Positions 1 through 64,000 of a stretch of DNA of 64,000 nucleotides are shown here, piece by piece (within the stretch, counting starts at the first letter, position 1; each line of letters begins with the position of its first letter). Both the position numbers and the translations under genes were made by a program. The notes beneath the pieces were generated by a model that did no database searches, had not been told where the DNA came from, and worked only from the letters and a program-made list of their open reading frames with translations. The DNA is from Marsupella aquatica (Eukaryota > Plantae > Marchantiophyta), in contig OZ316898.1 in assembly GCA_973895155.1 (NCBI GenBank), positions 16,088,330 to 16,152,329 on the forward strand, read 5' to 3'.

Positions 1-1738
1 CTTTTTCGAAATTGAGCTTCAAAAACAGTGCTTCTATCTTCCTGTTGTGCACCCAGTCGCATGTGAGCCAAGCAAGTGATATATTCTCCAAGATATGTCG
101 TCCTGGGATAAAGCCAGTTTGCTGTGGGCTTATAATCTTATGCAAGATAGGCTTCAGGCGCAGAGCAACAATCTTAGCAATGACTTTATAGATGGTATTT
201 AGCATTGTAAGTGGCCGCCACTCCTTAAGAAATCGCTTATCAGATTTCTTAGGGATGAATTTGATGATGCCATCACCAATCTCTGCAGCAAGCACCCCAG
301 TGAGCCAAAATGCTTGGATCATTTCAATTAGGTCCTTACCAGTGAATTCCCAACAGGCTCTGTATACCTCCGCTGTCAATCCATCCGGACCAGGGGATTT
401 GTCGTAGGGTAGCATCCATAGAACATCTTTCACCTCCTGTGCGGATGGCAGTGCTTCCATTTGTGATATCTCGGCAGCTGAAATGGCAAATCGTGTGTGA
501 CTCAAAAGTCTTGTTTGTTCTCTCGTTTGCTTAGACACCTCCGTCTGTGAAGGATCAGGAGGCAAGTAAAGATCCTTACAGAAACGTTCCACTTCCTCCA
601 GAATGCAGCGAGGATCAGTAATCACACTACCATCATCTTTGACCAGAGAGGACATTGCCTCTCTCGAGCGTTTTGCTTTCACAGTGGCAAAAAAGAACTT
701 GGTGGATTTGTCTCCTTCACCCAGCCATTTCACTCGGGCCAATCTTCGGCCTCTTAGAGCTTCCTCAATTTCCGATGCATGCAGTGAGTCTTCAGCATCC
801 ATGTATTCCAGAATTGCATCCTCCGAATGAGAGTCTAAGATTGATAGTTTCAGGGAACGCAATTTGGCCCTTAGGAAAGCTAGCTCTTCCTCACCCGTTT
901 GAGGTTTAGCTTGTAGCTGAATGTACCTCCTCCGAAGCCTTCCACTGGCTAGGGTAAAGCGCAAATGGGGATCCTCGCTCACAACGCCAGCCTTCCAGGC
1001 ACCCTCCAAGAGTAGCAAGTCCTCCTCGCTTCGCAAAAGAGCCGGATTGGCCCTAAAGAACCTGAATTTCCCCCTCTCTCCTGCCAGCACTGTCCCTGTG
1101 AGTCGCAAAGTCAGTATCACCGGATCATGGTCAGACAGAGCCGACCCTCCATTGTGTAGAAGCTCCATAATTTTGCCTGTCCACCATCCCTGCTCACTTA
1201 AGTAGAATTGATCCAGCCTCGACTGCATCAGGTCCCCATTCCGCGTTTGCCTCCAAATAAAACGGGGGAATTGCCGGTGGAATCCTCTCTCCGTTCTGTC
1301 ATGTTGAAGTCACCGCATAGGATCCAATTCTCTTGTGGCAGTACCACCTTCAGGTCATTCCATAGCAATGCTCTTAGTCTAGAGGAGTTAGGGGCATAAA
1401 TGCTAGCAACCCCAAATCTCCCGGATTCCTCTTCCACTACTGCCCATACCTCTCTGCCCATATCTAGCAGTCCAGATGCGACCACCTTCAAGGACGGGTG
1501 AATTAGCAGTGCAGTTCCACCACGTCCCACATCGGGTGCAGAGGAGAAATGTTGAAAATCAGGGAGAATAGCTCGCATGGCCAAATCCAGTCTGAACTGG
1601 TCAGCCTTCACTCCTGGAGTGCAAGAATGCTCAAGGGCTGCTTCAAGGATTTGACCCAATTCTTGACAACGTGCTTCCTGTTGGGTTCGCAAAGACCACA
1701 AACGTTCCAAGATGCAATTCGGAACATTTCATCCATCC
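1..1738 (-). pseudogene. L1 ORF2 (APE endonuclease and start of RT), with stops and frameshifts
   Basis: MDEMFRIASWNVCG begins near 1738. A stop or frameshift follows LALQE at about 1608, and endonuclease motifs continue in ORF 1228-1710. Confidence 0.85.
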
Positions 1739-3224
1739 TCCTATGAACCATCAGTTTAGTCCATAGAAATACCCTACTCTGCTCAAAAATTACCTCATAT
1801 TCGGTTGCGTCCACCCGGGGACAGCCCAAAAGTCCCGCCACCAATGGATCCGCTCGCAGACCGGGTTGGGGAGACACCCATAGAGGAGTCAGGTCCCGCA
1901 TTACGTAACAGGAAGGGAGCCAGTGGAGCTGCTCTTGCAATTCCGCTAGTAACTTGATATTCCAGCAACATAGGTGCCCGCGGTCGCTGCGGGAATCACT
2001 AAGGTCCCAAGGAGGTCGCTCCCCACCCCCTACGTCAGACAGGAAACCCTGTTAGAATGTAAGTGATCGTTGTTTCTTGGCATGACCTTTAGATTTATCA
2101 GTCTTCTCAGTGGGAGGCGTGCAAAGCTCTAATTTACGGGCTTTAGCCTTCTGTTTACTATGGGCGATATAGGCCTCATATTCAGACATCTCTACATCAG
2201 AATCCTCATGGTAAGAGAAGGTAGCATCGTCTCCCCCCTAGAAGAGGGGGCCCTGCAGATCCTCCGTTCAGAAGGAGTCCCTGAAATAGTGATAAGGCAA
2301 GGTGGACCAAAGCAGGGCGCATTAGCATTTAGAGGGGGACCAGGTCCTGAAGGGGCGCTTTTAAGTGTAGCTTGGGGGTTCGCAACAAGAGGATCCATCG
2401 TCTTGCCATCCAAATTTGCAACACCGCGTCCTGCATTAGCCACAGTCACTACCGCGACCGCTGAGGAACCAATTAAGGTTGCCGAAGACCCCAAATTGAG
2501 CATCTGATAGGAGGGGGGGTCCTCCCCAAGAAGCACCGAGACCTGCAGGAGCTGCTCAACTTGGGCAATATCTCCTTCCATAGTGCAAGGTGCCGGTGCC
2601 ACTGTTTTGAGGGCTGCCTTATGTGACGCCGATGACATGGTCCTTATTCTATAATCTGAGTAACTAGGTTGCTGTATGCAAGGAGTAGCTATTGATACTG
2701 CATAACAATTAGCAAACTGACAAGAATAAGGGCAATCATGGCGTTAAGAGTAGGGATAAAGGTATTTCAGCTTGAAGATTGCACAACCAAGGCAGACACA
2801 GTTGAGGTGACTACTGTCAAGGCCACAAAGGAGAAGCTGGGGAAGAGAGGAGGAAGCGAGTCTCCATAACTGAATATGAAGTTGTGTGGTATGGTGATTG
2901 TTCTCATGATAAAATTTGAATGTCTTGGGTGTGTAGCTTCATTTTGTTAGTTAGGTTAGTGGTTCATAGTCTAGTCTTAGAATGTTAGGGAAATAAAAGG
3001 CTATGTCGCGGGTTGTTGGCGACCATATCTCATTCAATATGTCACCAAATCCGGATCTGTAAAGAGCATTGGAAAGATCTGGTCAAGGCGAGTAAAATCG
3101 ATATAAAACACTTGGGAAACGGAGGTGTATTAAGGAAGATACGGCCTGATTAGTGTGACGGGTTAACTTGTGGCCGGAATTAGCGGATTCGGCTTCAGTT
3201 TCGGGTTAACCCAATCTCGGCCAC

Positions 3225-3550
3225 GGCTTAGCTTAGGTAAGCACAGCTTCAACTTAGCTCAGGTAAGCACGGTTTCAGCTTAGCTTAGGTAAGCACGGCT
3301 TCAGCTTAGCTCAAGTAAGCACAGCTTCAGCTTAGGCTTAACCCGGGTTCGGATTAGATTGATCCCGGGTTAGACTTAACTCGGGTTAGCCTAAACTCGG
3401 GCTCAGGTTAGCATAGGTAAGCTCAGGTTCGGGCTCAGCTTAGGTTAGCGGTTAGCGGATAGCGGGTAGCGGCCTAACCCGAGACCACGGGTTAGCTCTA
3501 CTCGGGTTAGATAGGATAGCTAGGTTAGCTATGTAACTCGGGTTAGCGCA
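3225..3550. repeat. Short tandem array (about 26-bp units) followed by GGTTAG/GCTTAG-rich low-complexity sequence inside the LTR
   Basis: About four copies of gcttagcttaggtaagcacggcttca at 3225-3335, then many ggttag and ctcgggttag motifs. Confidence 0.8.
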
Positions 3551-4615
3551 GCAGTGAGTACCCCCTCTTGGTTGCGGGGGCATAACTCTCTGTGTATTTG
3601 ACCAAATTGGCTATAATTGACCTCGTTGGAAAGAGGAGCTCAAGCCGCTTCCAACGCTGCTATCCACGCAGCAAATGGTTGAATAGAGAAATCGGGAGAG
3701 GAGGCGCAAGCTCGCAAAAACCATGGAGGAGGGCCAAATCCGAAGTACATAGCCAATTCGAGATAGAAATAAAGCTGTGAGTTAGGGTTCAGTAGTTAGA
3801 GATAGTGGCGGCTCTGTTAGGGCTGGGATGGGGCTCCAGCAGCGTAGTATCCACCCATTTGGGCTCAGTAGGAGAGGATATAGAGCCCCCCCCCCCGATA
3901 GAGGAAGGGGGGGGACTTCAGTTGTGTGATCTCACTTAGACTGAGCAGCAGGGAGGAGCTCTGTGCAAGCAAGGCTGGACTTGGACGCTGCGTGTTGGGG
4001 AGAGCTTGGTTGTGCTATTACTCAAGGAGTAATCAGCCAAGCTTCACAACTGCAACGGGTTGCTAGGTTTGCGAGCTGGATTGTGGCTCTTTCTAGTGGG
4101 TAGCACAACTGGGTTCTTTTCCCCCGATATAGAGCCTTGGTGATAGGTGATGTATTGGTGATTGTAAACTGTGGGGAGGATTTCAATGTGATTTTCGGTG
4201 AGCACATTAGGGAGGCTGAGATACTGATTGAGGGGCAGCAGGAGGAGCATTTACAATTTAGTCTGGCAAGGCTACGTGATCCATGGGGAGTCCCGGCCTT
4301 TGTCTGGTGGAGAGCACTAAGAGATTTATGGCCAGAGCTGAGCTTGCAGGGCAAGCGTGAGGCCGGGCCTCATTGCAGTCTGGGATAGATCGTTGTTAGG
4401 CCTGGTACCAACTTTGAAGTCGAGTCAACTATGCATGCGTAACTTGACGTTCTGAATTGGAGGTGTGAGATCTGTATGTGCCCCCAAGAATGAAGTGCAG
4501 TGAAGGAGGTTGAGTTCAGGATTGAGTTTGCAAGACAAGTACGGGATTGGTTCGAGTCCAATCTGCCGTCGCAATCTGGAGTGAGCCGGGCTCAGGTTCA
4601 GGATTGAGCTTGCAT

Positions 4616-4685
4616 GGCAAGCACGGGGCTTGCGGGGCAAGCACGGGGCTTGCGGGGCAAGCACGGGGCTTGCGGGGCAAGCACG
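4616..4685. repeat. 20-bp tandem repeat x3.5 inside the LTR
   Basis: ggcaagcacggggcttgcgg repeated exactly; each unit contains the self-complementary pair gcaagc/gcttgc. Confidence 0.9.
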
Positions 4686-5343
4686 TCGCAATCTGGAGGA
4701 GACAACCTTCGGGCCTAGTGTTCGGGCCTAGTCTTCTCAGTGAACTATTGTGCACATTACCACATCTTTGAATCTAATTGAGTTTTCCTCTCAGGCCTCA
4801 TTTCTCTCATGGATGTGTGTGTGTGTGAGGCAATCTGAGTGTATGATGGGACTAGCAGCACCACTGAGAGGTGTACAGGGTGTATTGAAGCGGGTTGGGT
4901 GAGGACTGTCATAGCTCTGATTGCTGAGAGTGGAATGGCATAGTGGTGGGGCAATGGCTTAGAAGTCCCTAAGCCGGGAATCAGTCAGGAGTCACTGGTT
5001 TATGGGTACATTCCGACGGCAGAATAGAAACATACCTATGATAGTAAGCATACGTATAGACCTATGCGCACCGTAGCGCTAGGCCTTGTGTGTACGGGCC
5101 CGATATGAAGACCCCTTCTCACCAGAACTATCATGAGCGCAAATCTTATCCCCAACCTTGGTTCCTTGGGATTGAGCTTGGGTGATGTGTGATAGAGTCT
5201 TGCTATGATAGTTTGGTGTTAAGGGTATAAATTGGTGTTTACCGGCCTTCACAACATCCCTTTGTGATCCTCAGGTACAAGGAGATGGTTTTGACACCCA
5301 TAGTGACGTTTTTGGTGTTAAGACCCATGTCAATCGCGTGACA

Positions 5344-6345
5344 CCTTAGCACAAAAATCGGCCCGCGCGGCTGTATTAGCTTCAGCTTTGAGAACTTCCT
5401 CATGATCTGGTTTTGAATGGCATTTGTCGTCTCTTTCTTCCGGTGGATCCACTCCTGCCTCCAGGTGAACAGCATCGGGTGGACGCAGCCCTACAGTCTC
5501 ACTGTTTGTTCTGCAATCCCTGGCCAGGTGGCCCCGCCGGTTGCACTTGAAGCAATGGAATGGGATATTACGGAAAGTCACCTTTTGCCAGATCACTATG
5601 TCATCCCTGATCTTGATGCGCACACTAGCAAGCACTTCTCTGTCAATGTCCCATAGTATGCAGGCTCGATCGTGAGGGAACGAGCTGAATTAATCCCCCT
5701 GAATGTAATAGAGCAGCGTTCCCAGTGAGCTAGCTATCTTTCTCCTGCATCCTTCAAGTGCCAACGCACGAAAGGGGATCTCAATCCATATGGGGAGTTT
5801 AGTGAAGCATTCCCTCTTAACATCGAAAGACGGGTCCCAGGCAAAGGTGTAAACAAATCTGCGCTCCATGAACCAAGGAGCCAGGTTGAGTGCCATGTCC
5901 CTATGGTCGGGGTTCTCAAAGACTACCATATAGAAATTCTTTCCAACAAATTTAATCTGTAAGACAGGCCAGTTCCCGTGGCACATCATAACCTCCTCCA
6001 CCCAATCTCGAAAGACCGGGAGGAGTGGGGTTCTATCAGTGAAGTAGCATAGCAGGGCACAATTGTAAAGTTGCTTCACATTTCGAGCAGCCTCCGGTAA
6101 TTCCATTCCACAGTGGCAAAGAGCTTCTCATCCAGATTCCCCTTGGAGCTGAGGGCGATCTCTTTCAGAATCCTGATGCATGCTTCCGACGCCTCCTCCT
6201 CGGACAGAACTTCTTTCCCCTCCGTCTTGAGCTCCATGGCGTGATCCATGTCCATTGGCCATTGGGCCTCCAGAGCTGGTGTCGTTCCTGCAGTAGAGGG
6301 AATCCCACTAAGGTGGGCCAATCCAGCAGGAAAGGCCAAGGGCAT
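5344..6345 (-). pseudogene. L1 ORF1 (DUF4283-like region plus CCHC knuckle), continuing left of the solo LTR at 2616
   Basis: ORFs 5690-6106 and 5330-5635. Removing the LTR and one TSD copy restores the in-frame reading ...ADFCAK-AALKTVAP... Confidence 0.8.
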
Positions 6346-8489
6346 CTCTTTCCCGGAGCGAGCATCCTGCGGTGAGAAGCGAGCCGTGGCAGCATCATCC
6401 CCCCCAGCACGGCAGTGACTCCTGGCAGAGGTAAGGCCGGGTCCACCATGTCTAGTAGTGACTCCCCTAAGCAGCTGAATTTCTAACGAGTTTGGTAAAA
6501 CCGTCTCAATGCGGGCCTCTCAATTTATCGCAGCACGACCGCCACGTCCGTTTTGCCGACAATTTAAGGGTCCAGAAGTTTCGTAATAGTCAATCGATTC
6601 ATCCATTGTGCTCAATTTCAATCAAAGGAATGCCTAACAGTATCACGTACCTATCTCAATCCGAGATCCAGCAGTATGCCAGCGCAGGGTAGCCAAACTT
6701 AGTCACCACGAGAACCCGATGGATCCACCTAGTGCCGAACGTGCGCTCAATCAGCCTGAAACGCCAAATTGAGTGACAATAAGTCGCACCAAGCAGCAGG
6801 TCACCCCTCCGCCCACTGCTGCACCCCGTTCGGCCGCAACCAGCAGAGTCGATGGCAGCCCACGCCCTCACGACAAGTAAAGAATGTTCACTCACTGCTC
6901 CAGCAGGAGTCGCTCTGCCCAACCGTAGTCGCTTAATCCATTGATGAGGGTTCCCTCTTCCTCCATCAATCTTGAGATGACACTCTGCAGTCCAGAGTCC
7001 GCTATCCAAAGTTGAAGCAGCCGCGTCCGACTCACGTCCCAGTGGTTTAGATTCAGCCACAATGTCCTTATCTCTCTGATTCTCTCCCCGCATTTGCTAC
7101 TTGAAGAACGTGGTGACCGCTACCAGATAGTTCCAATCTCCCGACATTTATGCCCAAGGTGTCCCAATCGCCAAATCCTTGCGCCTCCCAAGTCCAATAC
7201 AGAGAGATCCACCGCCTACGGAGTTCTCACCAATGCTCGCTTCAAGGGATGAAAAGAGTGCAATTGAGGTTGAGTACGCGCCAGACGCCGAGATGGCATG
7301 CAACACCGTGATTCCAGAGTATTCCCCAGGAGTAATAATCTTAGATCGAGGTACAACATCCCAAGTCAAAGGAGGAAGCGGTAGGCCCAAACGGGATGAC
7401 AAAACGCACCCGCATCCAGTCTAACCTCCGTTAGGGAGCAGCACGGGAGGCCTGTCGATCCGGGTCCAAACACAATCTGAGCCAAAATCCATAGCAGTCA
7501 CTCTCTACGCCCTAAGTCGTGCCCGGGCCGTTTCACTACAGGGCGAGCATTGGAGTTCCAAAAACCCTTAAACCACTGAGGAAACACGCTCCTACCAACC
7601 TCTCAATGATCTTGGCTTGTCGACACCAGCATTTGTCGACAAAGGTCGACAAAGATGAAAAAAGCACCCAAAAAGTGAGCCCCTGACAGCGCCGCCTGTG
7701 CGCTCTCCCAAGCTCGTTCAGTTCAATTTCTCATTAAGGGTAGTGGGTATTAAGAAAGGTTCAGATAAAATTAATATACTATTAAATTCTACTTCACCAT
7801 ACTTACAGATTAACACCTCTTGGAAACTAATTTTTCTATAACATATGATCTTAATATCTCCAAGAGAAAATGAAATAAGAATATCATCTAAACTTCTATT
7901 TAGATCTATGACTTCAATAGAGGACAAAGATAATGCATTCTCACTCCTCTTGGTAAGACACTATTGGGTATACTATTGGCTCATTAGAACTCATAATAGC
8001 AATTGCAAATCAAACTCCAAAGTGATAAGTTAAATGTTGCCTCATGGATGGCTTGTCTAAAAGATGGACTCTAACCACAAACGGGTTACGAAGGGAAAGG
8101 TTAGGGATATCTCTCCCTCTTGGATTTATAATGACTCTCTTGTTCCTTTGCTATCTGGGCCAAATGATGCCCCACTCCTAAGTTCCCAAAGAGACCTTGT
8201 TCTCTCAGGTCCCATCTATAAGTCTATCACTAATCCTTTTGCTATCTGGGCCAAAAGACGCCCCACTACTATGTACATAAGGCAAAAAATAGAAAAGAAA
8301 GATGAAAGATGAAAAGAGGATTGCTTTGACGCATAAATTATCAAAATGTGGAAATGAGGAGAGAGTGCCCCTCACCACTTTATTTATACTAAATCCAATA
8401 GGGCATGGATTACGCCCAAACACTTGGATGAAAGCTAAATGGCACACATCCAACGTAGGAATGTGTGCTGATTCTATTGCAATCAAAAC

Positions 8490-8750
8490 AAAGTGCATGC
8501 AAATAAAATAACTAATGCGTGCACCTAAAATAATTTATGCATGCATGCACCTTGTGGCTTGCATATTTGCTCACCTTACATGCGCATAAAATAACTAATG
8601 CATGCAAATAAAATAATTTGCATGTATTTAAAACAATTTGTGCATGCACCTTGTGGCTTGCACATTTGCTCACCTTGCATGCACATAAAACAACTAATGC
8701 ATGCAAATAAAATAATTTGCATGACTGTATCTAAAACAAATTGTGCATGC
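8490..8750. repeat. About 100-bp degenerate tandem repeat (TGCATG-rich)
   Basis: tgcatgcaccttgtggcttgca.atttgctcacctt.catgc.cataaaa.aactaatgcatgcaaataaaataatttgcatg occurs twice, plus partial copies. Confidence 0.8.
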
Positions 8751-11700
8751 ACGACCCATGGCCGGTCCCAAACAAAGAATGGCTCTCCAACTTAGAATGC
8801 TCCATAGTTAGGGTACCCAAAACTAGTGGGGAAGGAGTATTTCACGACTTCAAGAGCTCTACCATGGAGCTCCTTGGCAGTCCTCAAAAGTAAAGGATTG
8901 TCTTGAAAATAGTTTACCCATGCATCCATGCGAGAGCAGCCTCATCATATGTGGACGGGTGGGAACAAGCACATAATTATGACTGTAGAGGATGTCTCTA
9001 ATGTCTACACACTATCAAAGTGTCTATCTATGGCTAACAATGATGCCTCTATCGCTGATGGGTGAACAATAGATGTCATAGCCGCACGTGCCATATGCTC
9101 ATGTCCTCCAAACTTGTAACCTCTAAAAACACTGGATGCCTCTGTTAAATGCAAACATACAATCATTAATGGTGGTTGTTTTTGTTATAGCAAGCAAGAG
9201 GAGACAATAGTATGGAGGCGTACATGTTGTCGCTAAAAATTGCAAACATTACCTGCTGTGGAGGGGATACATATCGACCGTGGGTCCCACAATGGCTCAA
9301 GATAGTAGACTAATCTTGATCCACCACTCCCTTGCACTGTCTGCATGGGCAAGGGGTCTTTTGCAGTGGAACATATGAATCCATAGCAGCCATAGTAGCA
9401 ATCTCCACACGAGTCGACCAAGGTAAAGAACCAGAAGATGTGGATGAAGACTGACGTTGATGACGATGATGTTGTCGTCTCGATACATGATGATGGCATC
9501 GCCTCCAATCCCAATGAATTGGCAAATCACTACGGTTGTCATGACAATCTTGACTCCTGCTCCAATGTCTGTATCGATGGCAAGATCTATCATGAGACCT
9601 CCACCTCCCATCCCCATCTGAATTTGAGTCGGACATGTCCCTCGGCATGCTTGGAAATCCAGGCAAAGTAGGAACCATTACCATAAACTTGCCACAAACC
9701 CTAAACCCAAGACTCGACTATGTTAACATCGTATAGAACAAAGTAATTTATAGCATTAACAACCTTCTAAACAACGTCAACTATGTCATATGTTGCTCCA
9801 ACAATGTTACTTACGAGTGTGTTCCCAACAGACATAAAGCATTAAATACATCATATGGAAAGACGCAATTAGCACAACAACGTCGTTAAAATGACGTTAA
9901 TTAGTTAAATGACATGAGCCCAAGGCTTCAAGCAGTGGGAACGGGGACCAAGGGAAGGAAAGTAGGGGAATGGAAGGAAGATGCCCCCATTGTAAACCTC
10001 CACATTCAAAACAATTCACATTCAGGTTTTACATGGAATAGTGAGCAACAACAATGGTAGGGGTTCCTTTCTCACTGAACTTTGATGCAGAGAAAGTTAA
10101 GAATGGAGATGCAGAAGACATTGAGAAGGTGCACACAACAATGGAATCAACAAACCCAATGATAGTAGCTTTCACACACAGCTGGAAGTTCATGGGATTA
10201 CCGGATGGAAGCAAGGAGTCAAAGTTTGAATGCTTACAAGCGTTTGGAGTGCGAGGTCTCATTGGAGGAGGATGTGGGACCAGTTCTTGTTGCTCACGGA
10301 TACTCTATAGATCTTCTAGGACCCTTGGCTCCTCCTCCTCCAGACTTAGGACCTTGGGACGATGTTACCGTTGGCGTTTTTGACACCCAGGTCCCCCTAC
10401 AGCCCACGCCAGTCCAAAGTCAGGTTCATGTAGTCCAGATCGAGAGGACAATGACGAGAACAAACTCCTTTGATTAGTTTGTCTTTAGAGAGAGATGAGC
10501 AAAGAAGAAGGAAGGGGAAGGAAAGAGATAGAAGTGACAGAGTGAGCAATGGAAGGAGTGAGAGAAGACGAGAAAGAAGGCGAGATCACACCACTGAGAG
10601 TGAGAGGAGGACCAGACGACACTCACCATGAGAACGTCATGGCAGGGGTCAAAATGAGCGCGCATCACATCCTCCATTGCAAACAATCAAGTTGTTAGTG
10701 TTTGATGTGGTTCTAGAGGTCCTTGATGAGAAAGGCCTGACAAACCGCGTGAAGTTGGTCCTTGGCCGACACTGTCCCAACTAGACCATCTGGAAGGACC
10801 TACAAAAGGACAGGCAGAGGTTGCAGCTCATTATCAATAATGTGCAGGTCGGATTCAAGAATGGCCGAGAGATAAACTACTTGCACCTCAAGTCAAAGAT
10901 CATCATTCTCCCACTTGGCCAATTGTCGCTTCAGGTGGAAAGAGAAGGTACGGGACCTCTAAGATCGGACCACAAAACAGTACAACCAACCTGAAGGGAT
11001 GGCCGAGGCTGACTTTTAGATTATAGTGAAGGAGCTCACAACAGCACCTGACACACCAACGAGACGCCGTGCACGAGTGGGGGATGCTGCCACTCAACAG
11101 CGAATGTCGCAACCCAGGAAAGTGGTCACCAACTACTGGGGACAAGGCGAATGGAGGGGGTTTCTTGCCAAATATGTAAGTGTGCCTGCCTCAGTTTTTT
11201 TCCCAGTTTAACGTCGGTTTTCAGCTGCCACCAAGGAAGATAGCGACCACCTAGTTTGGTGTAGATCATCACGATCTAGTAGGGATGCGAGGCATCGTCA
11301 TTGGAGTGCTAGGTAGGATAGTGCTATATTAGGATAGTGCTATGTAGGCCACAATTGTAAATAATTTTTGTCATCTTAATCACGATTCATTTTGTGCGTG
11401 TATACACTATGTTATATTCTGAGTTATATTCTCGGCATCCCACAATACATACATGTCTGATCAAATTGTAAACCCAACCACCAATTGGCAGCAAAAAATA
11501 ATATAATCCACATTGAAACGTCGTGCCTCGACCAGAACTTACCCTAATACTAGAGGACGTAAACACAATAACGTCCTCCATCGTACGATACTTTTCCACG
11601 TACCAAAGGATGTTTCTTAAACTAACGTCTTCCAGTGATTGGTTCTTTACCCTAACTACTACGATGTTACATCATGTTAATGACTCATGCCACGACGTTT

Positions 11701-12210
11701 GTTACCAAAATCAGTACATCTGACAACGCCTTTTGCATCCCCCTGTCGTTCACAAATATATGCTTCAAGGCCGATGATATGTCATTTTACATCCTCTTGT
11801 GCTTGGAAACTATCCTTGCATGTCACAATGTATGGGAATGTCTTATTGGGGGCCGTAAATACCATCCCCTGGTTTGCGTTAGTGGGTACAATGTACACAG
11901 ACGATGTAAAAACCCGTATGAAACAACGTGGGAGACGATGTTAAAAGCTTTAAAATGTAGTTGTGCTTCCAGAACCTATTCAAATGCTTAGTGGTTCTTA
12001 CCTTCTGGAGAGGCGGTTGACTGAAGAATTTAAGGTTTGGAAGGCGCAACCAGGTATGGAAAACTTGAACTCAAACCACACCCCTAAATGCTACGTCGCA
12101 AGCTCCGGGTAGCGCAGAAGAACTGATAGCTGAGCAAGAGATCGTTCAAGAAGAACTTGGTGTGTGTCAATAGAATAAGGAGGAGTGTCTGGGACCTCAT
12201 TTATATGAAG

Positions 12211-13532
12211 TGTCACGGGGGAAGAGCCGACTTGGTGTGGAATGGTAAAAAGGAGCTATGGAGTGAAAGTGGTACATTTTAAAAACATTTAAACCTTACT
12301 TGAAGCTTATTCAGGTCTATCTGTCACCCCTTAATCCATTTAAAGCCTCAAAGGAACGTTATGGAAGAAAGCTAAAAAGTTTGAGTTTGGAAGGAAGAAT
12401 CGCTTCGGACAAACAATCGCTTTCGAATAAATCCAAAAGAAATCACTTTGGGAGGAAGCTGGAGAATCGCTTTGCAGAAAAACTGGCAGAAAAATCGCTT
12501 TGAAAACTGCATAATCGGTTTAAACTTTCGGCAGAAATTTTGACGAACGATTGCGGATCGGTCCGATGTCGGTTTGAGGAGATTTTTGGTGTGTTGGAAA
12601 GCTCTTGCCAAGGACTATAAGGATAATTTTAGTTTGGACCCAAAAGAACAACTTCAAAATATCATTAACCGATTCTCCAGGATATTTCAACACTTGTTTG
12701 TTAAAACCGTTTCACATCTCTTTTCCACCTCTTGAGCTTTCCCATTAGTTTATTAGAGTAGGATATAGAGAGACATAGTTTAGTACACCCTTCGGAATTA
12801 GATTTAGAGAGTCTTAGACTTATCTTACCTTTTAGGACCTTAAGTTTAGATGAGAAAAGGTTTTTAGTCTTTTAAACCTTTTGGCATCTCAAGCCTATTG
12901 AGGGAGGCACAACTGGACTCCCAAGACCATTTTTCATTGTCTTTCCTTGGAATGTTAAGCCTTGACCATTTTGGGTCTTTCTCTCGTGCCAATCTTGGGC
13001 TTAGGAGAGAGGCTTAAACCAAAAGGGATTGTACCACACTTTTGCATTGAAGTATAACTTTTGCCTCAAAGTTCAATGTATTGAATGGATGTCAAAAGTT
13101 ATGGATGATTCATAAGAACCATGGATTTGTAAGAGAAAACTTTGATATCTAGGGAAAGGAGAATTGTAGTGAGTCATTTGATGTAAATCCGATCTCTACT
13201 GGAGTATATGGAAGTCAATGATGAATGAAAATCAGAATACCTATTGATAAGAAGTTAGATCTTATGAATTTGGTGATCCAAGAGTCTCTTGGAGAATCGC
13301 TTTGGAAACTTGCATAATAAAAGAGTAAAGAAATTGCTTTAGGATTTCAATTCATCTAAAACCGCAGTAAATCGCTTTCCTTATTCCTTATGGAACCAAA
13401 TCTTGGTTGTTTTGAGCAAGATCTTACTCATTTGGTGTTGTTCTACTTACCACACTTGGATGCCAACGTCCTTCAGTCGCGTGGGAAGAGCCAACTTGGA
13501 TACCAAAGTCCCTACACAACTCGGGCGTGAGA
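12211..13532. mobile_element. Possible LTR-derived segment
   Basis: Begins tgtcacg and ends near cgtgaga; contains LTR-typical cggatcggtccgat...ttggaaagctct sequence. No TSD found. Confidence 0.35.
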
Positions 13533-14397
13533 GACTTAATCATACATCTTGAGGAGGAGGACATTGTGGCTAACGCATGGACATGCAGTTACGGTTTATT
13601 CATGTGTAGTATCCTATCACGAGGTGGAATAGTTGGGATTCTGTACTGGGTACCACACTTAACTGATTGCATGGAGTAGTGTGATTAGATTAGCGATTTT
13701 GTTGGCCTGCTGGACGGATCCGTTTCATCATAAAATATTAGTACGCATGGGAGATGATGGATATTTAAGTGAGGTTTTCTAAACGTGGGATTCTGCTAGT
13801 CCGTAATTTACAGCCTCATGTAAGAACCTTCGGGGTTGGATGATTTTGTTCAATTCTGGGAAGGATGTCAATTATTGCTCTGGAATAAGGTTAAGTGTTG
13901 TACTTGTTGGCAAGCTGATCTTTTTTCCATCATATTCTTACACCATTCTAAATCGAAGAGATTAAGCCAATCTTGTAAGAAGTTATTAATAGTCTTACTT
14001 ACTAGTTACTAGTGTAAGAGGTGGGGTGTCCTAGCTAGGCATAGTAAATAGGGTTGCTTTTTGAGTAAATCTTTGTTCATGGAGAAAATGTTTTACTTTT
14101 TGCTCGCACTTTACAATTACCCCACTTCCATATTGTATTCGATACTTAAGTCACACTTCCATTTGACACAGAAAGCCACAATGCTCCCCGATCACAGTGG
14201 AAAGTTTCATCTTTTACATGGTACGGTCTTTGTTTGTGTTGTTGTTCGAGTACGCTTGTCGATCCGTCGACCATTGTTCGCAAACTCTCTCATTTGATTA
14301 TCGAGCACGCGCTGATTGGCGATGTTAGTGAAGTGGCGAGGGACTCAGACCAGTTCTGCTTTCACTGCCTGCATCGGAGATATTAAGGGGAAGGGTA

Positions 14398-16789
14398 ATG
14401 TTTAAACCGAAGCAACCTCATTTTGTGACGGGTGATTACAAGAAGCAGAACGTGTTTCTGGAAGACGGGGAATACGGCCGAGCTTTGGATTCTTTAGTCA
14501 AGACTTGTACAGACCTCCTGATCTGCGATTCGGATGGAGTTGAGTGCAAGGTTCTTCTGGGAAGGCGCATAGTCGAGCCTCAGCCTGATTGGTGGTATTT
14601 GCAATCCATTCCTGCCTTAGAACTGTTGGGTGATTTGGTCCCATTCACGTAATTTCCACTCATTCTTTCACGACTTGTAAAGCTCAAAGAATTCAAGCTT
14701 AACACACCTATCTGTCTCAAGATCAAAGGTTTGCACATGGCTGGACTTGTACTTACTTTGTCTCTTATTCGATATTTTGTGGAGCTGGTTCCAAGCTTGC
14801 AAATATTTGCTCCTTCCAATGGGCCTTTTGATCCAAAAGGTGAGACTTTTGGTAAAATATTTCATTCGGTTACAGTCTCCCCCACTCGCTTAGTGGTGGT
14901 AAAATCCTTTGCTCGAATACCGTCCTGCTAGGGTGTGCAATCTATGGTGCCACGGCGATGACAGGCGAACCATGTCCATATTTCTTATAGGTTCCATTTT
15001 GTGATTTTGCGTCTATCGGAAGTTCGATCCCTCCCTCGAAATTTCTCTGTGGTATTCTCGAGGTGCAACGCTGGAAAGGTCGATTACGGTAACGCAATTC
15101 CGTGCAATTTGTATCGAACTGGGAGAGGTCATCCTGCCAGCACATACCGTGGAAAAGATGGGAGGATAAGCTGTTACTCGCTTTTTCAAGCGGCCGTGCA
15201 ATATTCACAAGAGTTGTATGATGCGAGGGCCTGTTTTCTGCAGAAATGGTAAAATTGTTTGTACAGTTGAGTCAGCTTGGAGTGGCGTATCCGTTCGTGC
15301 TTGGAACTTTGTGGAAAGAATTCATTTTTACCCACACAACAATAATGATTGTTTCCAGCCAACTCGAGGACCTGATCGAATCACCCACCGACCATCCTGT
15401 CTGATTGGTCCAACGCTACACACCTTTCCATTGTTAATAAGCCCAAACCTTTTGTGTTGTTAAGGGTGTCCTTGGTGAACATTACACTCAATTGTTTCTT
15501 TCTGGTTTCTTGCTTCATTTCTCCAGCACTGTCCGTTGGCAAATCCTGTTTGTTGCTTCGTCAGATGAAGAATATGTGACCGTACCGCTCCTCTCAGAAC
15601 TTGGCTGGGTGTGATTACACGTGCGCAGGTATATGGGTGGAAGAATGAAAACTGGGGAGACTCCAGAAGAATCCATGGCCCGTCTGGTCTCGAGAGAGCA
15701 AAAACTTGCGGTGGATCCTTCTCGGTTCCGTGTCTTGGGATATCATTCATACCATTGGGCTCGTCGGCAACAACCACCGGAAGAAAATGGAACTTGTGAC
15801 CTGTCCATTGTCTTCACGGTCACGTTGCAACCCGGAGAGGCAGAGCGTATCTGTATGGATGAAAAGGAGTACGCTGAATTCAGGTACTCGATATGATATT
15901 CTTACTTTTCTGCTAAGTTTGTACTGAATTCAGTTACTCAATATGATATTCTTACTTTTCTGCTAAGTTTGTCTGTGATTCACGATCGGACGCCCACAAT
16001 TGAGCTCTTGTAATAGGTCATGGATGACGAGAGAACCGGAAGATTGAATCCGGCCGGTCAAAGCGATCGCTCCTTTCTCCGTACAGCGATGAAGGCATCG
16101 TATGTTTTATTTTCTAAATAATGTTTGGCTGAAATACATGGCCGTATTTCTTTACGCATAGTGTTGTCATTCTGCAAATGGACTTTCAGGTGGTATTCAT
16201 TACGGGAGATTCTTGACGGTGAGCGGGACTTTCATCCAGCTTTGGTGCAATCTGCCAGGTGTGGTCCTATGAGTCCACCCTTGAAATCAATGGACACGTC
16301 AAATATTAATGTCCTCGTCGTAGGTTCTCTTACTAGCTTTTGCCGAGTTTTTATCCTGTAGTTAAGCTTGAGCCCTTCAAGTTACAAAATCCTGATGGGT
16401 CAATGTCTTCTTGTTCAGTGATCAATATTGAGAGTTCAGTGATCAATATTGAGATCGTGCTGTTCAATTCACTTCCTTCAATTGCTTCGTACCAAAGACT
16501 TTCCTGTTGATAAAACAAGTCTAGTAGTTGATACTGAGAATCAGATGCACCAAGAAGGTTTTCTCTGATTTGTCTTCAAATTCTAATTGTTGAAGAGTTT
16601 AAGCAGGATGTGACTTGAAGTTCACCTCGTAACTATTCGCTATTGCTGATACTTTTCAGGGATGTTTATGCTCGGCATTCTTGGGATCAATTGAAGGCCG
16701 CCATCAGATTTGGTGAATCGTCACAGAATGTGTATGAAGCAGCTGTTAGACTAGTAAACAATTCGGCTTGGGTAGATAATTTGACATAA
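14398..16789 (+). CDS. Nudix hydrolase, GDP-mannose mannosyl hydrolase (NudD/Gmm)-like; 4 exons: 14398-14594, 15629-15883, 16190-16258, 16660-16789
   Basis: GT-AG introns join in frame to give FLEDGEYGRALDSLVKTCTDLLI...VLLGRRIVEPQPDWWYMGGRMKTGETPEESMARLVSREQKL...MDEKEYAEFRWYS...FHP. This is colinear with E. coli GDPMH, including the RL-for-RE altered Nudix box. Confidence 0.85.
15874..15972 (+). repeat. 50-bp tandem duplication spanning the exon 2 splice donor
   Basis: ctgaattcag[g/t]tactc[g/a]atatgatattcttacttttctgctaagtttgt x2. Confidence 0.9.
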
Positions 16790-18341
16790 CAAGGTCATAT
16801 ATTCCCCCGCGCCACTTCTCCCCTCTTTAGCTTATACCCAACAACTTGATATGACAGCATTTCCTGACGATGGCTGCAGTCCGTTCCAACATAATGTGGG
16901 ATACGTTTTGTCCCCGTTTGGGAGATAACATAGAAGAGGACTGACCATGGAAAAGATATTGAAGATGGCAGACTATGGAAACTTCACACTGTCTACCCTT
17001 GCCCCATGCAAGTCACATCTCCATTTGAGGTAGAGAGTTGGTTTCGGGACCATCACCTCGGCATAACTCACTGTATACATGTGATCTGTCGTGGAGGCCC
17101 ACAATGACAGAGGGTTGACCTTGAGAGCAGCTGACAGTCTTTTTGTACTTCAGAATTTTTAGTGATGAAAATGGTTTGATCCTCACTAGAGAATACTTGT
17201 GTTATATGTTTCGTGCATCATTTCTTGGATTGGAAATGAATAACCACCATTGATAGAGTTAATATCATCGGCACCAATCATTATCTTCGAAGCTAATCAC
17301 ATCAGGAACATTGACAATAACGATAGGTACAACCAAAATCACTGACGTCCTTTACACCATCTCTCCCAAAACAGGGTAGGAAGCTTTCCTGCTGGCAGTC
17401 TCTTGCAACTTGGCCTCAGAGACGGTTTATTTAACCTCGTCTAGCTCTAATTGAGTATTGTGGTCCACCAAAAAACCTTTTCTCCACAGGTTATCTAAGT
17501 TCTCTTCCATTCTAGAAGAGCAAACGTACATTCATGCATTCTTTTAAATTGTCCAACCCAAACAGCCTGACAATCAGTAAGGAAGATGCATAATTTGTTT
17601 TCATAACTTGAGCCAAGTCTTCATCCTCGACTCAAGTCACATCCATCTATCTGTATAAGAGCCTTGAACCTCTCTGTAAGATAATTTCAGATCGGTCCTT
17701 TATCCATTTGACCCGTCCATAAGGAGTTAAGTTTTTTAGATCTGATGGGTCGTCCAAGTATTCGTTGAAATGTGACTGTCCAAAGCCACTGAGCTATTTG
17801 AACTTGTAGTCCTTGTTTTAGTTACATTAAATGTCTGTAATATTTTTTGATAGTGTTGTAGAAGCCAGAACAGTCAAAATCTTAGGAGCGAAAACGTGAA
17901 GGGCAACTGTCATACTAAAGCATGATTTGCGACTGTCCCGGCTGCAGATATTCCTTCCTTCTAAACTTTCTATCGTCCCAGTTCAATTCCCGCTTCGTCA
18001 ATATTCGATTCGTCAAAGGATTTTAATGCCTGCATATTCATAAGGAGCTTTGATTAGAAGCATTTTTGAGCAGACAACCTGTAGTTAAAATTTATCAAAT
18101 TCTGTACGTTGCACTTTGCTTAGGAAAGATGCCTCTGCCCCAGGATGTATACCTAGCAAGAACTAATGGCATTCTTGTAAAGGCTTCGGTGCCAATCAAC
18201 TACACCCTTTAATACTTTTCAACTTGCCTCTGCTGACTTGAGCTCCAGGCTTTCCAGACACTCCGTCACAGAGACTTGTCAAAGGTACTTACAGGCACCC
18301 ATCCCAAAGCATGCAATGTTCACGTCCGAAGGGATTGGATT

Positions 18342-20172
18342 TTAAAATACCTGACGCAAAAGATTGGCAAACCTCAGCATTTCCGCGAATGAGTTGTACA
18401 ATGGTGCAGGACCAATCCTCATCACATCTGGTTCCCGAACGTCGCAAATTACTCCTAGAACCTTCAGACGGTTGTGTATTTCTCGAACAGGACAATTGGA
18501 GACGAATTTCAGAGACAGTTGGGAACCGCGAGCATATACTTCAGCGGGTGTTACAATTTGAATGTGCTTATTCAAGTAGTCATCACTCAGTAGTGCCTCC
18601 AAGTAACCTGTCAATAGCCTTGCACCGGCAGATCATTTACTAAGCTAGTTGTCGACCATAATAGAAAGTTCAGCCGCAAAAACTTGAATCGCCTTATTTC
18701 AGTTTCCGGAGACATGTCTTTGTTCACCTTGGACAAGAATTCAAAGTTTATTTCAGCGAACTGTCCAAAACATAATTTACCTTTACGCAGAGTGACTTTC
18801 GAGACTGAAATTCGACTCACTGATATTTCTTGTTATGTGGTTCCCTGAACATATCTATAAGAAGTCTGATTGGTTTTCTTTTGAGTGGGGAAGCTGCGTT
18901 TGAAATGGTTGGGTTAGATTATTCGCAAACGTAAATTCACAAGAATAAAGTCAACGCAAATCTCATCCATCATGTTTGTCTACAATTAATGCTCGTAAAG
19001 ATTCGTTTGACCCCCTCTTGGAAGATTTGTTTTCGCTAAAAGACCTACTGTAGCCCTGAAAACTGTTAAAAGACGATGAGATGGTCCCCCTTGACAAAGT
19101 TTAACTACCTCTGCTTGGTTGTGATGCGCTCCATGGTTGCTTCCTGAAAAATCTCCAAGCTGGCCAATAAGCACATTAGCGACAGCATTGGCGCCGTCGA
19201 GAGAACATATCCCCCAGCTCCGACTATCGGATCATGCAGCTCGCCCATTTTGAACTTCGACTCGTTGGTCTGCCCCCACCACCCATCTAATCCATTCAAC
19301 CCTGCAATCCTTCGATCAGCATGATGATGCTTTTCGTGAATAAATGCCCCACCCACTGCTCCAGGGCCAGAATTCAAGTACTTGTACGAGCACCAGCAGG
19401 CAAAATCCAAGCCCCAGTCATGGAGATGAAGCATCACATTCCCCACTGCATGTGCTAGATCCCAACCAACGATGGCGCCCACTCTATGACCTGCTTCGGT
19501 GATGGCAGGAATATCAAATAGTTGGCCGGTGAAATATTGGATTCCAGGGAACAATACGAGGGCAACGCTCGATCCGTGTTCCAGCAGCTTCTTTACAATG
19601 TCTTCTGTCCTGAGACATCCCTCGTTTGCCCGAGGGGTGACTTTTACGAGAGCTTGGTCCGGATTTAGGCCATGGAGCAGGAGTTGGGACCGAATTGCAT
19701 GGCTGTCGCTGCAGAAGAGCCCATCTTCTACAACGATTTTGAAGCGCTTTTCGTTTGGTTTGTAGAAGGCTATCATCATGAGGTGAAGATTAACAGTCAG
19801 CGAGTTCATGTTGACCACTTCACTGGGCATTGCGCCTACTACGTTTGCCATCAATGATATGATCCTCTCCTCGACGGTAGTCCACGGCCGCTCTCCACTG
19901 AAGTGCCCCTCGACTCCGATGCTGCCCCACTTGCCGAGCTCTTCAAGGATGTAGTTCTTTGCCTGATGAGGCATCAATCCTAGGGAATTGGCACATAGGT
20001 AAAGAGGCTCTGGAAGCCCTAGCGATTCGGAAGAATCGTGCACCCGTTTGGGACGTGAGAAGCGATGGCGGAAGTCTTTCAGCTCGTCAGCCTGGTCCAG
20101 TGCGAGGGCGAATCCTGGAGAAGAAATGGGGAGCTGCAGCAAATTCCCATGCTGATGAATCAGTTTGGCCAT
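18342..20172 (-). CDS. KYNU: Kynureninase (PLP-dependent); 2 exons: 20172-19109 and 18618-18342
   Basis: Motifs YLCANSLGLMP, MNSLTVNLHLMMIAFYKP, GWDLAHAVGN, the PLP-lysine motif DFACWCSYKYLNSGPG, and LLTGYLEALL, RGSQLSL, CDVREPDVMRIGPAPLYNSF. The GT-AG intron joins in frame as TTKQR-LLTGYLE. Confidence 0.93.
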
Positions 20173-20381
20173 TGTCAATTTGACACCTATTGCTCACTAG
20201 CTCGAGAGCACTTGCGGCAAAGCTCTGCAATAATCATCATCACCAACTGCGGCTACTGGGAAAACTATCAATTCTTACAAACGAGCGGAACGAGAATGAC
20301 AGGAGACCAGGAACCTAAGTACGAAGCCCGAGCGCTAGCGAAGGAGCGTAAGCATTTGGAGGACTAAAATTATTGTTTATA

Positions 20382-23300
20382 CTAGCTCCGAGTACCCGTT
20401 CTTTGAACGTCAATAGGGATGAGGACCAAAAAGTGCTTGAGAAGACCAAAAAGTGCTTGAGACAAATAGATTTGAGAAAATAATAAGAATAGTGTATCAA
20501 AAGGCAAAGGGAAACCTCACTTGAGAAATTTTTCCACCAAGACTCAAAACTTGATGGTAAAATGGTTCAAGTGGGGGAAAACCCTAAATTTTATTCAAAT
20601 GGTGGAAATCTGAACATAAGGTATGTTAAATGGCTTGTAGATATCAACATGACATAAAACAATAATGTCATATGACAGCCACCATGAAATAGTCCATTGT
20701 AGACTACACATTTGTTTGAATATCTAGAAGTGCTCCATTTGCTTGGAGTGTGGAACCAACCAAACAACCAAAACTACAACTGCAAAAACACCCAAAAGAA
20801 GAAGCCAAAAGAACGGTCATAGGAGGAAATCAATTGCAATAGATTGAGTGCATCTAGAATGATGGAATATAAAGAGAGTGGAGTAAGCAATATAACCCTC
20901 TTCAAAAAGATTCCAAGTGCTAAGAAGATCCAATCATGTTATCAAAAAAGGGTCAAGTTAGTATTGAATTGAATGAATGTGAAAGGAATATTTACCTGTC
21001 AAATATTGAAACAATTGATTATTGAAGCTCGGAGTAGAGAAGCCGTTCTATCAATGCACGGGCTCGTGCCGGTGTAATCAAGAGCTTGATGGATACGCAC
21101 CCTCCCATGATCACACAATCATCTTAAAATCTCCCGGTATACAACATTCCTTCTGAAAAGGTCATCCTTATTGGGATATGCATTCTGTGCTATCATAATG
21201 CGAATACCAATCCGAGCACCAACCCTAGACAATGCCAAATATAATTGACCATGCGAGAAAACTGGGTTTGGTAGAAATATTACAATCTTTGCCAAGGTTT
21301 GACCTTGAGACTTATTGATGGTCATACCAAAGGCAGCATGAATAGGAAACTGAAATTGACGAAGATTAAATGGTAACCCTGAGTCAGATGCAATAAGAGG
21401 AATGCGTGGAATGAAAACACGGTCTCCGATATTCTTCCTTGTGATGATCTCTGCATCTATGACATGACGCCCAAAACCACGAACTATCAAGCGAGTGCCA
21501 TTAGCTTGTCCACTTGACCCATTCATGTTTCTCAAAAGCATGATGGGTGCACCAATCTTCAGAGTCAACTTATGTGGAGGTAAACCAGATGGCAACAATG
21601 TATTGAGGAATTCCGTGGGATACATGAAGGCAGTTGCTTAATTGGGAATTGAATCTGCACTCAAAAACTCATGTTCCTGCAAAACTCCATGGATAAAAAT
21701 TAGAAAGTTACTAACTTTCATTGAAATGTTTTTCCTTCAAAGCTAAAATTGAAAGCTCTTCAAGTTGCTAGTGGTAAGGGATTTACCTCTCCAGGAAAGC
21801 CACACATCACCTCCTCATTGACCTTATCCACATCTTTGTTTGTGGTGGTCAAAATAGCTCTATCTTTTAAAAAGTTAGCATTGTTGAAGTTCACTGGATC
21901 TGAGCCATAGATCTCAACAATTAGGTCACTAAGATGGTCAGTTGGCATTATCAGGTCATGTGGCAAACGAATGACATCATCACCCAAATCAGACTCAGTT
22001 GGCAAAGTTCCTCTCCAATTGCTAGTAACCAATCGCTAAAGCCTTGTTGCTCAAGCGCCTCTTCTCCTATATATACGAAAATCCAGAAAGGTTGTCAGTT
22101 TTTTTTAAGCAAATATTAAAGAAAAATATATTTACTTATTCCAACATGGAAAGGTTGGTGCTAAGATAAATTAACATTTCATAAACTAAATAGTGAAAAT
22201 GATACTCTATAAATATCATAACACACCTAGTATAAAATAAAAAAGAATTCTTGATAATATAACATACCTTCTAGTGTTTTTACTCTCATGTTCTCACTTA
22301 GCCTCATCACTTTTATCTTTGACCATATAGAAGATCTTTTGAAGGTGGCTCGAATGATGGCCGCTTGATCTCCATGCCGAACTACAGGAAGCACTTGGCG
22401 AAAATCACCACCAAAGACCATCAATTTTCCTCCAAACGACAAGTTACTCTTCATGATATCTTGAAGTGTCCGACTAACAGCCTCAAAGACATGTCTATGA
22501 GTCATGGGTGCTTCATCCCATATGATCAATAATGCGCATCGCATCAAATGTGTGGCTTCACTCTCCATTACTATGCTGCACACAATCATCACAAAAAAAT
22601 ATGAAAAAATAACATTTGTACTGTATCTCTAAACCAATAGCTCAATATCGCATAAATTAGTATTTTTTATGAACTCAATCTCACTATAAACACAATTTTA
22701 ACTTCTTACTTGCAAGTAGAGCTTTCGTGAACAATGAGTGGAATCTTGAATCGTGAATGTGCCGTGCGACCTCCCTGTAATAGTAAGGCTACAATCCCTG
22801 ATGATGCCATGGCAAGAGCAATGTGCGCTTCACATCTGACCCTTGTTAGTAGAAGATTATACAAAAATGTCTTTCCAGTTCCACCTGGTCCATCAATAAA
22901 GAATAGATGCTCCTAGATAAAACAAAAAACTTGAGTTAGACATGAAAATTATTCATAGTGTCAAAATAAAACATCTCATAATCATGTTGCAAAGCTATAT
23001 GGAAAGGTAATGTATATACTTACCCGAGGAGATTCGGGTAAGTATATACAGACAATTAAATTCAGAAAAATGGGACAATCGTTTGTTGTGATCTTGTAAA
23101 TAACGGTCAATTTCCAACAATGCATTATTGATAACAGCATGTTGAAGAAGATCAGACATTCCAAATTCCTACAAATACAATGTGGTTGACCAATGTTAGT
23201 TTGCAAGATGAATGTAGCGCATTAAATCATTTTATTAGAAGTTATGCCTCATGAGTAAAGAAATAGATTTGTGTAGAAAAGAATACCTGACGTCTCAAAT

Positions 23301-24022
23301 ACAGTAGATTCTCTGTTATGGATGTTGCAAATTGATCCCATAACTCTTTAGGGCATGCAGGTGTGTTGTAGAGAAGAATGATGATAAAAAGTTGACGGAC
23401 TGCACGTCCAATCCGTATCTCTGAACATTCCCTCAAACAATCAATAACCTCTGAATCATCTTCCAAGAGTCCCAAGTTAATTTCTGCCTCCTTAAAAGTG
23501 GGCATGGTTACATTACCAATTGTTTTCAAACTGTCATATCCAATAGCCCCTTTAATATGATGAAGAAGTAACCACACGTTCTCCTTCACCTGCACAACAA
23601 AAATTCATTAAAATGAATATTTTGAATATAATAATAATAAATTTAATTATTTGAGTGCAATTAAGTCAAGATAAACATAATACCTGGATGAGTTAAATAT
23701 AAACGGCCAATGGGATATCCACAACCTTTAATCTTTTTCTTACGGAGAATCTAGTTTTTTTGGTTCTTGTTCCAACTGTAATGAAGTGGAAACTCATGGT
23801 ATTTATATTGTCGTGCCCCAGGATCACTAACATTTGTTGCAAACCATTCTGTCAATGTGGTTGCCACCCTCCATTGTAAAATCTCCTCGGTTGTTACGTT
23901 CTCACTAAAAACAAGACTTTGCTCATTCTCAAGATGAACAGTTAATTGAACAGTACTTGGCTCTTCCGAATGCAAACAAAACTTGAAAATGCGTCAACAT
24001 GCTTCAACAGATGAGATGTATC
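20382..24022 (-). mobile_element. Helitron remnant (3' half, Rep/Pif1 helicase), intron-containing and degenerate
   Basis: Pif1 motifs FIDGPGGTGKTFLY, GRTAHSRFKIP, IIWDEAPM, FGGDFRQVLPV, GMTINKSQGQTL, VFSHGQLYLALSR. The minus strand ends with hairpin cgttc-aaa-gaacg then CTAG followed by T at 20382/20381. Confidence 0.88.
21119..23975 (-). pseudogene. Helitron RepHel helicase pseudogene
   Basis: ORF pieces 23751-23975, 23242-23595, 22227-22592, 21760-22032 and 21119-21625, with internal stops. Confidence 0.88.
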
Positions 24023-24199
24023 TACAAACAAAAATATTAGTATGATTTGAGAAATCTTCAAATAGAATCAAATAACAATTGTACAAAAAGTCTTAAGTCA
24101 ATTCACATTATTGCAAAACTTGAAATTCACATTATTGCAAAACTTGAAATTGATTAATGAATTTATCAATTCAAAGCAAGTGACAAGGGATAAGAAAGG

Positions 24200-27100
24200 T
24201 CTTTATGATGGGGCATACAATGTTCCGTCCTTATTTAGACTAGGCGACTATTCCGAGCCGGGGAAACAACCCGACACTTGAAATCTTAGTTTTGGTTCAT
24301 ATTTTTCCCATAGATGCTAGGAGGTCCCTAGAGCACCCCTAAAAAGTTAGATGTCAAGTGGGGTCTCAACCTAGGGTTTCCTTGTGTTTTGGTGTGACTT
24401 AAATTAACAAAATAGCGGGTCCCGGGAAAAATAGCTGATGAGTAAATTTAGGAGTTCCAAGTTTGGAAGTGGGTTAAATATGGTCCACTCTATCCCTGGA
24501 AACTTGTGGTAGAAGCTGGGTATCTTTGGTTACTTTTTGGGAGCATCTCAAAGGTGAGAAGAATTTTGGACAACATAATAATTGACCCACTTTACCTAAT
24601 TTTAGAAAATTGGTGATAAGGTTTTGTTTAGATATTAGTAAACCGGGACATAGTCCTATGTCCAGAAAATATGTATATATACTCAGCAGTCATTTTTGAC
24701 TCATGTGTGATTTTTGGGGGCGGTCCAAAACGGCCTGAAAATACTGTTTTCCCAACAAAAAAATCCGAAATTTTTCCAAGTGTCAACCGCGTCGGCGGCG
24801 ACCACGACTTAAGCATGAGGCCGGGGTGACTCAAGCACGAGGTCAGGAACACCATAAGGGTCAATACATGAGATGCTTGCTTCGAATTGGGATCAAGAGG
24901 CAGCTATGAAATTGAATTGAGCTGCTATAGCTTCAGGCATGGGATGCTGATCAGAATTGGCTGGCTGCCTCGATGCTGCTGATTGGAATAGAGTTGCTTG
25001 CTATGGAGAAATAGGCTGCTGCTGATCAAGAGCTAGTTGGTTGGCTGTGAGCTATGGTGGGCTACGAAATTGAAAGGCTGGCGGCTGATCAGATGGACTG
25101 CTGCACAAGAATTGATTAGCGGATCAACAAGGAAGAGGGCTGTTGCTGCGAATTGAAGAGCTATGGTTGCAAAATAGGATTGCTGCTAGCTGTGAAATTG
25201 CAGAGGTGGACAGTTGCGAAATTGAGAAGAGAGACCTACTTGGCTGAGTGATTGGAATAGAGCTAGTTGCTGAGAAGGAATCAAGCTATAGCTGCTGCTG
25301 CTGTGCTTCGAATCTACTGCTGTGCTTCAAATGTGTTGTTGTGCTGTTGTGCTACTAGCTGCGAATTGGTGGGCTATGGCTGCTGCAAAATTCTACTGCG
25401 ATTTTGAATCACTTGCAAGGCTAGATGGCTATGGAGGTGGACTGAGAAGGGTGCTGCAAACCTGGTTGAGCTGTAGATTGACCTGCTGCCATTCGAATCC
25501 AATAGAGAATGATGCAGTTTCAGATTGAATTCAAGAGAGAGGAAAATGGCTGCGAAAATTGATGTCCTTATCAAATTCTTCATAAGAAACGTGAGTATAA
25601 TGAGAGTACTCTCCCCTAGTGACACCTGGAATCTCCATAAGGGGCGTGTAAGGTAAGTGTAATCGGGTCGCCGCTTACACCCACTTTACACCAAAAACAG
25701 ACCTTGGGAGAATGGGCATAACTTTGGCTAGGGGTATCCGTTGGGGCCCAATTTTTTGTGTTGAGTTAGGGGAAGATAAGGCACCCCTTGGTGAAGGTGG
25801 AAACCCAGAAAAAGAGTCACTAAAATATATTTTTAGCCGAGGCCACTAGGGGTTCCCGATAGCTTGCAAACCAAAGTCGGCATAGGGGAATGACTACCAG
25901 ATTTAGGGGCTGACCTTTCTTGCACCCATGCCACTTTAGTTAGGCTCTAGGGAAGGGTACTTACCTTTTTTCAAAGGTCTAAGGCCATCATGTTAAGAAA
26001 AGTAAGTATAGGGGGTAGTTTACTTAGGGTAGTAAAGGGGTTACAAGTAAAATAAGGTCATCTTTGACTAGGCACACCTTGAGACTCACTCACTCTTTTT
26101 GCGAGCTTTCAAGTGGGTTGGGAAGCTGGTGAGGAGGACCATAAGTGGGAGCAGGTTTGGAGGTCAAAGCATGCAACTCATGTGTGGCATATTCCAGGGT
26201 TTGGAAGGAGTGCAAACAATAGGTTGTAGGGTGGGCTACGAACTATAGAGTTGGACTTTGTGTGTTAGGAGGACTTGGGGGAGGAGTAGTTGGACCCCAG
26301 GTCAAGCTTGGTGTGGTGTGGAAGGAGAATAGTATATAAGGAGTAAGTTTTTATTTGTTAGGGACCGGGAGTCTCATCTCTTAAGTGGAATCTCTACCTT
26401 GCCAAGGTAGGGCTAAGCTTGAGAAGGGAGAGGTGGTCCATGCTTAGTGTGGAGAATGTGTAATGAACTTTTGTTGTAAAGGTGATGCAATAAAAGGAGA
26501 CTTGTCAATCTTCATTGTGACCATTAAGTGTGAGTGCATTTGAAGTATATGAAGAGCAAGATAAGAGTCCATGCTATGATGTAATCTTGGTCTAAGCTCA
26601 AAGGGGATGTGCTAGTACAAAACCAAGGCCAAGGAGGCAAGGTTAAGGTAGAGCACTACTTTGAGACTTAGAAAGGATTATAACTTGAGGGTGGAAAGTA
26701 TTTTGCTTGGTGTGTGGTGTTAACAAGAAGTAAGAACAAGAGGAAGAGTCCTTAGATAGAGGAGCCTTCTCTAGAGCTCAAAAGGGATGTGTGGATCCAA
26801 ACCAAGGCCAGGGGGCAAGGTTGAGGGGTAACACTACTTTGAGGGTCTTGAGGAGACTTAAGCTTGAAGAGGAAAGTACTTTGGTTCTTGGGTGTTTGTG
26901 TGAGAATCTACTCTAAGGTGACAGCTTGGAGCAGAGATCCCCCTTGCTGATCCTTGGAGTAGAGGAGAGGGGAAGGGTGTGAGTACAAAAGTAGTCAAGG
27001 GGACTACCTCTCTAGAAGTGGAGAGTTGAAACTACTTATGTATGGAGTGATTAGACATTGTAGGCAAATTTCATAAGTTTTGTCAATCCTTTGTGACCTT

Positions 27101-27230
27101 GGTATGATATGGAGCAGGTATTAGGTAGTCTTTTGGGGAGAAAAGTCGCTTAAGCTCCTTGACAAGTGTTTGACAGCAAAATAGAAGGTCGTCAAGCTGA
27201 TTGCCAGTAGGAGTACACAAGAACTCGGCC
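24200..27230. repeat. Unclassified repeat-derived (LTR-like) region with a GCT-rich tract (about 24890-25560) and a degenerate duplication of period about 180 bp (26590-26900)
   Basis: Non-coding; gctcaaa.gggatgtg...aaccaaggcca...cactactttgag...ggaaagta occurs twice. Termini not found. Confidence 0.4.
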
Positions 27231-29534
27231 TTGATGAATTCTCCTCCTAAGAAGGCAGATTTCTACAGCTCCCACAGTCGAGCGAGCTCCTGCCATTCTC
27301 GAGCTGCTCTCTCTGATTCTTCATCCTCGTAAGTCCCAATGTACTCAGTTGCCCGTTCGTGCTTGCAAATGAGCCACCATTCCTCGCGAGCTATCCTTAC
27401 CCCTCTCCTCCTCTAGTCTTCCCTACCGTTGGTTACCCCTAGCCGCCAACACTTAGTGCGCCCTAACCCTAATCGTATTCTCCCCCCCGGCGTCCTTACT
27501 TCCAGCCTCGGCCCGGGTTCCATAGTCACCCTTGATTGTTTATATTTTCCTCATTCTTGTAACTATACTAAGTTGTTTCTAGGGTACACTTCCGTTTTCC
27601 CATTTAACTGGCCTAGTGATTCCTGGTTAGGCATCACAGGGATCATTGTCTTTGACAAACTTCTTGAGCCGCCTAATATGGTAGCTTTTGCCCACGCCCA
27701 TTTCCTTAGGTGTCTCCAACACCACCAAAACCGAATTATCCTTGTGGGCCCATCATATGATACGATAGGGCCCCGCATATCTGGGAGCCAGCTTCCTACT
27801 TATGTTTCCGTGGTATTGTTCAGGTCTCAACTGCAATCAGACGCTCTCCCCAATTTCAAAGCTTACCTCGCGTCGATGTTTATCCCCTTGCTCCTTGTAC
27901 CGACTTTGGGCAAAGGTCATACCCTTGGTAGCCGCTTCCACAACTAGGCGCCGCTCTCAAATAAAATTGTTTGCAGAAGGAACCTTGCTTTCCGTCCGCC
28001 AAGCTTCTGAATTTATAAACCAAGAGGGCGCCCTTGGCGTCCTCCCTATGGCCAACACAAACGGCGCAAACCCTATCGCCGAATGCTTGGTTGAGTTATA
28101 CCTAAACTTGGCCATTGTTAAGTGCTTTGCCCAATCCTTTTGATGGCCGTCACAAAGTGACGCAAGTAGTCCTCCAAAATACCATTCACCCGTTCCGTTT
28201 GGCCATCTGTCTCATGATGATACGCTAAACCTCATTCAAGTCCAAAGTCCTCTTCAGATTGTCTGAACTCCTATCTGAACTCCTGAACTGGATGAAGTCT
28301 TGTCTGAATGTGAAGTTCAGATTGGCAATCTCAAATGGCAAGTTCTGAACTCTTGTCTGAACTTCATCCACCCTTCTAAACTGGGATTTGTGCTATGTGT
28401 ATAGACTCCACATTGTTGCTTCTCCCTTTCGGGCCAGCCCTCCTTGTGAAACGTAGGAGCACGATCATGGCACTTACACATAGTCTGACATTCAAAAAAT
28501 GCTACTTCTCAGTAGCATGTTTCGAGTAGTTTGCCTGTGTGTTGAGCCCGGGGTTGAGCCTAATTATTTGTTTATTGCTTTAGTAACATGCATGGCCAAT
28601 TGGTTTCTCTTCATGTAAAGGCAAGTTTTTGAAACTTACTACTTGAATTGGTGGTTTGAATTTAGTTAAGTGTTGAGAAATTAGCATTCACACTAACTAT
28701 TTTTCTTTTGTGATTGAGTTCTCTTTGCTATTGAATGTATTGAATAATTATTTCATCACAGAAATTTTCAGAACAAACACGGAAGCACCAGGGGGCTGAG
28801 GATTGGATATTGAGGCTGAAGACATTGAGGTAATAAACTGGGTGTGGTTCGGGTGACAATGTTAGCAACTGGTGCTTCTTCAGGGGAACTTCCCATGTGC
28901 AATTTATCCACACATGATTGACTTTGGTTCTTGCTGTTTTTCTTTTGGTGTACTCTTCAGTTTGGTGTCACTCTATCCTTTCCTGTAGCCTCGAAATAGG
29001 AACACACCTGCTTAGTGGTCCCCAATTGCCCAATGATTTATAATGCCTATGTCTAGGCGATGTATGCATTGCGTGTTCATTCCAGAAGAATGAATATGTA
29101 CACTTTGCACAACCTGGACAGATTTTGAATGTTATTTATCTGAGTTTCTGTTTGTGAGCTCTGACTTGGAGCCTTAACATTTGTGTTTCTGTGGGGCTGA
29201 GCAGAGTTTGTTCCGTCCAGAAGCTGCTGTACTGAAGTGATCGGCCTCCGGCTTGGAGGTGAATCTTCAATTTTTTGTGGATCCGAGTGACTTCTGTCCA
29301 GCTGAGTTTTGCTTTGTCGGGACGATTGTGTTTGGCTAAGATGCTAGATTGTGGCTTGTCTTCTTGCTTCCAGCTTGTGTATATTCAATTAATAGAAGTT
29401 GGGAACGAGGTGATAATTGAATTTCCTTATATTAAGCATCTTGACCTAGAAACTCAATACATAAACTCCTGGAGTCCCTCAGGACATAAAATGAGCCAAA
29501 TTGTTTCAAAATTGGGAACCTGCACCCGCACTAC

Positions 29535-29874
29535 TCAAACAAATGTGTTGGGCTTGGTGGCCTTGTAAGTCGTCTTTAGCTTTCGCGATGGAGGTTGAAT
29601 CTTGCGGTACGTCAAGGGGAACTTGATCTTTGAATCATGGAACTGCTTGGTACTTTCTCGCTTGCACAAAGAGACAGGGACTGTCGTAGTCTTGATGATC
29701 TGGATGCAAGGGAACCGAACTCTATGACAAGAAGCCATCTCATCATACATCTGCTGTGTGGTTGTTTAATGTGGTATCACAATATTTCTTGTACATGTTG
29801 GGATAACCTGTACAACTCTGATACCTCACCCAGATACCGAAGTTCTTAATTGTGGTGGGCTTCTTTTTGAAGAT
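29535..29874 (-). pseudogene. RPL18A: 60S ribosomal protein L18a (eL20) terminal exon fragment
   Basis: [29 protein letters not shown]...[26 protein letters not shown]...[18 protein letters not shown]...[19 protein letters not shown], with a frameshift near 29755. Preceded by a cag acceptor; N-terminal exons absent. Confidence 0.92.
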
Positions 29875-30784
29875 CTGGTAGACACATTATTCAGCATTTG
29901 CTAACTTCGAAACTAGAAGGGTAACACATTAAACAACAGAGAAACTCACAACATCCTCCTTTGGTCCTTCAGAGTCTGTACTTTGATTATGAAGTTTGAC
30001 TGAGTTTCTGTTTACTGAAAGAATGTGACTGTGTAAGAGTTCCGTTTGGCAGTGGATTGGTTGAAGCACTTCATGCTAGTGTGTTGTCCACAGCTCTTCA
30101 ACCAGCTTTCGTCTTCCTTGTCTTTCACCACTTACGATGACATCAATTCAGCTAAGACCATAGAAGGTTCCAAAGCATCTAACTTGTAAAATCACATTCT
30201 GTTACATCAAGGACTAAGGTGTTGGGTGCCAAAGGAGACAGCACAACAAACACGCTGAAAAGACTTCAGCATTGGGTTCAACAAGGTAGTGAAGGTGCTT
30301 AGAGCCATAGTAAGTATGCATTCTGTATCTTTCTCTGTTGATGTGAGCTTGTGCATAATGGGAGTTGTAGTTGGCAAGAGTTCCAAATATGAATAGATCC
30401 AGAAGTATGTGATCATGTACTTGCTCTATAAAGTTCTGAAGATATAAGCATTTTCTGTCAGACCAGGCAACTTGGGAGTTGGTAAGTGTCACCTGCATCT
30501 GAGGGGCTACACCGGGGGCATCAGTGGAGGTTCACTTGCACAACACGACAACCAGTGAATTTTCTCTCTGCTGCAACCTGCAAGGTGAGACTTTCGGTCT
30601 TTCTGGATGAAAAAACAGGATTTTAATATGATTGATATACATGTCTGTCGAGAATATGGGTTTATCACCAAGCTCTTTGTCTTAGGAAACTCATAAACTC
30701 AGAATCAAATATGTACTATGCACGTTTCATGCTATGTGTATACTATGACCTGTAGTTGGAACCAAGACAATGAGTGGGAACTGA

Positions 30785-31380
30785 TTAGTTTAGGTGGTTG
30801 TTGTTGGCGAGGCAAGTCGACCTCCTGCTCACCTTGCTCATCAAAGGACGTGAACAGACTGAGGACATCACAACAAAAGCAACACTTATGGTGAGGACCC
30901 GCAACGCTGAACATGTGCGACTTGCACGCAAGGCAGAGATGTTGCGCCTTGAGTATGTCAGACTTGGGATCCTTCCAGCCCAGTCTGCATGGTACTTTGA
31001 GTACCCTGTTGTTTCCAGGAACAACTACAGCCGGCCTCTACCTGCTTCAGTACCTTCCCGACATCCTTGGTATTTGTGTCTCTTGTACATGACCCGCCAC
31101 AAATTAGGTGCCAAGGGTGTGTACACAGTTGCCAATATGACTGTCCTGCCTGTAGGGCTTCTGGCCCAGAATTGGATGACCATTCTCTTGGATGCCGATT
31201 TTTGCACAGAGCACAATGTATCATCTGGAACCACTCGCCATCCTGCAGTGTGCCTGGTGATGTCACTTGTCCTACCCTCCCAGACCCCACCACCGGTGAC
31301 TTTGGTGTCTACACATGTTTGGATCACATGCTCTAGAGGACCACTTGTCACATCGCATGCACAGACCAGATACCATTGAC
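30785..31380 (-). pseudogene. Possible C2-domain-like exon with one internal TAG
   Basis: Acceptor tag at 31381-31383. ORFs 31025-31351 and 30785-31024 share a frame across one TAG. MVIQFWARSPTGRTVILATVYTPL...GRGRL*LFLE resembles the C-terminal strands of a C2 domain. Confidence 0.35.
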
Positions 31381-31953
31381 CTATAGCTTAACACTCTGAC
31401 TTCAACACAGAGGATATTTACTTAAAATTTTGATGTATGAGCAATTTTGGGTCCAGGGTTTAGGGTCAACAGTACATAACTTATATCCTATTATGCCTGC
31501 ACTAAGAAAAATATCCTAATTTAAGAGGCTAGCAAACTCGCATAAAAGTCTCTATTGAAAGACTGCTTTCATGACTGCTTTAACCTGGTGAACATTGCAA
31601 CGTTCAATGAATTAATGGGCCATGTGATAACCTGTAAAATGTGATTTATGCATCACTTATTTGTCTCAGCCACTATCATAGCCTATTTAGGATGTATAAA
31701 TTTCAACCCTTATGACACTGCTTCATACCAATCCTCTTCGAAGAATGCCTGTTTTACATGTCACAACTATTGTATGTGATTCAAATGCATAAAATGTTGT
31801 TGCAGATCTCCTTTGGTGAATCATAGCCACAATTAAAATTGAGGTGTTGGTGGAGCAATTGTATTAGGGGATCAGGTTTGTGTGTGGGCTCAACATACCA
31901 AAAGTATGTCTACTCTGCATCCTTGTGTGGCCATTCCAATTCATTGCAGTAGC

Positions 31954-32096
31954 AAATGCCTTTGTACCTTAAATGCTAAATATATTTTACTTTCTGTGCA
32001 GTCTGCTAAATTGTAGAGTCTATCTAAATGCCTTTGTACCTTAAATGCTAAATATATATTACTTTCTGTGCAGTCTGCTAAACTGTAGAGTCTATC
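31954..32096 (+). repeat. About 72-bp tandem duplication containing a splice-acceptor-like site upstream of the PHD ORF
   Basis: aaatgcctttgtaccttaaatgctaaatatat.ttactttctgtgcagtctgctaaa.tgtagagtctatct x2. Confidence 0.9.
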
Positions 32097-32108
32097 TCAT
32101 GCGCAGGC

Positions 32109-32744
32109 ATGGCACGACCTAAAATTCAAGCCAAAAAGCGTGTGACAGAGGTGAGAAACACAGGTGTACTTGGGGCAGATGCTACTAACTTCTCTGCAAG
32201 TCAGATTTTCCAGAAGGCAACTCATTGTTGTGCCATTTGTGACGATGGTGGGGGCCTGGTCATTTGTGAGGGCCCTTGCATGAGGCATTTCCACCTCAAC
32301 CCGGAGTCTGACCTTGCTGCAGAAAACAACTGTCCAGGGGTGGGCCTTCCGTCAACACACCAGGGAGACTAGATGTGCACTGATTGTTTGGAGAAGCAGG
32401 CTAAGTATGCACAGTGTGGGAAGTTGGGGTCCTATGAGGGCTCTGTTGATGCTGCAGCAAATGTTAGGAAATGTCCAGACCGTTTTTGTGTGAGATTTTT
32501 TTGTTTTGAGTGTTTGCCTGCTCATGCCACAGCTTGCCCACTTCATAGGTGCAAGGCATGTGGTGAGCATGATGATGACTACTGGACTGACATAGTCCAC
32601 TGTGCTAGGTGTCCCACTATGTGGCACTATCATTGCCTGAAAGATCGTCAAGCAGAGGGTTATGCTTGTGACAGAGAAATCTATGATCACTTTGCACATG
32701 GTGTTGATCGATGGATATTTTATTGTCATCGCCATGCCATTTGA
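32109..32744 (+). pseudogene. Stand-alone EDM2/NSD-type composite PHD-finger protein (about 211 aa, one in-frame TAG at 32370)
   Basis: CAICDDGGGLVICEGPCMRHFH...C..C...CGKLGS...C...FC..FF...C...ACPLHRCKAC...CARCPTMWHYHCL...RWIFYCHRHAI is colinear with the EDM2 PHD region as recalled (CAICDNGG..CCEGSCLRSFH ... CPLHKC ... CRRCPKSYHRKCL ... RVLIYCQEHEI). Confidence 0.8.
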
Positions 32745-33382
32745 TCCTACCTCGCGCACTCCTGTGAGAGATCACATATCTTGGCTGTGAAGCTGAACAT
32801 TGTACATGCACAGTGCACCTGATGTGGATGTACTATTTTTTGAGATTGCAGAGATTCCAATTTTGAAAAGGAGTTGGGTAGGTGAGTTTATATAGGCAGC
32901 ACTTATCTTGTGCTCTGGCGTCAGTGGCTGGGTACATGCCTATACAAACTTATCCTTACAAGCCTTCTTGGAAGTATTTAGGCTGAGTGGTCATTTTCAT
33001 AAACACTTTCATCAGACTGCTAAATTAAAACAGGACTTCTAAGTTGTAAGCGTATAAATTATCAGGCATGCAATTAATCAAATTGCCCTATAAGTTTGTC
33101 ATTGAATGTATCCTCCTTTACAACAAAATATGTATGTGCCATGACAAGTTGGTTGCACTTCATTTCACCACGGATATGGATTTTGTAGTATATATTCAAA
33201 CAATGTCCTGCATCCGTGCAGGTGCCTAGTACGTATTGTTCACATATCCCTTGTACCTATCAAAATCGGACCTGAGCACTAGTGGGCCAGATCAACTCAA
33301 AAAGCAGGAATTTTGTTGTCCTTGTATTGTCAGGTGAACCCATTCTTCCAAAATTCACTGTCATCACGTAGGGTGTGTGTAC

Positions 33383-34255
33383 ATGGAGCCTAGGAAACGT
33401 AGAAAGTGTGACCACCCAGCAGTGTTTACAGGGGTCAGAGCGATTTTGGTCCATGGCCAGCATGGGTTGACCAAAGTGCATTGGCCAATTGTACAGAAAC
33501 GATTCTCTGAGCTCCATGGCACTGTAGTTCAGGACATCACTCCAGAGACTACACATGTTGTTGCATGGACATGGCTATTAGTGATAAAGAAGTGGTCATG
33601 GTCCTACATGAATTCTGCAATTACTAAGCAAGGCCTAAAAGTAGTTGAGGCCTCTTGGATCACAGATTCCATAGCACATAAGATTGTATAGGATACTGAG
33701 CAATATGAGTTGTGGGAGGATGAAGAAGCTACTGCATCAGCTTGGGCTGAACAAGAAGTCTGGGAAGCAAAGGCACGGCTTGCTGATCTCCAATATGGAC
33801 CTGTACTCAACAAAGGACAGAGCTCTACAAGGCTGAAGAGTATGTTGGCTGAGGAGACGAAGCAACCAACCCCCATTCTGAAAGGGCTGAGCATGGTATT
33901 TGTGGAGGCGGGAATTGGAGAAGTTAAGTGCAAAGTGTACAAGTCCACAGTGCTTGACCTAGGTGGGACAGTGGAGGAGAATATAACAGAGGACACCACT
34001 CATGTCATTACTAAGTCATATCCCAAAGCCTGCCGCAAGTTTGGGAAGGGAGACATTCGCTTTTATGTCATGTCCCATAATGTGTTTGTGGTTTCATATG
34101 CTTGGCTTGTGGAATCAGTAGCAGCTGGGAAGCGTCAAAACCCAATGGACTATGATCTTTTTGAGGCCTGGCCACGGAAGGGTCAGGATCCTTACAGAGA
34201 GGACTATGAGACAACAAGTGAGGAATGGGTCATTAGCGATTCTGAATCAGAGTGA
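33383..34255 (+). pseudogene. Tandem BRCT-domain protein resembling the DNA polymerase lambda BRCT (one in-frame TAG at 33689)
   Basis: Two repeats: VFTGVRAILV...HGTVVQDITPETTHVV...VVEASWITDSI and ILKGLSMVFVEAGI...LGGTVEENITEDTTHVI...VVSYAWLVESV. N-terminal NLS-like PRKRRK. Confidence 0.8.
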
Positions 34256-34688
34256 GGAGTAGTAGCATCAGTTTGGACACAAGTTTTTTTGTATAAATCA
34301 GATCATTGAAATAAATGTGATCTTTGAACTAATGTACCTTGTTATGGTTGGTGGCAGTTGGGCTTATTTTACTGTTGGCGGATTGTTGTTTCCTGTTGCC
34401 TGGGGGTGTCACTGTAAACGTACATGCAGAGGCGGTACATTTGAGGACAGCGGAGGAGGTGGTGACACCCTCCAACATTTAGGAATTTTGTGTCATTCAC
34501 TTGACAATAGGTACACTACTTGCGAACCTGTTTTTTTCTTTTGGGGTGGTTTAGGGTTTGTGAGAATTTAGTACACGTTATGTTAACTCTTTTGGCAGAT
34601 ACAGTCAGGGATATATGGAACACAAATACCACCATTAGGCATCCTTGTTCACTGCTGTCCATGACTGCAGAGCTCCCAGCCTGTTACA

Positions 34689-36737
34689 ATGCACCCTGGT
34701 CACCACCCTCCCCAGACCCAGCCCAGGGCACAAGCACTGCCTTTGCATCATCCCACAAGGATATCACGCCATGATAATAAGCTTTGGCAGCGTGAAAGGT
34801 TACGAACCAGACTTTCAGGAGCCAGTAGGATGAGATGTCCTTGTGCAATCTGCCAAGGATCCCGTACCAGGGGTCTGAATGAGGTTTGGCGGCATATTGC
34901 GGTTCATGGAAGAGATCCACGACATCGAGTTTGGAATGATCCTGCAGAGGAAGATTCTTCCGACGAGGAGTGGAGGTTAGAATTTGATGCTGCCAATGCT
35001 GCAAGACGGGCAAGTGAGGTTCTGCCTGGTGCATTTGAAAATGTTGTAGCTGGTCTCTGTGGGTTGTCAGCTCTCCAACGGGATGGTGCTCAGGCAGCAC
35101 CACGTGACGAAGGAATTCATGTGGAAGAGATGGTGAGAGACATCTTCCAAGACTTGGATGCATTTCATGATGGGCTGGACAACGAAGAGGATACGGCTGC
35201 AGATGCAAGTGTGCCCCCTGTCGAAGAGCCTCTTGATGAGTTTGAGATAGGGCAGGAAACCCCTGGGCATGATGGGATGTTTGGCTCTCCCCTGCAAATA
35301 CAGGAAGGCAGGAAGTCTTTGTACCCCGGTAGCAAATGTTCTAAACTGGGATTTGTCATCATGTTCCTGAACATTTGCGGCAACCACAATGTCCCCAGCG
35401 TTTTGGTTTCTGAGTTGTTGGCATTCTTGCGAACAACTGTGCTACCAGATGGTAATATTTTGCCCAAGAACATGTACGAGGCAAAAAGATGCATATCTAA
35501 TCTTGGATTGAACTATGATTCGATCCATGCCTGTCCTGATGGGCATGTTCTTTTCAGAAAGGAGTATAAAGAATCGTTGACATGCCCTAAGTGTGGGAAG
35601 CACAGGTATCGGAACTCAGGAAAGTCTATGGTTCCCGCCAAGGTAATTCGTCATTTCCACTCATTCCCAGACTTCAGCGGATGTTCAGAAGCCGTGCCAT
35701 CTCGGAGATGATGACTTGGGCAACTGACAAGAAAAGTGATGATAGGCTACAACGACATGTTGCAGATTCAAGGCAATGGAAACTCATAGATGAGATGTAT
35801 CCCGAATTTGCTGCTGAGCCGAGGAATGTCAGACTTGGGCTGTCATTGGATGGGGTAAACCCATTTGGAGACAAGAACAACAAATTTTCGTGCTGGCCTG
35901 TAACTATTTTGAATTATAACCTTCCTCCTTGGATGACTACAAAGCGATTTTTTGTTCTGATGGTCCTACTGATACAAGGGCCAGACAGTGCTGTATCTGC
36001 CAACATAGATGTGTTTCTGGCTCCCCTAGTGGAGGAATTGAGAAAGCTTTGGGAGGAAGGAGTTCTCACATATGATGTCCTACAGAGGCTTGGGAGGTTA
36101 AACCCATTCATCCTTAGAGCCATTGTCATTCTGACTATAGCTGACTACCCAGCCCATGGGATGATATCAGGCCAAACAACAAAAGGATATTGTGCTTGTA
36201 CTATCTGTGGGCGCAATGTCACTAGTGAGTACTCCAGAGCCCTGCAGAAAGTGATATACATGGGCCATCGTCGTTTTCTGAAGGCAGATCACCCTTACAG
36301 AGAAAGACAGGCACTGATTGCACACTTTGGCAATGAGATTGAGCAACGTGGACCCCCGGCACGAGTGACCAAAGAGGAGATCAGGCAGTGGGGAGCACTG
36401 AGGGATGACTATATCAAACGAGGGGGCAGGGAAGATGGAGTGAGTGATCCAATAAAGCGATATGGTGTAAAAAGACTAAGCATATTGGACTTGGAGCTCA
36501 AGTACTGGAGGGTAAGCCTCTTGGAGTTGATGCTAATTGGGATACATGTTTTGGTTCAGAGCATGTGCATTCATTTCGAAGAGAGAGACTAAACTTGAGG
36601 CATTTCCTGACGCTTTTGCATTGCAACGATGCAGGAGTTTGAGCCAAGCAAACATAACATTGATGTTATGCACATTGAAAAGAATATTTGTGAGAGTCTA
36701 CTCAGATTCTTGTGTGGAGAGAAGGACACTGGTTCAG
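34689..36737 (+). pseudogene. CACTA/En-Spm TnpD transposase, 5' part (Transpos_assoc and Transposase_21)
   Basis: RCPCAIC, IHACPDGHVLFR...CPKC, RNVRLGLSLDGVNPF, SCWPVTILNYNLPP, DVFLAPLVEEL, IADYPA, YMGHRRFL, HNIDVMHIEKNICESLL. Frameshift near 35657; intron about 36512-36634; truncated by LINE copy A. Confidence 0.93.
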
Positions 36738-36870
36738 TGGTAATGGTAATGGTAATGGTAATGTATTATAAGCTCCGGGACCATGAAAGTCAAAGGAGCT
36801 GCCACAAAAAGTAAAGTACAATGCAATCAAAGAAAAGAGCAACCAAAAGAGATTGCTCAGAAGAGGACAA

Positions 36871-39800
36871 CTATGTCCTCAAAGAAACTATGGACCTAGA
36901 GATCCCTGAAAGATTTTCCAAACCTATTCTCCTTTCCCTATCCACCGCAAAGATATATCTTCCAAGTTGCTGAGGGGGCAGACCAAACAATGCATACAAA
37001 TCTTTCACCAAGATTTGAGATGCCATCCTAACCCCCTCATAAAACTTGCAAGCAATGAATACATGATATTCATTCTCTATACTAGAGCTATCACATAGTT
37101 GACAAACCCTCTTTTTCCTGTCAATATCCTTCCATCTCCCTTGTTCTACTTCAAGGTGGTGTGAGCTTAGTCTATACTGAGCAATAAGTTGTCTAAGTTG
37201 TACTGAGATAGTGCTAGATAAGTATTCTTGTTCTCGATATTTCTTCATGGGGTTCACATCTCTCATGTAGTATTGCTGCCGTGGGCTAGGTTCATGCCAA
37301 AGTTTGTGCAAAGCCTTTTGCTCAAGTTTTGCTCTTAGCTTGGTTGGGTGTGTTGGCCATTCATGTTCAGGAAAATCCCAAGCATGGGCCCACTTGCACA
37401 CATCTGCATACCACCCTTTAGCTGAAGATGAGCGCAAGGCATGAAAAGGAAATCTGTTTTCTTCCAACTCTCTTACACGCATGATGTATTTGAGTGTGTG
37501 GAAGAGTGTCTCCACCTCCAAAGGAAACAAGCCTGCCTCTGCAAGTGTAAGTGTATATGGGGTTTGTGACTTGATCCCAAGCTCCATCTCAAGAAATAGC
37601 TTTTGCAGCCCCTCAATCTGTTGCCACCCAGATTTAGACACACCTGCTCCCCAAATTGGTGCTCCATAAAGAATGACTGGTTTCACCAAAGCTCCAAAGA
37701 GATGTTTCCTTAACCTCCAAGTGTGTAGACCAGCTCTTTTGCATTTGTTCATGAATGCATAAAAAGCTCTGTACCCATTGGCAGCCCTAGATTTTACACA
37801 TGAGGCCCAACTCAAGTTTTGAGAGAACTCCACCCCAAGGTATTTGTAGGTCCTCACAAATTCCACCAGATTCCCTTGGAAGTAGAGCTCTGGATTTTGT
37901 CGTGTGCCAATGCCCAAACACTTGGTCTTCTTGAGGTTGACTACCATCCCTGTTGCTTGACAAAACTCCTCCAAGGCATTGAGATGTCTTTGCAAAGCTT
38001 CTTGAGCATGAGCAAGTAGGACCACATCATCTGCAAATATAAGAAGTTGGAGGACAAACCTACCCAATTGAGTGCCAACTCCACCATGCTCCTCCAAAAT
38101 GTTGTGTAGCTGATCAATGAAGATGCCAAATAGAGTTGGTGAGAGAGGACAACCTTGGATCACCCCAAGAGTGCTCCAGATTTCTTCAGAGGTTTCCTTT
38201 GAAAGTTTGATGCGCACTTCTTGGTACAATTTAGAAACAGCCAACCTGAGCTCTTCAGGCACTTCCAACTCCACCATCCTATCCCAAAGCTTGGATCGGG
38301 AAACTTTGTCAAAGGCCTTGGAGAAGTCCACAAACAAGCAAAATAATGGTTTATGTGGAGATTTGGCCTTTTCACACAACACCCTCAAGCAGAGAATGTG
38401 ATCCATAGTGCTGAATTCTCTCCTAAAACCTGCTTGTGAAGGTGCCCTTTTCATCTCACTCTCCAACCAAGAGCTTAATCTGGCTTCAAGTAGTCCTCCC
38501 AAAATTTTAGCAAAAGTATTGCCTACCATGATGGTTCTGTAGTTGTGCACATCGTCCTTGTTGCCTGCCTTGAAGATAGGCACCACTCTTCTGGTCATCC
38601 AAGCTTTAGGTAAACCTAAAGCCATTGCTTGATTCAGCTCATGCACCAAGTTTGTTAGTAAAGAGGGTCCTCCCCACAAAAGAAGCTCCAAGTTCAGGCC
38701 CAACAGATCTTTAGCTTTCCCATGTTGCATGTGGGAAAGATGCACCTTCACCTCCCTCTCTGTAAACTGAATGGTGTCCCCAAGGGGCAAAGGCATGCCA
38801 CTAGCATCTGGAAAGAAATACAAGGATGTGACATAGGTTACCAGGTCCTGGTGATCCAAGGGGGGAGTAGTCTTGCCTGATTGCATTCTCTCCCAAAAAC
38901 GTTTTGGATGTTTGATGAACTCCTCACATAGTGATTGTTGATGACTCTTCAAGAAGCACCTCTTCTTGTGTTTGATGAAGTTCTTGTACATAGTGAATGC
39001 CAAAAATCTCTTTTCCCCTGAATGTGATCTTGCTTGCATCCTTGCTCTAGCACAATCCTCGTCAAACCAAGCCTTCATGTTTTGCTTTCTAGGGGGTTTG
39101 GTGGAGAAAGTAGAGGCTGCTGCTTGTGCTATGACTTCTGAGAGCTCAATCTGATCATCCAGGGTATGGAGAAGATGTTCAAAGTTGGCTTTGAAGATGA
39201 CTTCTCTATCAGGGTCTAGAAACAGAGGTTTGGGTACTGGCTTTCTATGCACTTTGTTTGGGATTGTGGTCAGGTCAAGATGGAACAACAAAGGCAAGTG
39301 TGAAGACTCTGGTTGTTGATCAAGTATTTGAAAGTCAACCACTCTAGTGGCAGAGGTAGGTGAGGCAAGAAGGTAATCAATGGTACTACATCCTTGTTTA
39401 GATCTAAAAGTATAACCAGATGATTGGGGAAATCTCTCAAGCCCATTCAATATTCTTAGATTACAAGAAGCTCCCAAATGCAAAAAGTGACGTGTCATGT
39501 CATTTGTTCTGGTGTCAAGAGCCTCTCTCACCCAAGGTATCTCTTCACTACATGATGACCAAGGTAAAGTTCCTAAGTCCTCACTTTCAGTAAATTGTTC
39601 ATTAGATACCCTAGCATTAAAGTCCCCCACTATCCATGTCTCCCCTAGTGGTGATATATCATGAATGACTTGGATTAACCTATGAAATGGATAATGTGCA
39701 TCAGCAATTCCCATCTTATAGACATTCATATTAAGGGGAGCAAAGTAGGTGACAATCAGAAATGATGGAGTACCTCTGGTATGAAGTCTCACCACCATGA

Positions 39801-40074
39801 ACTGCTTGCTGGGATCTTCATGTTCAATAGAGGTGATGTGTTGAAGTTGATTCTTGGTGTAGACAGCAATGCCTCCAAACCCTCTTCCCCGTGTGGTCTT
39901 CTTCTCATTGAAGATGGATTGTATGCAAGTAAAGCCTTTAATGCTAGGTAGAGCATTTCCCTCATATTCCCAAGTCTCCGTGAAAAGCAAGATGTCAAAA
40001 TTCTCAAACAAAGGTTCCCCTCCAATTGCTGTTTCTATGGAAAGTCCTGAAACATTCCATGCCATGACTCTCAA
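36871..40074 (-). CDS. LINE ORF2: APE endonuclease, reverse transcriptase and C-terminal CCHC-like domain
   Basis: AWNVSG, ETW, GDFNAR, STIDY; QAGFR, FVDFSKAFD, GVIQGCPLSPTLF, FADD, YKYLG; HHLEVEQGRW...CQLC...ENEYHVFIAC. Confidence 0.95.
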   Translation of the reverse strand: MRVMAWNVSGLSIETAIGGEPLFENFDILLFTETWEYEGNALPSIKGFTCIQSIFNEKKTTRGRGFGGIAVYTKNQLQHITSIEHEDPSKQFMVVRLHTRGTPSFLIVTYFAPLNMNVYKMGIADAHYPFHRLIQVIHDISPLGETWIVGDFNARVSNEQFTESEDLGTLPWSSCSEEIPWVREALDTRTNDMTRHFLHLGASCNLRILNGLERFPQSSGYTFRSKQGCSTIDYLLASPTSATRVVDFQILDQQPESSHLPLLFHLDLTTIPNKVHRKPVPKPLFLDPDREVIFKANFEHLLHTLDDQIELSEVIAQAAASTFSTKPPRKQNMKAWFDEDCARARMQARSHSGEKRFLAFTMYKNFIKHKKRCFLKSHQQSLCEEFIKHPKRFWERMQSGKTTPPLDHQDLVTYVTSLYFFPDASGMPLPLGDTIQFTEREVKVHLSHMQHGKAKDLLGLNLELLLWGGPSLLTNLVHELNQAMALGLPKAWMTRRVVPIFKAGNKDDVHNYRTIMVGNTFAKILGGLLEARLSSWLESEMKRAPSQAGFRREFSTMDHILCLRVLCEKAKSPHKPLFCLFVDFSKAFDKVSRSKLWDRMVELEVPEELRLAVSKLYQEVRIKLSKETSEEIWSTLGVIQGCPLSPTLFGIFIDQLHNILEEHGGVGTQLGRFVLQLLIFADDVVLLAHAQEALQRHLNALEEFCQATGMVVNLKKTKCLGIGTRQNPELYFQGNLVEFVRTYKYLGVEFSQNLSWASCVKSRAANGYRAFYAFMNKCKRAGLHTWRLRKHLFGALVKPVILYGAPIWGAGVSKSGWQQIEGLQKLFLEMELGIKSQTPYTLTLAEAGLFPLEVETLFHTLKYIMRVRELEENRFPFHALRSSSAKGWYADVCKWAHAWDFPEHEWPTHPTKLRAKLEQKALHKLWHEPSPRQQYYMRDVNPMKKYREQEYLSSTISVQLRQLIAQYRLSSHHLEVEQGRWKDIDRKKRVCQLCDSSSIENEYHVFIACKFYEGVRMASQILVKDLYALFGLPPQQLGRYIFAVDRERRIGLENLSGISRSIVSLRT

Positions 40075-40086
40075 GGTCCCAATCCA

Positions 40087-40860
40087 TCATTTAGAAACAA
40101 CTCTCTTCTTATTGGTAACAACAGCTTGTCCATTGCGCAAGTAGGCTACCAATCCTTGGTCTTTGGCTACCCTCACCTTCTCAAGCTCAATTTTCCTTGC
40201 TTGGACTTGTGTGGGAGTCAGATCATCATCCAACCAAATCCTTAGCCCTTTAAGCATGCTCCTGTTAGCCATCACTCTAGCTTTCTCGGATTCAGCTGCA
40301 AACTTCACCAAGATTGGACGTGGAAGGTCCCCCTTCTTTTGCCCAATCCTATATGCTTGCAAAATGATAGGGTCATGCACTTTCATCTGAGATTGGAAGA
40401 ATGAAATTGCTACCTTCTTGGTGTCTTCCTTCTCCTCCTCAACAAGGCCTGATATTTTGCAGTTGCTGACTCTTGCATGCTGGTTCTTGTGTTCTTCTTC
40501 TAGTGCTCTCCTCTCCTCCTCCTTGGCTTGGACAAATTCCATATGTGATTGTTTTGCAGCCTGTGCAAAGGTTTTGAGCTTCTCCTCAATCTCCCCTACA
40601 GCCTCATGTATCACTGATTTCTCTGGGCACATACTCTTCTCCATGTCTCCAAAACACGATGCAAGCAATGAGAGTTGCTTACCATTCTCCTGAGTTTGAG
40701 ATCGAAGATCACTAATCAACCTCTTTTGCTTGACATTCTCATTCTTTAGCTCCGTCACCTCCTTGCTGAGCGTGGTAATCTCAATTGCGGAGTTTTCAGC
40801 CACAACTAAGATTTTCTCAAGCAAAGCCTTGAGATGGGCAATCTCCTCCGTTGCCATCAC
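40087..40860 (-). CDS. LINE ORF1 (coiled coil plus RRM-like domain)
   Basis: N-terminal coiled coil; NCKISGLVE...AYRIG...RPILVKF...IWLDDDLT. Confidence 0.88.
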   Translation of the reverse strand: MMATEEIAHLKALLEKILVVAENSAIEITTLSKEVTELKNENVKQKRLISDLRSQTQENGKQLSLLASCFGDMEKSMCPEKSVIHEAVGEIEEKLKTFAQAAKQSHMEFVQAKEEERRALEEEHKNQHARVSNCKISGLVEEEKEDTKKVAISFFQSQMKVHDPIILQAYRIGQKKGDLPRPILVKFAAESEKARVMANRSMLKGLRIWLDDDLTPTQVQARKIELEKVRVAKDQGLVAYLRNGQAVVTNKKRVVSK

Positions 40861-40929
40861 AAAGCTGAAACTGTTGTTAGAATGTACTCTTAGACGACAA
40901 ATAGAAATTGGGAGCAGTAGAGGATGTCA

Positions 40930-41760
40930 GTTGCAGCTCTACCTTTGCCAGTGATACACTCTCGCTGTTTGCAACACTCTGCCAAAATCTGAGCTCAAAC
41001 CGCAGCCGATTGCCCTTCCAACTCGAAATGAAATTTCGCCCCAAGCTCAGAATCCCGAAACTGGACACGTAGCAGATCGTGCATGCTAAAGTGTATACCA
41101 AACAATGTCGGTTGCAGCTCTAACTTTGCCAGTGATACATTCTCGCTGTTTCCAATGCTCTGGCAAAGTCTGAGCTTAAACCGTAGCCAATTTCCCTTCC
41201 AACTCGAAGTGAAATTTTGCCCCAAGCTCAGAATTGTGAAACTGGAGACGTAATAGATCGTGCATGCTAAAGTGCATATCAAACAATGTCGGTTGCAGCT
41301 CTAACTTTGCCAGTGATACATTCTTGCTGTTTCCAATGCTCTGGCAAAATCTGAGCTCAAATCGCAGCCGATTGCCCTTCCAACTCGAAGTGAAATTTCA
41401 CCCCAAGCTTAGAATCGCGAAACTAGAGACGTAGCAGATTGCGCATGCTAAAGTGCATACCAAACGATGTCGGTTGCAGCTCTAACTTTGCCAGTGATAC
41501 ATTCTCGCTGTTTCCAATGCTCTGGCAAAGTCTGAGCTTAAACCGCAGCCGATTGCCCTTCCAACTCGAAGTGAAATTTCGCCCCAAGCTCAGAATCGCG
41601 AAACTGGAGACGTAGCAGATCGCGCATGCTAAAGTGCATACCAAACGATGTCGGTTGCAGCTCTAACTTTGCCAGTGATACATTCTCGCTGTTTGCAACA
41701 CTCTGCCAAAATCCGAGCTCAAACCGCAGCCGATTGCCCTTCCAACTCGAAGTGAAATTT
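40930..41760 (-). repeat. 181-bp tandem monomers in the LINE 5' UTR (about 4.6 units)
   Basis: gttgcagctcta.ctttgccagtgatac recurs at 40930, 41111, 41292, 41473 and 41654. Confidence 0.95.
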
Positions 41761-41808
41761 TGCGTACCGCTGTGCTTAGATGTTTTGACATTTCCGTGCC
41801 CATTCTCC

Positions 41809-42024
41809 ATAGGGAAAGGAGAATAGGTTTGGAAAATCTTTCAGGGCTCTCTAGGTCCATAGGGCTCTCTAGGTCCATAGTTTCTTTGAGGACATAGTTG
41901 TCCTCTTCTGAGCAATCTCTTTTGGTTGCTCTTTTCTTTGATTGCATTGTACTTTACTTTTTGTGGCAGCTCCTTTGACTTTCATGGTCCCGGAGCTTAT
42001 AATACATTACCATTACCATTACCA
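41809..42024 (+). mobile_element. LINE fragment B (3' end only), joined head-to-head to copy A
   Basis: Matches the ORF2 end, 3' UTR and tail; carries an 18-bp duplication (agggctctctaggtccat x2). Confidence 0.93.
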
Positions 42025-42372
42025 ATGAAACATGATGAGACTGGCCTATGGCTTGCCAATTTTAATATGCCTTATCCCTCAGCTGAGAAATTAGATTATG
42101 TCTTGCCCAGTCAGATTGAGCAGGTTTTCTTTTACCCAAACACAACCAGGGCCTCTTGGAGACATGTCCTCCATAAGGAAAGGAGGTCTCGACGAGTTGT
42201 TGAGGGTATAAATGACCTTGAGTTTAATGATCTTGTGGATCGTCATGAGGCTGTTGAGGCTGAGCTTGTTGCAGCAGCTAACAGACGAGTGCCCTTGGAT
42301 GAAGGAGAAATTGTAGTTTTTCAGGAGATGGCAGTGTTGACAAGAAGTGATAGTGATGATGATGATGTCTAG
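42025..42372 (+). pseudogene. CACTA TnpD C-terminal part (DUF4216-like)
   Basis: DETGLWLANF...YVLPSQIEQVFFY...WRHVL followed by an acidic tail. Confidence 0.75.
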
Positions 42373-43873
42373 GAAGATGAAGAAGATGAAGAAGATTCAG
42401 ATGAAGAGTGAGAATGTGCCTCTTGGGGCAGGAAGTACTGATTGCTCTTTGGTGATAGTGTTTTTTTATGCAATTTTGAATTGAAATGCATGATCGGTCT
42501 GGGGTGAAAGGTTCTGAGAATGCCTATGAGGCACAGAGGAATAAGAACATAGCAGCCAACCAAGCTATACTTGACCAGTTCGTAGGAACTGCTGCAAGAG
42601 ATTTAAAGTATGTACTCTATCCCTATATAGTTTTGAATTTATGCCTTGACTTTATTACTAATGGTTCACACTCATGACATTGCCAGGGTGATTGCAATTT
42701 ACGGGTGAGGCAAGGGTCAAGCGTCTATCTAAGTTGTCAAAGAAGACTGGACAGAATCAGCCGTCTATAGCAAAGCGTAGGAGTTCATGATTACTTGGCA
42801 GGCACCTGGAGAAAATCATGGAGAGTGACAACAGTGGGAGTGATGAGTCTGAAAAATCAGCTGAGACAAATTATGGGGCAGGTTTAAGTGATGGCTTTGA
42901 ATCAGATGGTGTTGAAGAGCTACGTAAGGTAAGAGAAGACTCACTGTCATTTTCTACTTCACTTGAAGCTAATTGCATTAATTGTCCAATTTCTGTATAT
43001 CTCAATCTGGTGCTACTGTTACTAATTACTTGAATGTGCACACTGTTATCCTCAGGCTCCCCGAAAGTCAGGGCTTAAATATTATGTGGATCCTAGGACA
43101 AAGGAAGTGAGTGTGTGTAAGTAATTTATTCATTATCTCACTTGCCATGAACTTGTTTTTGACTTGCCAAGTGAATCCTGAGTTCAGAGATTCTCACAGT
43201 TGCAGATTGATTGTCACAAGTTACATTAATGTTTGACTTGCTAACAAAATCTCTTTGGTTGGTTGTGGTAGTGACACCCTTTCCTAGAGCATCTGCTCAT
43301 GATCTGGATGATGGAATTGTCACAGAAAGATCAGAATAGACACACGTACGACAATCATCTTGTGCTGCAAAGAAACAATGGGAAGAGAACACAAGCGAGC
43401 GTCGCAAGTTGGGCATGAAGAAAGCTGCAATCACTGTATGTTGCTTGCGAAAGATCATGCTTGTGATTTATTGTTTGTCCTCTGTTATTGGTCTCTTATG
43501 ATGCATTGTGTGTAGATTTGGAACAATGATGTTGATCCTAGTGATCCATATCGGGCACGTTGGGGAGATGATCTTCGTGCTGTGTGTATGGGTAAACTGA
43601 ATCCTTCTATCTGTGAGATTAAGAAGCAAGACTCAGGGGTTCTTTTTCATGTTTATGCTGTGCTGGAGAACGATTGGGAGTATGTACAGGGGACTCTGTC
43701 AATGAAGAAGTTCAGGTCTCATTGTTCAGCAGTAATGAAAGCACAGCGAGCAAGACTCCACAAACATTTTTAGGAAGGTGGAAGACGCTTGGACAAGAAT
43801 CCCCCTGAGAATATGAAGCCTGAACATTGGAAGGCATTGTGTGAGTGGTGGCTGTCTCCAGAAGGGATGTCTA

Positions 43874-44416
43874 TGGTAATGGTAATGGTAATGTATTATA
43901 AGCTCTGGGACCATGAAAGTCAAAGGAGCTGCCACAAAAAGTAAAGTACAATGCAATCAAAGAAAAGAGCAACCAAAAGAGATTGCTCAGAAGAGGACAA
44001 CTATGTCCTCAAAGAAACTATGGACCTAGAGATCCCTGAAAGATTTTCCAAACCTATTCTCCTTTCCCTATCCACCGCAAAGATATATCTTCCAAGTTGC
44101 TGAGGGGGCAGACCAAACAATGCATACAAATCTTTCACCAAGATTTGAGATGCCATCCTAACCCCCTCATAAAACTTGCAAGCAATGAATACATGATATT
44201 CATTCTCTATACTAGAGTTATCACATAGTTGACAAACCCTCTTTTTCCTGTCAATATCCTTCCATCTCCCTTGTTCTACTTCAAGGTGGTGTGAGCTTAG
44301 TCTATACTGAGCAATAAGTTGTCTAAGTTGTACTAAGATAGTGCTAGATAAGTATTCTTGTTCTCGATATTTCTTCATGGGGTTCACATCTCTCATGTAG
44401 TATTGCTGCCGTGGGC
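43874..44416 (-). mobile_element. 5'-truncated LINE copy C
   Basis: Tail, 3' UTR and ORF2 end; TSD TCTA at 43870-43873 and 44417-44420. Confidence 0.93.
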
Positions 44417-44710
44417 TCTAGCATTGACAAGATGAAGTATGCAAGATCTAAAGTCATTAATCCATCAAGGGTTGGACGAGGTGGCTACCGTGGGAAGGAG
44501 TCTGACTTTGTAAGTATACAAGATTCATTTACAGTTATTATGAATGTTTGTAAACAACAAGTAGGCTTACAGCATGTGTCTTCCTTTGTTTTAGCAATTG
44601 GTATGCAAAGAAGCAAGAAGTTTCATTCTAATATGTATTGTTTGATTTCATTGCTCATAAGAGAAAAAGAGGGGAAAGTCCACCTCTATCTGAGCTACGC
44701 TCAAAAGATG

Positions 44711-45331
44711 GTAATGGTAATGGTAATGGTAATGTATTATAAGCTCCGGGACCATGAAAGTCAAAGGAGCTGCCACAAAAAGTAAAGTACAATGCAATCA
44801 AAGAAAAGAGCAACCAAAAGAGATTGCTCAGAAGAGGACAACTATGTCCTCAAAGAAACTATGGACCTAGAGAGCCCTATGGACCTAGAGAGCCCTGAAA
44901 GATTTTCCAAACCTATTCTCCTTTCCCTATCCACCGCAAAGATATATCTTCCAAGTTGTTGAGGGGCCAGACCAAACAATGCATACAAATCTTTCACCAA
45001 GATTTGAGATGCCATCCTAACCCCCTCATAAAACTTGCAAGCAATGAATACATGATATTCATTCTCTATACTAGAGCTATCACATAGTTGACAAACCCTC
45101 TTTTTCCTGTCAATATCCTTCCATCTCCCTTGTTCTACTTCAAGGTGGTGTGAGCTTAGTCTATACTGAGCAATAAGTTGTCTAAGTTGTACTGAGATAG
45201 TGCTAGATAAGTATTCTTGTTCTCGATATTTCTTCATGGGGTTCACATCTCTCATGTAGTATTGCTGCCGTGGGCTAGGTTCATGCCAAAGTTTGTGCAA
45301 AGCCTTTTGCTCAAGTTTTGCTCTTAGCTTG
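44711..45331 (-). mobile_element. 5'-truncated LINE copy D
   Basis: Tail and ORF2 end with the 18-bp duplication; TSD GATG at 44707-44710 and 45332-45335. Confidence 0.93.
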
Positions 45332-45548
45332 GATGATAGATTTGGAGTATCAAGTGTGAGATCTGTCACAGGACAGACCACACCATCTCATCGAAGAGGC
45401 AGAAAGTCAATTGTGAGTATTAGTTCACAAGTCCAATTTTTGATTTTCAAATTGCCAAGTCTAGGTGATACCAACTAACTTTTGTATGATTGTTCAATGG
45501 TTGCAGACACCAGGTTCCAGGGCTATGATGGGAGACGAGGAAGGACGT

Positions 45549-47305
45549 TGTCGTGGTAACTTTGGTGCAAATAGTACACCTAAGTTACACGGGTATATTT
45601 TGGGTTTGTAACATCTCGACTTAAGATAACAATTAAATAAGACCATAAGTCGGGTACCTATGCTTGTAGCGGGTTGCCGATTCATAAAGAAATGAGGAAC
45701 GAGAGGAGGAGGCAACAACTCTAAGGCAAGAAAGCAGCAATGGACGGAGTGCACGGGGCGCCAGTTGGATTTCCAAATCACGTTGAATTTCAATTTCGGG
45801 TTATGGAGAAAGTTCATTTTCGGCAATTCATCGTGCATCACTTTGGTGTGCGATTCCTTTGGGAGGTTGAAGAATCCGCTCAACCTTTGTTCTTACCCAC
45901 GCTTACATATGCACATAAGTGGGTTATATGTTTTTATGTTTTAACATAGTAGCTAGTTTGGTGATTCATCATGCCTAGTTACAAAATTTAGGCATCCTAT
46001 GATGGGTTAGAGTGATGACAAAGCACTTCTAAATAAAGTATTGTGGGCTATAGGAATAATTATCATAAACTAGAGTATAGGCCTACTAGGTGGCTTTACT
46101 TTTCCACTAGATTTGTGACATAGCAAAATATATAGGGATACGTGGCATACATATGTAAAAAGGCCTTGCATGGTTGCATGTCCATTTAGAATCAAACACA
46201 TGGCCAATTAGGTGTCGAAAGGAGTATAAGCATGGAAACATGCCCAATAGCATCCAAACACCTTGTTGTTTACATGTTCAAATATTATTGGACCATGTGT
46301 ACCAAAGGGGTGAGTCATTACCCCTCCAAAGCACTATAAATAAGAGGCCTGCCCCTTGGGGGTGGCATGGTGAGTTTTCTTTGTTATTCCAAATTTATGT
46401 GCAAGAATAGTGTGAGAAATATAAGAATTCATAGAATGTGCTTGGAAGCTAGAGATGTGACATTGTTAAAAAGTTATTAAATAGTAAAGGTTGTACTATA
46501 TAGAAAATCATTATGATATATTTTTCTTAGGGAAATAGTATTCTAAATTTGATCACCTTGATGAGCACACCAAGTTTGCTTTTGAAATCACTTGATTTTG
46601 GTATAATACTAGAAAGTTATGATGACTTGAAGGTTTAAATTATGCTCAAATAGAACCATATTTTTCTGAGTTTGAATATTGCTTATAATATTTTCCTAGA
46701 ATAAGATGCATATTTGAAATTTTTTCTTGGAAATAGATAAGAAGCTATGTCATGCCTAGGAAAAATTTTCAAGGGTATATCTATCTTTAAGTGAGATATA
46801 TAATATGGTGACGGTGACAGGGTCTTCGTAGCCTACAATTTAGATAGGTCCACCATTTTTCTTTGTACCTATTGATGGAGATAGAGTTTTGACTCGAACC
46901 TTTGAGGGATGATAGGATAGTAAGTACTTGGCTTGTTTGATATGGTACAAAGGATTCTGAATTACAAGATTAGGGACATTACAATCTATACTAATATTAG
47001 GCCTAGGAACTAATTCTGAATTACAAGATGAACCTCAATAGAGTTCATAGGCCTAATTTTAGTATAGATTGTAATGTTTGGGTGATATGTCGCCAAAAAA
47101 TTGAGTTTTGAGCCTTCATCATCAGAAACTTTGGGGAGTTGGCATATACCATGATCATTTCATCCCCGATTCCATTCATTGTTCCCATGACAATTGTGCG
47201 ATTTCGGGTAATGATCGTAGTGTTTTATTAGCACGTCGTAGCGCATTGTTCTTCTGACAGACAGAAGCCCGGGCTTTCCCGACATCGCCCACGAACTTCA
47301 CGACA
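45549..47305. mobile_element. Solo LTR (about 1.76 kb) inserted in the CACTA TnpA-like gene
   Basis: Termini TGTCGTG...CACGACA; TSD ACGT at 45545-45548 and 47306-47309. Removing it restores the frame GDEEGRDERMLSTIV. Confidence 0.82.
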
Positions 47306-47865
47306 ACGTGATGAGCGTATGTTGAGTACAATTGTGAATGCAATAAGTATAGGGATGAGTGTTGGGTTTGACAAAATGTTAACTGTTTTGACAAAACCTA
47401 GCCTAAGTCAAGATGTGGAAGAAACTAGAACTGTCCCAGTTGGGCCGGGACAGTCTTCAATGCCCTCACGAATGAGTTTAGTTCCAAAAAGTCATTCAGG
47501 CCATAGTACTTCAGCTGTGAAACTAGACTTTTTGGTGGACTTGACCAAAGAAGGTATGTTTTTTATAGAGGACAGTTAAAGTATGTGTAATCAAGCATGC
47601 ATGACTTGGATTAGTGAATGTTTTCTAATGTCTTGAAATGTTAATGGGCAGTTGAAGATGATCAGGGGATTGATCTCAATGTTGCTGTGGAATACAATTA
47701 TGACCTAGTGATTGTGAAGCAAGAGATCAATGGAGAAACAGAGGTGGTATACGAGATAGGTAACATCATCAGTTATCAGTGACTGATAACTGATATCAGT
47801 CACTGATATCAGTGAAGGGTCCATAGTGAGGGGATGTGGGCGAGGTCTCTGACATTGGCAAGGAT

Positions 47866-48424
47866 ATGTCGGCCTACTCGCCAACATCATAAAATCATTC
47901 AAGCAGACCCAATATGTCCTTTCCGTACACATTAATGCGACCAAATTAGAATGTCAGCGAGACCGCCGACTTGATCTTTACTATAATTGTTTTGGAAACT
48001 TCATACATTGTCTCTCCTTGGTGGGTTAGGCGCTACGCTTGGCTGTTTCGTGTTGGGAAAAGATCTCGGCGAGGGTCGCCAACTTCACAAAGCTGCATGC
48101 TCAAAACAAAGTTGTCTACTCAAAACCGCAAAATGTGTCAGAGACCCTCGCCGAGTGTTGCATGGCATTGGCGATCTGACGTACGTCCAGCAATCTGACA
48201 TATGCCAGCATATCTCAGAGAAGGCCGCCAAGATCTGGCCGAGTATCATCTCAGAGACCCTCGCCGAGTTTTGCATGTCGGCGAGGTGGTCGACATTGGC
48301 GATCTGACGTACATCCAGTGATTTGACGTACCCCAGTATATCTCAGAGAAGGCCGCCGAGATCTGACCAAGATTCATCTCAGAGACCCAAGCTGAGTTCT
48401 GCATGTCGGCGAGGTAGCCGACAT
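47866..48424. repeat. Segment bounded by inverted repeats, with internal palindromic repeats (MITE or subterminal-repeat-like)
   Basis: atgtcggcctactcgccaacat at 47866 is the imperfect inverse of atgtcggcgaggtagccgacat at 48403-48424. Repeated ctcgccgag...tgcatgtcggcgag units inside. Confidence 0.55.
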
Positions 48425-48691
48425 TGAAAAAACACCGTGCCAAACATGTCTGTCGTGCAAATGTCAAGTAATTTATTAATCACAAACTCGTACAAAATTT
48501 GTCCATGTTACAAAATCTGAACCAAAACTACCAGGGGTGAGGATAAATTCTTCTAAACTAGTAATGGTAATGGTAATGGTAATGTATTATAAGCTCCGGG
48601 ACCATGAAAGTCAAAGGAGCTGCCACAAAAAGTAAAGTACAATGCAATCAAATAAAAGAGCAACCAAAAGAGATTGTTCAGAAGAGGACAA

Positions 48692-51600
48692 CTATGTCCT
48701 CAAAGAAACTATGGACCTAGAGAGCCCTGAAAGATTTTCCAAACCTATTCTCCTTTCCCTATCCACCGCAAAGATATATCTTCCAAGTTGCTGAGGGGGC
48801 AGACCAAACAATGCATACAAATCTTTCACCAAGATTTGAGATGCCATCCTAACCCCCTCATAAAACTTGCAAGCAATGAATACATGATATTCATTCTCTA
48901 TACTAGAGCTATCACATAGTTGACAAACCCTCTTTTTCCTGTCAATATCCTTCCATCTCCCTTGTTCTACTTCAAGGTGGTGTGAGCTTAGTCTATACTG
49001 AGCAATAAGTTGTCTAAGTTGTACTGAGATAGTGCTAGATAAGTATTCTTGTTCTCGATATTTCTTCATGGGGTTCACATCTCTCATGTAGTATTGTTGC
49101 CGTGGGCTAGGTTCATGCCAAAGTTTGTGCAAAGCCTTTTGCTCAAGTTTTGCTCTTAGCTTGGTTGGGTGTGTTGGCCATTCATGTTCAGGAAAATCCC
49201 AAGCATGGGCCCACCTGCACACATCTGCATACCACCCTTTAGCTAAAGATGAGCGCAAGGCATGAAAAGGAAATCTGTTTTCCTCCAACTCTCTTACACG
49301 CATGATGTATTTGAGTGTGTGGAAGAGTGCCTCCACCTCCAAAGGAAACAAGCCTGCCTGTGCAAGTGTAAGTGCATATGGGGTTTGTGACTTGATCCCA
49401 AGCTCCATCTCAAGAAATAGCTTTTGCAGCCCCTCAATCTGTTGCCACCCAAATTTAGACACACCTGCTCCCCAAATTGGTGCTCCATAAAGAATGACTG
49501 GTTTCACCAAAGCTCCAAAGAGATGTTTCCTTAACCTCCAAGTGTGTAGACCAGCTCTTTTGCATTTGTTCATGAATGCATAAAAAGCTCTGTACCCATT
49601 GGCAGCCCTAGATTTTGCACATGAGGCCCAACTCAAGTTTTGAGAGAACTCCACCCCAAGGTATTTGTAGGTCCTCACAAATTCCACCAGATTCCCTTGG
49701 AAGTAGAGCTCTGGATTTTGTCGTGTGCCAATGCCCAAACACTTGGTCTTCTTGAGGTTGACTACCATCCCTGTTGCTTGACAAAACTCCTCCAAGGCAT
49801 TGAGATGTCTTTGCAAAGCTTCTTGAGCATGAGCAAGTAGGACCACATCATCTGCAAATATAAGAAGTTGGAGGACAAACCTACCCAATTGAGTGCCAAC
49901 TCCACCATGCTCCTCCAAAATGTTGTGTAGCTGATCAATGAAGATGCCAAATAGAGTTGGTGAGAGAGGACAACCTTGGATCACCCCAAGAGTGCTCCAG
50001 ATTTCTTCAGAGGTTTCCTTTGAAAGTTTGATGCGCACTTCTTGGTACAATTTAGAAACAGCCAACCTGAGCTCTTCAGGCACTTCCAACTCCACCATCC
50101 TATCCCAAAGCTTGGATCGGGAAACTTTGTCAAAGGCCTTGGAGAAGTCCACAAACAAGCAAAATAATGGTTTATGTGGAGATTTGGCCTTTTCACACAA
50201 CACCCTCAAGCAAAGAATGTGATCCATAGTGCTGAATTCTCTCCTAAAACCTGCTTGTGAAGGTGCCCTTTTCATCTCACTCTCCAACCAAGAGCTTAAT
50301 CTGGCTTCAAGTAGTCCTCCCAAAACTTTAGCAAAAGTATTGCCTACCATGATGGTTCTGTAGTTGTGCACATCGTCCTTGTTGCCTGCCTTGAAGATAG
50401 GCACCACTCTTCTGGTCATCCAAGCTTTAGGTAAACCTAAAGCCATTGCTTGATTCAGCTCATGCACCAAGTTTGTTAATAAAGAGGGTCCTCCCCACAA
50501 AAGAAGCTCCAAGTTCAGGCCCAACAGATCTTTAGCTTTCCCATGTTGCATGTGGGAAAGATGCACCTTCACCTCCCTCTCTGTAAACTGAATGGTGTCC
50601 CCAAGGGGCAAAGGCATGCCACTAGCATCTGGAAAGAAATACAAGGATGTGACATAGGTTACCAGGTCCTGGTGATCCAAGGGGGGAGTAGTCTTGCCTG
50701 ATTGCATTCTCTCCCAAAAACGTTTTGGATGTTTGACGAACTCCTCACATAGTGATTGTTGATGACTCTTCAAGAAGCACCTCTTCTTGTGTTTGATGAA
50801 GTTCTTGTACATAGTGAATGCCAAAAGTCTCTTTTCCCCTTAATGTGATCTTGCTTGCATCCTTGCTCTAGCACAATCCTCGTCAAACCAAGCCTTCATG
50901 TTTTGCTTTCTAGGGGGTTTGGTGGAGAAAGTAGAGGGTGCTGCTTGTACTATGACTTCTGAGAGCTCAATCTGATCATCCAGGGTATGGAGAAGATGTT
51001 CAAAGTTGGCTTTGAAGATGACTTCTCTATCAGGGTCTAGAAACAGAGGTTTGGGTACTGGCTTTCTATGCACTTTGTTTGGGATTGTGGTCAGGTCAAG
51101 ATGGAACAACAAAGGCAAGTGTGAAGACTCTGGTTGTTGATCAAGTATTTGAAAGTCAACCACTCTAGTGGCAGAGGTAGGTGAGGCAAGAAGGTAATCA
51201 ATGGTACTACATCCTTGTTTAGATCTAAAAGTGTAACCAGATGATTGGGGAAATCTTTCAAGCCCATTCAATATTCTTAGATTACAAGAAGCTCCCAAAT
51301 GCAAAAAGTGACGTGTCATGTCATTTGTTCTGGTGTCAAGAGCCTCTCTCACCCAAGGTATCTCTTCACTACATGATGACCAAGGTAAAGTTCCTAAGTC
51401 CTCACTTTCAGTAAATTGTTCATTAGATACCCTGGCATTAAAGTCCCCCACTATCCATGTCTCCCCTAGTGGTGATATATCATGAATGACTTGGATTAAC
51501 CTATGAAATGGATAATGTGCATCAGCAATTCCCATCTTATAGATATTCATATTAAGGGGAGCAAAGTAGGTGACAATCAGAAATGATGGAGTACCTCTGG

Positions 51601-51895
51601 TATGAAGTCTCACCACCATGAACTGCTTGCTGGGATCTTCATGTTCAATAGAGGTGATGTGTTGAAGTTGATTCTTGGTGTAGATAGCAATGCCTCCAAA
51701 CCCTCTTCCCCGTGTGGTCTTCTTCTCATTGAAGATGGATTGTATGCAAGTAAAGCCTTTAATGCTAGGTAGAGCATTTCCCTCATATTCCCAAGTCTCC
51801 GTGAAAAGCAAGATGTCAAAATTCTCAAACAAAGGTTCCCCTCCAATTGCTGTTTCTATGGAAAGTCCTGAAACATTCCATGCCATGACTCTCAA
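48692..51895 (-). pseudogene. LINE ORF2 with a single premature stop
   Basis: ORFs 50840-51895 and 48692-50824 are in frame and nearly identical to copy A. Confidence 0.93.
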
Positions 51896-51907
51896 GGTCC
51901 CAATCCA

Positions 51908-52690
51908 TCATTTAGAAACAACTCTCTTCTTATTGGTAACAACAGCTTGTCCATTACCATTACCATTGCGCAAGTAGGCTACCAATCCTTGGTCTTTGGC
52001 TACCCTCACCTTCTCAAGCTCAATTTTCCTTGCTTGGACTTGTGTGGGAGTCAGATCATCATCCAACCAAATCCTTAGCCCTTTAAGCATGCTCCTGTTA
52101 GCCATCACTCTAGCTTTCTCGGATTCAGCTGCAAACTTCACCAAGATTGGACGTGGAAGGTCCCCCTTCTTTTGCCCAATCCTATATGCTTGCAAAATGA
52201 TAGGGTCATGCACTTTCATCTGAGATTGGAAGAATGAAATTGCTACCTTCTTGGTGTCTTCCTTCTCCTCCTCAACAAGGTCTGATATTTTGCAGTTGCT
52301 GACTCTTGCATGCTGGTTCTTGTGTTCTTCCTCTAGTGCTCTCCTCTCCTCCTCCTTGGCTTGGACAAATTCCATATGTGATTGTTTTGCAGCCTGTGCA
52401 AAGGTTTTGAGCTTCTCCTCAATCTCCCCTACAGCCTCATGTATCACTGATTTCTCTAGGCACATACTCTTCTCCATGTCTCCAAAACACGATGCAAGCA
52501 ATGAGAGTTGCTTACCATTCTCCTGAGTTTGAGATCGAAGATCACTAATCAACCTCTTTTGCTTGACATTCTCATTCTTTAGCTCCGTCACCTCCTTGCT
52601 GAGCGTGGTAATCTCAATTGCGGAGTTTTCAGCCACAACTAAGATTTTCTCAAGCAAAGCCTTGAGATGGGCAATCTCCTCCGTTGCCAT
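51908..52690 (-). CDS. LINE ORF1 (copy E) with an NGNG insertion
   Basis: Nearly identical to copy A ORF1, but reads YLRNGNGNGQAV. Confidence 0.85.
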   Translation of the reverse strand: MATEEIAHLKALLEKILVVAENSAIEITTLSKEVTELKNENVKQKRLISDLRSQTQENGKQLSLLASCFGDMEKSMCLEKSVIHEAVGEIEEKLKTFAQAAKQSHMEFVQAKEEERRALEEEHKNQHARVSNCKISDLVEEEKEDTKKVAISFFQSQMKVHDPIILQAYRIGQKKGDLPRPILVKFAAESEKARVMANRSMLKGLRIWLDDDLTPTQVQARKIELEKVRVAKDQGLVAYLRNGNGNGQAVVTNKKRVVSK

Positions 52691-52762
52691 CACAAAGCTG
52701 AAACTGTTGTTAGAATGTACTCTTAGACGACAAATAGAAATTGGGAGCAATAGAGGATGTCA

Positions 52763-53530
52763 GTTGCAGCTCTACCTTTGCCAGTGATACACTCTCGCTG
52801 TTTGCAACACTCTGCCAAAATCTGAGCTCAAACCGCAGCCGATTGCCCTTCCAACTCGAAATGAAATTTCGCCCCAAGCTCAGAATCCCGAAACTGGACA
52901 CGTAGCAGATCGTGCATGCTAAAGTGCATACTAAACGATGTCGGTTGCAGCTCTAACTTTGCCAGTGATACATTCTCGCTGTTTCCAATGCTCTGGCAAA
53001 GTCTGAGCTTAAACTGTAGCCAATTTCCCTTCCAACTCGAAGTGAAATTTTGCCCCAAGCTCAGAATTGCGAAACTGGAGACGTAACAGATCGTGCATGC
53101 TAAAGTGCATATCAAACGATTCGATTGCAGCTCTAACTTTGCCAGTGATACATTCTTGCTGTTTCCAATGCTCTGGCAAAATCTGAGCTCAAACCGCAGC
53201 CGATTGCCCTTCCAACTCGAAGTGAAATTTCACCCCGAGCTCAGAATCGCGAAACTAGAGACGTAGCAGATCGCGCATGCTAAAGTGCATACCAAACAAT
53301 GTCGGTTGCAGCTCTAACTTTGCCAGTGATACATTCTCGCTGTTTCCAATGCTCTGGCAAAGTCTGAGCTTAAACTGCAGCCGATTGCCCTTCCAACTCG
53401 AAGTGAAATTTCGTCCCAAGCTCAGAATCGCGAAACTGGAGACATAGCAGATCGCGCATGCTAAAGTGCATACCAAACGATGTCGGTTACAGCTCTAACT
53501 TTGTCAGTGATACATTCTCGCTGTTTCAAT
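52763..53530 (-). repeat. 181-bp 5' UTR monomers of copy E
   Basis: Same unit as 40930-41760, truncated in the fifth unit. Confidence 0.93.
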
Positions 53531-56500
53531 CTCTAGAAAGGAAATCAATTACATGCTAGAAATATGGCAAGACTAGACATATGAAGAGAGATTGTCGAGT
53601 CAAGTAGACTCATCAACCATCAGCAAATGTAACCACTGATGTACGTTGATGTGATCAATTTACTCAATGATGATATTTATGATGCCAAGGTTTTGCTCTC
53701 AACGTAGTGTCACATCCAGGTGATGATGATTGGATACTAGATAGTGCATGTACCTTTCACATTTGCTCTAGGAGAGATCTTTTTTGTTCTTACACGATTT
53801 CCAACGGTTCAGTGTTGATGGGAAATGGAATCCCATGTCAAGTAGTTGGACTTGGATCTGTGAGATTTTAGATGTTTGATGGTGTTGTGAGGACATTGAG
53901 AAATGTGAGACATATTCTCAGCATGATGAAAAATCTCATTTCACTTGGAGTGTTATAAGCAAATGGCCATTGGTGAAGTTTTGCTAATGGTGTCCTTCAA
54001 GTTTCAACTAGTACTAAAGTTCTGTTAAAGGGAAAGAGACATAAAAATCTATCTGTTGTGGAGGGCAATGTAGTCTGTGATGAAGCCAATGTAACCTTAT
54101 CTCGTGAGAAGAAAGCCCGGTTGTGGCACTTCAGATTGGGTCACATGAGTGAAAAATGTTTGGCTGTTCTTTAGAAAAAAAGATTACTTTCTAATTTACA
54201 ATCTTGTAAATTAGATTTGTATGAGCATTGTGTGCTTGGAAAGCAACATAGTAAATCCTTCGAAGTTGGAACTCACACCAGCAAGGAGGTACTTGAGTAT
54301 GTACATAGTGATGTGTGGTGACTCGCCCCTACTCCCTCACATTCTGGAAGAGTTTATTATGTCATGTTCATTGACAATTACTCAAGGTATGTGTGGATAT
54401 ACTTTCTACACAATAAATCTGATTGTTTTGTCACTTTTAAGGAGTGGAAAGCCCAAGTTACGTATTGAACTAGTAACAAGGTGAGATATTTTTGATCGAA
54501 TAACGGCGGTGAATACGGTTTTGGTGAATTTGGAACGGATTGTAAAGAGCAGGGGATTACATGCCATCTCACAACAAGTTATACTCCTCAGCAAAATGGT
54601 GTTTTTGATAGGCTCAACCGAACACCATTGGAGCGCTCGAGGAGTATGTTGAGCCAATCATGCTTACCACATGAATTTTGGGCAAAAATTGTCAACACTA
54701 CAACTTATTTGGTAAATTTCTCTCCATCTAGTGCAATTGGATTCAAGATGCCATTTGAAATGAGGTACGGGCGTCAAACAAATTAATCACATCTGAGGAT
54801 TTTTGGATGTCATGCTATGTGCTTACACCTTTCTAGCTTTGTTCTAAGTTGGAGTCTAGGCCGAGGAAGTGCATTTTCCTTGGATATCAGAAAGGTGTAC
54901 AAGGTTATAGGTTATGAGATCCAGTAACCTCTAAGTTAATTATCAGTAGAGATGTTTCCTTTAATGAATCCTAATCATCAAAGGAGGTGAATAGTTCTTA
55001 GGGCTCCCATACTGACAAGGGAAAATCTCCTATCCCGGACCCGGTTGGGGGGAGATAAGTCACGATGATGTTCATGACAAGAGGAAAGAGATGCTATGGA
55101 GCTAGTTCCTATAATGGAACAAGAGGAGCCAACAACAACAGAAGATTAGCTTGAATCATCTACTAGAAGAATATCCAATTGTTCTACTAGAGCTCCTACG
55201 AAGTATGGACAATGGACAGATTCATCAAGGCTAGACGATGCTGACATTGCACATGATGATGATGATAGGGCACTGATCTTGGAAGAAAGAGAACTTTCTT
55301 CATAGCATGATGCGTACATTTCAGACAAGAAAGATGAATGGAATGCAACAATGCAGAGAGAATTGTAATCTTTAAGTGACAATAAAACATGGGAGCTGGT
55401 GCAACTGCCAAATAATCAACAAGTGGTGGACAGCAAGTGGATTTACAAGCTGAAGGACAACTCTTTAGATAGAGGAGGCAAGATATACAAGGCAAGGCTT
55501 GTTGCTAAGGGATTCACTCAGGAGAAGGGAGTGGATTATAATGAGGTTTTCTCACCAGTTGCCAAGTATTCCATGATACAAATTTTGTGTCAACTTGTTG
55601 TATTTTTTTATTTGGTTTTAGATCAAATGGATGTTGATACTGCTTTTCTCTATGGCACCTTGGAGGAACAAATTTTCAAGAGGCAACCACTGGGCTTTGG
55701 GAAGAAGGGCCAAGAGAGTTTAGTTTGCAAATTGCTTAAGTCCCTATATGGATTGAAGCAAGCTCCTTGGCAATGGACCAAGCAATTTCATGATTTCATG
55801 TTTGCACAAGGATTCAATGGGATGGTGTATCATGACCCTTGTGTGTATACAAAATCAGTCAAGAATGGTGTGTTTGGTTGTCTGGAAATAAGGAGGTCAA
55901 CGACTGGGTATGTGTTTACTCTTGGAGGAGGATGCATAAGTTAAAGATCTACCTTGTAGAAGTGTGTATCTCAGTCTATTACAGAAGCAGAATATGTTGT
56001 AGCAGCAAAAATAGCAAATGAAGCAATTTGGTTGGACAAGTTGGTCATTGAGATGGGATTGGAGCATGGAAAAATGACTCTTCATTGTGACAGCCAGAGT
56101 GTGCTTCACCTAGCTATTAACCAGGTTATGGATAACAGGGCAAAACACATTGACATCAAGTACCATTTTATTAGGCAAGCAGTGTCTGAAAAAATATTTG
56201 AGCTAGTCAAGATTGATGGAAAGCTCAACCCGGCTGATGCCACTAGAAGAATCCGAGGTGAACTGAGACCGCAATATGTGACTCATTTTGGCTCATGTGA
56301 CTTCATTGTGACTCAACGTGACTTGACCCACGCTGTGACCCTTGGAGTTGCAAAAGTTGAGACCAAAAAATGGAAGTCACTATTGATACTAGGCTTTGCA
56401 ACTCGCTTGATACCCATTTGTGACTGATCTGTGACTTTATTGTGGAGTCTAGCCTTGTTTCGACGTGACTACAATATGACTTCAGCGAGTCACATCGTAA

Positions 56501-58785
56501 GTCACAAACATGACTTACCCGCATTCAACAACGACTAGCATGTGACTATTTAGTGTCACAGGAGAGACCAATGGAGACCCTGGCCCGCGTCACACAACAG
56601 AATCATTTGGGACTCTATATACTCATGTTTATAACTAATAAGGTTCACATGCAAGTTATAACCATGACTAATGAACACAGAGGGACAGTTCATAAGGAGA
56701 GAGAGCACTCGACATTACAATACATAGAAACCTGATGTTCTAACTTTAGAAATATAACACATTGAATACAAGAAATGAACATAGCATGAATGACATCCAC
56801 ATGAAACAAAGCATCATATAAGCACATCCTACATAAAACATTCATAAGAATTAAACACAATCACAATCTTGCTAAAAAATGAAGATCATTTGAATTCCAA
56901 TGGAATAGTTTACAATGTGATCAATGTAATTCAAACAAAATAAGAACTCATAATTGATGACTGTAGGATGAGATAACTGAAAGCACATGCATGATACTAT
57001 GAATCTCCAAGAGGACATGATTCTTGTACTGCTTCTTGACATCTAAAATCTACATAACATGACTCACACTACAAACAAATAATGGCATGACATTGTTATG
57101 AATCCTCTATGAACTTGCTTGGCCATAATACCAAAGAACCTGCAGCATCTCCAAGTGTCTTTTGAGGAGGATCATCATTTGTGTTTGGAATGGGAAGGAC
57201 AACTTTAGGTTTCACTAATAATGTGACTAACACTACTGAATAATAACCTGGGGGAATCCTCTTGCCATGGAACGTTGTGGAACCAACCTGCACTCTGCCA
57301 AATCCTACTCGTGTTCCACTCTCATCAACAGCTAACAAGCCACTTTGTCCCTCAGCATTAGGTGCTTTCCCCACTTCCACCTTAGATCTTTCTGCCAGCA
57401 CCGTTCTTGGAGGTTTGTATGAAACCTTTGACGTGGCTCTGCTCTCACCAGCAGACTTGCTTCGTGTGCGCATGCTTTCTCTCTTCACAGCAGTGAAGCT
57501 AGGCTCAGTAGGTTCCTCTGTTAGGACTGTCACAGTAGCAGGTTCATCACCTGGGAGTGTCATACCAACTAACTCTTTGGTTGGATTTATCTCAACAAGA
57601 GGCACACCTGTCATTGAGAATGATACATTCTGCAAATCATTTATCTCTGCAATGGAGTCAAGATCGACATAGCATGAATCTGGCTCAATGGTATCATTGT
57701 CATGCTTGCTGATATCCTCATTTGCCCCAACATTGATATCATCCACTCCCTTGCCAATGTCATCCTCATCCAAACATGGTTGACTGCCCTCTGTCAAACA
57801 AGTTGCTTGTACAGACCGCAACTAGTTGCCTCTAAATTACAGCGAGTATATGCCAGGTTCTCATACTTCTTCTCTGTAGCACCTGTCTTATTCTCTATGG
57901 ACACAACAACCACAATATATGTTACTGAAAATAACACATTCAACAAACAATGTCAATTCAAACTATACATTTAATAATCATAGCCCACATAGTTGTAAAG
58001 GCCTTACCTTCAAGCCTACATGTCGTTGGCATGCCAGAAGAGTGCATCGACTTTGCCACCTCAAGTGGTGATGGTGGAACTCCTGCAGAATTGGAATCAA
58101 TTTTATCTCTCATCGACACAACAGCTTCCATTAATTTCTTGAAGTTCACATGGAACAAGTCAGTCAATGAATTCAAACGTTCATTGATCTCTGGAAGACA
58201 TGTTTCGACAGCCTTCAAACGACCACTTATCTCTGTAAGTGAAGATCCACCTCCCTACATGACACAGGGGTATAGGTTCAATCACTCCATATGAAATGTT
58301 GGGCAATATATGCACAATCAATGTTATATACAGTGTACACCTGAAATTCAACGCAGGTCATTCAATTACCAATCAGAACTCATATAACTTACATGCTTGG
58401 AGGATTCAGATGCACCCTCTTGAGCCCGGGTGTTCACAATTTCAGCCCTCAACTCTTCTTTTGAAGGGCTTTGCCCCAATTGGGCTTTCTGCACATGCAT
58501 GGTAAACACAAGTTATCGATCAATATTCAGGGAACGTACACTAAAAAACAAAGTTTACATGTATGGGTTTACACTAAAAAACAGTACATAGTGTAGCATA
58601 AATTACATAGCTAGGCCATTCGAGTTGGAAGGGCAATCGGCTGCGGTTTGAGCTCAGATTTTGGCAGAGTGTTGCAAACAGCGAGAGTGTATCACTGGCA
58701 AAGGTAGAGCTGCAACTGACATCCTCTACTGCTCCCAATTTCTATTTGTCGTCTAAGAGTACATTCTAACAACAGTTTCAGCTTT

Positions 58786-59559
58786 GTGATGGCAACGGAG
58801 GAGATTGCCCATCTCAAGGCTTTGCTTGAGAAAATCTTAGTTGTGGCTGAAAACTCCGCAATTGAGATTACCACGCTCAGCAAGGAGGTGACGGAGCTAA
58901 AGAATGAGAATGTCAAGCAAAAGAGGTTGATTAGTGATCTTCGATCTCAAACTCAGGAGAATGGTAAGCAACTCTCATTGCTTGCATCGTGTTTTGGAGA
59001 CATGGAGAAGAGTATGTGCCCTGAGAAATCAGTGATACATGAGGCTGTAGGGGAGATTGAGGAGAAGCTCAAAACCTTTGCACAGGCTGCAAAACAATCA
59101 CATATGGAATTTGTCCAAGCCAAGGAGGAGGAGAGGAGAGCACTAGAAGAAGAACACAAGAACCAGCATGCAAGAGTCAGCAACTGCAAAATATCAGGCC
59201 TTGTTGAGGAGGAGAAGGAAGACACCAAGAAGGTAGCAATTTCATTCTTCCAATCTCAGATGAAAGTGCATGACCCTATCATTTTGCAAGCATATAGGAT
59301 TGGGCAAAAGAAGGGGGACCTTCCACGTCCAATCTTGGTGAAGTTTGCAGCTGAATCCGAGAAAGCTAGAGTGATGGCTAACAGGAGCATGCTTAAAGGG
59401 CTAAGGATTTGGTTGGATGATGATCTGACTCCCACACAAGTCCAAGCAAGGAAAATTGAGCTTGAGAAGGTGAGGGTAGCCAAAGACCAAGGATTGGTAG
59501 CCTACTTGCGCAATGGACAAGCTGTTGTTACCAATAAGAAGAGAGTTGTTTCTAAATGA
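58786..59559 (+). CDS. LINE ORF1 (copy F); first ATG at 58789
   Basis: Protein identical to copy A ORF1. Confidence 0.88.
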   Translation: MMATEEIAHLKALLEKILVVAENSAIEITTLSKEVTELKNENVKQKRLISDLRSQTQENGKQLSLLASCFGDMEKSMCPEKSVIHEAVGEIEEKLKTFAQAAKQSHMEFVQAKEEERRALEEEHKNQHARVSNCKISGLVEEEKEDTKKVAISFFQSQMKVHDPIILQAYRIGQKKGDLPRPILVKFAAESEKARVMANRSMLKGLRIWLDDDLTPTQVQARKIELEKVRVAKDQGLVAYLRNGQAVVTNKKRVVSK

Positions 59560-59571
59560 TGGATTGGGACC

Positions 59572-62500
59572 TTGAGAGTCATGGCATGGAATGTTTCAGG
59601 ACTTTCCATAGAAACAACAATTGGAGGGGAACCTTTGTTTGAGAATTTTGACATCTTGCTTTTCATGGAGACTTGGGAATATGAGGGAAATGCTCTACCT
59701 AGCATTAAAGGCTTTACTTGCATACAATCCATCTTCAATGAGAAGAAGACCACACGGGGAAGAGGGTTTGGAGGCATTGCTGTCTACACCAAGAATCAAC
59801 TTCAACACATCACCTCTATTGAACATGAAGATCCCAGCAAGCAGTTCATGGTGGTGAGACTTCATACCAGAGGTACTCCATCATTTCTGATTGTCACCTA
59901 CTTTGCTCCCCTTAATATGAATGTCTATAAGATGGGAATTGCTGATGCACATTATCCATTTCATAGGTTAATCCAAGTCATTCATGATATATCACCACTA
60001 GGGGAGACATGGATAGTGGGGGACTTTAATGCCAGGGTATCTAATGAACAATTTACTGAAAGTGAGGACTTAGGAACTTTACCTTGGTCATCATGTAGTG
60101 AAGAGATACCTTGGGTGAGAGAGGCTCTTGACACCAGAACAAATGACATGACACGTCACTTTTTGCATTTGGGAGCTTCTTGTAATCTAAGAATATTGAA
60201 TGGGCTTGAGAGATTTCCCCAATCATCTGGTTACACTTTTAGATCTAAACAAGGATGTAGTACCATTGATTACCTTCTTGCCTCACCTACCTCTGCCACT
60301 AGAGTGGTTGACTTTCAAATACTTGATCAACAACCAGAGTCTTCACACTTGCCTTTGTTGTTCCATCTTGACCTGACCACAATCCCAAACAAAGTGCATA
60401 GAAAGCCAGTACCCAAACCTCTGTTTCTAGACCCTGATAGAGAAGTCATCTTCAAAGCCAACTTTGAACATCTTCTCCATACCCTGGATGATCAGATTGA
60501 GCTCTCAGAAGTCATAGCACAAGCAGCAGCCTCTACTTTCTCCACCAAACCCCCTAGAAAGCAAAACATGAAGGCTTGGTTTGACGAGGATTGTGCTAGA
60601 GCAAGGATGCAAGCAAGATCACATTCAAGGGAAAAGAGACTTTTGGCATTCACTATGTACAAGAACTTCATCAAACACAAGAAGAGGTGCTTCTTGAAGA
60701 GTCATCAACAATCACTATGTGAGGAGTTCATCAAACATCCAAAACATTTTTGGGAGAGAATGCAATCAGGCAAGACTACTCCCCCCTTGGATCACCAGGA
60801 CCTGGTAACCTATGTCACATCCTTGTATTTCTTTCCAGATGCTAGTGGCATGCCTTTGCCCCTTGGGGACACCATTCAGTTTACAGAGAGGGAGGTGAAG
60901 GTGCATCTTTCCCACATGCAACATGGGAAAGCTAAAGATCTGTTGGGCCTGAACTTGGAGCTTCTTTTGTGGGGAGGACCCTCTTTACTAACAAACTTGG
61001 TGCATGAGCTGAATCAAGCAATGGCTTTAGGTTTACCTAAAGCTTGGATGACCAGAAGAGTGGTGCCTATCTTCAAGGCAGGCAACAAGGACGATGTGCA
61101 CAACTACAGAACCATCATGGTAGGCAATACTTTTGCTAAAGTTTTGGGAGGACTACTTGAAGCCAGATTAAGCTCTTGGTTGGAGAGTGAGATGAAAAGG
61201 GCACCTTCACAAGCAGGTTTTAGGAGAGAATTCAGCACTATGGATCACATTCTCTGCTTGAGGGTGTTGTGTGAAAAGGCCAAATCTCCACATAAACCAT
61301 TATTTTGCTTGTTTGTGGACTTCTCCAAGGCCTTTGACAAAGTTTCCCGATCCAAGCTTTGGGATAGGATGGTGGAGTTGGAAGTGCCTGAAGAGCTCAG
61401 GTTGGCTGTTTCTAAATTGTACCAAGAAGTGCGCATCAAACTTTCAAAGGAAACCTCTGAAGAAATCTGGAGCACTCTTGGGGTGATCCAAGGTTGTCCT
61501 CTCTCACCAACTCTCTTTGGCATCTTCATTGATCAGCTACACAACATTTTGGAGGAGCATGGCGGAGTTGGCACTCAATTGGGTAGGTTTGTCCTCCAAC
61601 TTCTTATATTTGCAGATGATGTGGTCCTACTTGCTCATGCTCAAGAAGCTTTGCAAAGACATCTCAATGCCTTGGAGGAGTTTTGTCAAGCAACAGGGAT
61701 GGTAGTCAACCTCAAGAAGACCAAGTGTTTGGGCATTGGCACACGACAAAATCCAGAGCTCTACTTCCAAGGGAATCTGGTGGAATTTGTGAGGACCTAC
61801 AAATACCTTGGGGTGGAGTTCTCTCAAAACTTGAGTTGGGCCTCATGTGTAAAATCTAGGGCTGCCAATGGGTACAGAGCTTTTTATGCATTCATGAACA
61901 AATGCAAAAGAGCTGGTCTACACACTTGGAGGTTAAGGAAACATCTCTTTGGAGCTTTGGTGAAACCAGTCATTCTTTATGGAGCACCAATTTGGGGAGC
62001 AGGTGTGTCTAAATCTGGGTGGCAACAGATTGAGGGGCTGCAAAAGCTATTTCTTGAGATGGAGCTTGGGATCAAGTCACAAACCCCATATGCACTTACA
62101 CTTGCAGAGGCAGGCTTGTTTCCTTTGGAGGTGGAGGCACTCTTCCACACACTCAAATACATCATGCGTGTAAGAGAGTTGGAGGAAAACAGATTTCCTT
62201 TTCATGCCTTGCGCTCATCTTCAGCTAAAGGGTGGTATGCAGATGTGTGCAGGTGGGCCCATGCTTGGGATTTTCCTGAACATGAATGGCCAACACACCC
62301 AACCAAGCTAAGAGCAAAACTTGAGCAAAAGGCTTTGCACAAACTTTGGCATGAACCTAGCCCACGGCAGCAATACTACATGAGAGATGTGAACCCCATG
62401 AAGAAATATCGAGAACAAGAATACTTATCTAGCACTATCTCAGTACAACTTAGACAACTTATTGCTCAGTATAGACTAAGCTCACACCACCTTGAAGTAG

Positions 62501-62775
62501 AACAAGGGAGATGGAAGGATATTGACAGGAAAAAGAGGGTTTGTCAACTATGTGATAGCTCTAGTATAGAGAATGAATATCATGTATTCATTGCTTGCAA
62601 GTTTTATGAGGGGGTTAGGATGGCATCTCAAATCTTGGTGAAAGATTTGTATGCATTGTTTGGTCTGCCCCCTCAGCAACTTGGAAGATATATCTTTGCG
62701 GTGGATAGGGAAAGGAGAATAGGTTTGGAAAATCTTTCAGGGCTCTCTAGGTCCATAGTTTCTTTGAGGACATAG
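59572..62775 (+). CDS. LINE ORF2 (endonuclease, RT, CCHC-like domain), copy F
   Basis: 1067-aa open frame with all catalytic motifs present. Confidence 0.95.
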   Translation: MRVMAWNVSGLSIETTIGGEPLFENFDILLFMETWEYEGNALPSIKGFTCIQSIFNEKKTTRGRGFGGIAVYTKNQLQHITSIEHEDPSKQFMVVRLHTRGTPSFLIVTYFAPLNMNVYKMGIADAHYPFHRLIQVIHDISPLGETWIVGDFNARVSNEQFTESEDLGTLPWSSCSEEIPWVREALDTRTNDMTRHFLHLGASCNLRILNGLERFPQSSGYTFRSKQGCSTIDYLLASPTSATRVVDFQILDQQPESSHLPLLFHLDLTTIPNKVHRKPVPKPLFLDPDREVIFKANFEHLLHTLDDQIELSEVIAQAAASTFSTKPPRKQNMKAWFDEDCARARMQARSHSREKRLLAFTMYKNFIKHKKRCFLKSHQQSLCEEFIKHPKHFWERMQSGKTTPPLDHQDLVTYVTSLYFFPDASGMPLPLGDTIQFTEREVKVHLSHMQHGKAKDLLGLNLELLLWGGPSLLTNLVHELNQAMALGLPKAWMTRRVVPIFKAGNKDDVHNYRTIMVGNTFAKVLGGLLEARLSSWLESEMKRAPSQAGFRREFSTMDHILCLRVLCEKAKSPHKPLFCLFVDFSKAFDKVSRSKLWDRMVELEVPEELRLAVSKLYQEVRIKLSKETSEEIWSTLGVIQGCPLSPTLFGIFIDQLHNILEEHGGVGTQLGRFVLQLLIFADDVVLLAHAQEALQRHLNALEEFCQATGMVVNLKKTKCLGIGTRQNPELYFQGNLVEFVRTYKYLGVEFSQNLSWASCVKSRAANGYRAFYAFMNKCKRAGLHTWRLRKHLFGALVKPVILYGAPIWGAGVSKSGWQQIEGLQKLFLEMELGIKSQTPYALTLAEAGLFPLEVEALFHTLKYIMRVRELEENRFPFHALRSSSAKGWYADVCRWAHAWDFPEHEWPTHPTKLRAKLEQKALHKLWHEPSPRQQYYMRDVNPMKKYREQEYLSSTISVQLRQLIAQYRLSSHHLEVEQGRWKDIDRKKRVCQLCDSSSIENEYHVFIACKFYEGVRMASQILVKDLYALFGLPPQQLGRYIFAVDRERRIGLENLSGLSRSIVSLRT

Positions 62776-64000
62776 TTGTCCTCTTCTGAGCAATCTCTTT
62801 TGGTTGCTCTTTTCTTTGATTGCATTGTACTTTACTTTTTGTGGCAGCTCCTTTGACTTTCATGGTCCCGGAGCTTATAATACATTACCATTACCATTAC
62901 CATTACCATTCATTCTTACCAAACGTTTAGCTGTCGGTGCAGTGCCGGTCCTTCCTGTCAGATTAGGGTTCTGAACACTCAACCTGGCCTCGGTCATCTG
63001 TGAACTCTTCTTTTTTGAAGCATCTATTACAAAATAAGCTACTAACCTTGCCCACACTTTATCATCACAACTGGCTGGTGGAGGCATATATGGCTTCTCC
63101 CCACCTTCCTTCCAAGCCTTATGCATTCTCCACCTCTCTTGCTTGATGATTTTACCTGTTGTACTCTCTAGGCAACCTATGTCCACGCCATCATCACTGC
63201 CCACATAATTCCATTTGGCAGCAACATTTTCACATACAGTCTTCCAATCTTTTGGATGCTATTTTTTAAAATTAATAACACTCACAACTAACCAACGCAA
63301 TACTTCAGCTTTCAAATCAGCATGCCATCGGTTCTTGCGAGGACACTCAGCATCCACCCATTGTCTCTCATTCAACTTTACGTTCCCTTTCTTTGTCACC
63401 TCCCCTCGTGCACTGCTCTCGGTAGTACTGGGCGTTGTATTGGCCACCCCTTCATTCACCCTACCTGGGGTTCTGAAGCCACTTGGGAAAATACAATGCC
63501 ATTCATGCTTGAGAACTACATATAGCAGAATGGATGACGGCAACATTCAATGCTTCACTTCAAGAAAAATTCTTCAAACATACATACCTGTAGCTCTGCC
63601 TGTAGATGCCTATGCAGGGACTACACTCTGAAATTGTTGCGACCCTGGACCACTTGTCCAGCCTAGTACAGGGGCCGGATGATGTCACTTTCTAGGTATG
63701 TGTGTGCAAACATATGTACTGAAAACTAAGTACAAACTGTAGGAAAACAACTGAACATTCACCGACATACCTGTCCCCCTTCCGTGTTGCATCTGCATAG
63801 GGGCATTAGTGAATACTTGAGTCGATGGTTCGACTGTCCAACCTGCACACATACATTTTCTATCTTTATGCATGTGCAGAGTCCCCCCCACGTGAATGGA
63901 CTCCACATATAATGAGTTCTTCCATTGCTGACAAGATCAGACATTACCTGCCCCTCTTCCAGCGTTTGTAGGTACTGTATTTTGATATCCCTGCCAATTA

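Follow-up and report, generated by a model that had tools for sequence, protein, structure and literature searches.

A young LINE family clustered in a transposon island of the leafy liverwort Marsupella aquatica, with no sign of aiming at CACTA transposons

Six copies of one LINE family

Using self-BLAST and a repeat search of the window (the whole 64-kb stretch of Marsupella aquatica DNA analysed here), we found six copies of one LINE family at 36738-62908. They share 98.7-100% pairwise identity, measure 216, 545, 624, 4290, ~4980 and 5026 bp, and all terminate in the same 3′ UTR and tail; three of the six are near full length and the other three are 5′-truncated. An earlier sequence-only reading of this DNA, which had announced six near-identical insertions and none in the first 36 kb, was right on both points: sensitive blastn, and tblastn with ORF1 and ORF2, detected no further member of the family, young or old, elsewhere in the window. 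From left to right, the copies are named A, G, B, C, D and E (A, B, C, D, E and F, respectively, in that reading).

Copy A (36738-41763, minus strand; tail at 36738-36763) is near full length and comprises, all on the minus strand, an intact ORF2 of 1067 aa (36871-40074), an intact ORF1 of 257 aa (40087-40860) and a 5′ array of 4.6 monomers of 181 bp (40924-41760). Copy D (48561-~53540, minus strand), also near full length with 4.3 monomers, has its ORF2 interrupted by a single stop codon at 50840-50842. Copy E (58619-62908, plus strand) is cut within the last monomer, and its ORF1 (58786-59559) and ORF2 (59572-62775), both on the plus strand, are intact. The three short copies are 3′ ends: G, with an 18-bp duplication (216 bp; 41809-42024, plus strand), lies head-to-head with A; B (545 bp; 43873-44417, minus strand) carries the SNP of copy A; and C (624 bp; 44709-45332, minus strand) has the same 18-bp duplication as G.

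Structure and class of the LINE

The element consists, in this order, of the 181-bp 5′ monomers, the 257-aa ORF1, an in-frame TGA, the 1067-aa ORF2, a 3′ hairpin and a (CATTAC)n tail. Full-length copies begin with 4.3-4.6 tandem monomers, and truncation can fall inside this array. ORF2 contains an apurinic-type endonuclease domain (PF03372, 2e-10; residues 4-247) and a reverse transcriptase domain (PF00078, 6.7e-31; residues 506-749), and ends with a CQLC...H....C motif; the domain search gave no RNase H match in it. Since both ORFs are intact in copies A and E, and these two domains are present, both copies look able to move autonomously. The hairpin AGCTCC...GGAGCT directly precedes the tail and is kept in the relatives L002 and L003 (57-61% ORF2 identity); being invariant across the three sequences, it has no covariation support. 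The tail repeat varies among these relatives, (CATTAC)n here, (GATTT)n in L002 and (ACTTG)n in L003, and the tails of the window are short and uniform (3.3-4.3 units). The protein collection searched held no ORF2 relative above 61% identity, and ORF1 yielded weak leads only in the protein atlas.

Within the window, CATTACCATTAC is confined to the six tails and to 51952-51969 inside copy D (18 matches versus 0.22 expected). The latter site corresponds to a 12-bp (CCATTA)2 insertion in the ORF1 of copy D (51956-51967, plus strand), in-frame, antisense to D and beside a native CCATT. The sequence-only reading took it for a tail-only event in a sibling LINE; the insertion itself is real, and slippage or a variant inherited from the source of D would explain it as well.

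Regarding the class of the element, we considered the following lines of evidence. First, an endonuclease and a reverse transcriptase in one ORF, shared 3′ ends with variable 5′ truncation, and the lack of LTRs and TIRs characterize it as an APE-type LINE. Second, knowing that members of the RTE group combine APE and reverse transcriptase without RNase H and have a simple-repeat tail rather than poly(A), it is consistent with this group through its lack of RNase H and its (CATTAC)n tail, and its relatives through their (GATTT)n and (ACTTG)n tails. Third, Malik and Eickbush in 1998 reportedly described the RTE clade as having a single ORF, or at most a very short ORF1 besides, and as lacking a Cys-His motif downstream of the reverse transcriptase; the conserved 257-aa ORF1 and the C-terminal CQLC...H....C do not fit this strict RTE clade. 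Fourth, the L1 clade is ruled out by the hexamer tail and by the PDB matches (1e-26 for R2 versus 1e-15 for L1 ORF2p), a search that excludes L1 and does not separate RTE from RTEX. We keep "RTEX-like" as a provisional label, given by the sequence-only reading; the best database relatives of ORF2 bear no clade names in cluster look-ups. It is an overstatement that RTEX elements are known mainly from algae and animals, as LINE/RTE-X is annotated in Marchantia (bioRxiv 10.1101/827881). The term RTE-X also appears in a fern genome paper.

Separate insertions from several sources

Diagnostic variants divide the six copies into three classes: A and B have AGGGATCTC in common, G and C share the 18-bp duplication, and D and E have neither. 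The flanks of the copies show no mutual similarity (self-BLAST with the LINE copies masked), and truncation points and tail lengths differ from copy to copy. From these distinct flanks, truncation points, tail lengths and variant classes, it follows that the six copies are separate insertions from at least three source variants and not duplications, in agreement with the proposal of independent events from at least three source lineages. Segmental duplication, gene conversion or assembly error would have some appeal, knowing that near-identical repeats of 4-5 kb are difficult to assemble and that G and C are 100% identical over 216 bp. Such an origin is nevertheless barely credible: in every pair the similarity ends exactly at the element borders, the masked self-BLAST links no flanks, and the copies differ individually in truncation point, tail length and private substitutions. 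With similarity confined to the element, we rejected both segmental duplication and assembly artefact.

The private changes amount to 0.2-0.5% per copy and are mostly C>T and G>A, as are the 20 private substitutions of copy D. This low private divergence, together with the absence of diverged members from the window, indicates a young family, which is probably still active.

The target transposons

The gene pieces of the target transposons were searched one by one. The N-terminal part of the TnpD transposase gene of a first CACTA transposon (CACTA 1) occupies 34665-36737 (plus strand), with Transpos_assoc and Transposase_21 domains (PF02992 for the latter, 2.8e-70), and ends with ...IDVMHIEKNICESLLRFLCGEKDTGS where copy A begins. 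TnpD homologues align up to 36736, and the alignment to one of them, the 818-aa protein P0363, resumes at 42025, exactly at the junction with the tail of G, which adjoins the C-terminal exon of TnpD (42025-42369, plus strand; residues 685-743 of P0363). The Transposase_21 gene and these alignments confirm that two copies, A and G, landed in TnpD, and according to the homologue alignment they bracket a loss of at least ~150 codons. The 45-bp spacer between their 5′ ends (41764-41808, no strand assigned) occurs once in the window and does not significantly match the TnpD homologues; it is left over from the CACTA transposase gene or else filler DNA.

Two further insertions, B and C, had been placed in a TnpA-like gene of CACTA 1. 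The flanks give little to back this placement: Pfam searches of every frame of at least 60 aa, on both strands of the 42.0-48.6 kb region, returned no matches, and the sole backing for the term TnpA-like is a 41-aa match (29%) to an exon of the second CACTA transposon (CACTA 2). That Transposase_24-like (TnpA-like) exon lies at 62909-63258 (minus strand), with a GTAAGA splice donor 11 bp before copy E; it is therefore plausible that E sits in an intron of the gene, as had been claimed, the Pfam Transposase_24 match being weak and below the family cut-off. The two CACTAs share no DNA similarity. No pair of terminal inverted repeats delimiting either element was found; CACTACTCAAACAA at 29529, tried as a CACTA end, had no partner.

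Copy D adjoins a decayed copia element (53541-56000, plus strand), in which a gag zinc-knuckle remnant is followed by Pol_BBD, gag_pre-integrs, rve and RVT_2; the repeat search and masked self-BLAST of the window found no copia LTRs. D sits four codons before the zinc knuckle (12 nt from its own 5′ end), so that the claim of an insertion into copia gag is correct for the right flank and not for the left one, which is not gag. The more general statement that the LINE landed in other transposons stands for all copies.

Four of the copies, A, G, B and C, fall within ~2.2 kb, and the 5′ 7 kb of CACTA 1 is free of insertions. The copy-free first half of the window has at least one apparently intact host gene, encoding a kynureninase (85% identical to that of Calypogeia fissa). 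An unrelated L1-like LINE (2-2700) and a PIF1/Helitron-like gene also occur in the first 36.7 kb.

Target sites, clustering and mode of insertion

A 3-bp target duplication is readable at B (TAG), C (CAT) and E (CCA), and possibly at A (TAC); none of 5 bp or more occurs at any of the six copies, and none at all at G or D. The six junction sequences are all different and have in common only 0-3 bases of microhomology to the tail. As the target sequences differ and show no common motif, the LINE is not site-specific. The first 36.7 kb, free of copies, is as rich in tail-like motifs as the rest of the window.

The head-to-head arrangement of A and G, with tails outward, would be expected if the LINE reverse transcriptase extended free 3′ ends at double-strand breaks, or during interrupted gap repair after CACTA excision, so that head-to-head, tail-outward pairs replace the middle of a CACTA. 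The at least ~150 lost TnpD codons, the 45-bp spacer and the lack of a target duplication at G and D agree with such a repair patch. We nevertheless consider it improbable. B, C and E, with 3-bp duplications and continuous flanks, resemble ordinary endonuclease-made insertions; if the possible TAC duplication at A is genuine, the 45-bp spacer would simply be target DNA, and G would be an ordinary insertion accompanied by a deletion of the target; and two separate RNAs would be needed, A and G being derived from different source variants.

The LINE copies are clustered beyond chance, as the sequence-only reading had noticed. In coordinates with the LINE copies removed, the probability of a span of at most 10.5 kb out of 48.3 kb is 0.0023, and that of four insertions within 2.2 kb is 0.0046; as the window was picked after the fact, the former value is an upper estimate of the significance. 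Does the LINE aim at CACTA transposons? Its machinery would then recognise CACTA sequence, CACTA-bound proteins or CACTA-specific chromatin, and five of the six insertions do lie in DNA assigned to two unrelated CACTAs (two in TnpD, one to three in TnpA-like genes). We regard this targeting as very unlikely on the following grounds. First, the insertions share neither target sequence nor position. Second, there is no DNA similarity between CACTA 1 and CACTA 2. Third, copia took one insertion, and none lies in the 5′ 7 kb of CACTA 1. Fourth, once the LINE copies are set aside, the insertions occupy 11.5 kb of DNA consisting entirely of transposon (the two CACTAs and copia); hence the region offers little else to strike, and the window is uninformative on a CACTA preference. 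There is thus no sign here of a LINE aiming at CACTA transposons; the window as it stands shows a young LINE nested in a transposon island in the ordinary way, to which the label "hyperparasite" adds nothing.

We favour, with moderate confidence, a young LINE that inserts by target-primed reverse transcription and prefers, or survives in, a type of regional chromatin that may be centromere-linked, the CACTAs being merely what the region offers. The enzyme would recognise the conserved hairpin and the short (CATTAC)n tail at the RNA 3′ end, and priming could use a few bases of tail-like microhomology in the target (CCA, CAT). Synthesis often halts early, leaving 5′-truncated copies; target duplications, where readable (B, C and E), are only ~3 bp, and the A/G junction shows that target DNA is sometimes lost. 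Six events of this kind, from three or more source copies that differ slightly, struck ~10 kb already made of two CACTAs and copia. The region would be gene-poor, transposon-rich chromatin, possibly near a centromere, and the CACTA genes would have been hit as part of its make-up, without being recognised by the LINE. Three points count against this regional preference: insertion bias and survival bias are inseparable in one window; A, G, B and C, within ~2.2 kb, are packed more tightly than a broad preference predicts; and the window bears no centromere sign, with no satellite besides the 181-bp monomers of the LINE itself.

Alternatively, insertion could be random, with copies in or near genes being rapidly lost and young ones seen in transposon islands only. 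Each of the six insertions struck a transposon that is dead or decaying, and the copy-free first half harbours the kynureninase gene, as such selective survival would have it. We judge it a lesser possibility, rather unlikely in view of the following facts: the first 36.7 kb contains uninvaded transposon DNA (the L1-like LINE, the PIF1/Helitron-like gene and the 7-kb 5′ part of CACTA 1); four insertions in 2.2 kb are denser than expected for any transposon DNA; and the copies are very young, leaving little time for purging.

Comparison with known systems

The pile-up resembles a regional clustering of LINEs, possibly linked to centromeres, that is already on record for Marchantia polymorpha, where LINE/RTE-X peaks sharply around every centromere (Montgomery et al. 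2020, bioRxiv 10.1101/827881), as restated in PMC12885004. In both cases the host is a liverwort, and one LINE family occupies a narrow region, unlike the spread of other transposons; the two also share a label, "RTEX-like" being the RepeatModeler class used there. Our host differs in being a leafy liverwort (Jungermanniopsida), and the account of the Marchantia peak is limited to a few sentences, with no dissection and no element anatomy (tail, monomers, target sites). In Apopellia, another member of the Jungermanniopsida, predicted centromeres are enriched in Ty3/Gypsy, and the passages of PMC12885004 consulted report no LINE enrichment, which counts against a centromere-linked explanation here. 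If the regional bias holds genome-wide, this element, well preserved and probably active, could reveal how a LINE locates a chromatin domain, which may be a centromere, in a non-seed plant. Tentatively, the lineage might even be a conserved centromere-seeking element of liverworts (Marchantiopsida and Jungermanniopsida) and the window part of a LINE-built (peri)centromere, the nucleosome-sized 181-bp monomers being raw material for centromeric satellites such as the 162-bp repeat of Marchantia; we hold this to be doubtful. The patching of broken or gap-repairing CACTAs by the LINE reverse transcriptase, which would account for the association with CACTA as well as for the head-to-head, tail-outward arrangement, is less likely still.

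LINE copies are similarly heaped in one region in the Zepp/ZeppL clusters of green-algal centromeres, where the LINE is the centromeric DNA in Chlamydomonas (PMC10984392). The copies described here differ in sitting mostly inside transposons of other families rather than inside each other. ZeppL belongs to the L1 clade and has a poly(A) tail, whereas the present LINE has a microsatellite tail and a reverse transcriptase nearer to R2 structures than to L1 ORF2p. Site-specific LINEs such as R2, R1 and Tx1 insert at one defined sequence; our LINE likewise lies repeatedly inside other repeated sequences, but at six different target sites.

The intact copies offer several experimental handles, namely the conserved 3′ hairpin, the family-specific tails, the in-frame UGA between the ORFs and the monomer 5′ UTR. 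Stringent-type LINEs, such as UnaL2 of the eel, have a 3′ hairpin and a short tandem-repeat tail, and we found the same combination here, with a stem-loop directly before a tail of short 5-6-nt repeats that vary among related families; differing from UnaL2, the element gave no match in an Rfam search that included the UnaL2 3′ element, and its recognition by the reverse transcriptase is presumed. Rodent L1 elements have tandem promoter monomers in their 5′ UTR, and the monomer array of our element similarly forms its 5′ end, with truncation inside the array; the two are unrelated in sequence, the present element is not of the L1 clade, and its monomers are a putative promoter.

Six Separate Insertions of a Young LINE

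Comparing the window with itself bore out the pile-up of six LINE copies that the sequence-only reading had described, and showed that this young repeat family is restricted to positions 36738-62908. The copies (labelled A to F, in the same order, in that reading) are as follows: A, 36738-41763, minus strand; G, 41809-42024, plus strand; B, 43873-44417, minus strand; C, 44709-45332, minus strand; D, 48561-~53540, minus strand; and E, 58619-62908, plus strand. They are 98.7-100% identical in pairwise comparisons, and all six possess the same 3' end with a 5' extent that varies, as is typical of LINE copies. No further member of the family, young or decayed, was found in the window by sensitive blastn, or by tblastn with ORF1 and ORF2. 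Another LINE, L1-looking and unrelated, lies at 2-2743 on the minus strand, where endonuclease and reverse transcriptase pieces remain of an element cut by the window edge; neither DNA similarity nor useful protein similarity was found between it and the young family.

The six copies are separate retrotransposition events, which involved at least three source variants. First, the element ends are the exact limits of the similarity between copies, and no link between their flanks was found when the window was compared with itself with the copies masked. Second, the copies differ in their truncation points and tail lengths. Third, the diagnostic variants noticed earlier proved correct, in that AGGGATCTC is common to A and B, an 18-bp duplication is common to G and C (which are identical over 216 bp), and both are absent from D and E.

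Apart from the six tails, one site within D is the only place where the tail motif is present (18 matches in all versus 0.22 expected). This last site had been regarded as a "tail-only" event. It does contain a 12-bp in-frame (CCATTA)2 insertion beside a native CCATT, but an aborted insertion is just one reading of its origin; slippage, or a variant inherited from the source copy of D, would fit just as well.

Insertion Sites

None of the six copies has a target duplication that reaches 5 bp. Copies E, C and B have readable duplications of three bases (CCA, CAT and TAG, respectively), and A possibly has one as well (TAC); CCA and CAT agree with the LINE tail.

As proposed before, A and G are inserted in TnpD, the transposase gene of the CACTA 1 transposon, since Transposase_21 was detected to the left of A (2.8e-70) and the similarity to a TnpD homologue resumes at the tail of G. 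The transposase gene in the left flank of A ends with ...IDVMHIEKNICESLLRFLCGEKDTGS, and the alignment of full-length TnpD homologues obtained in a profile search runs to 36736; that of the 818-aa homologue (P0363) resumes at residue 685, precisely at 42025, where the tail of G ends. Between these limits (36738-42024), A and G are arranged head-to-head with their tails outward, on both sides of a 45-bp spacer that is unique in the window. A, the spacer and G therefore occupy the place of at least ~150 transposase codons. Either G inserted 45 bp from the site of A with a deletion of the target, or the two free ends of a break were extended with LINE RNA as the template; as A and G carry different variants, two separate RNAs would have been involved under either reading. 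Of all the features observed here, this head-to-head pair, with the transposase deletion that it brackets, is the least ordinary.

Copy E lies 11 bp beyond a GTAAGA splice donor, which closes an exon weakly similar to Transposase_24 (E 0.002, under the family cut-off), and on the opposite side of E a plausible acceptor is followed by the next exon. Copy D lies four codons ahead of the decayed zinc knuckle of a copia gag, beyond which come Pol_BBD, gag_pre-integrs, rve and RVT_2. The assignment of D to copia gag thus holds for this flank, but the opposite flank is not gag. A 128-bp tandem repeat of two units, 85% alike, occurs immediately left of D (48166-48426), and may be a CACTA 1 subterminal repeat or be unrelated. 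Copies B and C are 291 bp apart, in DNA that had been ascribed to a TnpA-like gene. The one indication of such a gene is a 41-aa match (29%) to the CACTA 2 exon, ending 18 bp before B; the DNA around B and C gave no Pfam match. The terminal inverted repeats of CACTA 1 and CACTA 2 were not found in the window.

Clustering of the Insertions

Once the six copies are removed, the window measures 48.3 kb, and the six sites fall within 10.5 kb (P = 0.0023) and four of them within 2.2 kb (P = 0.0046); both simulated values overstate the significance, the choice of window having been made afterwards. The tail-like motifs CCA, CCAT and CCATT are equally frequent in the first 36.7 kb, where the family has no copy, and in the remainder, so that target microhomology does not account for this distribution. 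Most likely, an active LINE recently underwent a burst, and would insert into, or survive in, a region that is rich in transposons and may lie near a centromere, where CACTA genes are hit because the local DNA consists of them. That the LINE specifically targets CACTA elements, as had been envisaged, gains no support from this one window and appears unlikely: the target sequences differ, one insertion occurred in a copia element, and the 5' part of CACTA 1 has no insertion.

In Chlamydomonas, the centromeres are built of LINEs (ZeppL), and the centromeres of Drosophila have an association with Jockey-type LINEs (PMC10984392). In the liverwort Apopellia (Jungermanniopsida), however, the predicted centromeres are reported to be enriched in Ty3/Gypsy elements (PMC12885004), so that a link between LINEs and centromeres would not be general among liverworts.

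Anatomy and Relatives of the LINE

The 5' UTR of the full-length copies (40924-41760 and 52756-53534) consists of 4.3-4.6 tandem 181-bp monomers, ~91% alike, a layout that recalls the promoter monomers of rodent L1; the array of copy D has an additional 361-bp, two-monomer period. ORF1 (257 aa) has no Pfam match. In ORF2 (1067 aa), an endonuclease domain (PF03372, 2e-10) is accompanied by one of a reverse transcriptase (PF00078, 6.7e-31), and the C-terminus bears a CQLC...H....C motif. They are followed by a 3' UTR of ~130 nt and a tail of 3.3-4.3 CATTAC units. Both ORFs are intact in A and E. In D, a single stop codon interrupts ORF2, and the copy carries 20 private substitutions, of which 13 are C>T or G>A.

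The closest database relatives have the same two-ORF layout, with only 57-61% identity in ORF2. The two ORFs share one frame and are separated by a single TGA (59551-59575; 40075-40090 in A), the context of which, TCT AAA TGA TGG (SK*W), is identical in the LINE and three relatives (L001:780-810, L002:850-870 and L003:840-900). Such identity despite the divergence of ORF2 suggests that ORF2 is made through programmed UGA readthrough or reinitiation.

The 3' end is reached in two of these relatives, L002 and L003, which have kept a hairpin, AGCTCC...GGAGCT, with the tail immediately after it (window 62840-62910; L002:4130-4210; L003:4130-4199). The tail repeat is family-specific: the window LINE ends in CATTAC units, L002 in (GATTT)n and L003 in (ACTTG)n. 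We infer that the LINE enzyme may recognise the hairpin together with the tail; the hairpin is invariant in the three sequences and so shows no covariation in its support.

In comparisons with known structures, the reverse transcriptase matched R2 (1e-26) better than human L1 ORF2p (1e-15), so that an L1 identity was ruled out. Classical RTE elements are not known to have a sizeable ORF1 or a Cys-His motif, and the LINE departs from them in these respects.

Other Genes in the Window

PHD-like and tandem BRCT coding pieces (32373-34252, plus strand) directly precede the transposase gene of CACTA 1 and may be CACTA accessory genes. PIF1-like helicase pieces (PIF1 and Pif1_2B_dom; 21122-23604, minus strand) probably belong to a Helitron or a PIF1-type element. 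A kynureninase-like gene (Aminotran_5; 18242-20193, minus strand) has an exon 85% identical to its counterpart in the leafy liverwort Calypogeia fissa, which makes the host a relative of that species within Jungermanniopsida and not Marchantia. Calypogeia fissa was the source of the sole relative with a land-plant name in the search, the next ones being from protists and bacteria (~50%).
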